Shown one piece after another: positions 1 to 40,009 of a stretch of DNA of 40,009 nucleotides. Source of the DNA: an archaeon (lineage in GTDB: Archaea > Iainarchaeota > Iainarchaeia > Iainarchaeales > 1-14-0-10-31-34). The DNA lies in the NCBI GenBank assembly GCA_043815885.1, contig JBDRIL010000031.1, forward strand, positions 1 to 40,009, given 5' to 3'. The notes beneath the pieces were generated by a model. It made no database searches. It was given only the letters and a program-made list of their open reading frames with translations, and was not told the origin of the DNA. The translations under genes were made by a program, and so were the position numbers. The first letter of the stretch is position 1; each line of letters begins with the position of its first letter.

Positions 1-651
1 CCTGGAAAGGGATGGATTGGAATTGATTCAACCTACAGAGAGGCATTGTATGTGGATGGAACGCATTTGGTTTTGGCTTATGTAAAGGATCCATCAGAGG
101 CAGTGGAAAAAGTAATAATGCCTGAAAGAATTAAGGTTGAATTAATAAGGCAAGAGCCAGAAATTGAAATAAATTCTAGAAAAGAATTCAGCGGAATCAC
201 TGGAATTAAAGCAATTATTCCTGAAAAGCTTTCTTCCGGAGAAGCATTTGAATTAGGGATTAAAGCAGAAAATTTAACTGAAAGATACGTGATTCTTCCT
301 GTTTCCCTTCAAATGCATGAAGATTTTTCAGTGGAAGGAGAAAATGAATTACTGGAATTGTTTTCTCCTGGAGAGAAAAAGGAATTTAATTGGAGTGTTA
401 GTGTTCCTTCAGTGAAGGAGGGAAGCAAGGTAACCTATGACTTCTTTGTTAAGACAATTGATGAAACAAGGAAGGAAAAGATTGCTGTAGAGAATGCATT
501 TGAAGAGGAAAGGAAAGTTGTTTCAGAAGAAGAGAAAGAAAAGCCATTAATGGATTTAATTGGAGAGGAAATTGACTTCATTCCTGCCTTGATTTTGCTG
601 GGTTTTGTTGCAGTGGTTTTATTGGTTGTTTTCCTTAAAACAAAAAAGTAA
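1..651 (+). CDS. 3' part of a membrane-anchored protein, probably a transglutaminase-like domain followed by an Ig-like domain and C-terminal TM anchor (5' end outside window)
   Basis: Frame is open from base 1 (PGKGWIGIDSTY..., resembling the GWxxxDxT end of transglutaminase cores); beta-rich middle; hydrophobic C-terminal helix followed by KTKK. Confidence 0.6.
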   Translation, partial: PGKGWIGIDSTYREALYVDGTHLVLAYVKDPSEAVEKVIMPERIKVELIRQEPEIEINSRKEFSGITGIKAIIPEKLSSGEAFELGIKAENLTERYVILPVSLQMHEDFSVEGENELLELFSPGEKKEFNWSVSVPSVKEGSKVTYDFFVKTIDETRKEKIAVENAFEEERKVVSEEEKEKPLMDLIGEEIDFIPALILLGFVAVVLLVVFLKTKK

Positions 652-682
652 TTAAATTCTTTGATTCAAGAGATATTCTTAG

Positions 683-825
683 GCGGCTATGGTCTATTGG
701 CATGATTCGACCTTGCCAAAAAACTTTTAAAAAAAGTTTTATCAAAAGTCGGCAAAAAAACTTTTAAAAAGATTTTCATGAAATGCAATGAGGTCGCGAA
801 CCGGGTTCGATTCCCGGTAGCCGCA
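683..825 (+). tRNA. tRNA-Gly(GCC) with 72-nt intron at canonical 37/38 (719-790)
   Basis: Acceptor GCGGCTA/TAGCCGC, anticodon stem CGACC/GGTCG, GCC at 715-717, T-arm CCGGG-TTCGATT-CCCGG; BHB with central helix TTGC/GCAA and bulges CA|A and TG|A. Confidence 0.95.
718..783 (+). repeat. Two tandem copies of the CTTTT-NNN-AAAAG hairpin repeat inside the tRNA-Gly(GCC) intron
   Basis: AAAAAACTTTT-AAA-AAAAGTTTTATCAAAA (718-747) matches intergenic copies at 29146 and 35339; degenerate second copy at 754-783. Confidence 0.8.
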
Positions 826-833
826 TTCAAAAA

Positions 834-1409
834 TCATCTGCTGGGTGGAAGGGATTGCAGGATTTTTTCAAGGGCTTCATTGGCAGTTGTTCCTTCTCTG
901 ATAAGCACATAGATTTCATTCCATTTGGCAGGATTGACTTCTTTTGCTGCCCTAAGCAGTCCAAGGATTCTTTCCATTCTGGTTACTTCACTTTTAAACC
1001 ACATCAACCTTTTGGGGTCTTTTTCTGTCCTGAGAGAGTTATTGTGAGAATTTATTTTATTTTTCACGCTAACAGTGTCCATGGAATAATTGGACATTGT
1101 CCAAAATATTCTTGCATTTGAAATCCCTGTTTTCTTTGAAAGTTTGTTTAAGTAATCCCCTGTTCCCTCAGGAAGTTTTTTACTGAATTTTCTGGCCGTC
1201 AAATCAGGTTTTGCTTGAAAGTTTTTTTCAAGCTTAACTGCCTTTTTTTCTTGTATTTTATTAGCTATTTTTGGAACAAAATGAGTTGCTACTGCAGTAG
1301 CTCCAAGAAATAATAGCACCCCCCCAACAACCTTGGCAGTTCCCTTAAAGCTTCTCCACTTTTCTCTCCTCAGTCTACTGCGTATGGAAGGCTTGATATT
1401 TCTCCCCAT
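834..1409 (-). CDS. Hypothetical protein with basic N-terminus and one TM helix
   Basis: 191-aa ORF; hydrophobic VVGGVLLFLGATAVATHFV; no family recognised. Confidence 0.7.
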   Translation of the reverse strand: MGRNIKPSIRSRLRREKWRSFKGTAKVVGGVLLFLGATAVATHFVPKIANKIQEKKAVKLEKNFQAKPDLTARKFSKKLPEGTGDYLNKLSKKTGISNARIFWTMSNYSMDTVSVKNKINSHNNSLRTEKDPKRLMWFKSEVTRMERILGLLRAAKEVNPAKWNEIYVLIREGTTANEALEKILQSLPPSR

Positions 1410-1459
1410 AAAAAAACCAGTATAAAATTAAGGGATGCACTTAAATTTAATTCTTTCTG

Positions 1460-1477
1460 TTCCTATTTAAATAGGAA
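1460..1477. promoter_or_regulatory. Perfect 18-bp palindrome in a divergent promoter region
   Basis: TTCCTATTT/AAATAGGAA; contains a TTTAAATA TATA-like core on both strands. Confidence 0.45.
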
Positions 1478-1530
1478 GGGAAACACTGAAAAAGCTTTAT
1501 TTTTTAAAATAGTTAAGCACTTAATTAATA

Positions 1531-1659
1531 GTTGCTTTCGAGCGGTCTCTTTAAGGGAGGATTGGAATTCTCCTGTGAGGGAGGTATCGGAATGACAAAT
1601 CAGTTATTGCGTTTAAAAACATTATTTTTCATAAACTGATTTGTCACGTAGGTTCTGAT
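1531..1659 (+). ncRNA. Candidate structured RNA or long pre-tRNA leader abutting tRNA-Gly(TCC)
   Basis: Hairpins GCT-TTCG-AGC (UUCG loop), CTCTT-TAA-GGGAG, CTCCT-GTGA-GGGAG (GNRA loop), and a 13-bp perfect inverted repeat 1593-1605/1634-1646. Confidence 0.45.
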
Positions 1660-1787
1660 GCGTTCGTGGTCTAGTGGTTAGGACATGAGCCTTCCACTGG
1701 TGAAAGTTTGCAAAAAACACTCAATGTTCTAGTGATCTTTTACTAGAGAGATAGCTCATTACCCGGGTTCGAATCCCGGCGAGCGCA
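1660..1787 (+). tRNA. tRNA-Gly(TCC) with 56-nt intron at 37/38 (1697-1752)
   Basis: Acceptor GCGTTCG/CGAGCGC, anticodon stem TGAGC/GCTCA, TCC at 1693-1695, T-arm CCGGG-TTCGAAT-CCCGG; intron ends pair (CTGGTGAAAG/CTTTTACTAG); relaxed BHB/BHL junction. Confidence 0.93.
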
Positions 1788-1992
1788 TTTATTTAATTCG
1801 TTTAATTATTCTTTTTTCTGCATTTGGGATGAGACAGTGGCAGAAGGAATAAGGAATAATATAATGCAGCATTTTAAGAAGAAGTGAAATAACATAATGG
1901 ATAAATTAATTCAATTAATAAAATTGATTATAAAAACAGGGGAAATGAGCTGCCCCAAAATTATTTAAAACCAGAAAAAAATATGTATTAAT

Positions 1993-2667
1993 ATGAAAAT
2001 AAACAAAGAACTAGCAGAAGTTACAGGCGTAATTCTTGGTGACGGTTGCCTCTCTGAATATTATGTTAAAAGTGAACAAAGAAGACGACAGGAAATTGCA
2101 TTTACTGGCAGCAACGAAGATTTTTTATATTACAAAGAATTTGTAAGACCTGTTTTCATAAAATTTTTTGGGACGAAAGGCCGACTTTTCATTAGGAAGG
2201 ATGATAACTCTACAAGATTTCATGTTATAAACAAGCCTGTTTTTGAATTTTTCCATAGCATGGGCTTGCCATCAGGGAAAAAACCATCTTATTTAAAGAT
2301 CCCAAATAAAATTATGAAAAAACAATGCTTAAGTTTAGCTTGTGTCAGAGGCATTTGGAATACTGATGGGTCAATTTATCGTCGGTTTACTAAAAGATAT
2401 CCTTCCCAAAAAAAATTTTACGGTAATTATTTGGTTATGCAGTTAAAGATGAATACAAAACCTTTGCTAACACAAGTAAAAAAAATATTAAATGTGGCAG
2501 ACATTGGAACTACTTCAATTACTAAAGAGAATAAAGCATTTGTATTACGAATTACAAAACAAACTAGTATATCTAGGTATCTAACCACAATAGGTTTTTC
2601 CAACAAGCATCATTCCAATAGAATAAAGTCATTCAACATCCCCGCAACAGTTAAATTCTTTTCCTAA
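1993..2667 (+). CDS. Free-standing two-motif LAGLIDADG homing endonuclease-like protein
   Basis: Motif 1 LAEVTGVILGDG, motif 2 CVRGIWNTDG; highly basic; no intein splicing blocks. Confidence 0.88.
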   Translation: MKINKELAEVTGVILGDGCLSEYYVKSEQRRRQEIAFTGSNEDFLYYKEFVRPVFIKFFGTKGRLFIRKDDNSTRFHVINKPVFEFFHSMGLPSGKKPSYLKIPNKIMKKQCLSLACVRGIWNTDGSIYRRFTKRYPSQKKFYGNYLVMQLKMNTKPLLTQVKKILNVADIGTTSITKENKAFVLRITKQTSISRYLTTIGFSNKHHSNRIKSFNIPATVKFFS

Positions 2668-2683
2668 TACTTTCTTCTTGAGT

Positions 2684-2800
2684 GGGCCCGTAGCTCAGTC
2701 GGTAGAGGAAAGGAAATTATAGATTTTTATGATACTCCTTTTCGCCGTAAGCACTTGGCTCTTAACCAAGGGGTCGGGGGTTCGATTCCCCTCGGGCTCG
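2684..2800 (+). tRNA. tRNA-Lys(CTT) with 44-nt non-canonical D-arm intron at 22/23 (2706-2749)
   Basis: Acceptor GGGCCCG/CGGGCTC, anticodon arm CTTGG-CTCTTAA-CCAAG, T-loop TTCGATT; removing 2706-2749 restores D stem GCTC/GAGC; BHB helix CGGT/GCCG with bulges AG|A and TA|A. Confidence 0.93.
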
Positions 2801-2862
2801 CTTTAAAAGAAGGCAGTTTTGGGTTTGTAGCGGGTTCAAACAACTATTTATATACTTTTTGG

Positions 2863-2882
2863 TAACTAATATTTATTAGTTA
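2863..2882. promoter_or_regulatory. Probable TA autoregulatory operator
   Basis: TAACTAATA-TT-TATTAGTTA, a perfect 9-bp inverted repeat between a TTTATA box (~2847) and the antitoxin start. Confidence 0.6.
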
Positions 2883-2892
2883 ATAACTTTTA

Positions 2893-3180
2893 GTGATTAA
2901 TATGTTAAAGCAAAAACAGGTGCAGAAGCTTAAGCATTCTCCCACTTTGAATACTGTTTTGATGGTTGAGAATACTTTGAAGGATATAGATGAAAGCATT
3001 GTAACTGTTGCAGAACTTAAAAGGAAGTTGCCTTTTCAAGTTAATCATTACACTTTGAAAGTGATTCTTGAATATTTGGAGGAAAGCAATAAGATTGCGG
3101 TTAGTATGAAAGGCATTACTTGGATTCACAATACTAATCCAAATCTAAGGAAAGCTGTTTCTAGAGGACTTGAGTTATGA
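2893..3180 (+). CDS. Winged-helix DNA-binding protein, putative antitoxin (ATG at 2902 is a likely start)
   Basis: HTH/wing pattern TVAELKRKL...LKVILEYLEESNKI...ITW; ATGA overlap with the downstream gene. Confidence 0.7.
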   Translation: MINMLKQKQVQKLKHSPTLNTVLMVENTLKDIDESIVTVAELKRKLPFQVNHYTLKVILEYLEESNKIAVSMKGITWIHNTNPNLRKAVSRGLEL

Positions 3181-3530
3181 AGACTGTTAGAGTCATTCTT
3201 TCGCCTGAAGCAGAAGAAGTATACAAGCACTTAAACAAGGAAGCCGAGAACTCTAAAATTGAAAGAACCATTCTTAAAGCAATAAACAACAAACTGGGCT
3301 TAATTAAAGCAAACATTCATTATGGGCAACCAATATCGAAAAAGTTAATTCCAAAAGAATACAAGGAAAAATACGGAATAAATAATTTATTCAGGGTAGA
3401 ACTGCCAAATTACTGGCGAATGCTTTATTCCCTCACTGAAGGGGAAACAAAAATAGAAATAATTGCTTTTGTACTGGATTTTGTTGACCACACAGAATAT
3501 AATAAAAAATTCAGATACGGGAAAAAGTAA
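3177..3530 (+). CDS. RelE/ParE-superfamily toxin-like protein
   Basis: 117 aa; N-terminal VILSPEAEE strand-helix, LFRVEL..WRMLY strands and C-terminal DH..Y, as in archaeal RelE-like proteins; translationally coupled to the wHTH gene. Confidence 0.7.
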   Translation: MKTVRVILSPEAEEVYKHLNKEAENSKIERTILKAINNKLGLIKANIHYGQPISKKLIPKEYKEKYGINNLFRVELPNYWRMLYSLTEGETKIEIIAFVLDFVDHTEYNKKFRYGKK

Positions 3531-3572
3531 GTTATTGGCTCGCTCGGGCTCGCTTTAAAAATAATGACTAGT

Positions 3573-3899
3573 TTATAGTAGAAGGCCAATTATTGCTGTA
3601 GGAAGATTCATTGCAAAGGCTACTGTGATTATTCTTTTTGTTTGGATTTCCCTGAGAATTATTCTTAGCATTAATGATTCTGCAAGGAAAACAAATGCTT
3701 CTGTTAAGAGAAAACTCTGAAAAAACTGGTTGAATCCCAATGGAAGGACAAGCCAGACTATTGGAAGGGTTATTGAATTAATTAAGATTGAAGCAAAAAA
3801 CAATTTTTGTACGGGAGTTTCCTTGAAAAAGAATGAAACAAGAATAATTGTTTCAATTAAGCAGGTTAGAATTAAAGCTTGAATAAAGGCATAAGTCAT
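3573..3899 (-). CDS. Small polytopic membrane protein
   Basis: About 4 hydrophobic helices with IET/NSIT/AE motifs; starts 1 bp after the stop of the upstream gene. Confidence 0.75.
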   Translation of the reverse strand: MTYAFIQALILTCLIETIILVSFFFKETPVQKLFFASILINSITLPIVWLVLPLGFNQFFQSFLLTEAFVFLAESLMLRIILREIQTKRIITVAFAMNLPTAIIGLLL

Positions 3900-3900
3900 T

Positions 3901-4455
3901 TTACATCTTTGGCTTTTTTGTTTGTTTGGTTTTCTTTACAAGAAAGTACAAAGTGAAGGCAATTATTACAACAAAAGCGATTACCAGGATTATTACAATA
4001 AATGGATTGAATATCACGACATCTGCTGGGCCTGGAACCAAATGATAACCCGCTTTTTCCGCTTTCATTGTGCCTTCTGATTCATTGAATTCGCTTACAT
4101 TAATTTTAATGTTTTTGTCTGGTTCTAATTGAATTGTGTTTGATGCAAGATATGTTATTCCTTTTACTTCAAGCACACTCTTTTCCAGTGATTGCTTTTC
4201 TTCAAGCCCGCTTAAATCGGAGTTTTTTATTGCATAAACTTTTATTGTCGTATCTAATTTATAGACACTGTTCTCCCTTGCACTAACTTTATTTAGAGTG
4301 TCCTCCCAAAGGTTTCCTGCATAATAGAAAGAATATTCAGGGAAGTCATCTTGATTAGAAAGGTCAAAGGAATATGAAGGCGACGGTCCAATGTCTGCTC
4401 TCACCAAAGCAAAAACAAACAAAGCAATTGTTATGGCAATCAAGGTTTTCTTCAT
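3901..4455 (-). CDS. Exported protein with signal peptide and C-terminal TM anchor
   Basis: MKKTLIAITIALFVFALVRA|D signal; long hydrophobic helix plus Lys-rich tail. Confidence 0.75.
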   Translation of the reverse strand: MKKTLIAITIALFVFALVRADIGPSPSYSFDLSNQDDFPEYSFYYAGNLWEDTLNKVSARENSVYKLDTTIKVYAIKNSDLSGLEEKQSLEKSVLEVKGITYLASNTIQLEPDKNIKINVSEFNESEGTMKAEKAGYHLVPGPADVVIFNPFIVIILVIAFVVIIAFTLYFLVKKTKQTKKPKM

Positions 4456-4520
4456 AAGTAACTATTTTTAGGTTAAACTTATTTATATTGTTTTTCATTT
4501 AAGTAGGTTAGTGGCTTAAA

Positions 4521-5408
4521 ATGAATCCAAGACAGAAAGATTTTGTCAGGAAAATTGCTTTAGAGAGAATGTACAGGCTGATGGAGTTAGCGGAAGAGAA
4601 TTTTAGGGAGAAGCCTGAAAGAAGCAGGGAATACATTCAGTTAATGAAAAAGATTAGTTCCAGGAATAATACTCCTGTTCCAAGAGAATTGAAGGAAGGC
4701 TTCTGCAAGAAATGCTGCAGTGTTTTGGAGAAGGGAGTGAATTGCAGTGTGAGAGTGAAGAAGGACTTTTTGCTGCTTAAGTGCAGGGAATGCGGGAAAG
4801 AGAAGAAATTGTTTTTAGAGAAAGAGAAATTGGTTATTGGATTGACTGGAGGAGTGGCTTCAGGGAAAAATGAGGTTGCAGGGATATTGAAGGAAAAGAA
4901 AGCAGAGATAATTGATGCAGACGAGATTGCAAAGAAAGTGGAAGAGAAAAGAAAGGTGAAAGGAAGGATTGTGGGGGAGTTTGGAAAAGGGATTTTGAGG
5001 GATGGAAGGATTGAGCATAAAAAATTGGGGGAAATTGTTTTTTCTGACAGAAGGAAGTTAATGAAGTTAAATGGAATTGTTCATCCTCCTGCATTAAAGG
5101 AAATAAGGAAGAAAGTGAGAAAGAGCAGGAAGAAGGTCGTGGTGATTAATGCTCCTTTGTTGCTGGAAGCAGGAATGAATGGAGAAGTGGATAAAGTGAT
5201 TGTTGTTTCCTGCAGCAGGGAAAAGCAGTTGGAGAGGCTGGAAAAGAGAGGTTTGAGCAAGGAAGAGGCATTGAATAGGATTAATGCGCAGATGCCTTTA
5301 AAGGAAAAGGAAAGCAAGGCTGATTTTGTTATAGAGAATAATAATGGTTTAAAGGAATTAAGGAAGAGAGTATTATTGGTGTGGGAGAAACTGAAGGGAA
5401 TAAAATGA
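4521..5408 (+). CDS. coaE: Fusion of RNase P protein Rpp21/Rpr2 (N-term) and bacterial-type dephospho-CoA kinase CoaE (C-term)
   Basis: N-term IALERM..L...A with CKKC...CREC zinc ribbon; C-term IGLTGGVASGK P-loop, IIDAD, HP, APLLLE, RINAQM, ADFVIEN. Confidence 0.88.
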   Translation: MNPRQKDFVRKIALERMYRLMELAEENFREKPERSREYIQLMKKISSRNNTPVPRELKEGFCKKCCSVLEKGVNCSVRVKKDFLLLKCRECGKEKKLFLEKEKLVIGLTGGVASGKNEVAGILKEKKAEIIDADEIAKKVEEKRKVKGRIVGEFGKGILRDGRIEHKKLGEIVFSDRRKLMKLNGIVHPPALKEIRKKVRKSRKKVVVINAPLLLEAGMNGEVDKVIVVSCSREKQLERLEKRGLSKEEALNRINAQMPLKEKESKADFVIENNNGLKELRKRVLLVWEKLKGIK

Positions 5409-5881
5409 AGATTGGGGTTTATGCCGGAACATTTGATCCGATTACTAATGGGCATATAGATGTGATAAATAGAGCGTTAAAGTTGTTTGATGAGGTTATT
5501 GTTGCTGTAGGGGAAAACCCGCAGAAAAAGCCATTGTTTTCGCAGGAAGAGAGAATTGAATTAATCAGGAATTCTTTGAATGGAATGAAGGGAGTAAAGG
5601 TGGAGGAATTTAATGGATTACTTGCAGAATATATGAAGAAAAAAGGATTGATGTTTTTGGTCAGGGGATTGAGGGCAATAAGTGATTTTGAGGGGGAATT
5701 CCAGCAGGCAATAATGAATAAGAAGTTAGGGGGAATTGAGACAGTTTTCTTTATGACCAGTACAAAGTATTTTTACCTGAATTCCACTACTGTAAAGGAA
5801 GTAGTGAAGTTGGGTGGAAGCATGGGGGAATTGGTTCCGGAAGAAGTGGAAAATGCATTGAAAAAGAAGTTTTTGCAATAA
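5405..5881 (+). CDS. coaD: Pantetheine-phosphate adenylyltransferase, bacterial type
   Basis: YAGTFDPITNGH, VRGLRAISDFEGE; ATG at 5405 overlaps the upstream stop. Confidence 0.93.
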   Translation: MKIGVYAGTFDPITNGHIDVINRALKLFDEVIVAVGENPQKKPLFSQEERIELIRNSLNGMKGVKVEEFNGLLAEYMKKKGLMFLVRGLRAISDFEGEFQQAIMNKKLGGIETVFFMTSTKYFYLNSTTVKEVVKLGGSMGELVPEEVENALKKKFLQ

Positions 5882-5926
5882 CAAAAGCATTAAAAAGCTT
5901 TTTTTAGTCTAATATTTATTGAATTA

Positions 5927-6001
5927 GCCTGTTTTTTTAAGGGAGCACCGCAAGGTGACGATTCTCTTGAAACAGATTTTTTTTCTTTTAAAAAAACGGG
6001 T
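5927..6001 (+). promoter_or_regulatory. Structured 5' leader of the rps19e operon
   Basis: CACC-GCAA-GGTG GNRA hairpin (5946-5957) inside AAGGGAG/TTCTCTT and CTGTTT/AAACAG stems; GAGGT RBS at 6007-6011. Confidence 0.5.
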
Positions 6002-6019
6002 TTTTTGAGGTAATTTTTT

Positions 6020-6445
6020 ATGGTTTCAGTGTTTGATGTAAATGCAACGGAATTAATTGAAGAGATGACTAAGGACTTAAAGCAGAATAAGAATATTGTT
6101 GAGCCATCCTTTATTCCTTTTGTAAAGAGCGGAAGGCATAAGGAAAGAGCGCCATTGCAGAAGGACTGGTATTTCAGGAGAATGGCTTCAATTTTGTACA
6201 GGGTTTTTGTTGACGGTCCAGTAGGGACTGAGTCATTGAGGAGTTATTACGGGGGAAGAAAGAATAGGGGCGTAAGACCTCATAAAAAATTCAAGGCAGG
6301 GGGGAAAATTGTTAGATGTTGTCTGCAGGCATTAGAGAAAGAGGGTTTAGTGGAAAAGGAAAAGAAGGGAAGAAAGATTACTGCTAAAGGACATGCTTAC
6401 CTGAATAAAAAGGCAAAGGAATTATTGAAGAAGAATAAGAAATGA
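6020..6445 (+). CDS. rps19e: 30S ribosomal protein S19e
   Basis: VKSG..KERAP...DWY..RMASIL, YGGRKNRG, GRKIT.KG. Confidence 0.96.
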   Translation: MVSVFDVNATELIEEMTKDLKQNKNIVEPSFIPFVKSGRHKERAPLQKDWYFRRMASILYRVFVDGPVGTESLRSYYGGRKNRGVRPHKKFKAGGKIVRCCLQALEKEGLVEKEKKGRKITAKGHAYLNKKAKELLKKNKK

Positions 6446-6457
6446 GTTGAATGTGAA

Positions 6458-6781
6458 ATGGATTTAGAGGACGCAAAAAAGCAGAGAATGGAGGAATTAA
6501 AGAAGAAGTACTCAGAACAGGAAACAGGGAGACAGAAGGCAGCAGAGGTTGAAGGCCAGATTAATCTGTTGCTGAAGCAGATATTGGATGAAAAGGCAAT
6601 GGAAAGGCTTTCAAATGTAAAGCTCGTGAAAAAAGAACTGTATTTGCTTGCAGCACAGAACTTGATTTATCTGGCCAAGAGGGGAGAAATTGAAGGCAAA
6701 TTGAATGATTCTCAATTGAAGCAGTTGCTTGAAAGGCTTTCTGCTGGCACGAAAAGGGAAATAAAAATAAAGAGAAAGTGA
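6458..6781 (+). CDS. PDCD5-family DNA-binding protein
   Basis: L.QILD.KA.ERL.NVKLVK and C-terminal IKIKRK; conserved position after rps19e. Confidence 0.9.
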   Translation: MDLEDAKKQRMEELKKKYSEQETGRQKAAEVEGQINLLLKQILDEKAMERLSNVKLVKKELYLLAAQNLIYLAKRGEIEGKLNDSQLKQLLERLSAGTKREIKIKRK

Positions 6782-6786
6782 TTTTT

Positions 6787-6945
6787 ATGGCTAGAGTAAA
6801 GGAAGAAGAAAAAAAGGAATTTTTTATTTCTCAGAGGAAGAAGATCGGTAGAGGAATAACTAATGCCCCGGTATGGATTATCCAGAAGAAGGGGGAAAGA
6901 ATCTGGAACAAGAAACAGAAGGGAACTGGAAGCAGATTGATTTAG
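6787..6945 (+). CDS. rpl39e: 50S ribosomal protein L39e (not in the ORF track; probable frameshift near 6920, repaired frame would end at 6995)
   Basis: MARVK...NAPVWIIQK...IWNKKQK; the L39e-like (R)NWKQIDL continues in the -1 frame; lies between PDCD5 and rpl31e. Confidence 0.82.
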   Translation: MARVKEEEKKEFFISQRKKIGRGITNAPVWIIQKKGERIWNKKQKGTGSRLI

Positions 6946-6996
6946 GGAAAATGTATAAGAAGAGTCTGAAGGGACAGGGAAAGGAAGTGAAGTAAA

Positions 6997-7482
6997 ATGG
7001 CAACCAATACTTACACTATTCCATTAAAGCACTTGTTTAAGACTAATAAGGAAAGAAGAGCAAAGAAAGCAATAAGGGAGATAAGAAGGTTTCTTGCAAA
7101 GCATAAGAGGCTGGATGAAGAAAAGATAGTGATTGCTGGAGAGGTAAATAAAGAGGTCTGGAAGAAAGGAATGTACGGGATTCCGAGAAAGATTGAAGTA
7201 GAGTTAATGGAAGAAGAGGAAAAGACAATTGTTTTTTTGAAGGGCGGCAAGGAAGGAAAGGAAAGAGCAAAGAAAAAGAAGGAAGCGGAAACAAGAAAGA
7301 AAAAGGAAACTGAGGAAAAGGCAAAAAAGGGAAAAGATAAAGAGGAAAAAAAGGAAGGAGAAGAAGAGGAAAAAAGGAAGAAAAGAAGGCAAAAGAAAAG
7401 GCAACAAAAGAAGGAATCATTGCTGCAGAAAAGGACAAGAAGAAGCAAAAGAAGGAAATGGCAAAGGAAGGAAAGGGAGTAG
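6997..7482 (+). CDS. rpl31e: 50S ribosomal protein L31e with K/E-rich tail (probable frameshift at A-run 7370-7375, repaired frame would end at 7529)
   Basis: YTIPL...RAKKAIREIRRFLAKH...VNKEVW..G...PRKIEV. Confidence 0.92.
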   Translation: MATNTYTIPLKHLFKTNKERRAKKAIREIRRFLAKHKRLDEEKIVIAGEVNKEVWKKGMYGIPRKIEVELMEEEEKTIVFLKGGKEGKERAKKKKEAETRKKKETEEKAKKGKDKEEKKEGEEEEKRKKRRQKKRQQKKESLLQKRTRRSKRRKWQRKERE

Positions 7483-7525
7483 ATGCAAGAAAGGCACAGA
7501 CCGAAAGACACGATGGCGGAAACAG

Positions 7526-8185
7526 ATGAAGATAAAGAGAAAGAAAATAAAGGGGAGTCCTTTTATTGGAGTCTTTGGCTTGACAACGGAAAGGATTGGA
7601 TTGTTTCCAAGAATGGATAAAAAAGAGAGAAAAAAGATTGAAGATTTTTTGGAAGTAGAAGTAATAGAGACAACGATTGGAAACAGTAATTTGATTGGAG
7701 TGCTTACTGCGGGAAACAAGAAAGGATTTGTGGTGGGAGAGATAGTTGAAAGCGATGAGTTAAGGGCTCTTGAGCAAAAAGGAGTAAATGTAAAGGTTGT
7801 GCCTGGATTGAATGCACTGGGAAATTTGATTGCATTGAATGATTATGGTGGAATCCTGAGCAGGCTTATTCCAAAGGAAACAGCAAGAGAAATAAAGAAT
7901 TTTTTCAAGATTCCATTTATTGATGCAGGGATTGCCAATACAGAGATTGTCGGAAGCTGTATTGCCTGCACGAATAAGGGATTTATTGTGAATCCAGGAG
8001 TAACAAAGAAGGAAATGAATGCAATAAACAAGGTTTTAAAGGTGAAAGGAAGTGCTTCAACAGTGAATTACGGTGACCCATTTGTTTCGAATGGAGTTAT
8101 TGCAAACAGCAAGGCAGTGTTTATCGGGGAACAAACATCAGGGTATGAAATAATCAGGATTGATGATGGATTGGGTGGAGAGTAA
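7526..8185 (+). CDS. eif6: Translation initiation factor 6 (aIF6)
   Basis: GSPFIGVF, TIGNSNLIG, GNLIALND, STVNYG..FVSNG..AN; conserved operon position. Confidence 0.95.
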   Translation: MKIKRKKIKGSPFIGVFGLTTERIGLFPRMDKKERKKIEDFLEVEVIETTIGNSNLIGVLTAGNKKGFVVGEIVESDELRALEQKGVNVKVVPGLNALGNLIALNDYGGILSRLIPKETAREIKNFFKIPFIDAGIANTEIVGSCIACTNKGFIVNPGVTKKEMNAINKVLKVKGSASTVNYGDPFVSNGVIANSKAVFIGEQTSGYEIIRIDDGLGGE

Positions 8186-8394
8186 TGAAAAAGGAAAAAG
8201 AATTGAAGAAAAAAGTCTTTGAGGCAAAGGGAAAACTAGTGAAGAAGGATTTTGAGAGAAGCTTCAGCAAGAAGGTTAGTGCTTTTAATGAAAGGAATGC
8301 AAGGGAACTGGTTTTTTCGCTTTTTGGTTCAAAGAATAAGTTAAAAAGACGGAACATATTAATTAATGAATTAAAGGAAGTAAAGGAGAAATGA
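8185..8394 (+). CDS. rpl18a: 50S ribosomal protein L18Ae/LX
   Basis: FSKKV.A.....ARELVFSLFGSKNKLKRRNI.I; between eif6 and prefoldin. Confidence 0.88.
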   Translation: MKKEKELKKKVFEAKGKLVKKDFERSFSKKVSAFNERNARELVFSLFGSKNKLKRRNILINELKEVKEK

Positions 8395-8846
8395 ATATGG
8401 CTGAAGAAGGAAAGAAAACCATTACTCTCACTGGAGAGCAATTGATTCAGACTATTCAGACTGAAAGAACAAAAATCGATTTAATACAGCAGAGAATTAA
8501 TACAGTTCAAAGAATTTTGACTGAAGCAATACTTGCAATGGATTCCATAAAAGAGTTAACCAAGAAGGGAAACGAGGGAAAGATACTGGTGAATCTGGGT
8601 TCAGGAATCTACGTAAATGCATTAGTGGAAGATGTGAAGAAATTCAAGAGAAGCATGGCAGGAAACATAATATTGGATTCAACTCCAGAAGAAACACTTG
8701 AACAATTGAAGAATCAGAGAGAAAAGGCTGAAAAAAGCCTGAAGGAAATGCAAATAGAACAGCAGAAGATTGCAGAAAACATGAATAAGCTGTCAACTAT
8801 TATTGCTTCCATGCGACAGGAAGCCTTAAGGCAACAGCAAAAGTGA
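8391..8846 (+). CDS. pfdA: Prefoldin alpha subunit
   Basis: Coiled coil, beta hairpins (ILVNLGSGIYVNA), coiled coil; operon context. Confidence 0.9.
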   Translation: MNMAEEGKKTITLTGEQLIQTIQTERTKIDLIQQRINTVQRILTEAILAMDSIKELTKKGNEGKILVNLGSGIYVNALVEDVKKFKRSMAGNIILDSTPEETLEQLKNQREKAEKSLKEMQIEQQKIAENMNKLSTIIASMRQEALRQQQK

Positions 8847-8851
8847 AGTAA

Positions 8852-10066
8852 ATGTTCGATTTCTTGAAAAAGCGGATTAATTCGTTTACTGATAGGATTA
8901 AGGAGAGAGTGGAAGCAAAAGAAGAGATTGCTGAAGAAGTAAAGGAAGAAATCCCGAAAAAAGAAGAAGTTTCTGAGGAAATAACCCCAGAAAAAATTTC
9001 GCCAAAAGAAGAAATTAGGAGAGAAGAAGTTTCTGAAAAAGAAAAGATTGCTGAAGAAGAGGTTCCTGAAAAAGAAATACTTCCTAAAGAAGAGATTGCT
9101 GAAGAGAAAGTAAAAGAAGTGCGACTTGAAGAAGGGATTGGGGAAAGAATTGAAAAGGAACTCAAGGAAAGAAAACCAGAGGCAAGGCTTTCCATTAAAA
9201 CAAGGATAAAGAAAGCGCTGAGAAAGGAAGTCAGTTTAGGGGAAAAAGATGTAAAGGGTTTTTTTGAGGAATTTGAATTAGCCTTGCTTGAGAGTGATGT
9301 GGAACAGGATACAGCAACAGAAATAATAAAGGAAATAAAGAAGGAATTGATTGGAAAAAAGATTAATGCACGAGGGGACATTACAACTGAATTAAAGAAA
9401 GAGATTGCAGTAGTACTGGAAAGAGTAATGAGTGTAGAAAAAATTGATTTATTTGGATTGATTGAGGGAAAAAAGCCTTTTGTAATACTTTTTTTGGGTC
9501 CGAATGGACATGGAAAGACCACTACTATTGCAAAACTGACTCAATTGTTTCAGAAGAAGGGAAAGAGAGTGGTTTTGAGTGCTTCAGATACATTCAGGGC
9601 GGCCTCAATTGAGCAAATAGAGAAGCACGCAGAGAAATTGGGTGTAAGGGTAATAAAGCATAAGTATGGAGCTGATCCAACTGCTGTGGCTTTTGATGCA
9701 GTTAATTCAGCCAAGGCTTCCGGAGCTGAAATAGTTTTAATTGATTCTGCCGGAAGGCAGGAAACAAACGTAAATTTAATGAATGAATTAAAGAAAATAA
9801 ACAGAGTGATTAACCCTGATTTAAAGATTTTTGTTGGGGAGGCAATGTCAGGGAATGCATTACTGGAACAGGCAACGCAATTCAATGAATGGATTGGAAT
9901 AGATGCATTTATTCTAACAAAGATTGATTGTGATGCAAAAGGCGGTACAGGAATTTCATTGCTCTATAAATTAAAGAAACCTATTTTATTTGTTGGGACA
10001 GGACAGGGTTATGGGGATTTAGTGGAATTTACCCCAAGGTTTATAATTGACAGGGTTGTAGATTAA
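8852..10066 (+). CDS. ftsY: SRP receptor FtsY
   Basis: MFDFLK start, acidic repetitive linker, GPNGHGKTTT, DTFRAAS, DSAGR, TKID.DAKGG. Confidence 0.96.
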   Translation: MFDFLKKRINSFTDRIKERVEAKEEIAEEVKEEIPKKEEVSEEITPEKISPKEEIRREEVSEKEKIAEEEVPEKEILPKEEIAEEKVKEVRLEEGIGERIEKELKERKPEARLSIKTRIKKALRKEVSLGEKDVKGFFEEFELALLESDVEQDTATEIIKEIKKELIGKKINARGDITTELKKEIAVVLERVMSVEKIDLFGLIEGKKPFVILFLGPNGHGKTTTIAKLTQLFQKKGKRVVLSASDTFRAASIEQIEKHAEKLGVRVIKHKYGADPTAVAFDAVNSAKASGAEIVLIDSAGRQETNVNLMNELKKINRVINPDLKIFVGEAMSGNALLEQATQFNEWIGIDAFILTKIDCDAKGGTGISLLYKLKKPILFVGTGQGYGDLVEFTPRFIIDRVVD

Positions 10067-10121
10067 TTGCTTTTATATTTAATTCTTTTTCTTTTAAAGA
10101 TAATAAGAAGGCGAATAGAAT

Positions 10122-11462
10122 ATGGCTTTGGGAGAAACGTTAAGGAAGGCAATTGAAAAGCTAAGGACGAGTTCACTGGATAAGGAAACAATAAAGGACG
10201 CAGTGAAGGAAATCCAGAGGGCATTAATTGCTTCTGATGTGGAAGTAGAGGTAGTGTTAAAGTTAAGCAAGAGAATAGAGGAAGCTGCATTCAAGGAACC
10301 CCCAAAAGGAATCAATAAAAGAGAGCACATAATTAAGTTAACGCATGATTATCTGGCGGAATTATTGGGTGGAGAGGTAAAAATTCCAGAGAATCCTAAA
10401 CGGATTTTAATGGTTGGATTGTTTGGAGCAGGAAAAACAACGAGTATTGCAAAACTGGGAAAGTATTATTCAAAGAGAGGAAAGAAGGTTGGAGTGATTT
10501 GTGCTGATACATTTCGTCCGGCAGCATTTGAACAGTTAAAGCAGATTGCAGAGAAAGTGAATGTCCCTTTTTACGGGAATGAAAAGGAAAAGAAGGCTGA
10601 AAAAATAGTAAAGGAAGGGATAGATAAATTTAAGGGATTTGATACAGTCATAGTGGATTCAGCCGGAAGAAGCGCTTTGGATAAGGAATTGGTAAAGGAA
10701 ATAAAGGAAGTGAATTCTGCATTCGAACCTGATTTAATCCTTCTTGTATTGGGGGCAGATATTGGTCAAGTTGCCGGGAAACAGGCAAAAGCATTCCATG
10801 AAGCAGTTGGAGTGAATGGAGTACTGATTACTAAAATGGATGGCTCTGCAAAAGGAGGAGGCGCTCTTGCAGCCTGTGCTGTAACCAAATCGCCAGTGTA
10901 TTTTATTGGAACAGGAGAGAAGTTTGATAATTTAGAGGAATTTAATGCTACAAGGTATTTGAGCAGGATAATGGGTTATGGTGATCTGGAAAGTTTGCTG
11001 GAGAAAGCAAGAGAGGCAGTTGAAGAGGAAGAAATTGATTTAGAGGAATTAATGCAGCAGGAATTCAATCTGGATGTATTTTATAAGCAATTGAAGGCAG
11101 CAAGAAAAATGGGCCCATTGAATAAGGTAATGGAAATGATGGGTTTAAGCATGCAGATCCCAAAGGAGCAGTTGGATGTGGGAGAGGAAAAACTGGAATC
11201 ATTTAAAGTATTAATGGATTCAATGACAAAAAAAGAGAAGATCAATCCTGATTTATTGAATAAGGCAAGGATTGAAAGAATAGCGAAGGGAAGCGGAAAG
11301 AATGAAAAGGATGCAAGGGAATTAATCAAGCATTTCAAGCAGATGCAGAGAATGTGGAAATCATTCAAGAAGTATTCTTCCCCTGATGCACTGCAGAAGA
11401 AAGGAACAATGCAGAAATTAATGAAGCAATTCGGAAAAAAGAAGAAAATGAAGATAAGGTGA
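10122..11462 (+). CDS. srp54: Signal recognition particle protein SRP54
   Basis: GLFGAGKTT, DTFRPAA, DSAGR, TKMDGSAKGGG, Met-rich M domain with RIERIAKGSG. Confidence 0.96.
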   Translation: MALGETLRKAIEKLRTSSLDKETIKDAVKEIQRALIASDVEVEVVLKLSKRIEEAAFKEPPKGINKREHIIKLTHDYLAELLGGEVKIPENPKRILMVGLFGAGKTTSIAKLGKYYSKRGKKVGVICADTFRPAAFEQLKQIAEKVNVPFYGNEKEKKAEKIVKEGIDKFKGFDTVIVDSAGRSALDKELVKEIKEVNSAFEPDLILLVLGADIGQVAGKQAKAFHEAVGVNGVLITKMDGSAKGGGALAACAVTKSPVYFIGTGEKFDNLEEFNATRYLSRIMGYGDLESLLEKAREAVEEEEIDLEELMQQEFNLDVFYKQLKAARKMGPLNKVMEMMGLSMQIPKEQLDVGEEKLESFKVLMDSMTKKEKINPDLLNKARIERIAKGSGKNEKDARELIKHFKQMQRMWKSFKKYSSPDALQKKGTMQKLMKQFGKKKKMKIR

Positions 11463-12004
11463 AAGTTTTATTGATTGTCTCAATTGGTTCAAGGAATCCA
11501 GTAAAGGTTAAAGCTGTAAGGAATGCTTTTGCTAATTATTTCAAGGAAATAGAGGTAAAGGAATTTAGAGTAGAAAGTAAAGTAAGGGAACAGCCATTGA
11601 ATTTAGAGGAAATAGTGAAAGGAGCAAGGAACAGGGCAAAGAAAGTGTTTGAGGAAAGCAGGAGTGATTTTGCTGTAGGAATTGAATCAGGAATCATTGA
11701 ATTTCCTTCTGCAGAGAGCGGGTACATGGAGTTAACCCTTGCAGTAATATTTGATGGAAGGAAGTATTATTTTGGTGCGGCTCCTTTATTTGAATACCCA
11801 AAAAAAGTAATTGAATTGGTTTTAAAGGAAAAAGAAGATATTACTAGTGCATTCAGGAAGAGTTTTGGAACACATAAGGAATTGGGAAAGAAAGAAGGAG
11901 CAATAGGGGTTTTAAGCAAGGGAGTGATTGAAAGAGAGAAGTTTACTGAAATGGCCGTAGTGATGGCTTTAACCGGAATTGTAAGCAAGAAGTTTTTTGA
12001 GTGA
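11459..12004 (+). CDS. yjjX: Inosine/xanthosine triphosphatase (YjjX/DUF84 family)
   Basis: GSRNPVKVKAV, EQP....I.KGARNRA, VGIESGI, GAIGVLS.G...R. Confidence 0.9.
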   Translation: MKVLLIVSIGSRNPVKVKAVRNAFANYFKEIEVKEFRVESKVREQPLNLEEIVKGARNRAKKVFEESRSDFAVGIESGIIEFPSAESGYMELTLAVIFDGRKYYFGAAPLFEYPKKVIELVLKEKEDITSAFRKSFGTHKELGKKEGAIGVLSKGVIEREKFTEMAVVMALTGIVSKKFFE

Positions 12005-12869
12005 AAGGAAAATGTTGGTTCAATTAATGCTTGTAAGGCAATTGGTTTTATTCATTGGGACAGGTATTGGAGCATATACTGATCACAGGACAGGGTTAAT
12101 CTATGATAAAATCACTTATCCAATGATTTTTCTTGGAGTTTTATTTAATTTAATTGAATTGGTTTTTGGAGGATTCACTCTGGAAAATGCAATTAATCTG
12201 TATGGAGTTGGAGTAATTGTATTCCTAATAGGTTACGTCTTATACATAACTGGGAAGCTTGGCGGAGGAGACATAAAATTGTTTACTGGAATGGCTTTCC
12301 TTCTGCCTTTTCAGGGAGAACTATTTCCATTAAATGTTTTTGTACTGCAGGTGTTATTCCTTTCAGCAATAATTGCTGTAACCTTCCTTGGGGTTACTTA
12401 TACTGCAAAGTATTCTTCTATTGGAATTAATTGGAAGGAGAATTTGAGTGGAATAAGGAAGGCAGGGTTTTTGGGGATTGTTTTCATTATTTACTTTGCC
12501 TTCTTTAATCTTTATCCTGTAGCGCCTTCCTTCAGAGTAAACTTTTTGGCTATCCCTATTGTTTTTGCATTGCTCTTTGTTGCATTTGAGAAGGGAATTA
12601 AGAAGAATTTTTTCCTGAAAAAAATTTCCATTGATGCATTGGAGGAGGATGAGGTTATTGCAAGTGAATTTCTGGATGAAAAAATAAAGAAGGAATTGAG
12701 TCTGGGTTTAAAGGGAGTGATCGGAGAAAAGGAAAAAAAGAAATTAATGGAATTAAATGTAAAGGAAGTGCCTGTTTACAGAAACCTTCCAAGGTACGGC
12801 CCTTTCATTTTTATTGGAACAGTAATTGCACTGGTTTTTCCTAATGCGGTTTTATTTTTGTATGCTTAA
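11997..12869 (+). CDS. Prepilin/preflagellin peptidase (A24, FlaK/PibD-like)
   Basis: AYTDHRTGLI and GGGDIKL catalytic aspartates; multiple TM helices; C-terminal P.I motif. Confidence 0.88.
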   Translation: MSERKMLVQLMLVRQLVLFIGTGIGAYTDHRTGLIYDKITYPMIFLGVLFNLIELVFGGFTLENAINLYGVGVIVFLIGYVLYITGKLGGGDIKLFTGMAFLLPFQGELFPLNVFVLQVLFLSAIIAVTFLGVTYTAKYSSIGINWKENLSGIRKAGFLGIVFIIYFAFFNLYPVAPSFRVNFLAIPIVFALLFVAFEKGIKKNFFLKKISIDALEEDEVIASEFLDEKIKKELSLGLKGVIGEKEKKKLMELNVKEVPVYRNLPRYGPFIFIGTVIALVFPNAVLFLYA

Positions 12870-12923
12870 AAACATAAAAGTTTTAAATTAAATGAGGGGA
12901 TAATTGTTCAGGAGGAATTAGAA

Positions 12924-13571
12924 ATGAAGTTCTTTATTGATACTGCGAATATTGAGGAAATAAAAGAGGCTGGCAGTTGGGGAGTGCTGGATGGAGTCAC
13001 CACTAATCCTAGTTTAATGGCTAAAGAGAGCGGAAAGAGTTTTGAGGAAATGGTGAAAGAAATTTGCAGTATTGTTAATGGGCCCATAAGTGTAGAGGAA
13101 ACAAAGGAAAAAGCTGGAGATATTGTGAAGGAGGCTGTAGAGCTTTCAAAGATTCATAAGAATATTGTGGTAAAGGTTCCGATTACAGAGGAAGGATTAA
13201 AGGCAATGAAGGAATTAAGGAAAAAGGGAGTGAAGACTAATTGTACTTTGGTGTTTTCCGCTAACCAGGCTTTAATGGCTGCAAAGGCAGGAGCCAATTA
13301 TGTGAGTGTTTTTGTTGGGAGACTGGATGATATTGGGGAAAATGGAATGGATGTAGTGAGGGAAACAGTTGAATGCTTCAGGAAACAGAATATTAAGGCA
13401 GAAATAATTGTTGCAAGTGTCCGTAACACTGAGCACGTGACTGAGGCAGCAAAGAGCGGGGCAGAGATTGCAACAATCCCTTTTGGGGTAATGAAGGAAA
13501 TGGTAAGACATTCCTTGACTGATGCTGGAATAAAGAAATTCATGGAAGACTGGAAGAAAGTGAAAAAATAG
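12924..13571 (+). CDS. tal: Transaldolase / fructose-6-phosphate aldolase (small type)
   Basis: [40 protein letters not shown]. Confidence 0.93.
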
Positions 13572-13610
13572 GGAAAACTATTTATATTAGATAACTTATT
13601 ATTTAACTGA

Positions 13611-16600
13611 ATGGATAAAAAAATCCTTGTCTTTCCTTTATTGGTTTTAATAGTACTATTATCTATTTCTATTTCTGCTGAAGAACCTCCTCAGGCGCAA
13701 TGCGGGAATGGAGTGTGCGAGAGCGGGGAAGATTACATGAATTGTAATGATTGTGCTGCCCCACAATGCCCAGAAGGACAAATAAGTGGAAGGTGTCAGT
13801 GCGGTTCTGCAACCTATGAGGATGGATACTGCTGTAGTGGAATGTTCAGGCAGGAAGGATGCGGGCCTTTTTGTGGGGATGGGAGCTGTAATGGAGATGA
13901 GATCTGTGAAACCTGTCAGCAGGATTGCGGAATCTGCCAAGCAATTTGTGGGAATGGAATTTGCGAGACTGAAAAAGGGGAAACTTCTGAAAGCTGTAAT
14001 GCTGACTGTGGTTTAACTTGCACAGAAAAAGGGGGGCATATCTGTCCTCAGGAATATGTTTGCCAATACAAGATTGTTGTAACTGATTCAGATAATTGCT
14101 GCCAGGAAGAATGCTTTACAAGCCAGCCAGCGCAATGCGGGAATGGAATTTGTGATGGAGGGGAAAATAATTCAAACTGCCCAAGCGATTGCATAATGGC
14201 ACCACAATTGCAATGCGGGAATAATGTTTGTGAGCAGGGAGAGGACAATGCTAATTGTCCTAATGACTGTGGGGGGGGAACTACCCTTCCTTACTGCTAC
14301 AATGGTCCAATTCCTTCAAATGGTTGTGTTTGCGGCGGAATAAATGAATATTCTGGCTACTGCTGTAATGGCGCACATGAAGAGAATCCTTGTGTTGAAG
14401 TAAAGTGCGGGAATGGATTATGTGAGAGCGGTGGAGGGGAAAACACTCAGTCCTGTCCTCAGGACTGTAATCCTCCTGTTTGCGGTGACGGGAAATGCGC
14501 CTTATATAATGGAGAAAACCAGTACAATTGCGCTCAGGACTGCGCAAAGAAATGCGGCAATGGATTGTGCGAGGAAGGAGAAAACTATTCTTCCTGTCCT
14601 CAGGACTGCCATCAACCGGTTAAGGCAGTTTGTGGGGATGGAATATGTGATTTTGGTTTGGGAGAGAATACAAGTAACTGTGCAAATGACTGCGCCCAGC
14701 AAACAAAATGCGGGAATGGAATATGCGATTATCCCGAAACAAGCCAAAGCTGTCCTTCTGATTGCAAGCCAATAGCCCAATGTGGGGATGGAAGGTGCGA
14801 TTATGGTTTTAAGGAAAATGAAACAAACTGCCCCCAGGACTGTATTAAAGAACATGTTTGTGGGAATAGAGTGTGCGAGCAGGGGGAAACCCCTGAAAAC
14901 TGCCATGATGACTGCATGAAGGGGGAATGCGGAGACAATATGTGCGGATTTGGAGAAGACCCGAACAACTGCCCTCAGGATTGCGGGGCAGTAATGAATT
15001 ATCCAATGAAAGGCGAATGCCCTAACGAGGAATCAATTAAAAAAGTATTAGATATGTGCAAGCAATATGGATTGCAGCCAAACATCAAGATGGCACCAGA
15101 TGGATGTACTTATGCTGAATGCATGGCTTCTGGCTACCAAATTGGTCCAGGACCAATGGACGTACAGGAATGTAATAAAATATTTGACCCTGAAACAGGA
15201 ATGGAAAGAGTTGAGTGCGGTCCGGGGGAAGGATTTGAGTGCAGGCCTGAGCCCCCAGAAATAAAGCAGAGATGTGAAGAACAGGGAGGCACATCAAAAA
15301 CTTCAAAGGACCCTAGAGGATGTACTATAACTATTTGTGAGTTTGGAGGTTATGGGCAATCAATTGAACCCGGTTTCTTTGGCACAGGAGGATGCCCTGC
15401 TCCAGAGGAAATGGAGAAGTTCTCCAGAAAATGTGAAGAGAGCGGTTTGAATCCTGTTATTGAGAGAGGATTTGATGGATGCAATTATATTAAGTGCGGG
15501 GAAATGGGGATAAGTGGAGTAATGTTTGACTGTTCCAAGCCTCCATTGGATGAAGTCAGGAGGATGGAAGCTGAATGCAATGAAAAGGGAGGGAGGTTGG
15601 TTGAATCTTATGATAGTGAGGGCTGCCCAACGCCAAAGTGTGCTTCTCCGAATGAAGAAGGCAGATTTGAGTGTATTGATGTTCCGAAAATAGCTTCCAC
15701 TAGGTGTGGTGAAGCTGGAGGGGAACTAGTTGTAAAAAAGGATGACCAAGGGTGTGTCATGTTTTCAGATTGTGTTATGAGGGGGAGAGAAGAATTTGAG
15801 TTTGGGAGAATTGATGAAATACCTAATCCAACTGAATTGCTTGATCTCGCCATTAAGCTGGAAGAATTAAAAATAGAATTCGATAAACTTGAAAAAAGGG
15901 TTTTGGCTATTGCAGAATACTATGAAAGCGAGGGAAGCACCGAAGATGCAGAGAGAATGAAGCAAGCCAGTTCAATGTTTGCTTCAGCAGAAGCAAAAAT
16001 AGACGAAATCAGGGAAAGCGTAATAGAGATTTCGGATAACCAAGATGAAGGCTCTTTAATTGATATAAAGCAGGACATAAGGCAACTTAAGGAAGTAATC
16101 AAAGACATTGTTTATTTAATGCTTGGGTCGAAGAAAAAAACAGAAGAGGCTCAAGAGAGAGGAGGAGGCGACTGCGGAACTGACGGGGGCTGCTTTGAGA
16201 GGGCTTTAAGGATGTGTTCCAAAGCAACCGTAACACATAATGACATGGGGCAGGAATTCTTCGCTGAAATCATTGGATTAGAGGGGGGAAAGTGCCATTA
16301 CACTATTAAAGTAGCTATGGAGGGAGAAAGAATTTCAATGGACTGCTTTGAAGAAAATTATGCTTTTTCAGAACTTGGACCAGAAAGATTCGAGAAGATT
16401 TGCAAAGGAGAATTGCTTGATTTCATGATGGAGAAGGAGAAAATGATGTCAACAAGGGAAATGGAAGAGGAAAGAACTTATGCGCCAGATGGTTCAGGAA
16501 CGGAAAGAGGCTATGAGCCTTATGAACCAATGCCAATGCAAGCCCCTCAAAAACCAATGGAACCAAAAATCCCGCAGGAAATTGGGGGTCAGTGCAGAGA

Positions 16601-16718
16601 AATAGTTGACCAGATAACAGGACAAAGGTATATGGCCTGCCCTATCAATACAAAGGAAAAAATTGCTCAAGCTAATCCATTCACTGGATTTGTTACTGGA
16701 TTTAGAGTGTGGAGGTAA
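13611..16718 (+). CDS. Large secreted cysteine-rich repeat protein
   Basis: Signal peptide; 13 CG(N/D)xxC...E...CxxDC repeats; five GCxxxxC-type repeats; ~110-aa coiled coil; TTTATA box at 13581-13586 suggests a leaderless mRNA. Confidence 0.88.
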   Translation: MDKKILVFPLLVLIVLLSISISAEEPPQAQCGNGVCESGEDYMNCNDCAAPQCPEGQISGRCQCGSATYEDGYCCSGMFRQEGCGPFCGDGSCNGDEICETCQQDCGICQAICGNGICETEKGETSESCNADCGLTCTEKGGHICPQEYVCQYKIVVTDSDNCCQEECFTSQPAQCGNGICDGGENNSNCPSDCIMAPQLQCGNNVCEQGEDNANCPNDCGGGTTLPYCYNGPIPSNGCVCGGINEYSGYCCNGAHEENPCVEVKCGNGLCESGGGENTQSCPQDCNPPVCGDGKCALYNGENQYNCAQDCAKKCGNGLCEEGENYSSCPQDCHQPVKAVCGDGICDFGLGENTSNCANDCAQQTKCGNGICDYPETSQSCPSDCKPIAQCGDGRCDYGFKENETNCPQDCIKEHVCGNRVCEQGETPENCHDDCMKGECGDNMCGFGEDPNNCPQDCGAVMNYPMKGECPNEESIKKVLDMCKQYGLQPNIKMAPDGCTYAECMASGYQIGPGPMDVQECNKIFDPETGMERVECGPGEGFECRPEPPEIKQRCEEQGGTSKTSKDPRGCTITICEFGGYGQSIEPGFFGTGGCPAPEEMEKFSRKCEESGLNPVIERGFDGCNYIKCGEMGISGVMFDCSKPPLDEVRRMEAECNEKGGRLVESYDSEGCPTPKCASPNEEGRFECIDVPKIASTRCGEAGGELVVKKDDQGCVMFSDCVMRGREEFEFGRIDEIPNPTELLDLAIKLEELKIEFDKLEKRVLAIAEYYESEGSTEDAERMKQASSMFASAEAKIDEIRESVIEISDNQDEGSLIDIKQDIRQLKEVIKDIVYLMLGSKKKTEEAQERGGGDCGTDGGCFERALRMCSKATVTHNDMGQEFFAEIIGLEGGKCHYTIKVAMEGERISMDCFEENYAFSELGPERFEKICKGELLDFMMEKEKMMSTREMEEERTYAPDGSGTERGYEPYEPMPMQAPQKPMEPKIPQEIGGQCREIVDQITGQRYMACPINTKEKIAQANPFTGFVTGFRVWR

Positions 16719-16915
16719 TGGGATTGAATAAAGTATTTGTTTTGGGTTTTATTGTTTTAATTCTTTTTCTTTTGGTTGGATGCATTAGTCAGCCTGAAGC
16801 CCCGGAAGACAAGATTACTTCAAGGGAAGAGGCGAATGAAGCTTTAACTGATATCAGTAAAGACATAAAGGGGATAGAAGGAACCTTAGATGAAATTGAT
16901 GAGGATTTAGGTTAA
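16718..16915 (+). CDS. Small lipoprotein-like protein with acidic helical tail
   Basis: ATG overlaps the upstream TAA; hydrophobic stretch ends in lipobox LVGC. Confidence 0.7.
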   Translation: MGLNKVFVLGFIVLILFLLVGCISQPEAPEDKITSREEANEALTDISKDIKGIEGTLDEIDEDLG

Positions 16916-17959
16916 GCCCAATCCTTTAACGTGAATCTCTCCACTCTCTCCAATTTTTCCTTTTAAATCGAATTTTACTTCCAGGAATTTTTCCACTACT
17001 GAAATATTTGTAATAATGTGTTGGGTGATTTCAGAGCATTCAATTGTGGAATGGCCTTCAGCTATTGCCATAAAAGGAATTAATTGGTCTGCAAGGAATT
17101 TATCGATTGGTTTTCCTGAATTCAATTCTTTCAAGAAGTTTTCTGCTGCTTCTCTTCCTATTTTTTCTGCTGGCTTTCCTTTTTCTCCTAATGCACTTGC
17201 CCCGATTCTGGTTCCATCAGAGAATACCCCGATTACAGTTATTCCTGAACCATTTGTTTCTCCTGTGTCCTTGAATTCAATTAATTCCTCAAAGTCTACT
17301 TGGATTTTTTCCAGGAGAATTTTTCTTGCAGAGGATAGCTGGTTCAGGATAACTTCTTTTGGAAGGTTAACTGAATGACTGATTAATTTAATGAATTGCA
17401 GTGGAGACTGTTCCACTAAGTAGAGTGGTTTTAATGGAAGCTTGGATTTATTGGAGGAAAATGTAACAAAACCATTTCCTTTTGGATAGTAGCCTCTTTT
17501 CTTTAAATCCAAAGAGAATTTAACTCCCATTTTTGAAATAGCTGGATGCAATACTCTATTCAGGTAATCATAAGGAGGAGACCATTTAACGTCTGTTCCT
17601 CCAAAGAGTTTTAGGTTAACTGGATTGGCGGAAAAGAGTGATGGAATCATTACTGTTTGAAGCAGTAAACTAATGCTTCCTGCAGTACCGATATTAACTG
17701 AATAATTTCCTCCGCACATCTTTTTTGGATAAAAAATGATTTTCTTGCTTTCCAGTTTAGCATTCTTTAAATTGGCATTACATAGTTTTGCCAGAGTCTG
17801 GATTCCTGTAAGGTGTTGTGGCTGCAATCCGGGATTTGGTCTATTGGCTCTGATATTGAATACAGTTACTGGTGTTTGGGTTACTGCTGAGAGAGCAATT
17901 GAAGTCCTTAAAACCTGGCCTCCTGCTCTGCCGTCTACTTCAATCATGTTTGAGGGCAT
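16907..17959 (-). CDS. rtcA: RNA 3'-terminal phosphate cyclase
   Basis: GGQVLRTS, IRANRPNPGL.PQH, GTAGS, GGTDV, RGYYPKG.G, LADQLIPF, TQH..TN. Confidence 0.95.
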   Translation of the reverse strand: MPSNMIEVDGRAGGQVLRTSIALSAVTQTPVTVFNIRANRPNPGLQPQHLTGIQTLAKLCNANLKNAKLESKKIIFYPKKMCGGNYSVNIGTAGSISLLLQTVMIPSLFSANPVNLKLFGGTDVKWSPPYDYLNRVLHPAISKMGVKFSLDLKKRGYYPKGNGFVTFSSNKSKLPLKPLYLVEQSPLQFIKLISHSVNLPKEVILNQLSSARKILLEKIQVDFEELIEFKDTGETNGSGITVIGVFSDGTRIGASALGEKGKPAEKIGREAAENFLKELNSGKPIDKFLADQLIPFMAIAEGHSTIECSEITQHIITNISVVEKFLEVKFDLKGKIGESGEIHVKGLGLT

Positions 17960-18032
17960 AGAATAAATAAGTAATGGAAGAATTAATAATAAGTTTTTGG
18001 TTTATTTATTCCTTACAATAGAGGCTTTTTGA

Positions 18033-18926
18033 ATGAAAATAATGGTAACTGGAAGCAGGGGTTTTATCGGAAAGGAACTAGTAAAGGAATTAACTAAGAA
18101 GAACTACTTTGTGAAGGAGTTTGATTTAGAGTTAGGACAGGATTTATTGAATGAAGAGGAAGTAAGAAAAGCAGTGAATGGAATTGATGTAGTGATTCAT
18201 TTGGCTGCATTAGTGGATGAAACTGCAGGAAAGGAGAACCTTTTTAGAGTGAATGTAAAAGGAACAGAGAATTTACTGGAGGAATCAGCCAAGGCAGGGG
18301 TAAGGAGATTTATTTTTTTGAGTACTGTTGGGGTAATGGGGGACATAAAGGAAAAGGTAAATGAAGAAGCTGCTTTCAATCCTAAAACTGATTATGAGAA
18401 AAGCAAGGCTGAAGCAGAGAGAAAGGTGAATGAATTTCAGGAAATGATTCCAGTAACTATTCTGAGGAGTGCATTGGTTATTGGCCCAAACAAGTACTGG
18501 AAGGAAATAATTAATTTAGTGGAAAAAGGCTTTCCTTTAATTGGAAATGGAAAGAATAAATTCCAGTTAGTTTATTACAAGGATTTGGTTGGAGCAATAC
18601 TGTTTTTATTAAAGAGAAGCCAGACAGAGAATGAAACCTTTATTGTTGCAGAGGAAGAGGGAAAGAGTTTGGGAGAGGTATATGAATTAATTCAAAAGGA
18701 ACTGGGAATAAAAAAAGAGATTAAGAGTGTTTCTCCTTTAAAGGCAAAGATAATGAGTAAATTAGTGAAAGGGAAAACTCCTTTGCTTAACTCTGCTTAT
18801 ATTGACAGGCTTGTAAGAATCAGGGATTACAATACAAACAAATTTAATTCTCTTGGATGGAATGCATTTGTTCCAACTACTGCAGCAATAAGGGAAACAA
18901 TCAGGGAATTAGGATTAAAGAAATAA
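18033..18926 (+). CDS. NAD-dependent epimerase/dehydratase (extended SDR)
   Basis: TGSRGFIG, HLAA, NVKGT, YEKSK. Confidence 0.9.
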   Translation: MKIMVTGSRGFIGKELVKELTKKNYFVKEFDLELGQDLLNEEEVRKAVNGIDVVIHLAALVDETAGKENLFRVNVKGTENLLEESAKAGVRRFIFLSTVGVMGDIKEKVNEEAAFNPKTDYEKSKAEAERKVNEFQEMIPVTILRSALVIGPNKYWKEIINLVEKGFPLIGNGKNKFQLVYYKDLVGAILFLLKRSQTENETFIVAEEEGKSLGEVYELIQKELGIKKEIKSVSPLKAKIMSKLVKGKTPLLNSAYIDRLVRIRDYNTNKFNSLGWNAFVPTTAAIRETIRELGLKK

Positions 18927-18927
18927 G

Positions 18928-19719
18928 TTATTGCTTTTCTTTTCCTGCTTTCTTTACTGCTGAAACTACTTTGGTGAATATCTGTTTTGCTTTTGCTGTG
19001 TCACCTTTGGTTCTTTCTAATGCCGCGCCAATGTGAATGATGTCTGCTCCTGCCTTTATTGTTTTATAGGCATATTCTTCGTTTCTCACGCCGCCGGCAG
19101 CAATTAATGGAATGGAAATTGTTTCCCTTACAGCTTTCAGCATTTCTTTTGGTGCAGGGCTTTCTGCTCCGCCGCCGGATTCAAGTATTACTGCATGTGC
19201 CCCCATGTATTCTCCTGCCAAAGCAGTAATTGCTGCAAGGTAAGGCATGTTTCTTGGAACTGGTTTTGCCCTTCCAACATATCCTACTGCTCTTCCTGGT
19301 TCAATTATTATATAGGAGGTAGGGATTACCTCTAAACCCAGTTTTTTTACTGGAAGAGCGGCAGCTGTCTGGGCGCCAGAAATATAGTATGGATCCATTG
19401 AATTAAGCATTGACATAAAATAAGCTGCATCAGCATACTTTGACAGAGTAACAATATTTCCTGGGAAAAGTATTACTGGAATAGTGCATTCCTTTTTTAT
19501 TGTAAGAATTGTTTTATCAAGGATTTCTCCTTGGGCTCCAACACTCCCTCCAACTGCAACTGCATCAATTCCAACTTCTTCGCCTATCTTGGTTATCTTT
19601 GCTGCTGTTTCTGGAGTCTGGTTTGGAGGATCGATAACTAGAAAGACTAAACCTTTCTTTTCTTCAATCAGCTTCAAAATCTTGCTGTAAGTCTTACCAA
19701 AATGCCCTTCGTCAAACAT
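18928..19719 (-). CDS. Geranylgeranylglyceryl phosphate synthase (GGGPS/PcrB family)
   Basis: IDP, VGGS, VILFPG, FMSMLNS, ILESGGGA, AGGVR. Confidence 0.9.
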   Translation of the reverse strand: MFDEGHFGKTYSKILKLIEEKKGLVFLVIDPPNQTPETAAKITKIGEEVGIDAVAVGGSVGAQGEILDKTILTIKKECTIPVILFPGNIVTLSKYADAAYFMSMLNSMDPYYISGAQTAAALPVKKLGLEVIPTSYIIIEPGRAVGYVGRAKPVPRNMPYLAAITALAGEYMGAHAVILESGGGAESPAPKEMLKAVRETISIPLIAAGGVRNEEYAYKTIKAGADIIHIGAALERTKGDTAKAKQIFTKVVSAVKKAGKEKQ

Positions 19720-19773
19720 CGAAAATCATTACTTATTGGGTGGGGAAAAAAATAAAAAGCAAAAGCAAAGCAT

Positions 19774-20427
19774 TTACTTTAAAAACAATAAGGCTGATTC
19801 AAAGTTATCCTTTACTGCTTTTTCTCCTTTTACTGTTTCTCCGTGCCCCGGGAGAAGGAAGGAGGTATTTAATTCACTTAATTTTTTTATTGAATTGAAT
19901 AATTCTTCTGGATTTCCTGAGGGAAGGTCGCTTCTTCCAATGGATTCTCTGAAGATTGTGTCTCCAGAAAAAAGGAGTTTTTTGCTTTCTTCATAGAAGC
20001 AGATGCTTCCTTCAGTGTGGCCTGGAGTAAAGATAACCTTTAGATTGAATTCATTTAATTTAATTGATTCGTTCTCTTTCAGGAAGGAAGTTATTGTTGG
20101 ATAGTTGCTTTCTCCTGTGAGGTTTGAGGCAGTGAATAAAGCATTTTTTTGATTTACTTTTTCTCCGTCTGCTTTGCTCATTCTGATTCCTGCTTTCTTG
20201 AATAAATGGTCTGCCTGGAAGTGGTCTGAATGGCCGTGGGTGTGGAGGATTAAGTGAATTTCTTCTGGAGATAAATTCAATTCATTTAGGGATTGTTGGA
20301 GGGAAGGAATTGCTTGGCTTAAGCCAGTGTCTATGAGTGCATTTGTTTTTCCCTTAATTAGAAAGGAATTGCAGGAATATTCCTCCCCCCAGAGAATGAA
20401 TAGATTTGGTTGGAGTTCTTTAAACAT
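19774..20427 (-). CDS. Metallo-beta-lactamase-fold hydrolase (glyoxalase II-like)
   Basis: LIDTG, THGHSDH, TPGHTEGS, FSGD, PGHG. Confidence 0.92.
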   Translation of the reverse strand: MFKELQPNLFILWGEEYSCNSFLIKGKTNALIDTGLSQAIPSLQQSLNELNLSPEEIHLILHTHGHSDHFQADHLFKKAGIRMSKADGEKVNQKNALFTASNLTGESNYPTITSFLKENESIKLNEFNLKVIFTPGHTEGSICFYEESKKLLFSGDTIFRESIGRSDLPSGNPEELFNSIKKLSELNTSFLLPGHGETVKGEKAVKDNFESALLFLK

Positions 20428-20479
20428 AATTCATTTTTCATTCAATTCCCTTAAATAGATTTCCTTGTTTTTTTCTTTT

Positions 20480-21826
20480 ATGGCTGAACTTCTTGAGAGC
20501 AAGGAAAAAATCATTAAAGTGGTTTGCGAGAAGAGCGGAAAGAGCAAGAAAGAAGTGGAAGAACTGATTGAGAAAAAGAAGGAAAAGTTTTCTGGTTTAC
20601 TGACTGATTCTGGGGCCGCGTTTATTGTTGCAAAGGAATTAGGGGTTAAATTGAATGTAGCTGAGGGAATGAGTGAAAGATTGAAGATTTCCCAGCTGGA
20701 TGAGGGAATGAATAACATTGAACTGCTTGTAAGGGTTTATAGAGTCTATTCTCCAAGGAAGTTTGAGAAAGAGGGAAAGAAAGGAATGCTTTGCAATCTG
20801 CTTGTGGGGGATGATTCAGGTGCATTAAGGCTTACTGTGTGGCACAATGAGGTAAAAAAGCTGGAGGAAGAAGGCATCAAAAGGAATTCAATTCTTTTAC
20901 TGAAGAATTGTTATGTCAGTGCATTCAATAAAGTGCTTCAATTGAATCTGGGTTACAATGGGGAAATAATTCTGAGAAAGGAGAAGGAAGTAGGGAAGGA
21001 AGTTCCTGCTGAAAAAGATTACAGCAAGAAACTGGATGAATTAAAGGCTGGAATGGATGAAGTGGATGTTACTGCCCGTGTCTTAAGAATCTTTCCTGAA
21101 AGGGCTTTTTCTACTGGGGAGAGGGAAGGAAAACTGATTAATTTTTCTTTGGGGGACGGTACAGCAATAGTCAGGGCAACTGCTTGGAATGAATTAACTG
21201 AGGAAGTGGGAAAGCTTTCTCCGGGAGAAATTGTTAGGGCAGAGGGAGCTTACACTAAAGAGGGATTAAAGGGAAACATTGAACTGCATTTGGGGTGGAA
21301 GGCAAGAGTATTCAAAAACCCTTCAGCCAAAATTCCTGCCTTAAATGAATTATTGAAGAAAGAGGTAAAGCATTCTTCAATAGAGAAATTAAATGAAGGA
21401 GACAGGGATGTTGAGGTAAAAGCTACAGTTATTGCATTGAATAAATCCAGTCTGCTTTTTAATGTCTGTCCTCAGTGCGGGGGAAAGATCCAGAGAGAAG
21501 GAGAAGGATTTCTGTGCGGCAAGTGCGGGGAGGTAAAGGAACCAGAAAAGAGAATGGTTTTGAGTTTTGAACTGGATGACGGAAGCGGAATCATTAAAGG
21601 AATTGCTTTTGGTTTAATGGCTGAAAAAATTCTTGGAGTTAATGCAATGGAAGCAGGAAAAATGCTTGAAGAAAAGAGCGCAGAAGAAGTATTAGATGGA
21701 TTAAAGGAAGGAATACAAGGAAAAGTAATTACAGGGGACGGGAATGTGAGAATGAATCCAATGAGTAATGAAAAGGAATTAATCCTGAACAATATTTCCG
21801 AGATTACTTTTATAGAGGAAAAATAG
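20480..21826 (+). CDS. rpa: Replication protein A (multi-OB-fold ssDNA-binding protein with zinc finger)
   Basis: Repeated OB motifs (GDDSG.LRLTVW, GDGTA.VRATAW, DDGSG.I); CPQC...CGKC finger; ATG at 20480. Confidence 0.9.
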   Translation: MAELLESKEKIIKVVCEKSGKSKKEVEELIEKKKEKFSGLLTDSGAAFIVAKELGVKLNVAEGMSERLKISQLDEGMNNIELLVRVYRVYSPRKFEKEGKKGMLCNLLVGDDSGALRLTVWHNEVKKLEEEGIKRNSILLLKNCYVSAFNKVLQLNLGYNGEIILRKEKEVGKEVPAEKDYSKKLDELKAGMDEVDVTARVLRIFPERAFSTGEREGKLINFSLGDGTAIVRATAWNELTEEVGKLSPGEIVRAEGAYTKEGLKGNIELHLGWKARVFKNPSAKIPALNELLKKEVKHSSIEKLNEGDRDVEVKATVIALNKSSLLFNVCPQCGGKIQREGEGFLCGKCGEVKEPEKRMVLSFELDDGSGIIKGIAFGLMAEKILGVNAMEAGKMLEEKSAEEVLDGLKEGIQGKVITGDGNVRMNPMSNEKELILNNISEITFIEEK

Positions 21827-21879
21827 GTTTTTATTTCTTTATTCTCTTTTTAATATACTAAATTTTGGGGGGTGGGAAG

Positions 21880-22164
21880 ATGGTTGAGTTTCCTGTGAAG
21901 ATTGATGCTAAGTATGAGGCGCCTGGTTCAAGGGCAGAGTTATTCATCAGGATAGTTTATTGCTTTGTACTGGGGATTATTGCTTCAATATGGGGTTTCT
22001 TTGCTGGAATTGCAGTAATAGTGCAGTGGTGGTATATTTTGTTCGTTGGAAAGAAACACCAATCATTATGGGACTTCACTGCAAGCTATTACAGATTTTA
22101 TGCAAGGTTTATGTCTTACTGTTTGCTTCTGACTGATGCAAGGCCTCCATTCAGCGGGGGTTAG
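21880..22164 (+). CDS. DUF4389-like membrane protein
   Basis: Two hydrophobic helices; W..ILF.GK...LWDF....R...R...Y..LLTD.RPPFS signature. Confidence 0.8.
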   Translation: MVEFPVKIDAKYEAPGSRAELFIRIVYCFVLGIIASIWGFFAGIAVIVQWWYILFVGKKHQSLWDFTASYYRFYARFMSYCLLLTDARPPFSGG

Positions 22165-22168
22165 GCCC

Positions 22169-23182
22169 TTACATTATTTTTTTTACGTCAAGGGAAATGC
22201 AGTTACAGGGATTTTTAAGCAGGGAGGGAAGGTTTGGTTTGGTTCTGTTTTCATCTCCTGAAAGGAATTCCTTTACATAGGTTCCTGATTCGGCTTTAAG
22301 CTCGATTTTAAAGGATTTTTCTTTAATAGAGGAAATTTCCAGGATTTCAATTTTTTTCTTTCTTTCTTTTTCTTTTTTTCTTTCAAGAATCCTTAAGGGA
22401 GTTAATTGTTTTATCGCGAGAATTTTGCTTTTTAACTTCAGTAAACTTTTTTTGTTGATTTTTTTATTGGTTTTTACGGTAGCAGAATAGATTTTTTCTG
22501 TTTTCAGGGATTTAATTTCCTTTATTTTTTCTTTTCCGGTAAAGGAGAGTTTTTTTATCTTTAATTTTTTATTGTTTTTTTTGTTAATCGTTTCTTCCAA
22601 TTTTTTTAAATTAAATACTCTTTTCTTTGGCTGAATTAATTCTATTACAAACTGTCTGCCTTTCCCAAGCATTCTTACATCAACGTCTTCTCTTCCTGCT
22701 CCATGGAATTTATTGTCTTCTGCCTTAAATGCCTTCACGCATTTCTCTGCAACCAACTCCTGAATTGATTCCTTGGAAATCTTTCCAGTGTTCTTGCATT
22801 TCTTGCAGCCAATTCCCCTGCATTCATAGCAGTAGTGAATTGTTTGAGGCAACTTCCTACTGTACTTATTGTAGTATCCGTGTAAGTAGATTGGCTTGGA
22901 TTTGAAGAAAATCTTTCCTGCATTAAAATCAATCAATAACTCTAATTCGGGTTCATTCAATTCAAATTTTTTCTTTAATTCTTTTTTTAGGGAATCAATT
23001 AGTGGAAAACGGAAGGAATTCCTTAATTCTTCCTTTCCTTTTTCAGTTAATCCTTTTTGAAAGGAAATCCCTAAAGAAAAGGAATGGAATTCGATTGCCT
23101 TTGTTTTTTCCGTTATTAATTTGGTTAATTTCTTTATAAGGGGTTTGTTGAATTCCTTGAACGAAAAAACTGCTTGAATCAT
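22169..23182 (-). CDS. pus10: tRNA pseudouridine(54/55) synthase Pus10
   Basis: GYYNKYSRKLPQT, FHGAGREDVDVRMLG.GR.F, Q.TP.R, GTYVKEF.SGD..RT.P, LDV. Confidence 0.94.
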   Translation of the reverse strand: MIQAVFSFKEFNKPLIKKLTKLITEKTKAIEFHSFSLGISFQKGLTEKGKEELRNSFRFPLIDSLKKELKKKFELNEPELELLIDFNAGKIFFKSKPIYLHGYYNKYSRKLPQTIHYCYECRGIGCKKCKNTGKISKESIQELVAEKCVKAFKAEDNKFHGAGREDVDVRMLGKGRQFVIELIQPKKRVFNLKKLEETINKKNNKKLKIKKLSFTGKEKIKEIKSLKTEKIYSATVKTNKKINKKSLLKLKSKILAIKQLTPLRILERKKEKERKKKIEILEISSIKEKSFKIELKAESGTYVKEFLSGDENRTKPNLPSLLKNPCNCISLDVKKIM

Positions 23183-23238
23183 CTATTAAATAAGAGAAAA
23201 AAGGATTATAAGTGTTTTTCCATCCAATTATTCTTTGA

Positions 23239-24303
23239 ATGAAGAAAGAAGTAAAGCTAATGCTTCAGGCAGTAGAGGAAGCAAAGAAAGGAAAAGGCAG
23301 AACTTCCCCTAACCCCTTGGTTGGGTGTGTTATTGAAAGGAATGGAAGAATCATTGGAAAAGGTTTTCATGAAAGGTTTGGAGCAGAGCACGCAGAAGTT
23401 AATGCTTTAAGGAAAGCAGGAAAGAAGGTTAAAGGAGGAACAATGTATGTTTCGCTTGAACCGTGCTGTTTTTTTGGAAAAACCCCTCCTTGTACTAAAG
23501 CAATAATTGAATCAGGAGTAAAAAAAGTAGTGATTGGTTCTCTTGATCCTAATCCATTGGTGAAAGGAAAGGGAGTAAAAGAATTAAAGAGAAAAGGAAT
23601 TAAAACAAAGAATTTGAATTTGTCTGAAGCAAGGAAATTGAATGAATTCTATTTCAAGTTTATTACTAAAAAGATTCCTTTTGTTTTATTGAAGAGCGCA
23701 ATGAGTGTGGATGAATTTATTGCTGATTTTAAGGGAAAAAGTAAATGGATTTCTGGAAAGGAAAGCAGGAAACTGGTTCATGAATTGAGGAATGAGGTTG
23801 ATGCTGTAATGGTTGGAATTGGGACAGTGAAGAAAGACAATCCAAGACTTACATGCAGGATTAAGGGAGGAAGGAATCCTGAGAGAGTAATAATTGATCC
23901 AAAGCTGGAGTTTCCGTTGAATGCAGGAATGTTAAAGGAAAAAGGAAAAACAATTATTGTTACTGCGAAGAAAGCAGGGAAAAAGATTAAATTAATTGAA
24001 AGGAAAAAGAATGTTTCATTGCTTTTTCTGGGGGAAAAGAAGGGAGTGATTGATTTAAGGGAATTAATGAGGGAATTAGGGAGAAGGGAGATTGCTTCAG
24101 TAATGATTGAGGGGGGAAGTGAATTGAATTCCCATGCATTGAATGCAGGAATAGTGGACAGATTCCTTTTCTTTATTGCTCCAATTGAAATAGGGAAGGG
24201 AATTCCTGTTTTTTCTAAAAAAATAATTAAAAGGAATTCAATCAAATTCAGGATTAATTCAGTTAAGAAAATTGGGGAAGATTTATTGGTTGAAGCCAAT
24301 TGA
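23239..24303 (+). CDS. ribD: Bifunctional riboflavin-pathway deaminase/reductase, bacterial type
   Basis: PNPLVG, HAE, EPC...KTPPC; reductase domain SKWIS, VG.GTV..DNP.L..R, EGG. Confidence 0.94.
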   Translation: MKKEVKLMLQAVEEAKKGKGRTSPNPLVGCVIERNGRIIGKGFHERFGAEHAEVNALRKAGKKVKGGTMYVSLEPCCFFGKTPPCTKAIIESGVKKVVIGSLDPNPLVKGKGVKELKRKGIKTKNLNLSEARKLNEFYFKFITKKIPFVLLKSAMSVDEFIADFKGKSKWISGKESRKLVHELRNEVDAVMVGIGTVKKDNPRLTCRIKGGRNPERVIIDPKLEFPLNAGMLKEKGKTIIVTAKKAGKKIKLIERKKNVSLLFLGEKKGVIDLRELMRELGRREIASVMIEGGSELNSHALNAGIVDRFLFFIAPIEIGKGIPVFSKKIIKRNSIKFRINSVKKIGEDLLVEAN

Positions 24304-24373
24304 TTCTATTAATTCAGGGGAAATCTACTCTCCCGAAAAATATTAAAAACCGTTCAAGCATTCTTTTAGTGAA

Positions 24374-24432
24374 TAGTGCACTTCAATGGGTGAGTTCAGC
24401 TCAGAACAATAACTCGAAAAGGAGTAGCACTA
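24374..24432 (+). promoter_or_regulatory. Structured 5' leader of radA
   Basis: TAGTGC/GCACTA, ACTTC/GGAGT and GAGTT/AACTC stems ending just before the AGGAGG RBS. Confidence 0.45.
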
Positions 24433-24447
24433 AAGGAGGAATAAAGA

Positions 24448-25410
24448 ATGAGTGAAGAAAAGGTAAAGGAAAAGATTAAGACTATTTCTGATTTGCCCGG
24501 GATAGGGGATGGTTCTGCAGAAAAATTAATTGGAGCTGGCTATAAGACAGTGGAGAGTATTGCTGTTGCTTCTCCAATGGAATTAATAGAGGCAGCTGGT
24601 TTGGGAGAGATTACTGCTTCAAAGGCAATTCGTGCTGCAAGGGATTCACTTGAAATGGGTTACGAGACAGCAAGCAAGCTGGCTGAAAGAAGGAAGTTGG
24701 TTGGGAAGATTACTAGTGGAAGCAAGGAACTGGATGCACTTATTGATGGCGGCTTTGAAACCCAGAGCATTTCAGAAGTGTACGGGAAATTTGCAAGTGG
24801 GAAAACGCAACTGTGTTTTCAGTTGGCTGTAACAACTCAATTGCCAAAAGAAAAAGGCGGTCTCGGAGGAAACGTATTATGGATTGATTCAGAGAATTCC
24901 TTCAGGCCAGAAAGAGTTATCTCTGTTGCAAAACGCTATAAGCTTGATCCGGAAAAAGTCATGAAAAACGTTTTTGTTGCAAGGGCATTTAATTCTGATC
25001 ATCAAATGATTTTGGCTGAAAAGGCCGGGGATTTGATTAAAGAGAAAAACATTAAGTTGATTATTGTTGACTCACTTACAGCTCAGTTCAGAGCAGAATT
25101 CATTGGAAGAGGCCAGCTTGCGGGAAGACAGCAAAAACTAAACAAGCACATGCACACCTTAATGCGCTTGGGTGAAATGAATAATATTGCTGTCTTTGTA
25201 ACCAATCAGGTAATGAGCCGCCCGGACATACTGTTTGGCGATCCTACAGCCCCTATTGGAGGGGAGATAGTCGCACATAACTCTAAAACCAGACTGTATT
25301 TAAGGAAAGCAAAAGGAGAAAAAAGAGTTGCAAAATTAGTGGATTCCCCTTCACTTCCTGACGGAGAATGCGTTTTCACTGTAACACAGAATGGAATAGA
25401 GGACGCATAA
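24448..25410 (+). CDS. radA: DNA repair and recombination protein RadA
   Basis: N-terminal HhH (DLPGIG), GKFASGKTQ, IIVDS, RQQKLNKH, TNQV; no intein. Confidence 0.97.
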   Translation: MSEEKVKEKIKTISDLPGIGDGSAEKLIGAGYKTVESIAVASPMELIEAAGLGEITASKAIRAARDSLEMGYETASKLAERRKLVGKITSGSKELDALIDGGFETQSISEVYGKFASGKTQLCFQLAVTTQLPKEKGGLGGNVLWIDSENSFRPERVISVAKRYKLDPEKVMKNVFVARAFNSDHQMILAEKAGDLIKEKNIKLIIVDSLTAQFRAEFIGRGQLAGRQQKLNKHMHTLMRLGEMNNIAVFVTNQVMSRPDILFGDPTAPIGGEIVAHNSKTRLYLRKAKGEKRVAKLVDSPSLPDGECVFTVTQNGIEDA

Positions 25411-25435
25411 AAGGATAATTGGAAGGAGAAATGAA

Positions 25436-26212
25436 TTATTTCTTTCCGCTTGGGAGATAGGATTTCATTTCTTTTTGCAGTTTTTTTCTTCTGAATGCGA
25501 ATAAATAAATTATCCCGAATACTGCTCCATAACCGTGAATCCAGGGATCGACCTCTACCTCCAGCCTTAATTCCTCTGCTTTCTTGAATTCCTTTATTTC
25601 TTTCTTTACTTCAGTGAATTGCCTGTTTAAGTCAACTGCTTTATTTGTGTCTCCTTTCTCTATTGCCTTGTTTATGTCTTCGGCTATTTTAGTGGATTTT
25701 TGTTCTATTTTTTCTGAGTAAGAAATGAGAGTGGTTTGGGCAGAGGGAATGAATACAAACGACAGCAAGACCACAATAAGTATTGCTGCAATGAATGTCT
25801 TTTTTGGGTCAAGAAGGAAGGCCCCAACAATCAATCCACTCACTCCTGCACTTGCGCCAATAAGTATTGTGTCTGTGTGAATTAAACCATATGAAATCGC
25901 AGTAAGGATTCCTGCAAAGAAAAATAATGCAATGCAGTCCTTCCACTTCAATTTATTTTCAACTATCAAGGCAAAGGCAATCAATGAAACAAGGTTTACT
26001 GTTAAATGAAAGATGCTTGAATGGATTAACATGTAAAATAAAAAATTCCCCAGGGAATAAAAGGAAAATGAAAGGGCGATTATTGTTTCTGATGGAATGA
26101 ACGGCTTTCCTTCAGAGAGATAAATAAAAGAGAGGTAAATAATTAATGCAAGAAATATTGTTGCCTTGAAGTTAATTAATTTTTTTAATGCAGGAAGAAT
26201 TTTTTCCTTCAT
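25436..26212 (-). CDS. Rhomboid-family intramembrane serine protease with soluble insert
   Basis: H....HL..N, GASAG, HGYG; ~60-aa charged helical insert before the last TM helix. Confidence 0.85.
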   Translation of the reverse strand: MKEKILPALKKLINFKATIFLALIIYLSFIYLSEGKPFIPSETIIALSFSFYSLGNFLFYMLIHSSIFHLTVNLVSLIAFALIVENKLKWKDCIALFFFAGILTAISYGLIHTDTILIGASAGVSGLIVGAFLLDPKKTFIAAILIVVLLSFVFIPSAQTTLISYSEKIEQKSTKIAEDINKAIEKGDTNKAVDLNRQFTEVKKEIKEFKKAEELRLEVEVDPWIHGYGAVFGIIYLFAFRRKKLQKEMKSYLPSGKK

Positions 26213-26892
26213 TTTCTCTCTCCAAAAATTGCTCTTCCAATTCTAACCATACTTGCCCCCTCTTCTACTGCAATAGTGAAATCATCAGTCATCCCCATTG
26301 AAAGAAAATTCATTTCAGTTCCAGGAATGTTTTTTGATTTCAGTTCTTCAAATAATTTTTTTGCTTTCTGGAAGAAGGGCCTTGAATTTTCTGCTTCTTC
26401 AAATAAAGGGGCAATCATCATTAATCCTTTTATTTTTAAGTTGTTTAATTCAGTTATTTTTATGATTAATTCCTCTGCCTCTTCTTTTTTTACCCCGAAT
26501 TTGGATTTCTCTTCTCCAATATTTACCTGAATCAATGTTGGGAGTTTTTTATTTAATTCACTGCAGGCATCATTCAATTTATTTCCTACTTTCAATGAAT
26601 CAATTGATTGAATGAAGTCAAATAATTCTGCGGCTTTAGCTGCTTTATTGGATTGAAGATGCCCAACAAAGTGTTTTTCTACCGGAAGAAGCGAAGTAAA
26701 TTTTTTTCCTGCTTCCTGCACAATGTTTTCCCCTATTGCTTCAACTCCTAGATTTATTGCTTCATTTATTTCTTCCACTGAACGGGTTTTGGTTACAGCA
26801 ATCAACTTTATTTCTTCTGGATTCCTTCCCGTTTTTAATGCAGAAGAATTAATTTCATTCTTTACTTTGAGAAGATTTTCCTCTAGAGACAT
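26209..26892 (-). CDS. yggS: PLP homeostasis protein (YggS/PROSC family)
   Basis: LIAVTKT, GEN.VQE, HFVGHLQSNK, QVNIG.E.SK.G, LSMGMTDDF, VRIGRAIFG. Confidence 0.95.
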   Translation of the reverse strand: MSLEENLLKVKNEINSSALKTGRNPEEIKLIAVTKTRSVEEINEAINLGVEAIGENIVQEAGKKFTSLLPVEKHFVGHLQSNKAAKAAELFDFIQSIDSLKVGNKLNDACSELNKKLPTLIQVNIGEEKSKFGVKKEEAEELIIKITELNNLKIKGLMMIAPLFEEAENSRPFFQKAKKLFEELKSKNIPGTEMNFLSMGMTDDFTIAVEEGASMVRIGRAIFGERK

Positions 26893-26946
26893 TTTTTCTT
26901 CAGAAATAGTAGGAAATGTTTCTTTAAATAGTTTTCCAAAAAACAG

Positions 26947-27558
26947 TTATTTCTTTATGCGCTTTAGCCTGAAGATGTCTTCTCTTTCCATTTCCTCTAA
27001 GCGCATTCTAATGAAGGCAGCGCTTTCCTGCATTCCAGGGATTACCCTAAATTCCAGTGCATTCACTCTTCTCTTGGTTTTATCTATTTCAACCAAGAGT
27101 TTTCTCAGGGTGTTCTCTATTTCTGCTGCAGTAATGATGTTCTTAAGTAAAACTTCGTAGCCTTCTGCTGCATCATCAATGTAAGAGGAAGTACCGATTA
27201 TTCCGTAGCCTCTTTCCTGGAATGCTTTTACCTCGTGGTCTGAACGAACCTCTGGAACAACTACCCCCATTACATTCCTTGTTTTTACTTGAATGTCTGC
27301 TTTATGCTTCAATGCAAGGGAAGCTGATTTTACTGGAATTGTTCCGTCAACTGCTCTGGCTAAATCAATGGAAAGCTTTGCTTTTTTGTAGTTGTCTCCT
27401 AACTCTGATTTGGTTTTCTTTGCTTCTTCCAGTACCTTAAAGAATTCCTGAATCAATCCGTCCCTTTTTCTTTTAAGCAAGGCATGCCCAGCAGAAGCAA
27501 GCTTTATTCTCTTATTTAATTTAATTAGTTCGGATCGGGTTGGATTAATTCTCGCCAA
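26947..27558 (-). CDS. atpD: A/V-type ATP synthase subunit D
   Basis: PTRSEL, GH.LLK.KRD.L, NVMGV, TKRRVNALE..IP. Confidence 0.96.
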   Translation of the reverse strand: MARINPTRSELIKLNKRIKLASAGHALLKRKRDGLIQEFFKVLEEAKKTKSELGDNYKKAKLSIDLARAVDGTIPVKSASLALKHKADIQVKTRNVMGVVVPEVRSDHEVKAFQERGYGIIGTSSYIDDAAEGYEVLLKNIITAAEIENTLRKLLVEIDKTKRRVNALEFRVIPGMQESAAFIRMRLEEMEREDIFRLKRIKK

Positions 27559-27563
27559 TCAAT

Positions 27564-29129
27564 TCACCTTTTATTTCTGGCTTTCTTTTTTGGTTTTGAT
27601 TTGGGATTTTTCTTTGGTTTACTTTTTTTAGGATTTGAGTTGTTTTTTGGAAGAGATTCCTTTTTCTCTTCCTTCTTTTCTTCTTTTGCGCCACTACTTT
27701 TTTCAAAAGCGGTGTTTTCTTTCGGGGCTTCTTTTTTTGTTTTCTGTATTCCTTTTTCCAGCTCATCCCTTTTTTCCTTTGAACCATATTTTTCAATCAA
27801 GCTGTCATCAATCCTTGTGAGTTCTGAGACTGGAAGAATGGAGAGCAATTCCCATCCTAAATCAAGTGTTTCTTTGATGCTTCTCTCTTCGTACTTTCCC
27901 TGCTTTACAAAGCTTTTCTCGAATTTTTCTGCAAACTGCAGATACTTTCTGTCTCTCTCGCTTAAGGCTTCTTCTCCAACTATTGCAACTAATCCTCTGA
28001 GAGAACGCCCTTCAGCATAAGCCGCATAGAGCTGGTTAGATACAGCTGAATGGTCTTCTCTGGTGTTTTTTTCACCTATCCCTGACTTCATTAATCTTGA
28101 AAGGCATGGAAGAACATCAATCGGGGGATAAATTCCCTTCATATGAAGCTCTCTTCCTAAAACTATCTGTCCTTCAGTGATATATCCAGTTAAGTCAGGA
28201 ATTGGGTGAGTGATGTCGTCTCCTGGCATGGTTAGAATTGGAAGCTGGGTTATTGATCCTTTCTTTCCTTTTATGATTCCGGCTCTTTCATAGATTGAAG
28301 CGAAATCAGTGTACATGTATCCAGGATAGCCTCTTCTTCCTGGAACCTCTTCCCTTGCTGCTCCTATTTCTCTTAATGCTTCTGCATAGTTTGTCATGTC
28401 TGTAAGTATAACCAGTACATGCATTTCGTGTTTATATGCAAGGTATTCTGCTGCAGTTAAAGCCATTCTTGGAGTAATCAATCTTTCAATTGCCGGGTTA
28501 TTAGCCAGATTCAGGAACATTACTGTTCTTTCCAATGCTCCTGTTTTTTCAAAGTCTTTTCTGAATAACTGTGCTTCTTCATTTGTTATTCCCATTGCAG
28601 CAAATATTACTGCAAAGTTTCCCTCAATCTTTACCTGTCTTGCAATCTGCAAAGCGATTTCATTGTGTGGAAGACCAGACCCGGAAAAGATTGGAAGTTT
28701 TTGTCCTTTCACCAATGTATTCATTCCGTCAAGTGTTGAAATTCCTGTCTGAATAAAGTCTCTTGGAGGAGACCTTGCATCAGGATTTATTGCTGCCCCG
28801 ATGATATCTCTCTTTTCATCCGGAATTATTTCAGGGCCTCCGTCTATTGGATCGCCTAAACCTGAAAGCACTCTCCCAAGCATGTCCTTGCTGCAGTTGA
28901 GTTTAATGGTTTCCCCAGTAAAACTTACAACTGATTCCCTGTCCATGGCAGAAGTTCCTTCAAATACCTGCACTACCACTACGTCTTCGGAAGAGTCCAG
29001 TACCTGACCCCTTTTAATGCTTCCATCCCCTAGCTTTATGTTCACTAATTCCCCGTATCCTATTGGATGGGTTTTTTCCACAAAAATCAGTGGTCCTGCA
29101 ATTTTTTCTATTGTCCTGTATTCCTTCAA
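27564..29129 (-). CDS. atpB: A/V-type ATP synthase subunit B with ~70-aa Lys-rich C-terminal extension
   Basis: [49 protein letters not shown] start with GAGGTG RBS. Confidence 0.97.
27689..27718 (+). repeat. Hairpin repeat (type 2) embedded in the atpB coding tail
   Basis: CGCCACTACTTTT-TTC-AAAAGCGGTGTTTT; 26/30 identical to intergenic 38082-38111. Confidence 0.72.
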
Positions 29130-29145
29130 CTTAAAACACCTCTAT

Positions 29146-29203
29146 AAAAAAAACTTTTCTCAAAAGTTTTATCAAAAAACATTGTATGCCTCCGGTATAC
29201 AAT
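29146..29203 (+). repeat. Double-hairpin repeat (type 1) between atpA and atpB
   Basis: AAAACTTTT-CTC-AAAAGTTTTATCAAAAAAC followed by ATTGTATGCC-TCC-GGTATACAAT. Confidence 0.85.
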
Positions 29204-29208
29204 AAAAA

Positions 29209-30957
29209 TCATTTTGTGATTTCCTTGAATTCATTCTCCATCTGTTTAGTTATTTTTTCCATTTCTGAATTAAAGTTTTTTTCTTCAATAAAGCGTGCCT
29301 TGGTTAATTTTGTTTTACTGTCGACATTGGTTATTGATTCCACTGCTACACCCATTTCCACTGCAGCATTGGCTAACTTAGCATAATTTAATATTCCTTT
29401 AAGTATTCCGTATTGCTTTTTCAGGCTGCAGTATGAGTCAACCTTATGGTAAGCATTCTGCTGCAGGAATCCTTCCCTTATTACTCTTGCTACTTCTAAA
29501 GTAACTCTTTCTTTTTCAGGCAAGGCATCAGAGCCAATCAATTGGACTATTTCCTGCAAGGAAGCTTCTTCCTGGAGGATTCTCATTATTTCCTTTCTTA
29601 CCTCTGGCCAGTCCTTTGCAATGTTTTCAGCATACCATTCTCCCATTGGTTCTGCATAAAGGGAATAGCTTTCCAGCCAATTAATCGATGGAAAGTGCCT
29701 TCTCTGGGCGAGTTTTGCATCCAGCGCCCAAAAGGTTTTGGTTATCTTTAAAGTATTCTGTGTTACTGGTTCAGAGAAGTCTCCTCCTGGAGGGCTTACT
29801 GCTCCAATTGCTGTAACGCTTCCTATTCTTTCAGGAGAGCCTAAGCATTTTGTTCTTCCTGTTCTTTCATAGAATTCTGACAGCCTTGCTGCAAGGTAAG
29901 CAGGATATCCTTCTTCTCCTGGCATTTCCTCTAAACGGGAAGAGATTTCCCTCATTGCTTCAGCCCATCTTGAGGTTGAATCAGCCATTAGGCTTACATC
30001 ATATCCTTGATCCCTGAAGTATTCAGCGATAGTCATTCCAGTATACACTGATGCTTCTCTTGCAGCAACAGGCATATTAGAGGTATTTGCAATCAATACA
30101 GTTCTCTCCATTAATGGACGGCCAGTTTTAACGTCAAGCAGTTCAGGGAATTCAGTTAATACTTCAGTCATTTCGTTTCCTCTTTCCCCGCAACCAATGT
30201 ATACAACGATTTCTGTATCGCTCCATTTTGCGAGCTGCTGCTGGATTACTGTTTTTCCGCTTCCGAATGGCCCTGGAATGCTTCCTGCCCCGCCTTTGGC
30301 AATAGGGAATAATGAATCAAGAATTCTCTGTCCTGTAACCATTGGAATTTCAGACATCAGTTTTTCTTTTACTGGGCGGGGTTTTCTTACTGGCCATTTG
30401 TGGCTGAGCTTCAGTTTAGTTCCGTTGCTTAATTCTCCAATTGTTTCTGTTACTGTAAAGCTTCCAGAATTAACTTCCTTTATTGTTCCACTTACCCCTG
30501 GAGGCAATAAAATTTTGTGTTTAATGTTTTGTGTTTCCTGGACTTCTCCAATAACACTTCCTTCTATTAGCTTGTCTCCTTTTTTCACGAGCGAAGTGAA
30601 TTTCCATTTCTTTTTCTGGTCCAATCCAGGAAGGCTTAAACCTCTCTGGATGAAGTCTCCTAACTCTTCCCTTAATCTTGGAAGAGGCCTCTGTATTCCG
30701 TCGTAAATAGTTGAAATTAATCCTGGACCTAAATCAATTGAGAGAGGCATTCCTGTATTCTCTACTTTTTCTCCTGGCTTTATTCCAGTAGTGTCTTCGT
30801 AGACCTGAATAATTGTTTTATCTCCTTCAATCTGGATTACTTCTCCCATTAATTCTTCTTTTCCTACCTTCACTAAATCATACATCTTTGCTTTCAGGCC
30901 TTTTGCTGTTACAACTGGGCCTGAAATCCTGTATATTTCTGCTTTTAGCTTTTCCAT
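29209..30957 (-). CDS. atpA: A/V-type ATP synthase subunit A
   Basis: [39 protein letters not shown]; no intein. Confidence 0.97.
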
Positions 30958-31244
30958 AAATCAACACCAACCGTTCTTTTAATTAATTGCCTTAAATCTG
31001 TTTCCTTTCCTTTGGAGGAAAGTGTAATCAAAACCGGCTTCACAAGCTTCTCCAATAATTTTTTTGTTCTGAAAGAAGCTTTAGCTAATTCTTCCTCCTC
31101 CATTACAATCACTCCCACTTCAGGGGAATTTATTGCTTCCATTATTTTTTCATCCACGTCTTTTTCTATAACAAACACTGTTCTGACTCCAGAGAGCTGG
31201 AATCCTGTTACAAAGTCATCGGTTCCAACTACGGCTATCTCCAT
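30945..31244 (-). CDS. atpF: A/V-type ATP synthase subunit F
   Basis: IAVVG..DFVTGF.L.G; C-terminal IKRTVGVDL. Confidence 0.94.
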
Positions 31245-32165
31245 TTAAATCACCAACTGTTTTTCAATTAATTCAAGTGGCAGCTCTGAGTGCTTGCCTC
31301 TGACAATTATCCTGATGTTGTCTGTCTCGTTTTCCTTTGCAACAAAGTAACCTATCACTGGAATCACTGTAAGCTTGAATTCATGAACCATTTTTCTTCC
31401 TTTCTCCACCCATTTTTTTCTCAGGGAGACTCTTTCTTCATTTAAATCAATCTCCTTTTCTATGCTTTTCCTGAATCTCTTTTTTCCTTCAATTATCCCT
31501 ACATCCAGTGCCTTGAATTTTATTTCTGCTTTTTTTGCTCTGGCTTTATTTAATTCATTCAATCCAATAATTTTTTCCTGAACGAATTCCTTTATCTCGT
31601 CCTTTGTTCCTTCAAGCAATTGCTTGTAATAGTATTCATCAAGCCTGTCTTCTATCTCACTCAGTTCTCCTGTATATGTTTGAAGTATTGGATAGTATTC
31701 TGTTTTATTCAGGTATTCGATTGCTTCTTCCACTGTATTGGTTTTCTGTATTGCTTCCCTCCAGAACTGTTCATCGAATTCTCCTGCAGGAATGATCCCT
31801 GGAAAGATTTCTTCGTTTGAAGCCTTTGCCTTGTTGCCTCTTAAAAGCATTTTAATATTCCATACATCCCATTTCTTTAGCCACAGCTTTATATCATCCC
31901 TTGATTCCATTATTGCAAAGTCAATGATTCTCTTGAATGAATGAGCCATGTTTCTGTTTACTCCATACTCTATTAAATTCACGCCGGAAAACCGTGTTCC
32001 CATTTCATCTATCTCTCTCTTGTATTCTGTTTCCCCTAAAAACCTTGCAATTTCCTGAATGCTCATTCTCAGCATTCTCTGGAAGTCCTCTGCTTTGAAC
32101 AGCCTGCTCTTCATTACCCTCACTCTTGTGTTTGTATAGGCATAGCCGCTCTTTTTTTCAGTCAT
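31245..32165 (-). CDS. atpC: A/V-type ATP synthase subunit C
   Basis: Y.Y.NTRVR.M.S.L, WDVWNIK..LRG, KENE..NIR.I.RG. Confidence 0.93.
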   Translation of the reverse strand: MTEKKSGYAYTNTRVRVMKSRLFKAEDFQRMLRMSIQEIARFLGETEYKREIDEMGTRFSGVNLIEYGVNRNMAHSFKRIIDFAIMESRDDIKLWLKKWDVWNIKMLLRGNKAKASNEEIFPGIIPAGEFDEQFWREAIQKTNTVEEAIEYLNKTEYYPILQTYTGELSEIEDRLDEYYYKQLLEGTKDEIKEFVQEKIIGLNELNKARAKKAEIKFKALDVGIIEGKKRFRKSIEKEIDLNEERVSLRKKWVEKGRKMVHEFKLTVIPVIGYFVAKENETDNIRIIVRGKHSELPLELIEKQLVI

Positions 32166-32719
32166 TCAGTGAACACCCTTTTATTGAGTTCACTTAGATT
32201 TTCTTCTATTGATTTTTTCAGGAATACCTCAAAGGTATAATTCACTCTGACTGTGGATGATTCATTCTCCAGAACCACTCCCCCCAAACAATCGATTGAA
32301 GACTTGAATTTCAGGTTTGGAGCAATTCTTTCAATCATTGCTTTGTCTTCCCTGTTTGAGTAAACGTATTTTGCGTCAAGCTCTTTTTCTGCCTTCTCTA
32401 TAAGTTTCTTCAGCAGTTTCTCTTTTTCCTTGCTTTTCCTGATTTTTTCCCTTGTCTTCTGGAATATTTCTTCAAGAACTTCCTTTTTTGCATTCAGTTC
32501 TTCTTTTTTCTGCCATAGCTTTAGTGAAGCAGTTCCTTGATTCAGTAAATCCTTTACTGCTTTTGCTGTCTCTGCTTCCTTGGTTTGCCTTTCTTCCGCT
32601 AGCTTTTCCTTTTCCTTTCTGAGGATTTCTGCTGCTTCCTTTTTCCCTTCATTGATTACTGCTGAAACTTTTTCGTTTGCCTCATTATTTATTTCATTGA
32701 TTACCTTTTCTAATCCCAT
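32162..32719 (-). CDS. atpE: A/V-type ATP synthase subunit E
   Basis: MGLEKVI coiled coil; IDCLGGVV..N....RVNYTF. Confidence 0.92.
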   Translation of the reverse strand: MGLEKVINEINNEANEKVSAVINEGKKEAAEILRKEKEKLAEERQTKEAETAKAVKDLLNQGTASLKLWQKKEELNAKKEVLEEIFQKTREKIRKSKEKEKLLKKLIEKAEKELDAKYVYSNREDKAMIERIAPNLKFKSSIDCLGGVVLENESSTVRVNYTFEVFLKKSIEENLSELNKRVFTE

Positions 32720-32734
32720 TCAAATCTCCTTTAT

Positions 32735-32962
32735 TCAGTTAGCCAATCCAAGGATCATTATCGCTACAACCAATCCAAAGATAACGATTGTTTCAGGGAT
32801 TACTGTTAGGATCAATGCCTTTCCAAAGACCTGTTCCTTTTCTGCAAGCGCTCCTACTGCAGCAGTTCCGATTTCTCTTTCAGCTATTGCTGTAGCATAA
32901 GCGCTTCCAACTATTGCGATTGCTGCTGACAAGGCTATTAACCCTGTATTTATATCCGCCAT
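32735..32962 (-). CDS. atpK: A/V-type ATP synthase proteolipid K/c (single hairpin)
   Basis: Two TM helices; IPETIVIFG with the ion-carrying Glu. Confidence 0.95.
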   Translation of the reverse strand: MADINTGLIALSAAIAIVGSAYATAIAEREIGTAAVGALAEKEQVFGKALILTVIPETIVIFGLVVAIMILGLAN

Positions 32963-32988
32963 TTTTTATCTCCTCCTTTTTAAAATAA

Positions 32989-34779
32989 TCATAAACCAAA
33001 CGGCGAGTAAGGCTCACCGCCTCCTTCATAGAATTTTGTGAAAAACTCAACGTAATGAAGTCTCAGGGACTGCAGGAAAGGGCCCAATATTCCTAATGCA
33101 ATATTTATTCCGTGGCCTAAAACAACTAATATTATTGCCATTACAATGAAGATTCCTCCTGCTTCCATTAATCCTCCGGCCAACTTATTCACTATCGTTG
33201 CAAGCATTACAGAGGAAAGCCCTATTGCAAAAAGCCGTGCATAGGAAAGGATATTGCTTATAACTGAAGGAAGTTCAATTATTCCTTTTACTCCTTCTCC
33301 TTTCAAGAGCAATAATATTCCTCCCAGAATGAGTGCGCCTCCTGCATATAACGCAATTTCAGGCAAATAAGCAAGGTACTGAAGTATAAGGAGAACTGCT
33401 CCTGCTTCCAGTATCAGCCATCCTCCTTTTTCAATGAATGCTTCCTTGAAGCCATGCCTGGTGAATGCATTATAGAAAGCCACAATAAAACCTAAAGTCA
33501 CGTGGACTGCCCCTACAAGTATTGAGATCATGAGCATCAGGTTAATGTCATGCGCCCTGTTCAGTAAAGGGGGATGCAGGAATTCCACTCCAAATGCCTC
33601 TCCAAAAACAAAACCAAAAAAAATTGTTGCAATGGATGCAATCATTAAGGTGCTCAACAGCATTTTTACCTGCCCCTTCATTTTTCTTTTAATGAACCAG
33701 AAAAGAAGAAGAGTAACTATTCCGTACCCTACATCCCCCAACATAAAGCCAAAGAAGAGGGGGAAGGTAATAAACATTATTACTGAGGGGTCAATCTCAG
33801 TATATTTTGGGAGAGAGTAGAGATTCAAAAAGAATTCAAATGGCTGGATTATTTTTGGGTTGTCTAAAGCAGTTGGGGCTCCTTCCTTTTCCTTCAGGGT
33901 TTCAACATAAGTTTTCCCTTTAGTTGAATTCATTATTCTTTCATTTAATTTCTTCAGTTTTTCTGTTGGAATCCATCCATTCACAATAAAGGAATTAAGC
34001 GAAGTCGCAATTCTTAATGGAGCCTCTAATTTTTCGTTTTCTCTTCTGAGGGTTTCCTCTAAATCCAAAAGGAATTCAGCGTTTTCTTTCTTGAATTCCT
34101 GCAACTTTTTTTCAATGTCCTTTATTTCTTTCACTGCTTTTTTTAAGTCGGTTTTAGTTTCATTGAATTCTTCTCTTGCTGGTTCAATTAATTCTGAGTA
34201 GCCTTCTTCTGCAAGAACGCCCCTTATTTTTTCCCTGTATTTCAATGGAACAAATAATGCTATTACCTCTCTGCCTTCATAATCGGATTTAATTAATTTA
34301 TAGTCTTTCGTGGTTTTCTTTATTTCTTCTTCTATGTCCCTCTTTACAAATCCCTTGAATACTGCAAGTGATTCATATCCTGAAAGAAGGTCATAGGGAA
34401 TCATTAGTTTCTCTAATGGCTCAATTGTTTTCGTTTTCTGGAGGAATTCTTTCTCCTTTTCCTTTAATTCATTAAGTTTTTCTGAAAGAAGGGAGAATTT
34501 TTCCCGTACTCCCTGGAGTTTTTTTTCTGCTTCAAGGATATTTTTCATCTTCTTCCTTTTTCCACTTAAACCGAAATAGGAAATCATTGAACGTAACCTT
34601 ATTAGTTCTTCAGAGTAACGGGTTGATTCCTCGAATGGAGTGCCTATTTCAAAGAAATCCTTTCCTGTGTAATCCGTAAGATGAATGAGCTTTAATTCAT
34701 GCAATTCATAAATGACTTTCCTTAACTCCTTTTTCGCTCCGCTGATCCTTATTTTAGTCATTTCCTTTGGCTTAATCAT
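32989..34779 (-). CDS. atpI: A/V-type ATP synthase subunit I
   Basis: P.Y.EIDP, FFGFMLGDVGYG, SYARL.A, LRLHYVEFF.KFY.GGG. Confidence 0.96.
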   Translation of the reverse strand: MIKPKEMTKIRISGAKKELRKVIYELHELKLIHLTDYTGKDFFEIGTPFEESTRYSEELIRLRSMISYFGLSGKRKKMKNILEAEKKLQGVREKFSLLSEKLNELKEKEKEFLQKTKTIEPLEKLMIPYDLLSGYESLAVFKGFVKRDIEEEIKKTTKDYKLIKSDYEGREVIALFVPLKYREKIRGVLAEEGYSELIEPAREEFNETKTDLKKAVKEIKDIEKKLQEFKKENAEFLLDLEETLRRENEKLEAPLRIATSLNSFIVNGWIPTEKLKKLNERIMNSTKGKTYVETLKEKEGAPTALDNPKIIQPFEFFLNLYSLPKYTEIDPSVIMFITFPLFFGFMLGDVGYGIVTLLLFWFIKRKMKGQVKMLLSTLMIASIATIFFGFVFGEAFGVEFLHPPLLNRAHDINLMLMISILVGAVHVTLGFIVAFYNAFTRHGFKEAFIEKGGWLILEAGAVLLILQYLAYLPEIALYAGGALILGGILLLLKGEGVKGIIELPSVISNILSYARLFAIGLSSVMLATIVNKLAGGLMEAGGIFIVMAIILVVLGHGINIALGILGPFLQSLRLHYVEFFTKFYEGGGEPYSPFGL

Positions 34780-35102
34780 GAGAAAACCCCTTTAGTGAAT
34801 TTATCAAGAAGGAATCTGGATTCTTCCTCAGTTTTTTTCATGGCCTTTTTCTTCAGTTCTTCCATTCTGGAGCTGGTTTGCTTTATTAGGGCTTCTTTCT
34901 GCTTTTTCAGTTCTTCTTCTGCCTTTTTTATCTCTTTTTCTCTAAAAGCAGTAATACTGGCTTCTTCTTCATTAATCAGGGTATAAACTGAATCCTTTGC
35001 CTCTTCAATTATGTCTCTCTTTTTCTTTTGAGCGTTCTCAAGAAGCAATGCTGCTTTCTTTTCAGTTTCCTTTATCCTTGAAAGGGTTTCATTTTCAGAC
35101 AT
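34776..35102 (-). CDS. atpH: A/V-type ATP synthase subunit H/G
   Basis: L..IKE.E..A charged coiled coil; first gene of the operon. Confidence 0.85.
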   Translation of the reverse strand: MSENETLSRIKETEKKAALLLENAQKKKRDIIEEAKDSVYTLINEEEASITAFREKEIKKAEEELKKQKEALIKQTSSRMEELKKKAMKKTEEESRFLLDKFTKGVFS

Positions 35103-35314
35103 AATGATTTCCGCACCAAAAAAACAAAAAAATCGTTATTTGACGCAATATATCCAATGAATTATGTGAATAAAAAGTATTTAAACATTTTCTTTAGGGG
35201 AAGGGATTTAATTAATTATAGATACAATTATTAGGGTAATTTTTTATCTTTTTGGTTTGGATTAGCTTTAAATAATTAATTGAATGGAAGGATAATAGGG
35301 AGTTTAGTTTTTTT

Positions 35315-35369
35315 ACTGTATACCGGAGGTATACTGTATTTTGATAAAACTTTTCGGAAAAGTTTTTTT
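35315..35369 (-). repeat. Double-hairpin repeat (type 1), inverted orientation
   Basis: GTATACC-GGA-GGTATAC then TTTTGATAAAACTTTT-CGG-AAAAGTTTTTTT; reverse complement aligns with 29146-29203. Confidence 0.85.
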
Positions 35370-35408
35370 ACTTGGAAAAAATCTCTTTTTAAATAACTTT
35401 GGCTTGGA

Positions 35409-35912
35409 ATGGTTTTTATGGGGAAACTTGGGAAACTCGAGGTAAGCAAGGAAAGCGGTAAGAAGAAGTCCAATAAATTATTTGGATTAGTGGTTGGAGT
35501 ATTAATAGCCATACTTGTTCTGGTTGTAGTAGTTAATCTGAATTCCTTTTTGGGTTACCCAAAAGAAATAGTGATAATAAAATACTTTTATTCTCCCTCC
35601 TGCCCGTGGTGTGAGAAGACAGAAGCAGTAATGGAAAAGGTTTTGCCTGAATTCGGGAATAAGGTTGTGCTGGAGAAAAAGTGTGTGAAGATACATGATG
35701 GAGATGAATATGTGTGCATTGGAGAGTATGGTTTGGAGGAATACAATGAATTCCTTAAAGAGGCAAAGGATTCAGGGATTAAAGGTACGCCAACACTTTA
35801 TTTTAATGATAAAAAACTCGGATTTATGGAAGAAGACAGGTTTAGGGAAGAAGTATGTTATGCGCTTTATGGCCCCCTCTACTTTGGGGAAAAAATAACC
35901 CCTTGTACTTAA
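35409..35912 (+). CDS. Membrane-anchored thioredoxin/DsbA-like protein
   Basis: N-terminal TM helix, FYSPSCPWC, cis-Pro motif GTPT. Confidence 0.85.
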   Translation: MVFMGKLGKLEVSKESGKKKSNKLFGLVVGVLIAILVLVVVVNLNSFLGYPKEIVIIKYFYSPSCPWCEKTEAVMEKVLPEFGNKVVLEKKCVKIHDGDEYVCIGEYGLEEYNEFLKEAKDSGIKGTPTLYFNDKKLGFMEEDRFREEVCYALYGPLYFGEKITPCT

Positions 35913-35924
35913 AGGAGTGAGAAA

Positions 35925-36401
35925 ATGATCTGTATTATTGCATTAATTGTACTGGCAGTACTTTCAATTTTTTCAGCTAAATACAGGAGTGGAGCGAAAG
36001 AAGCCTTCAATTGTGTTTTCAGAAGAGTCACTTTGAGAAAGTGCGATACCGGTTTTGACAGAAAAATGAAGTTAAAGATTACTGGAAAGCTGATGAATAA
36101 GTTCCCATCCTTAAGCAGAATAGTGTACAGGCATTTTGAGGTAATAAGCTGGGTTTTCACTATCATTTTATTTGTGAGTCTTGCTTTTTCAGTAATGGGA
36201 GTCTACAATTTGGCGGTTTATGGAACCTGTGACCCGGAAAATCCTGAAAACTGTCCAATAGGAGACGCAATGTACTCTCCCTACACCGGAGAAGAGATAT
36301 GCGATTGCGGATTCAATACAGACGAATGCAGGGTAGAGGATTTTAAGGTCTGTGGGATTGATTGCAACTGCCTGGAAGAGAAATGCAAGGAGAATAGTTA
36401 A
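35925..36401 (+). CDS. Cysteine-rich membrane protein of unknown function
   Basis: GGAGTGA RBS; MIC start plus TM helix, C..RR...RKC, second TM helix, C-terminal Cys cluster. Confidence 0.75.
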   Translation: MICIIALIVLAVLSIFSAKYRSGAKEAFNCVFRRVTLRKCDTGFDRKMKLKITGKLMNKFPSLSRIVYRHFEVISWVFTIILFVSLAFSVMGVYNLAVYGTCDPENPENCPIGDAMYSPYTGEEICDCGFNTDECRVEDFKVCGIDCNCLEEKCKENS

Positions 36402-36447
36402 TTTAGCAAAGTTAATAAGTGAATAGTTAGGTATTTAAAGATTTCAT

Positions 36448-38052
36448 TTGGGTATTATATATAAATCAGGGGTGAGGTATTTGGGTAAAAATGAAGAGAA
36501 TAAAGTGAAGTCAAAAAAGAGTTTTTTTAGCGGAAACCACAGGTTTTTTTCTTTAATAATTGTGCTTGTTGTGGGAATGAGTGTTGGATACATTGGATTT
36601 AACCAATTTAATTCAACTCCTTTTGTTGTATTGCCAACAAATACTCCTGTAGTTAAGGAGAAAGTCAATCCTGACGCTGTTCCTGTTGAATTGTTTGTAA
36701 TGAGCCAGTGCCCTTATGGAGTAATGGCAGAGGACGCATTAATTCCTGTATTAAAGGAATTCGGAAAGGATGTTGATTTCACTCTTTACTTTATTGCCAG
36801 TGAAACAGAAACCGGCTTCAATTCATTGCACGGAGCGCCTGAATTGAATGAGGATTTAAGGCAGATCTGTATTGCAGAAAATTATTCTCAGGAAACCTTT
36901 TTCAATTACCTTGCCTGCGTAAACCCTGATTATAGTAATGTTACTGATATTTGGGAAGGGTGTGCTTCAAGCAATGGAATTGATGTGCAGAAAATAAAGA
37001 ATTGTTCTGAATCAGTGGAAGCTGAAAACATCTTAAAAGAACACATCAGGAAAGGAGACGTATTAGGGGTAACAGGATCTCCTACTTTTTACTTCAATGG
37101 AGAACGCTATTCAGGAAACCGTACGGCAAATGCCTTTACCAGGGCAATATGTGAAAGTGCCCCTGAATCAAAGGTCTGCGGGGAATTGCCTCCTGAAGTG
37201 GAAGTGAATCTGTTTGTAGTAAATGATTTGGAGTGTGAGTTATGCGATGCAAGCAGCATAATCGCTCAGGTTAAGGCAATCTTTCCTAAACTAAAGGTGG
37301 AGGAAATTGATTTTTCCAGTGAAGAAGGACAGATTCATATAAAAAATTTTGGTGTTGAATCAGTTCCATTCTTCTTCTTTGATGAAACAGTCGAAAAGCA
37401 CGAGAATTACGCTACAATTGAGAGATATCTTGTAAAGAAAAACAAGTACTTTGAGTTAAAGGTTTCAGGAATTAAATTCACTGAAAGAGAAGAAGTGGCC
37501 AACCACGTGGACTTGTTTGTAATGAGCCAGTGCCCTTACGGAACAATGGCTGAGGCTGCATTAATAGAGATAACAGAAGCAATTCCTGATTTAACCTACA
37601 GCATTCATTTCATTGCAACTGACACTCCTGAAGGATTTGTTTCACTTCATGGAGAACCTGAAGTTGCAGAAGACACTAGACAGGTATGCGTAATGAAGTA
37701 TAATGAAGACAAATTACTTGATTACCTGGAGTGTGTAAATGAAGACTATGGTAATGCCGGAACAGTGTGGAAGGGATGTGCTACTAATGCAGGAATTGAT
37801 GTGAGCAAAATAGAAGCCTGTAGTACGACAGAAGAGGGAGAGAATTTATTGAAGGAAAACATTATCTTAAGTAATGAAATAGAGGTAAATGCTTCCCCTA
37901 CATTCTTATTGAACAACACAATAACCTTTGGGGGCATTTACGCTGAACAAATAAAGCAGAACATTTGTTCAGTGAATGAATTGGATGGATGTGAGAAGAC
38001 TCTTTCAGGCCCAACCTCAACTCCCTCTACCGGCGGAGACCCTTCCTGTTAA
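36448..38052 (+). CDS. Membrane-anchored protein with three thioredoxin-fold domains (two DsbA/GILT-like repeats around a CxxC domain); TTG at 36481 may be the start
   Basis: Duplicated LFVMSQCPYG...F.SLHG.PE..ED.RQ.C...SPTF; central CELC...VP. Confidence 0.85.
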   Translation: MGIIYKSGVRYLGKNEENKVKSKKSFFSGNHRFFSLIIVLVVGMSVGYIGFNQFNSTPFVVLPTNTPVVKEKVNPDAVPVELFVMSQCPYGVMAEDALIPVLKEFGKDVDFTLYFIASETETGFNSLHGAPELNEDLRQICIAENYSQETFFNYLACVNPDYSNVTDIWEGCASSNGIDVQKIKNCSESVEAENILKEHIRKGDVLGVTGSPTFYFNGERYSGNRTANAFTRAICESAPESKVCGELPPEVEVNLFVVNDLECELCDASSIIAQVKAIFPKLKVEEIDFSSEEGQIHIKNFGVESVPFFFFDETVEKHENYATIERYLVKKNKYFELKVSGIKFTEREEVANHVDLFVMSQCPYGTMAEAALIEITEAIPDLTYSIHFIATDTPEGFVSLHGEPEVAEDTRQVCVMKYNEDKLLDYLECVNEDYGNAGTVWKGCATNAGIDVSKIEACSTTEEGENLLKENIILSNEIEVNASPTFLLNNTITFGGIYAEQIKQNICSVNELDGCEKTLSGPTSTPSTGGDPSC

Positions 38053-38081
38053 ATCTGATTCTTTTCTTTTTTTTATTTTTT

Positions 38082-38111
38082 CGCCACTGCTTTTTCTAAA
38101 AGCGGCGTTTT
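38082..38111 (+). repeat. Hairpin repeat (type 2) between convergent genes; possible terminator
   Basis: CGCCACTGCTTTT-TCT-AAAAGCGGCGTTTT preceded by a long T-rich tract. Confidence 0.72.
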
Positions 38112-38120
38112 TCTATTCTT

Positions 38121-38732
38121 TTAAAATAAATTAATTATCGGTTTCTTGAATTTGCTGTAAATCAGGAATGCAAGCAAAGTGAAGAAAATTGAAGCAGTAA
38201 TTGTGAATAAAGCCATGAATTCAATTGCAGTGGAAGGAATTGGGGGGCGAATTACTGAATTGGTTATCCCTAGTGATTGGAAAAAATAATCTGCTGCATC
38301 ATTCAGCAGGAACCATAAAAGTGCTAATGGCAGAAAATAATTCCTTAATTTTATTCTTCCGTTAAGCAAAAAGACTTCCAGGAATAATCCAATGTGGCCG
38401 AATAAGAGGACGAAGTAAATAAATGACGTGGCTGGAGAAAAGTAATAGGAAGAGTAATTAAGCAGGACAAATACAGTCCAGAAGCCGTATTTTAGTGCTC
38501 CTGCAGCTGAAATAAAGTAAAGGAGGTTAAAGGACTTATTTAATTTAATCAGGATAAGGGTTAGCGCCATTAATAGTGCATAGAGAGGGCAGTCAATTAC
38601 AAATATCCAGTAGAGTGGCTCTGTTTGGAGGAGCTGTTCTCCGTAAAAAAAGAATAACCCATAAAGAAATCCAATGAGATTGCATATTATAATCAATGCG
38701 AGTAAATTGGTTTTATTTATTAAATTCATCAA
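38121..38732 (-). CDS. DUF1405-like membrane protein
   Basis: N..G..YG...Y..QL, W.FV.DCP, KYG.W, H, W..LND..DY motifs. Confidence 0.8.
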   Translation of the reverse strand: MMNLINKTNLLALIIICNLIGFLYGLFFFYGEQLLQTEPLYWIFVIDCPLYALLMALTLILIKLNKSFNLLYFISAAGALKYGFWTVFVLLNYSSYYFSPATSFIYFVLLFGHIGLFLEVFLLNGRIKLRNYFLPLALLWFLLNDAADYFFQSLGITNSVIRPPIPSTAIEFMALFTITASIFFTLLAFLIYSKFKKPIINLF

Positions 38733-38784
38733 AAAATAGTTGATTCATTTATTATTTAATTACTTTCCCTTCACTATTATTACT

Positions 38785-39057
38785 GTGGGCTAGGTTGGAG
38801 TGTCAGCGGTACTCTGTTGCCTGAAATCCGCTTTATGCAGGAACCGAAGCCTTTGAAGGCGAGTTCATTTCTTGGAAGAGAATCCTTATTCAATCTATGA
38901 ACTTTCGTCCCGAAGATTAGGCTTTAAAGCCAATCCGCCAGGTTCGGAAGAAAGCAACGGTAACTCTATTGCTTAATGCTTTTGGGATTCACGGAAGGAA
39001 GAAAGAGTAAGGGCAATTCTTTTTCAGGAATTGAATTCCACTTTAAGGCGCGCCCAC
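38785..39057 (+). ncRNA. ffs: Signal recognition particle (SRP/7S) RNA, ~273 nt
   Basis: Terminal helix GTGGGC/GCCCAC; Alu domain with AGCGG/CCGCT loop-loop complementarity; helix 8 CCGCCAGGTTCGGAAGAAAGCAACGG; AT-rich promoter upstream and T-tract downstream. Confidence 0.93.
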
Positions 39058-39066
39058 ACTTTTTTT

Positions 39067-39180
39067 ATTGTATGCCGAAGGTATGCAATGTTTTTTTGAT
39101 AAAACTCCCAATTTGAGTGGAACTCAAATGGGCTCCTTTGAATCCTTGGATTCAAATAGGGTTTTCTAAAAGTTTTTTAC
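39067..39180 (-). repeat. Double-hairpin repeat (type 1) interrupted by a 55-bp insertion (39107-39161)
   Basis: ATTGTATGCC-GAA-GGTATGCAAT G TTTTTTTGATAAAACT [55 bp] TTTTCTAAAAGTTTTTTAC. Confidence 0.8.
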
Positions 39181-39191
39181 TCAAAATAATT

Positions 39192-40009
39192 TTATTTTAC
39201 TGGTTCAAACCTGCTCCAGAAATGCCTTAATACTGGAGATTCAAAACTGAATTTCAGTCCTTTGATTGAATCCTTTCTTTCCTTTATTTTCTTCATTGCC
39301 TCTATAATGTAATCCATATGTTCTTTCAGGTAAACCCTTCTGGGAATGGTTAAACGCATTAAATCAAGTTTTGGAATTACGTTTTCTCCTGTTTTTGGGT
39401 CTCTTCCTGCCATTACTGTTCCGATTTCGACTCCTCTTATTCCTGCTTCGAGGTATAATTCTGCTGAAAGTGAAAAAGAGGGAAATTGTTCTTGGGGAAT
39501 TTGATGAAGAAACTTTTTTCCATCAATGAATACTGCATGGCCTCCTACTGGTTTCATTATAGGGATCCCTGCTTTGGCTAAAGATTCTCCTAAATATCTT
39601 ACTTGGGCAATTCTTGCTCTGAGGTAATCCTCTTCAATTCCTTCTCTCAAGCCTACTGCAATTGCCTCCATTTCCCTTCCGCTCATTCCTCCATAGGTTG
39701 GATAGCCTTCAAACAATATGGCGAAAGGAACGCATTTATCGAATAATTCTTTTTCCCTGAATGCAAGAAATCCTCCCATGTTCACTATTGCTGCTTTCTT
39801 TGCACTCATTGTACATCCGTCAACAAAGGAAAACATTTCCTTCACTATTTCCTGAATGCTTTTCTTTTCATATCCTTTCTCTCTTTGCTTTATGAAGAAT
39901 GCATTTTCTGAAAACCTTGCTGCATCAAAGAAAAGCTTTATCCCGTATTTATCGCATAATTCCCTTACTCCCTTTATGTTCTGCATTGATGCAGGCTGGC
40001 CGCCTCCTG
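39192..40009 (-). CDS. tnaA: Tryptophanase / tyrosine phenol-lyase family PLP enzyme (5' end outside window)
   Basis: Frame is open to the window edge (GGGQPASM); DAARF.EN, MSAKK, EG.PTYGG, GGHAVF, RL.IPRRVY, LRHF. Confidence 0.9.
   Translation of the reverse strand, partial: GGGQPASMQNIKGVRELCDKYGIKLFFDAARFSENAFFIKQREKGYEKKSIQEIVKEMFSFVDGCTMSAKKAAIVNMGGFLAFREKELFDKCVPFAILFEGYPTYGGMSGREMEAIAVGLREGIEEDYLRARIAQVRYLGESLAKAGIPIMKPVGGHAVFIDGKKFLHQIPQEQFPSFSLSAELYLEAGIRGVEIGTVMAGRDPKTGENVIPKLDLMRLTIPRRVYLKEHMDYIIEAMKKIKERKDSIKGLKFSFESPVLRHFWSRFEPVK

Follow-up and report, generated by a model that had tools for sequence, protein, structure and literature searches.

The tRNA-Gly(GCC) gene and its intron

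The window, that is the whole stretch of 40,009 nucleotides analysed, belongs to an archaeal genome (G000 in this work; other G numbers are relatives and C numbers contigs of G000) whose assembly has 1.16 Mb in 62 contigs, a G+C content of 36.8% and a completeness of 91.7%. ARAGORN predicts 43 tRNA genes in this genome, 20 of which bear an intron, and a single gene for tRNA-Gly(GCC). This gene lies at positions 683-825 of the forward strand, where ARAGORN with introns on gives a valid tRNA with a 72-nt intron at 719-790, position 37/38, and a normal cloverleaf including an acceptor stem of 7 bp, an anticodon stem of 5 bp and the loop TTGCCAA. The Rfam tRNA model applied to positions 600-900 gives 41.1 bits (E 1.3e-7, threshold 29) with an insert of 74 nt in the anticodon loop, while the gene is missed both by ARAGORN in default mode and by an Rfam run over the whole window. 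The gene is presumably essential, and its intron has to be removed. The features of the locus are the following:

649..660, forward strand: box GTAATTAAATTC resembling a promoter, read from the sequence; ends 23 nt ahead of the tRNA
683..718, forward strand: 5' exon of tRNA-Gly(GCC), positions 1-37 (ARAGORN with introns; Rfam, 41.1 bits)
719..790, forward strand: intron of 72 nt at the canonical position 37/38 (ARAGORN; Rfam)
720..747, forward strand: module copy 1, with stem 720-728/732-740, loop 729-731 and tail ATCAAAA 741-747; identical to the family consensus, 0 mismatches
748..753, forward strand: linker GTCGGC separating the two copies, read from the sequence
755..783, forward strand: module copy 2, decayed (25/29 to copy 1; score reached by 0/2000 shuffles)
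785..788, forward strand: GCAA, 3' strand of the central 4-bp splice helix, pairing with TTGC 713-716 (read by hand; compatible with the fold)
791..825, forward strand: 3' exon of tRNA-Gly(GCC), positions 38-73 (ARAGORN; Rfam)

At least four other tRNA genes of G000 are preceded, at a distance of 23-26 nt, by boxes resembling GTAATTAAATTC, of the forms TTAAATTC and TTTAATTC, and GTAATTAAATTC may be the promoter of tRNA-Gly(GCC).

The original prediction, made from the sequence of the window, held that the segment 718-747 recurs at 29148-29177 except for a 3-nt loop and that a decayed tandem copy follows it within the intron. Both statements are correct. The segment matches 29148-29177 of the forward strand at 27 of 27 non-loop positions, as it does 35339-35368 of the reverse strand, and copy 1 proper (720-747) is identical at all 28 positions to C33:15462-15489. 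The decayed copy at 755-783 agrees ungapped with 718-746 at 25 of 29 positions. The further claim that the intron is built almost entirely from two copies of the repeat is only partly accurate: about 58 of the 72 nt lie in the two copies, but these hold just the first, 28-nt module of a repeat of about 62 nt. The remainder is made up of the linker GTCGGC and the 3' end (784-790), and shows no significant trace of the second hairpin of the dispersed element described below (240 of 2000 shuffles score as well).

Since the motif is made of A and T runs and the genome has 36.8% G+C, these similarities could have arisen by chance in A+T-rich low-complexity sequence. This is refuted by the shuffle and reversed-pattern controls and can be dismissed for practical purposes: none of 100 dinucleotide shuffles of the window, a composition-matched control which had been named as able to refute the prediction, contained a match to 718-747 with three or fewer mismatches, the score of copy 2 was never reached, and the reversed pattern gave 0 matches in 151 genomes against 80 for the pattern in forward or reverse-complement orientation.

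In the DNA of run X1 a 189-nt contig resembles a Gly(GCC) gene with a one-module intron, a 67-nt contig carries an intact second unit, and one contig represents an intron-less relative with 5 differing letters in 36. All three observations are weak, each coming from a single low-depth contig, and the contigs may belong to other organisms.

The dispersed repeat in G000

The module, a 28-mer with sharp boundaries and a stem of 9 bp, is composed of AAAACTTTT, any three bases, AAAAGTTTT and ATCAAAA. G000 carries 18 copies, each without mismatch in the 25 specified bases. In 15 of the 18 an A-run follows and then a second hairpin, whose loop is of the TTCG type, so that the usual form of the repeat is about 62 nt long. 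The second hairpin shows paired changes (GTATGCC...GGCATAC versus GTATACC...GGTATAC). Two such elements lie in the window:

29146..29208, forward strand: full two-hairpin element, with the module at 29150-29177 and the second hairpin; antisense with respect to the two adjoining ORFs
35308..35369, reverse strand: full two-hairpin element (module 35339-35366), between divergent ORFs

Crude ORF calls make 8 of the 16 copies with two neighbours co-directional with both and 4 antisense to both; 3 lie between divergent ORFs, 1 lies between convergent ones, and three copies are at contig ends. A role of the module as an archaeal promoter (BRE/TATA) was considered and rejected, because its orientation to the ORFs is mixed and because the box upstream of the tRNA genes (of TTAAATTC type, 23-26 nt upstream) is different.

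At the N-termini of four ORFs, on C1, C36, C58 and C60, the two-hairpin form is in frame: in each case an ORF with a Shine-Dalgarno-like box begins just upstream, and a single frame passes through the element (..KKLLxKVLSKKHCIPSVYNKK..). In the C60 ORF the element amounts to 19 extra codons between MNKK and a conserved GVFTFTCCEGC motif, and the insertion is flanked by two AAAAAC runs. The homologues in G001, G002, G005 and G007 have M-x-K-K joined directly to this motif with no element between, though orthology of these empty sites is uncertain since the homologues are only 33-41% identical; the homologue in G003 has two modules in frame at the same place. We read these cases as the element tolerating, and colonising, other "harmless" places besides introns.

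Splice junctions and splicing endonuclease

The two 3-nt bulges expected of a bulge-helix-bulge (BHB) motif can be read by hand at 717-719 (C717 A718 / A719) and 789-791 (T789 G790 / A791), the oblique stroke marking the splice site. Between them TTGC 713-716, corresponding to tRNA positions 32-35, forms four standard pairs with GCAA 785-788. This geometry of bulges and central helix is the standard one for an intron at 37/38, in which the anticodon stem is the inner helix. The outer helix h' contiguous with the central helix does not form, since only the A-U pair 720/784 is possible. The prediction of an intact BHB motif is thus borne out for both bulges and the central helix and fails for h', whose place is taken by the module hairpin. 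With h' limited to one pair and a local hairpin instead, the splice motif has to be classed as relaxed. When the cloverleaf stems, the central helix and unpaired bulges are forced, the fold has -37.2 kcal/mol as compared to a free minimum of -39.5, a cost of 2.3, and places the 9-bp module hairpin (720-728/732-740) immediately 3' of the 5' bulge.

The intron shares with canonical archaeal hBHBh' introns at 37/38 the position, the two 3-nt bulges 4 bp apart and the presence of an EndA gene in the genome, and differs from them by the local hairpin which replaces h' from intron base 2 onward. This difference is the rule in G000. Among its 15 canonical introns of at least 35 nt, nine open with a local hairpin at intron bases 1-3 and four have a closing helix; the other two also have a local hairpin but were classed as "other" by the cut-offs, so that 11 of 15 are hairpin-initial.

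The splicing endonuclease EndA is encoded on C32. It is a protein of 170 aa, the single match to PF01974 in G000, with both Pfam domains (N and C), and aligns over its full length with the 171-aa enzyme of M. jannaschii (chain 1a79). The Gly(GCC) intron would, judging from its junctions and this gene, be spliced by the protein pathway. For DPANN lineages, alpha4-type EndAs bearing the L3 loop are reported to accompany increased tRNA gene disruption (PMC5829648). The literature covered contains no demonstration, for any EndA, of a non-contiguous hairpin substituting for h'.

Intron content of orthologous tRNA genes

A comparison with relatives for intron-less or repeat-less tRNA-Gly(GCC) genes, proposed together with the original prediction, proved informative. 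All five genes found in the family of G000 have an intron at 37/38 which opens with a hairpin-plus-tail module, differing in subtype and ranging in number from one to three, while three more distant genomes have an intron-less gene:

G000: 72-nt intron at 37/38, starting with hairpin-plus-tail module
G001: 84-nt intron, starting with hairpin-plus-tail module
G004: 85-nt intron, starting with hairpin-plus-tail module
G007: intron of about 146 nt, hairpin-plus-tail start (read by hand; ARAGORN mislabels the gene)
G008: 172-nt intron, three tandem modules
G022 and G020 (other families): introns filled with other hairpins
G024, G018 and G016: intron-less

With the queries used, no Gly(GCC) gene was found in G002, G003, G005 and G006. 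The Gly(GCC) introns of genus g2 have a CC/GG stem subtype with the tail ACCAAAA or AACAAAA; the consensus subtype is found in this intron in G000 only, though g2 genomes hold consensus copies elsewhere. Five intron-bearing genes out of five with differing fillings indicate that the intron predates the G000 lineage and that its filling has changed. As no relative of the same genus was available for G000, the order of events in its gene is deduced from other genera and from tRNA-Asn.

A metagenome scan with a 16-base exon pattern returned noise, only one of 80 loci (L110) being a tRNA-Gly(GCC); it has a 42-nt intron opening with a different hairpin.

Within genus g2 the tRNA-Asn(GTT) gene is found in the following states:

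G006 and G007: no intron
G001: 43 nt, consisting of AC, module and 13 nt
G008: 68 nt, consisting of AC, module, a second module with compensated stem, and 10 nt
G004: 114 nt with other content
G005: 132 nt of a polypurine hairpin family; exons identical to those of the intron-less G006 and G007

This diversity in one genus shows a fast turnover. The Asn intron of G000 has 79 nt, belongs to the polypurine family and has the ends AC...GCAGCA in common with that of G001, and this pair is the clearest sign that intron ends persist while the interior is exchanged. The Gly(CCC) gene of genus g2 varies in a similar manner: its intron holds two modules in G004 and belongs to a third family in G005 and G008, while G006, whose exons are almost identical to those of G005, lacks it altogether.

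A test of the other tRNA introns of G000 for the repeat, also proposed with the original prediction, found the module in none of them; all 12 BLAST matches of the Gly(GCC) intron are outside tRNA genes. Still, 8 of the 15 G000 introns of at least 35 nt have BLAST matches elsewhere in the genome, and the Gly(GCC) intron is thus one instance of a genome-wide habit. Examples include the Cys intron, with five matches including 41 identical bases at C14:4898-4938, the Gly-CCC intron, which matches tRNA flanks, and the introns of Asn, Glu, Asp, Ser-GCT and C29:17774, which have matches in one another and in the regions flanking tRNA-Pro genes.

The module at tRNA genes of relatives

The pattern returned 30 loci of relatives with 31 module copies. 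Four of these copies start a tRNA intron, namely in Leu-TAA (G005, G007), Leu-CAA (G018) and Asn (G001). Two copies abut a tRNA 5' end in reversed orientation (G008 Gly-CCC and G130 Lys-CTT), and for two more the distance to a tRNA 3' end is no greater than 40 nt. In genomes of this kind tRNA genes take up well below 1% of the sequence.

Sixty distinct tRNA genes, a biased sample made of loci fetched for the module or as Gly and Asn orthologues, gave 12 module matches with at most two substitutions. Eight of these are in seven introns, all in forward orientation, and ARAGORN's 5' boundary of each intron is 0-2 nt away from its first match; given two orthologous pairs among these introns, the count of eight forward out of eight corresponds to about five independent cases. 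The remaining four are two reversed copies at a tRNA 5' end, one forward copy in a trailer one base past the tRNA, and one in a gene misparsed by ARAGORN. In named metagenome-assembled genomes (MAGs), with flanks read by hand, introns starting with the module were seen in Lys-CTT, Thr-CGT and other tRNAs, and one in a D loop. Where an intron has several modules, the consensus is usually matched best by the copy next to the 5' splice site (G000 Gly, G005 Leu, G008 Asn, G018 Leu), with the exception of G004 Gly-CCC. The view of the intron interior as tolerant, put forward with the original prediction, fits these data as such, but the module keeps one position and one orientation at the 5' splice site, which suggests that passive tolerance is not the whole story.

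Distribution among archaea

With up to one mismatch the module is present in 24 of the 151 sampled genomes of the order. All nine genomes of the family of G000 have it, G000 with the highest copy number, and ten other families contribute 15 genomes with 1-4 copies each. The exact module was found in at least 118 stretches in a collection with one genome per prokaryotic species. Taxon labels, which are the record titles of the 80 listed stretches and may be affected by binning contamination, include among the matches listed Iainarchaeum/Diapherotrites, Micrarchaeota and Nanoarchaeota/Pacearchaeota/Woesearchaeota, further Methanophagales, Methanosarcinales, Syntrophoarchaeum, Methanomicrobia, Halobacteriota, Methanobacteriota, Thermoplasmata and Thaumarchaeota, and, as bacterial MAGs, five stretches in three MAGs. 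One exact match was also seen among viral contigs, in a 166-kb contig of 22% G+C.

In genomes of the methane-oxidiser type ACGCTTCGCAG follows the module, which is often nested in a hairpin-plus-tail element of another kind, within its loop. Inverted repeats at least 8 nt long flank 11 of 100 copies, compared with 5 of 1000 control positions taken from these loci; as the nested copies fall into few composite families, they may represent few events. Rfam, applied to 20 loci of other archaea where the surroundings of the module are conserved, found only one tRNA.

Mobility of the module

No enzyme mobilising the module was found. G000, at its completeness of 91.7%, has no match to the Y1 transposase family PF01797, and across the order Y1 and module are not associated (Y1 in 7 of 24 module genomes versus 36 of 127 others). 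The three TnpB genes of G000 were considered as a source of the module; what their two full copies have in common is limited to 1319 bp of the ORF region. Of the features expected of a MITE, namely terminal inverted repeats, a target-site duplication and a related autonomous element, the module lacks terminal inverted repeats beyond the hairpin itself. Insertions are flanked by A-runs, which could be microhomology or a target-site duplication, and the presence of A-runs at both module ends and at insertion sites may point to microhomology.

It had also been proposed that the excised intron circle might be the form of dispersal, the dispersed copies arising via this circular RNA as an intermediate. 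Circular tRNA introns have been amply documented for other archaea (PMC12558985); nothing specific to this locus speaks for the proposal. In their 5' flanks the 17 dispersed copies show no resemblance to the 790/719 junction of a circle (467 of 2000 shuffles score as well), they carry the second hairpin which is absent from the intron while none has its intron-specific parts, and the module is frequent also in genomes and contexts devoid of introns. The proposal found no support in these data and we consider it very improbable.

Origin of the intron filling

In the reading we favour, with a probability of roughly 0.55, a duplicative hairpin element took up residence in an older intron, where its first hairpin stands in for h'. 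The Gly(GCC) intron would be older than its present filling. The module, a unit multiplying as DNA, would have entered or replaced the interior of this pre-existing intron, followed either by tandem duplication or by a second insertion beside an older and since decayed copy. The intron would then be cut by EndA via the relaxed bulge-helix-bulge and the exons joined by a ligase, the stable hairpin directly after the 5' bulge substituting for the missing helix. On this model the module could persist because everything between the splice sites is discarded, and the 5'-most hairpin would be the one kept because it adjoins the 5' bulge where h' is missing.

An existing intron used as a landing site and an intron created by the insertion had been rightly named as the two alternatives, and the data lean to the former: all five genes found in the family bear the intron, and the ends of the Asn intron persist. 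Creation would imply that the module is directed to A-rich loops, the anticodon loop at 37/38 being one of them, and survives where the flanks form or evolve a BHB motif. Such an event would account for intron-less and intron-bearing Asn and Gly(CCC) alleles with identical or nearly identical exons in one genus, although in the absence of a rooted tree intron loss explains these equally well. It would also fit introns which barely exceed one module (43 nt in G001 Asn, 41 nt in a tRNA-Thr of Micrarchaeia), the start of the module at 0-2 nt from the splice site and, weakly, the single 189-nt contig of run X1 with its resemblance to a one-module Gly(GCC) intron; but even the minimal introns keep, outside the module, 6-13 extra 3' bases pairing with the anticodon loop, and every Gly(GCC) gene found in the family already has its intron. 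Creation would further be in line with the in-frame case of C60 between two AAAAAC runs and with the modules nested in hairpin loops of methane-oxidising and related archaea, with their excess of inverted repeats (11/100 versus 5/1000), the latter coming from few composite families and maybe from few events copied many times. On balance we regard creation of the intron by the module as unlikely.

The identity of the module across phyla and in 18 of 18 perfect copies is unusual for a decaying selfish repeat, and selection for function could be responsible. The module might then be a selected cis-element, whether structure or binding site, recognised as RNA or DNA by a conserved archaeal protein and serving tRNA processing when in an intron. 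The same 25 specified bases recur in several phyla while the 3-nt loop is free, and subtypes maintain the stem by two-sided changes (AAAAC/GTTTT, CAACC/GGTTG, GCAAC/GTTGC) together with the tail xCAAAA. Position and orientation at the 5' splice site are fixed, the reversed copies end exactly at the mature tRNA 5' end, and one trailer copy is forward. Such a function is hard to bring together with the patchy occurrence of the module, lacking from 127 of the 151 genomes of the order, with its presence in both orientations relative to genes (8/4/3/1 of 16) and in frame inside coding regions, with orthologous introns that work with other fillings or genes that have no intron, and with its dissimilarity to the box upstream of the G000 tRNA genes. 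We think it quite unlikely that a selected cis-element is the main explanation, and retain colonisation of an older intron as the preferred one.

Relation to known systems

REP elements, associated with RAYT or IS200-IS605 Y1 transposases, consist of a short hairpin with a conserved flanking oligonucleotide and occur in many copies, often tandem or nested, at gene ends. The module resembles them by its 9-bp stem and ATCAAAA tail, its sharp boundaries and its 18 copies, and differs in that G000 has no Y1, has no more than 18 copies, and carries them also inside tRNA introns and coding regions. Rickettsia palindromic elements are palindromic repeats which are tolerated in frame in protein genes and have no known mobilising enzyme; compared with these the module is much shorter (28 or about 62 nt), archaeal, present in several phyla, and supplies tRNA intron sequence.

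Within archaea a comparison can be made with the transposed introns of Thermoproteales (Fujishima et al. 2010, as summarised in PMC4090602 and 10.64898/2026.10.13.758758), where related sequences recur across isoacceptors and intron gain is thought to occur at the DNA level, filtered by the need for a bulge-helix-bulge. By comparison, the shared unit is here the 28-nt interior and not the whole intron with its junctions, and the module is also abundant outside tRNA genes (intergenic, in frame, abutting tRNA ends) and occurs across phyla, its setting here being a DPANN archaeon with an alpha-type EndA. The recurrence of one intron sequence in several tRNAs of a genome, typical of Thermoproteales, is not seen for the module in G000; it is seen there for the other hairpin family (Asn, Glu, Asp, Ser-GCT, C29:17774), and for the module when relatives are taken together. 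Similarity across the splice junctions, also typical of that group, is absent, the 3' ends differing for each tRNA and pairing with its own anticodon loop.

In the literature covered, which does not extend to subscription journals, we found no description of the module or of dispersed repeats inside archaeal tRNA introns. Neither did it yield a report in which the content of tRNA introns is traced to a hairpin family dispersed both outside and inside genes, or an occurrence of the motif string.

Implications for archaeal tRNA introns

How archaeal tRNA genes gain introns is an open question, on which these results bear by pointing to a concrete sequence source for the filling of such introns. 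The locus and its relatives offer a donor family, alleles within one genus with none, one, two or three modules, and a fixed geometry at the 5' splice site, so that direct experiments become possible. The identity of a 28-nt motif from DPANN to methane-oxidising archaea would call either for a conserved copying machinery or for movement between very distant hosts. One could imagine, tentatively and as a rather unlikely extension of the present data, a protein-independent or trans-mobilised unit which crosses phyla, enters A-rich hairpin loops such as the anticodon and D loops of tRNAs and seeds introns spliced by EndA, bringing its own helix to the 5' splice site. A recent preprint on Asgard archaea reports no general route by which tRNA introns arrive (10.64898/2026.10.13.758758). 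If true, a mobile module of this kind that seeds introns would supply the "arrival route" which archaeal tRNA introns have so far lacked.

RNA genes and tRNA-associated repeats

Besides tRNA-Gly(GCC), whose intron consists mostly of module copies, the window carries these RNA genes:

1660-1787, +, tRNA-Gly(TCC), intron of 56-58 nt at 37/38
2684-2800, +, Lys-like tRNA (Rfam alignment)
38783-39059, +, archaeal SRP RNA (Rfam, 135.5 bits)

The tRNA-Gly(TCC) intron has a closing helix in the fold, unlike the Gly(GCC) intron, and BLAST against the source genome (G000) gave no matches elsewhere. In the Rfam alignment the Lys-like gene has the anticodon loop CTCTTAA, and its D loop contains 45 inserted nt; it therefore looks like tRNA-Lys(CTT) carrying a non-canonical intron in the D loop. 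The ARAGORN parse differs, giving Lys-TTT and an intron of 24 nt.

Two-hairpin element in coding regions

The N-terminal extension (..KKLLxKVLSKKHCIPSVYNKK..) of four predicted G000 proteins is the two-hairpin element, the usual dispersed form of the module, read in frame:

contig C60, 5626-5661
contig C58, 4074-4121
contig C36, 1235-1310
contig C1, 9080-9133

An in-frame N-terminal occurrence in another genome of the order (locus L338, G003) is grouped with these cases. At C26:40486 of G000 the element forms a separate 25-codon ORF immediately upstream of the following gene.

Occurrence of the module outside the order

Among the matches listed, MAGs of the Methanosarcinales, Methanophagales and Syntrophoarchaeum type carry the module plus ACGCTTCGCAG in the loop of a different hairpin-plus-tail element, which reads CCTTTCTTT ... 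AAAGAAAG and then TTTACCAAAG. These composite repeats of nested module and host hairpin (L216, L230, L231, L242, L244, L257, L260, L273 and L279) are common to different MAGs. Exact copies of the module are also found in at least three bacterial MAGs (L223, L275, L277, L280 and L286 among the matches listed), one Oscillospiraceae MAG having three, and in a 166-kb viral contig of 22% G+C (L213). For the bacterial and viral copies, contamination, chance and genuine spread are all possible explanations.

TnpB-type genes and a module copy between direct repeats

The 1.16 Mb genome G000 has three TnpB-type genes (PF07282):

contig C38, 17467-17664
contig C11, 11385-11582
contig C2, 375-572

A search with PF01797 for a Y1 transposase gave no matches in this 91.7% complete assembly. 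At L072, in the relative G033, a 17-nt direct repeat (ACGAATTTGCGGTCCAC) stands on both sides of one module and a short GC hairpin; the arrangement looks as if the target had been duplicated or the unit had inserted into a repeat.

Hairpin repeats flanking tRNA genes

Hairpin repeat families other than the module flank many tRNA genes of G000 (contigs C18, C19, C20, C21, C26, C45, C61, C62 and others), terminating exactly at the mature tRNA 5' end (e.g. ..AAACCG-loop-CGGTTT/G, the slash marking that end) or beginning immediately past the 3' end. The same families recur in opposite orientation at the intron starts of Gly-CCC and Cys. The tRNA-Cys at C61:16718-16889 has an intron whose initial 41 nt are, in BLAST within G000, identical to C14:4898-4938 on a different contig, where ARAGORN calls no tRNA. 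The general rule for tRNA-associated hairpin repeats of this genome seems to be that the hairpin lies beside the exon and the tail is directed away.

Follow-up and report, generated by a model that had tools for sequence, protein, structure and literature searches.

What are the short hairpins that recur at unrelated places in this stretch of DNA (40,009 nt, hereafter the window), and how did they come to be there? The window is archaeal, with the best matches of its AtpB in Micrarchaeota and Diapherotrites. The initial annotation had listed six hairpin sites as a dispersed family lying in both orientations in unrelated contexts, and had likened them to a REP/MITE-like system spread by insertion in trans. 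All six are present in their places; they are given here together with neighboring features and the scores that support each.

683..825, +: tRNA-Gly(GCC) gene, unannotated (Rfam RF00005, 41.1 bits, E = 1.6e-7)
718..747, +: copy D, core module alone (covariance model R1, 49.5 bits at 717-753)
756..776, +: degenerate second hairpin 1, AAAAACTTT-TAA-AAAGATTTT (hairpin list and sequence)
27690..27714, +: related hairpin GCCACTACTTTT-TTC-AAAAGCGGTG (R1 match over the core alone, E = 2)
29146..29208, A-rich strand +: copy A, full two-hairpin unit (R1, 47.9 bits)
35310..35369, A-rich strand -: copy B, full unit (R1, 48.3 bits)
38083..38107, +: related hairpin GCCACTGCTTTT-TCT-AAAAGCGGCG (R1 match over the core alone, E = 1)
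38783..39059, +: archaeal SRP RNA gene (Rfam RF01857, 135.5 bits)
39060..39180, A-rich strand -: copy C, full unit (R1 fragment 39088-39117, 17 bits)
39107..39161, strand unassigned: nested 55-nt insert in hairpin 1 of copy C, with two further hairpins

A family of hairpin units in the window

The core of the family, about 30 nt long, reads on its A-rich strand AAAACTTTT-(3-5 nt loop)-AAAAGTTTT (hairpin 1) followed by ATCAAAA(A)(C), and on its T-rich strand TTTTTGAT followed by the hairpin. The window units join this core to a lineage-specific hairpin 2, TTGTATRCC-GRA-GGYATRCAA on the T-rich strand, and a full unit spans ~60 bp with T-runs at both sides. Hairpin 1 (AAAACTTTT-N3-AAAAGTTTT; pattern AAAACTTTTNNNAAAAGTTTT) has three exact matches in the window, at 720, 29150 and 35346, against 0.08 expected, and none of 100 shuffles of the window reaches three; hairpin 2 (GTATRCC-N3-GGYATRC; pattern GTATRCCNNNGGYATAC) likewise has three, at 29184, 35318 and 39070, against 0.02 expected. 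There are also three exact window matches of AAAAGTTTTATCAAAA and two of GCCACTRCTTTTTNNAAAAGCGGYG (27690 and 38083; 0.00 expected), and a second-order Markov control predicts 0.16 sites where six are observed. The repeat family thus lies far beyond chance, and its description as dispersed in both orientations is borne out by four copies (A-D) per 40 kb, at four unrelated places.

Compared as inverted repeats, the copies are 88-90% alike, and the three full units (A, B and C) can be aligned over ~60 nt. They are the strongest short-loop hairpins among the non-coding DNA of the window (hairpin list), and both hairpins are perfect palindromes with 3-bp centers. Folded as single-stranded DNA, both strands of each unit give the two hairpins (z = -3.4 to -6.6), with 0 of 200 shuffles folding equally well. 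The MFE folds of copies A-C contain just these two hairpins, whereas the flanks, which in a bulge-helix-bulge intron would pair to give two 3-nt bulges around a 4-bp helix, stay open; Rfam matches nothing besides the tRNA and SRP RNA at or near the units.

Copy A (hairpin 1 at 29150-29170 with loop CTC, tail ATCAAAAAAC at 29171-29180, hairpin 2 at 29181-29203) makes up nearly all of the 79-nt spacer between the atpA stop (29209) and the TTG start of atpB (29129), with its T-rich strand as the sense strand of the atp operon. Copy B (hairpin 2 at 35314-35338 with loop GGA on the + strand, hairpin 1 at 35346-35366) is flanked by two divergent genes, atpH (start 35102, -) and one for a thioredoxin-like protein (35409, +). 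The unit of copy C begins 7 nt past the 3′ end of the SRP RNA, with its first T7 run (39060-39066) abutting that end; hairpin 2 (39067-39089, loop GAA on the + strand) and a T7-GAT stretch (39091-39100) follow, and the unit also lies downstream of the convergent gene 39192-39986. The two-hairpin unit first described at 39067-39180 is present, but its hairpin 1 is split into 39101-39106 and 39162-39176 by the nested 55-nt insert, which enters after AAAACT. This insert has ends CCC...GGG and folds into CCCAATTTGAGT-GGA-ACTCAAATGGG and TTTGAATC-CTTG-GATTCAAA; it alone has inverted ends, CCCAATTTGA and TCAAATAGGG. It is single in the window, recurs in none of the listed loci of the genome scan below and has no Rfam match.

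Copy D consists of hairpin 1 with an AAA loop and the tail ATCAAAA. The initial annotation had reported it as a hairpin at 718-747, which is present yet not free-standing: Rfam and ARAGORN place it within a canonical 37/38 intron of 74 nt in the tRNA-Gly gene (with the intron option, ARAGORN gives tRNA-Gly(gcc) i(37,72)). Default tRNA scans overlooked this gene, one of three tRNA genes in the window. Copy D begins at the 5′ end of the intron with its A-rich strand as sense; the hairpin at 756..776, which scores just 8.3 bits (E = 10) against R1, might be a partial tandem duplicate in the same intron, a call that we make weakly. The module is missing from the two further tRNA introns in the window.

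The two remaining sites, 27690 and 38083, do exist as hairpins, but have only the 13-nt core CTTTT-N3-AAAAG in common with the family (R1 E ~1-2), and their membership is uncertain. The hairpin at 27690 lies in frame within the lysine-rich, variable C-terminal tail of atpB, which is coded on the - strand; that at 38083 is followed by T5 and lies between convergent genes, 30 nt past the stop of 36448-38052.

Conservation of the core across archaea

The pattern AAACTTTTN{2,6}AAAAGTTTTATC was scanned against archaeal and bacterial genome contigs (596 Gb), with all counts being lower bounds. The search for further hairpin copies that the initial annotation had called for was fruitful: the core, i.e., hairpin 1 with the ATCAAAA tail, has at least 86 matches, spread over at least 81 archaeal loci that belong to several phyla. 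The listed matches come from ANME-1/Methanophagales, Methanosarcinales, Syntrophoarchaeum, Micrarchaeota and Iainarchaeota/Diapherotrites, as well as Woese-, Pace- and Nanoarchaeota, one Bathyarchaeia and one Thaumarchaeota. Some bacterial matches lie in coding sequence, e.g., in Flavobacteriaceae. As matches were chosen by an exact pattern, the conservation of the core is partly by construction; outside the specified positions, an A precedes 85 of the 86 listed archaeal matches, and the four bases past ATC are each A in 77-81 of the 86. The compensatory stem variants AACC/GGTT, AAGC/GCTT and CAAAC/GTTTG retain the tail NATCAAAA, and the core displays a 12-nt periodic AAAA-S-TTTT-NNN pattern. 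A 28-nt core that is near-identical across phyla is unusual for selfish DNA and could instead reflect a conserved host factor.

The GNA triloop is also recovered beyond the window, where, on the T-rich strand, a C-G pair closes the hairpin 2 loops GGA, GGA and GAA. GCGAAGC occupies the same place on the T-rich strand at 15 sites in 14 listed loci, and two further loci keep strand and place with other stems (GCCC-GAA-GGGC in L046, CCATC-GAA-GATGG in L070). The earlier observation that C-GNA-G triloops keep to one strand hence extends to other lineages, with at least four different stems and always the T-rich strand, a bias that points to single-stranded DNA. In the window, the wobble and mismatch positions of hairpin 2 favor different strands in copies A and C, which argues against one selected folded strand there.

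Nearly all of the 132 ORFs within 900 bp of the motif in the listed loci are unrelated housekeeping genes. Among the 55 listed archaeal matches whose loci measure 2.5 kb or more, the genes around the motif take all four arrangements (13, 11, 8 and 6 matches), while the motif is inside ORFs of at least 100 aa in 10 and lacks a gene on one side in seven. Four ANME-1 loci (L054, L066, L084, L119) have the motif beside tRNA-Thr at seemingly one orthologous site; these copies look old and fixed rather than recently mobile, which counts against recent mobility.

Copies within genes and tRNA introns

In ANME-1 loci, the core occurs as insertions in a remnant of an IS200-type tnpA, a PfkB kinase gene and a methyltransferase gene. 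Alignment of the tnpA remnant (L024) with the solved TnpA structures 2ec2_A and 2a6m_A has a 13-residue gap exactly at one module and stops where a second module starts; the methyltransferase (L005) has a 19-residue insert containing the module, and in the PfkB kinase (L069) the module falls in a badly aligned loop. All three read the module in one frame (..TF.KSFIK..), and in all three it forms an extra segment within an otherwise conserved protein, as is characteristic of RPE.

The motif lies in tRNA introns in 8 of 89 archaeal matches (listed and window together, with Rfam confirmation; at least seven, one from L064 being doubtful), at or next to the 5′ splice site, and with the A-rich strand as sense in all eight, so that the T-rich strand is excluded. 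Three more archaeal matches are within 8 nt of a tRNA gene end, bringing those inside or near tRNA genes to 11 of 89; none of the 41 listed bacterial matches is close to a tRNA. Tandem duplicates occur in L026, L048, L018 and L021, and, as a weak call, in the tRNA-Gly intron of the window. Neither a target duplication nor a common target sequence is seen at the few datable insertions, including two in L024 without duplication. The proposed spread in trans is supported to the extent that related copies elsewhere interrupt the tnpA remnant, the PfkB and methyltransferase genes and tRNA introns, but no mobilizing gene was found in the window or beside the motif. No empty site is seen among the listed loci, all of them from genomes other than the source genome and its close relatives, and for the window's own lineage we infer insertion of the units.

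A proposed mobile hairpin module and its alternatives

We favor, with a probability of roughly 55%, the reading in which each repeat is a copy of a tiny insertion module that forms hairpins and is non-autonomous. Copies would arise by insertion plus local tandem duplication and survive where harm is small, i.e., in introns, spacers, RNA-gene flanks, variable protein tails and surface loops. Introns and ORFs would tolerate the A-rich strand alone as sense because the other strand has oligo-T runs and TGATAA; copy A, with the T-rich strand as sense in the atp operon, is not predicted by this argument. Recognition would occur on the single-stranded T-rich strand through the C-GNA-G triloop hairpin, the oligo-T/GAT tag and the A/T hairpin, with a Y1/HUH nuclease as one candidate, and nothing more, for the mobilizing enzyme. 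Some copies are probably secondary terminators, such as the T7 run ending the SRP RNA gene. The window encodes no transposase, as the initial annotation had held: Pfam and NCBIfam scans, relaxed ones included, find no Y1_Tnp among its 45 ORFs. A Y1/HUH gene flanked by the hairpins, which it had proposed to look for, did not turn up in the listed loci, where the sole Y1_Tnp among the 132 ORFs is itself the insertion target.

More tentatively, and on balance doubtfully, one ~30-nt micro-element (the TTTTTGAT tag plus the A4C-T4/A4G-T4 hairpin, usually with a GNA-triloop mini-hairpin) might be mobile across much of Archaea, from DPANN to ANME-1/Methanosarcinales, and possibly Clostridia. It would settle in tRNA introns, next to stable-RNA genes, in the spacers of operons and, in frame, within ORFs, and be moved via single-stranded DNA by an enzyme not encoded beside it, perhaps an HUH nuclease common to many lineages, perhaps a DNA enzyme with a housekeeping role. 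If true, it would rank as both the smallest and the most widespread transposable unit yet described from archaea, through which tRNA introns expand and new peptide segments arise.

A reading to which we give a minor share of the probability takes the units as host regulatory cassettes under selection, i.e., compact terminator/insulator modules that may also act as promoters. Transcription in archaea terminates at oligo-T, and on the T-rich strand three such runs, set apart from one another by the hairpins, would halt the archaeal RNA polymerase; set against the BRE/TATA consensus, the AAAAG-TTTTATCA half looks like such an element. The T7 run abutting the SRP RNA, the T5 after a gene stop at 38083, the 11 of 55 listed archaeal matches between convergent genes and the exclusion of the T-rich strand from tRNA introns (8/8) fit termination. 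At least five T on the sense strand just past a gene are found at copy C (T7) and hairpin 38083 (T5), and copy D lies in an intron in the opposite sense. Against termination, copy A would terminate within the atp operon, upstream of atpB with its own Shine-Dalgarno and TTG start, and copy B has no co-oriented upstream gene to terminate. For promoter activity, five archaeal genes start 15-22 nt past ATC on the A-rich strand (L048, L049, L061, L072, L108) and two tRNA genes (L013, L074) start 1-2 nt past the hairpin on the T-rich strand; against it, 15-22 nt is below the usual TATA-to-start distance, the TATA-like part has a C and the L074 tRNA has a canonical TTTTTATATA ~50 nt upstream. Orientation relative to neighboring genes is without bias, and neither function applies to the copies in introns and ORFs. 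The bacterial coding-sequence matches, the A+T-rich genome (33-45% G+C) and the estimate that a 20-base A/T-rich pattern should occur some tens of times in 596 Gb might suggest chance or low-complexity A/T palindromes of no common origin, but this is refuted by the shuffle (0.02-0.08 against three) and Markov (0.16 against six) controls, the unspecified flanks conserved in 77-85 of 86 listed archaeal matches and the ~60-nt alignment of the full units, and we accord it virtually no weight.

We regard it as unlikely that the palindromes act as double-stranded DNA, bound by a conserved archaeal protein (a dimeric DNA-binding or a nucleoid protein) and bent by A4/T4 tracts ~12 bp apart. Perfect palindromes with 3-bp centers, the 12-nt periodicity, the conservation of the core across phyla and the half-site variation of hairpin 2 (GTATRCC), which is not strand-consistent, would suit such sites; the compensatory stem changes, in contrast, keep the fold and the one-sided tail, and neither the ATCAAAA tail nor the GNA loop is symmetric, each being specific to one strand. 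Operator sites would not be expected to insert into ORFs and introns, to take up nested inserts or to duplicate in tandem, and no regulator gene is consistently adjacent among the 132 ORFs of the listed loci. Improbable too is an origin of the core as an RNA-level element of stable-RNA biogenesis, in which the hairpin and AUCAAAA tail would help introns to fold, or the precursors of tRNA and SRP RNA to be processed or to stay stable, and which was secondarily copied elsewhere. The 11 of 89 archaeal matches in or within 8 nt of tRNA genes are far above the tRNA share of the genome, the intronic module is always in sense and begins at the 5′ splice site or beside it, copy C borders directly on the SRP RNA and the stems covary. 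Most copies, however, are far from RNA genes, the intergenic ones point either way, two of the three tRNA introns in the window have no module, no Rfam family matches and in introns the GNA loop belongs to the strand absent from the transcript.

Comparison with known systems

In bacteria, palindromic repeats of small size (REP, REPIN, RPE) have received much study, and we found no published description of the archaeal hairpin module, nor anything comparable for archaea, notably for the reduced DPANN genomes. A core shared by distant phyla raises the question of which enzyme recognizes so small a single-stranded DNA signal, and of how it crosses lineages, with symbiont-host DNA exchange as one possibility. 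The module also accounts for oversized tRNA introns that hide tRNAs from gene finders, and can serve as an annotation marker for intergenic DNA in archaeal metagenome-assembled genomes.

The mobility of IS200/IS605 and their miniature derivatives (PATEs) via single-stranded DNA hairpins is a likeness that the archaeal unit would share. Neither has inverted terminal repeats or target duplications, IS200/IS605 are common in Methanosarcinales, ANME-1 and Clostridia, as is the motif, and TTGAT-type pentanucleotides are a known target type (ISDra2). In IS200/IS605 the left and right ends are of one hairpin type, whereas the two hairpins of the archaeal unit have unrelated sequences; its GAT tag lies 0-1 nt off the hairpin foot instead of 10-19 nt, and no TnpA/TnpB gene is adjacent in the listed loci, the one tnpA seen being an insertion victim. 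Given the unrelated hairpins and the tag at the foot, we rejected membership in the PATEs. Transposition of tRNA introns in Thermoproteales yields near-identical introns in different tRNA genes of one lineage, whereas the archaeal shared piece is the hairpin module alone, in canonical 37/38 introns and also in intergenic and intragenic sites.

RPE, the Rickettsia palindromic elements, are ~100-150 bp and confined to Rickettsia, unlike the archaeal module of 36-60 nt. The double-hairpin elements of Allomyces mitochondria offer a further comparison from general background. Repetitive hairpin-forming elements are also described from sponge mitochondria (PMC2800124). The mitochondrial elements share with the archaeal unit a size of ~50-60 bp, two short hairpins, intergenic, intron and gene sites, and the lack of a known enzyme, but belong to organelles, have G+C-rich stems within genomes rich in A+T and lack a conserved single-stranded tail.

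REP/BIME, according to two papers (PMC3733652, PMC2817692) and general background, are 20-40 bp extragenic palindromes with a GTAG/CGTC tag, tied to RAYT (TnpA-REP), a Y1 HUH enzyme. REP number tens to hundreds of copies in a genome, and the window has four units in its 40 kb. On that account, the archaeal units resemble them as short extragenic palindromes of 20-40 bp with a conserved short tag at the hairpin foot, found in both orientations, without target duplication, in mosaics with other hairpins and with possible side roles in termination. The REP/MITE-like label itself is not supported, with the GTAG/CGTC tag, terminal inverted repeats and target duplication all absent: the palindrome feet read ...TTTTGAT-AAAAC and ...ATTGTAT, and the units end in T-runs on one strand, with no inverted termini and no duplicated flank. 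The archaeal tag is TTGAT(A)/ATCAA rather than the GTAG or CGTC of those accounts; the stems consist almost wholly of A/T, tRNA introns and ORFs are among the sites of copies, no RAYT gene is present in the window or beside the motif among the 132 ORFs of the listed loci, and the core is common to several phyla, unlike REP, which are described as species-specific. On this analysis, we read the archaeal unit as comparable to REP, RPE and the mitochondrial double-hairpin elements.

Hairpin repeats of the window

We recovered every repeat site that the initial annotation had proposed, and the hairpins are far more frequent than expected by chance. Hairpin 1, an A/T hairpin, was observed three times in the window against 0.08 expected; hairpin 2, the GTATRCC-type hairpin joined to it, three times against 0.02; and a GCCACTR...GCGGYG hairpin twice against 0.00, while a generalised hairpin-1 pattern gave six strand-hits against 0.16 under a second-order Markov control. 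In the full unit, a core module (hairpin 1 and, on its A-rich strand, a tail ATCAAAA) is joined to hairpin 2. The three full units align over ~60 nt and are the strongest short-loop hairpins of the non-coding DNA of the window, and their two hairpins form on both strands, folded as RNA or as DNA. Along the T-rich strand, each opens with a T5-7 run and continues with hairpin 2 (TTGTATRCC-GRA-GGYATRCAA), a T4-7 run and then GAT, hairpin 1 (AAAACTTTT-N3-AAAAGTTTT) and a terminal T-run, by which the 3′ arm of this hairpin is lengthened to T6-8. The four copies and their associated genes are:

718-747: copy D, core only, in a tRNA intron; the A-rich strand is sense
26947-35102, minus strand: complete A-type ATPase operon
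29146-29208: copy A, filling the 79-nt spacer from the atpA stop to the TTG start of atpB; the T-rich strand is the operon sense
35310-35369: copy B, flanked by the divergent genes for AtpH and a thioredoxin-like protein
38783-39059: archaeal SRP RNA gene
39060-39180: copy C, opening with a T7 run directly 3′ of the SRP RNA

The TTG start of atpB beside copy A has its own Shine-Dalgarno sequence. The context of copy D had to be amended: a tRNA-Gly(GCC) gene (683-825) has a 74-nt intron, and the copy lies within it, followed there by a degenerate second copy. The copy described at 39067-39180 is likewise present, but a 55-nt insert (39107-39161) divides its hairpin 1 just behind AAAACT; this nested insert has two hairpins of its own and CCC...GGG ends, and has no other match in the window or among the loci of other genomes listed. 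The hairpins at 27690 and 38083, proposed as related units, do share CTTTT-N3-AAAAG, but R1, our covariance model of the core, matches them over this stretch alone (E about 1-2), and their membership of the family appears weak.

Gene content of the window

The window is a piece of archaeal chromosome (G+C 33-45%), which also has ribosomal protein, SRP54/FtsY, RadA and RPA genes. The proteins closest to its AtpB carry the source names Micrarchaeota and Diapherotrites, and a two-gene cassette (2893-3530, plus strand) shares 78% DNA and 77-78% protein identity with positions 3639-4327 of a 20-kb locus from a Micrarchaeota MAG (L012), which has no match to the window outside this cassette. The archaeal gene content, the closest AtpB proteins and the cassette point to a DPANN archaeon as the most likely source. 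The cassette itself encodes proteins of 95 and 117 aa with overlapping stop and start, and has no family match in Pfam (at 0.5) or NCBIfam.

The earlier statement that no transposase is visible held: there is none among the 45 ORFs (Pfam at 1e-5), and the unexplained ORFs were also negative with Pfam at 0.5 and NCBIfam. Nuclease-like genes are limited to one free-standing LAGLIDADG-type endonuclease ORF (1993-2667, plus strand), located between two intron-bearing tRNA genes and outside any intein or intron. Each of the three tRNA genes here (683-825, 1660-1787 and 2684-2800) has a long intron (~74, 57 and 46 nt); ARAGORN at default settings detected none of the three, and the Rfam gathering threshold missed 683-825. 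Other observations include a fusion of an RNase P Rpr2/Rpp21 domain with a bacterial-type dephospho-CoA kinase (CoaE) domain (4521-5408, plus strand), and a 1035-aa ORF (13611-16718, plus strand) with no Pfam family and at least nine irregularly spaced cysteine-rich repeats (..CGNG.CE..). The C-terminal tail of AtpB (27564-27780, minus strand) is lysine-rich and ~55 residues long; DPANN homologues of 503-534 aa carry tails differing in sequence, most AtpB proteins being 455-475 aa, and some homologues carry inteins instead (~870 aa).

The core module in other genomes

A scan of 185,579 species genomes with the pattern AAACTTTTN{2,6}AAAAGTTTTATC returned at least 120 stretches, all chosen by exact pattern, with the source genome not among the loci listed. 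Sorted by record titles, and with L080 left out as a duplicate of L079, these comprise at least 86 matches in at least 81 archaeal loci and at least 41 matches in at least 37 bacterial loci. The archaeal loci listed belong to ANME-1/Methanophagales, Methanosarcinales, Syntrophoarchaeum, Micrarchaeota, Iainarchaeota/Diapherotrites, and Woese-, Pace- and Nanoarchaeota, with one Bathyarchaeia and one Thaumarchaeota. At least five copies (L001, L018, L103) come from a cultivable organism, Methanosarcina sp. MSH10X1. Positions left free in the pattern are still conserved among the archaeal matches listed: the preceding base is A in 85 of 86, and ATC is followed by AAAA in 77-81 of 86, then by A in 60 and C in 38. 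Their A-rich-strand loops are mostly purine triloops (AGA, AAG, AGG, GGA and GAA). A looser pattern uncovered further copies in the loci listed with compensatory stem changes (AACC/GGTT, AAGC/GCTT, CAAAC/GTTTG); these variants keep the tail despite their changed stems, which argues that the conserved unit is hairpin 1 with its one-sided tail NATCAAAA. Hairpin 2 of the window occurs in none of the 119 loci listed. The motif matched no known RNA family in Rfam, and a 73-nt query of phage and plasmid collections gave partial matches alone (E at least 0.1).

About two dozen of the bacterial matches listed represent a ~230-nt element of Clostridia and Oscillospiraceae MAGs, featuring several G+C-rich hairpins with compensatory changes between copies and the same A/T hairpin in the middle, and often found at contig ends. 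It is multi-copy in one Clostridia MAG (L003, L009, L011, L019, L034, L109, L111, L117) and also present in L029, L035, L038 and L075; the copies tested had no Rfam match. Its A/T hairpin may reflect common origin or convergence on a low-information palindrome. Other bacterial matches, e.g., those of Flavobacteriaceae, fall within coding regions and appear to be chance occurrences. A rolling-circle origin was also considered for the motif, which occurs on a 3.8-kb Rep_1 and Mob_Pre plasmid (L050). CTTGATA, the pC194-type nick motif, sits elsewhere on it, at 2051 and ~410 bp upstream of rep, and therefore the motif is not the double-strand origin of this plasmid.

Neighboring genes

We scanned 132 of the 165 mechanically called ORFs within 900 bp of the motif, leaving out 33 that were second-nearest on either side or from loci with the match in coding sequence (Flavobacteriaceae, Rickettsiales, Fonsibacter). 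The neighbors in the loci listed are ordinary genes unrelated to one another; mobile-element genes among them amount to one Y1_Tnp, one group II intron reverse transcriptase and one DDE transposase, with no TnpB among the 132. Across 55 archaeal matches listed from loci of at least 2.5 kb, the flanking genes are co-directional in 13 cases one way and six the other, convergent in 11 and divergent in eight; ten further matches are internal to ORFs of 100 aa or longer, and seven lack a neighbor on one side. Such a mix of all arrangements is not as expected of a plain terminator or promoter, and the spacing and orientation data for a promoter, a reading that we rejected, are weak. Three Micrarchaeota loci (L100, L114, L081) have the core 40-60 nt upstream of a gene for a product that starts ..KAQSAMEYLMT, which we take to resemble the N-terminal end of archaeal type IV pilin-like proteins.

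tRNA genes and signs of insertion

With the intron option of ARAGORN, we found the core inside canonical tRNA introns in eight of the 89 archaeal matches listed, the window included, one of them doubtful (L064, with a 216-nt intron); the A-rich strand is sense in all eight. Three more matches listed are no more than 8 nt away from a tRNA gene, two at the 5′ end (L013, L074) and one at the 3′ end (L068), whereas none of the 41 bacterial matches listed is near a tRNA. Most of these tRNAs were confirmed by Rfam. The L074 intron holds two more variant hairpins.

Other copies interrupt reading frames. In an ANME-1 locus (L024), a 5′-truncated IS200-type tnpA frame holds two modules: the first corresponds to a gap of 13 residues immediately following the HUH motif, as compared with solved TnpA structures, and the alignment ends at the start of the second, which consists of hairpin 1, ATCAAAAAC and GCTTCG. 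At 1380-1460 (minus strand) of L024, the 5′ end of this remnant is fused to tRNA-like T-arm sequence, so it is a truncated pseudogene beside a tRNA fragment. A 19-residue extra segment of a DNA methyltransferase (L005) contains the module, and in a PfkB kinase (L069) it lies within a poorly aligned loop; the modules of all three loci are read in one common frame, giving ..TF.KSFIK.... A hint at the protein level alone comes from the AtpB tail of one relative (P0004), where QTFSKSLNKN stands opposite a gap in other sequences. Tandem duplication is frequent, with cases in L026, L048, L018, L021 and the tRNA-Gly intron of the window. At L048 (60-200), the tandem 62-bp unit combines the core module with the 24 bp that open a cysteine desulfurase-like gene, and the gene start is thereby present in three copies.

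A strand-specific loop

The hairpin 2 loops of the window read GGA, GGA and GAA on the T-rich strand, closed by C-G. The corresponding position of that strand is occupied by GCGAAGC in copies from ANME-1 and Methanosarcinales (at least 15 sites in at least 14 loci), and equivalent hairpins are GCCC-GAA-GGGC in L046 and CCATC-GAA-GATGG in L070. The d(GCGAAGC) hairpin is exceptionally stable. The constancy of loop, closing pair and strand with varying stems suggests recognition of a folded single strand. In no intron or ORF of the window or the loci listed is the T-rich strand transcribed, which makes single-stranded DNA the more likely substrate. The folding program gave no strand preference.

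Nature of the family

We favor, at slightly better than even odds (about 0.55), the reading of this family as a non-autonomous insertion module, which would spread by insertion and local duplication, with copies persisting at harmless places. The presence of oligo-T runs and TGATAA on the T-rich strand would explain why the A-rich strand alone is sense in introns and ORFs, as well as a possible use of some copies as terminators; copy C may act in this way for the SRP RNA. Oligo-T is an archaeal termination signal, and the promoter reading draws on the BRE/TATA consensus.

Weighing against an insertion module, no empty site, mobilising enzyme, target duplication or common target was found, a blastn and tblastn comparison of the window with all loci listed having yielded no syntenic relative. 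Further, copy A lies in the disfavored orientation inside an operon, and four ANME-1 loci appear to share one orthologous, fixed copy. A conserved host factor could explain just as well why the core is identical in different phyla. Rivals to the insertion module are a regulatory cassette, a protein-binding palindrome, an RNA element tied to stable-RNA maturation and chance.

Comparison with known systems

Literature searches by literal motif strings and by topic found no description of the motif in the text accessible to them, the strings matching unrelated primers and probes. The family had been put forward as a REP/MITE-like candidate. It does not belong to REP/RAYT, because it is without the GTAG/CGTC tag of REP elements and without a RAYT gene in the window or among the 132 ORFs scanned beside the motif, nor to MITEs, because it has neither terminal inverted repeats nor a duplication. 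A miniature of IS200/IS605, a family in which TTGAT is a target type (ISDra2), was rejected because the hairpins of the unit are unrelated and the tag abuts the hairpin foot. The closest functional parallels to the family are REP elements, Rickettsia palindromic elements and mitochondrial double-hairpin elements.
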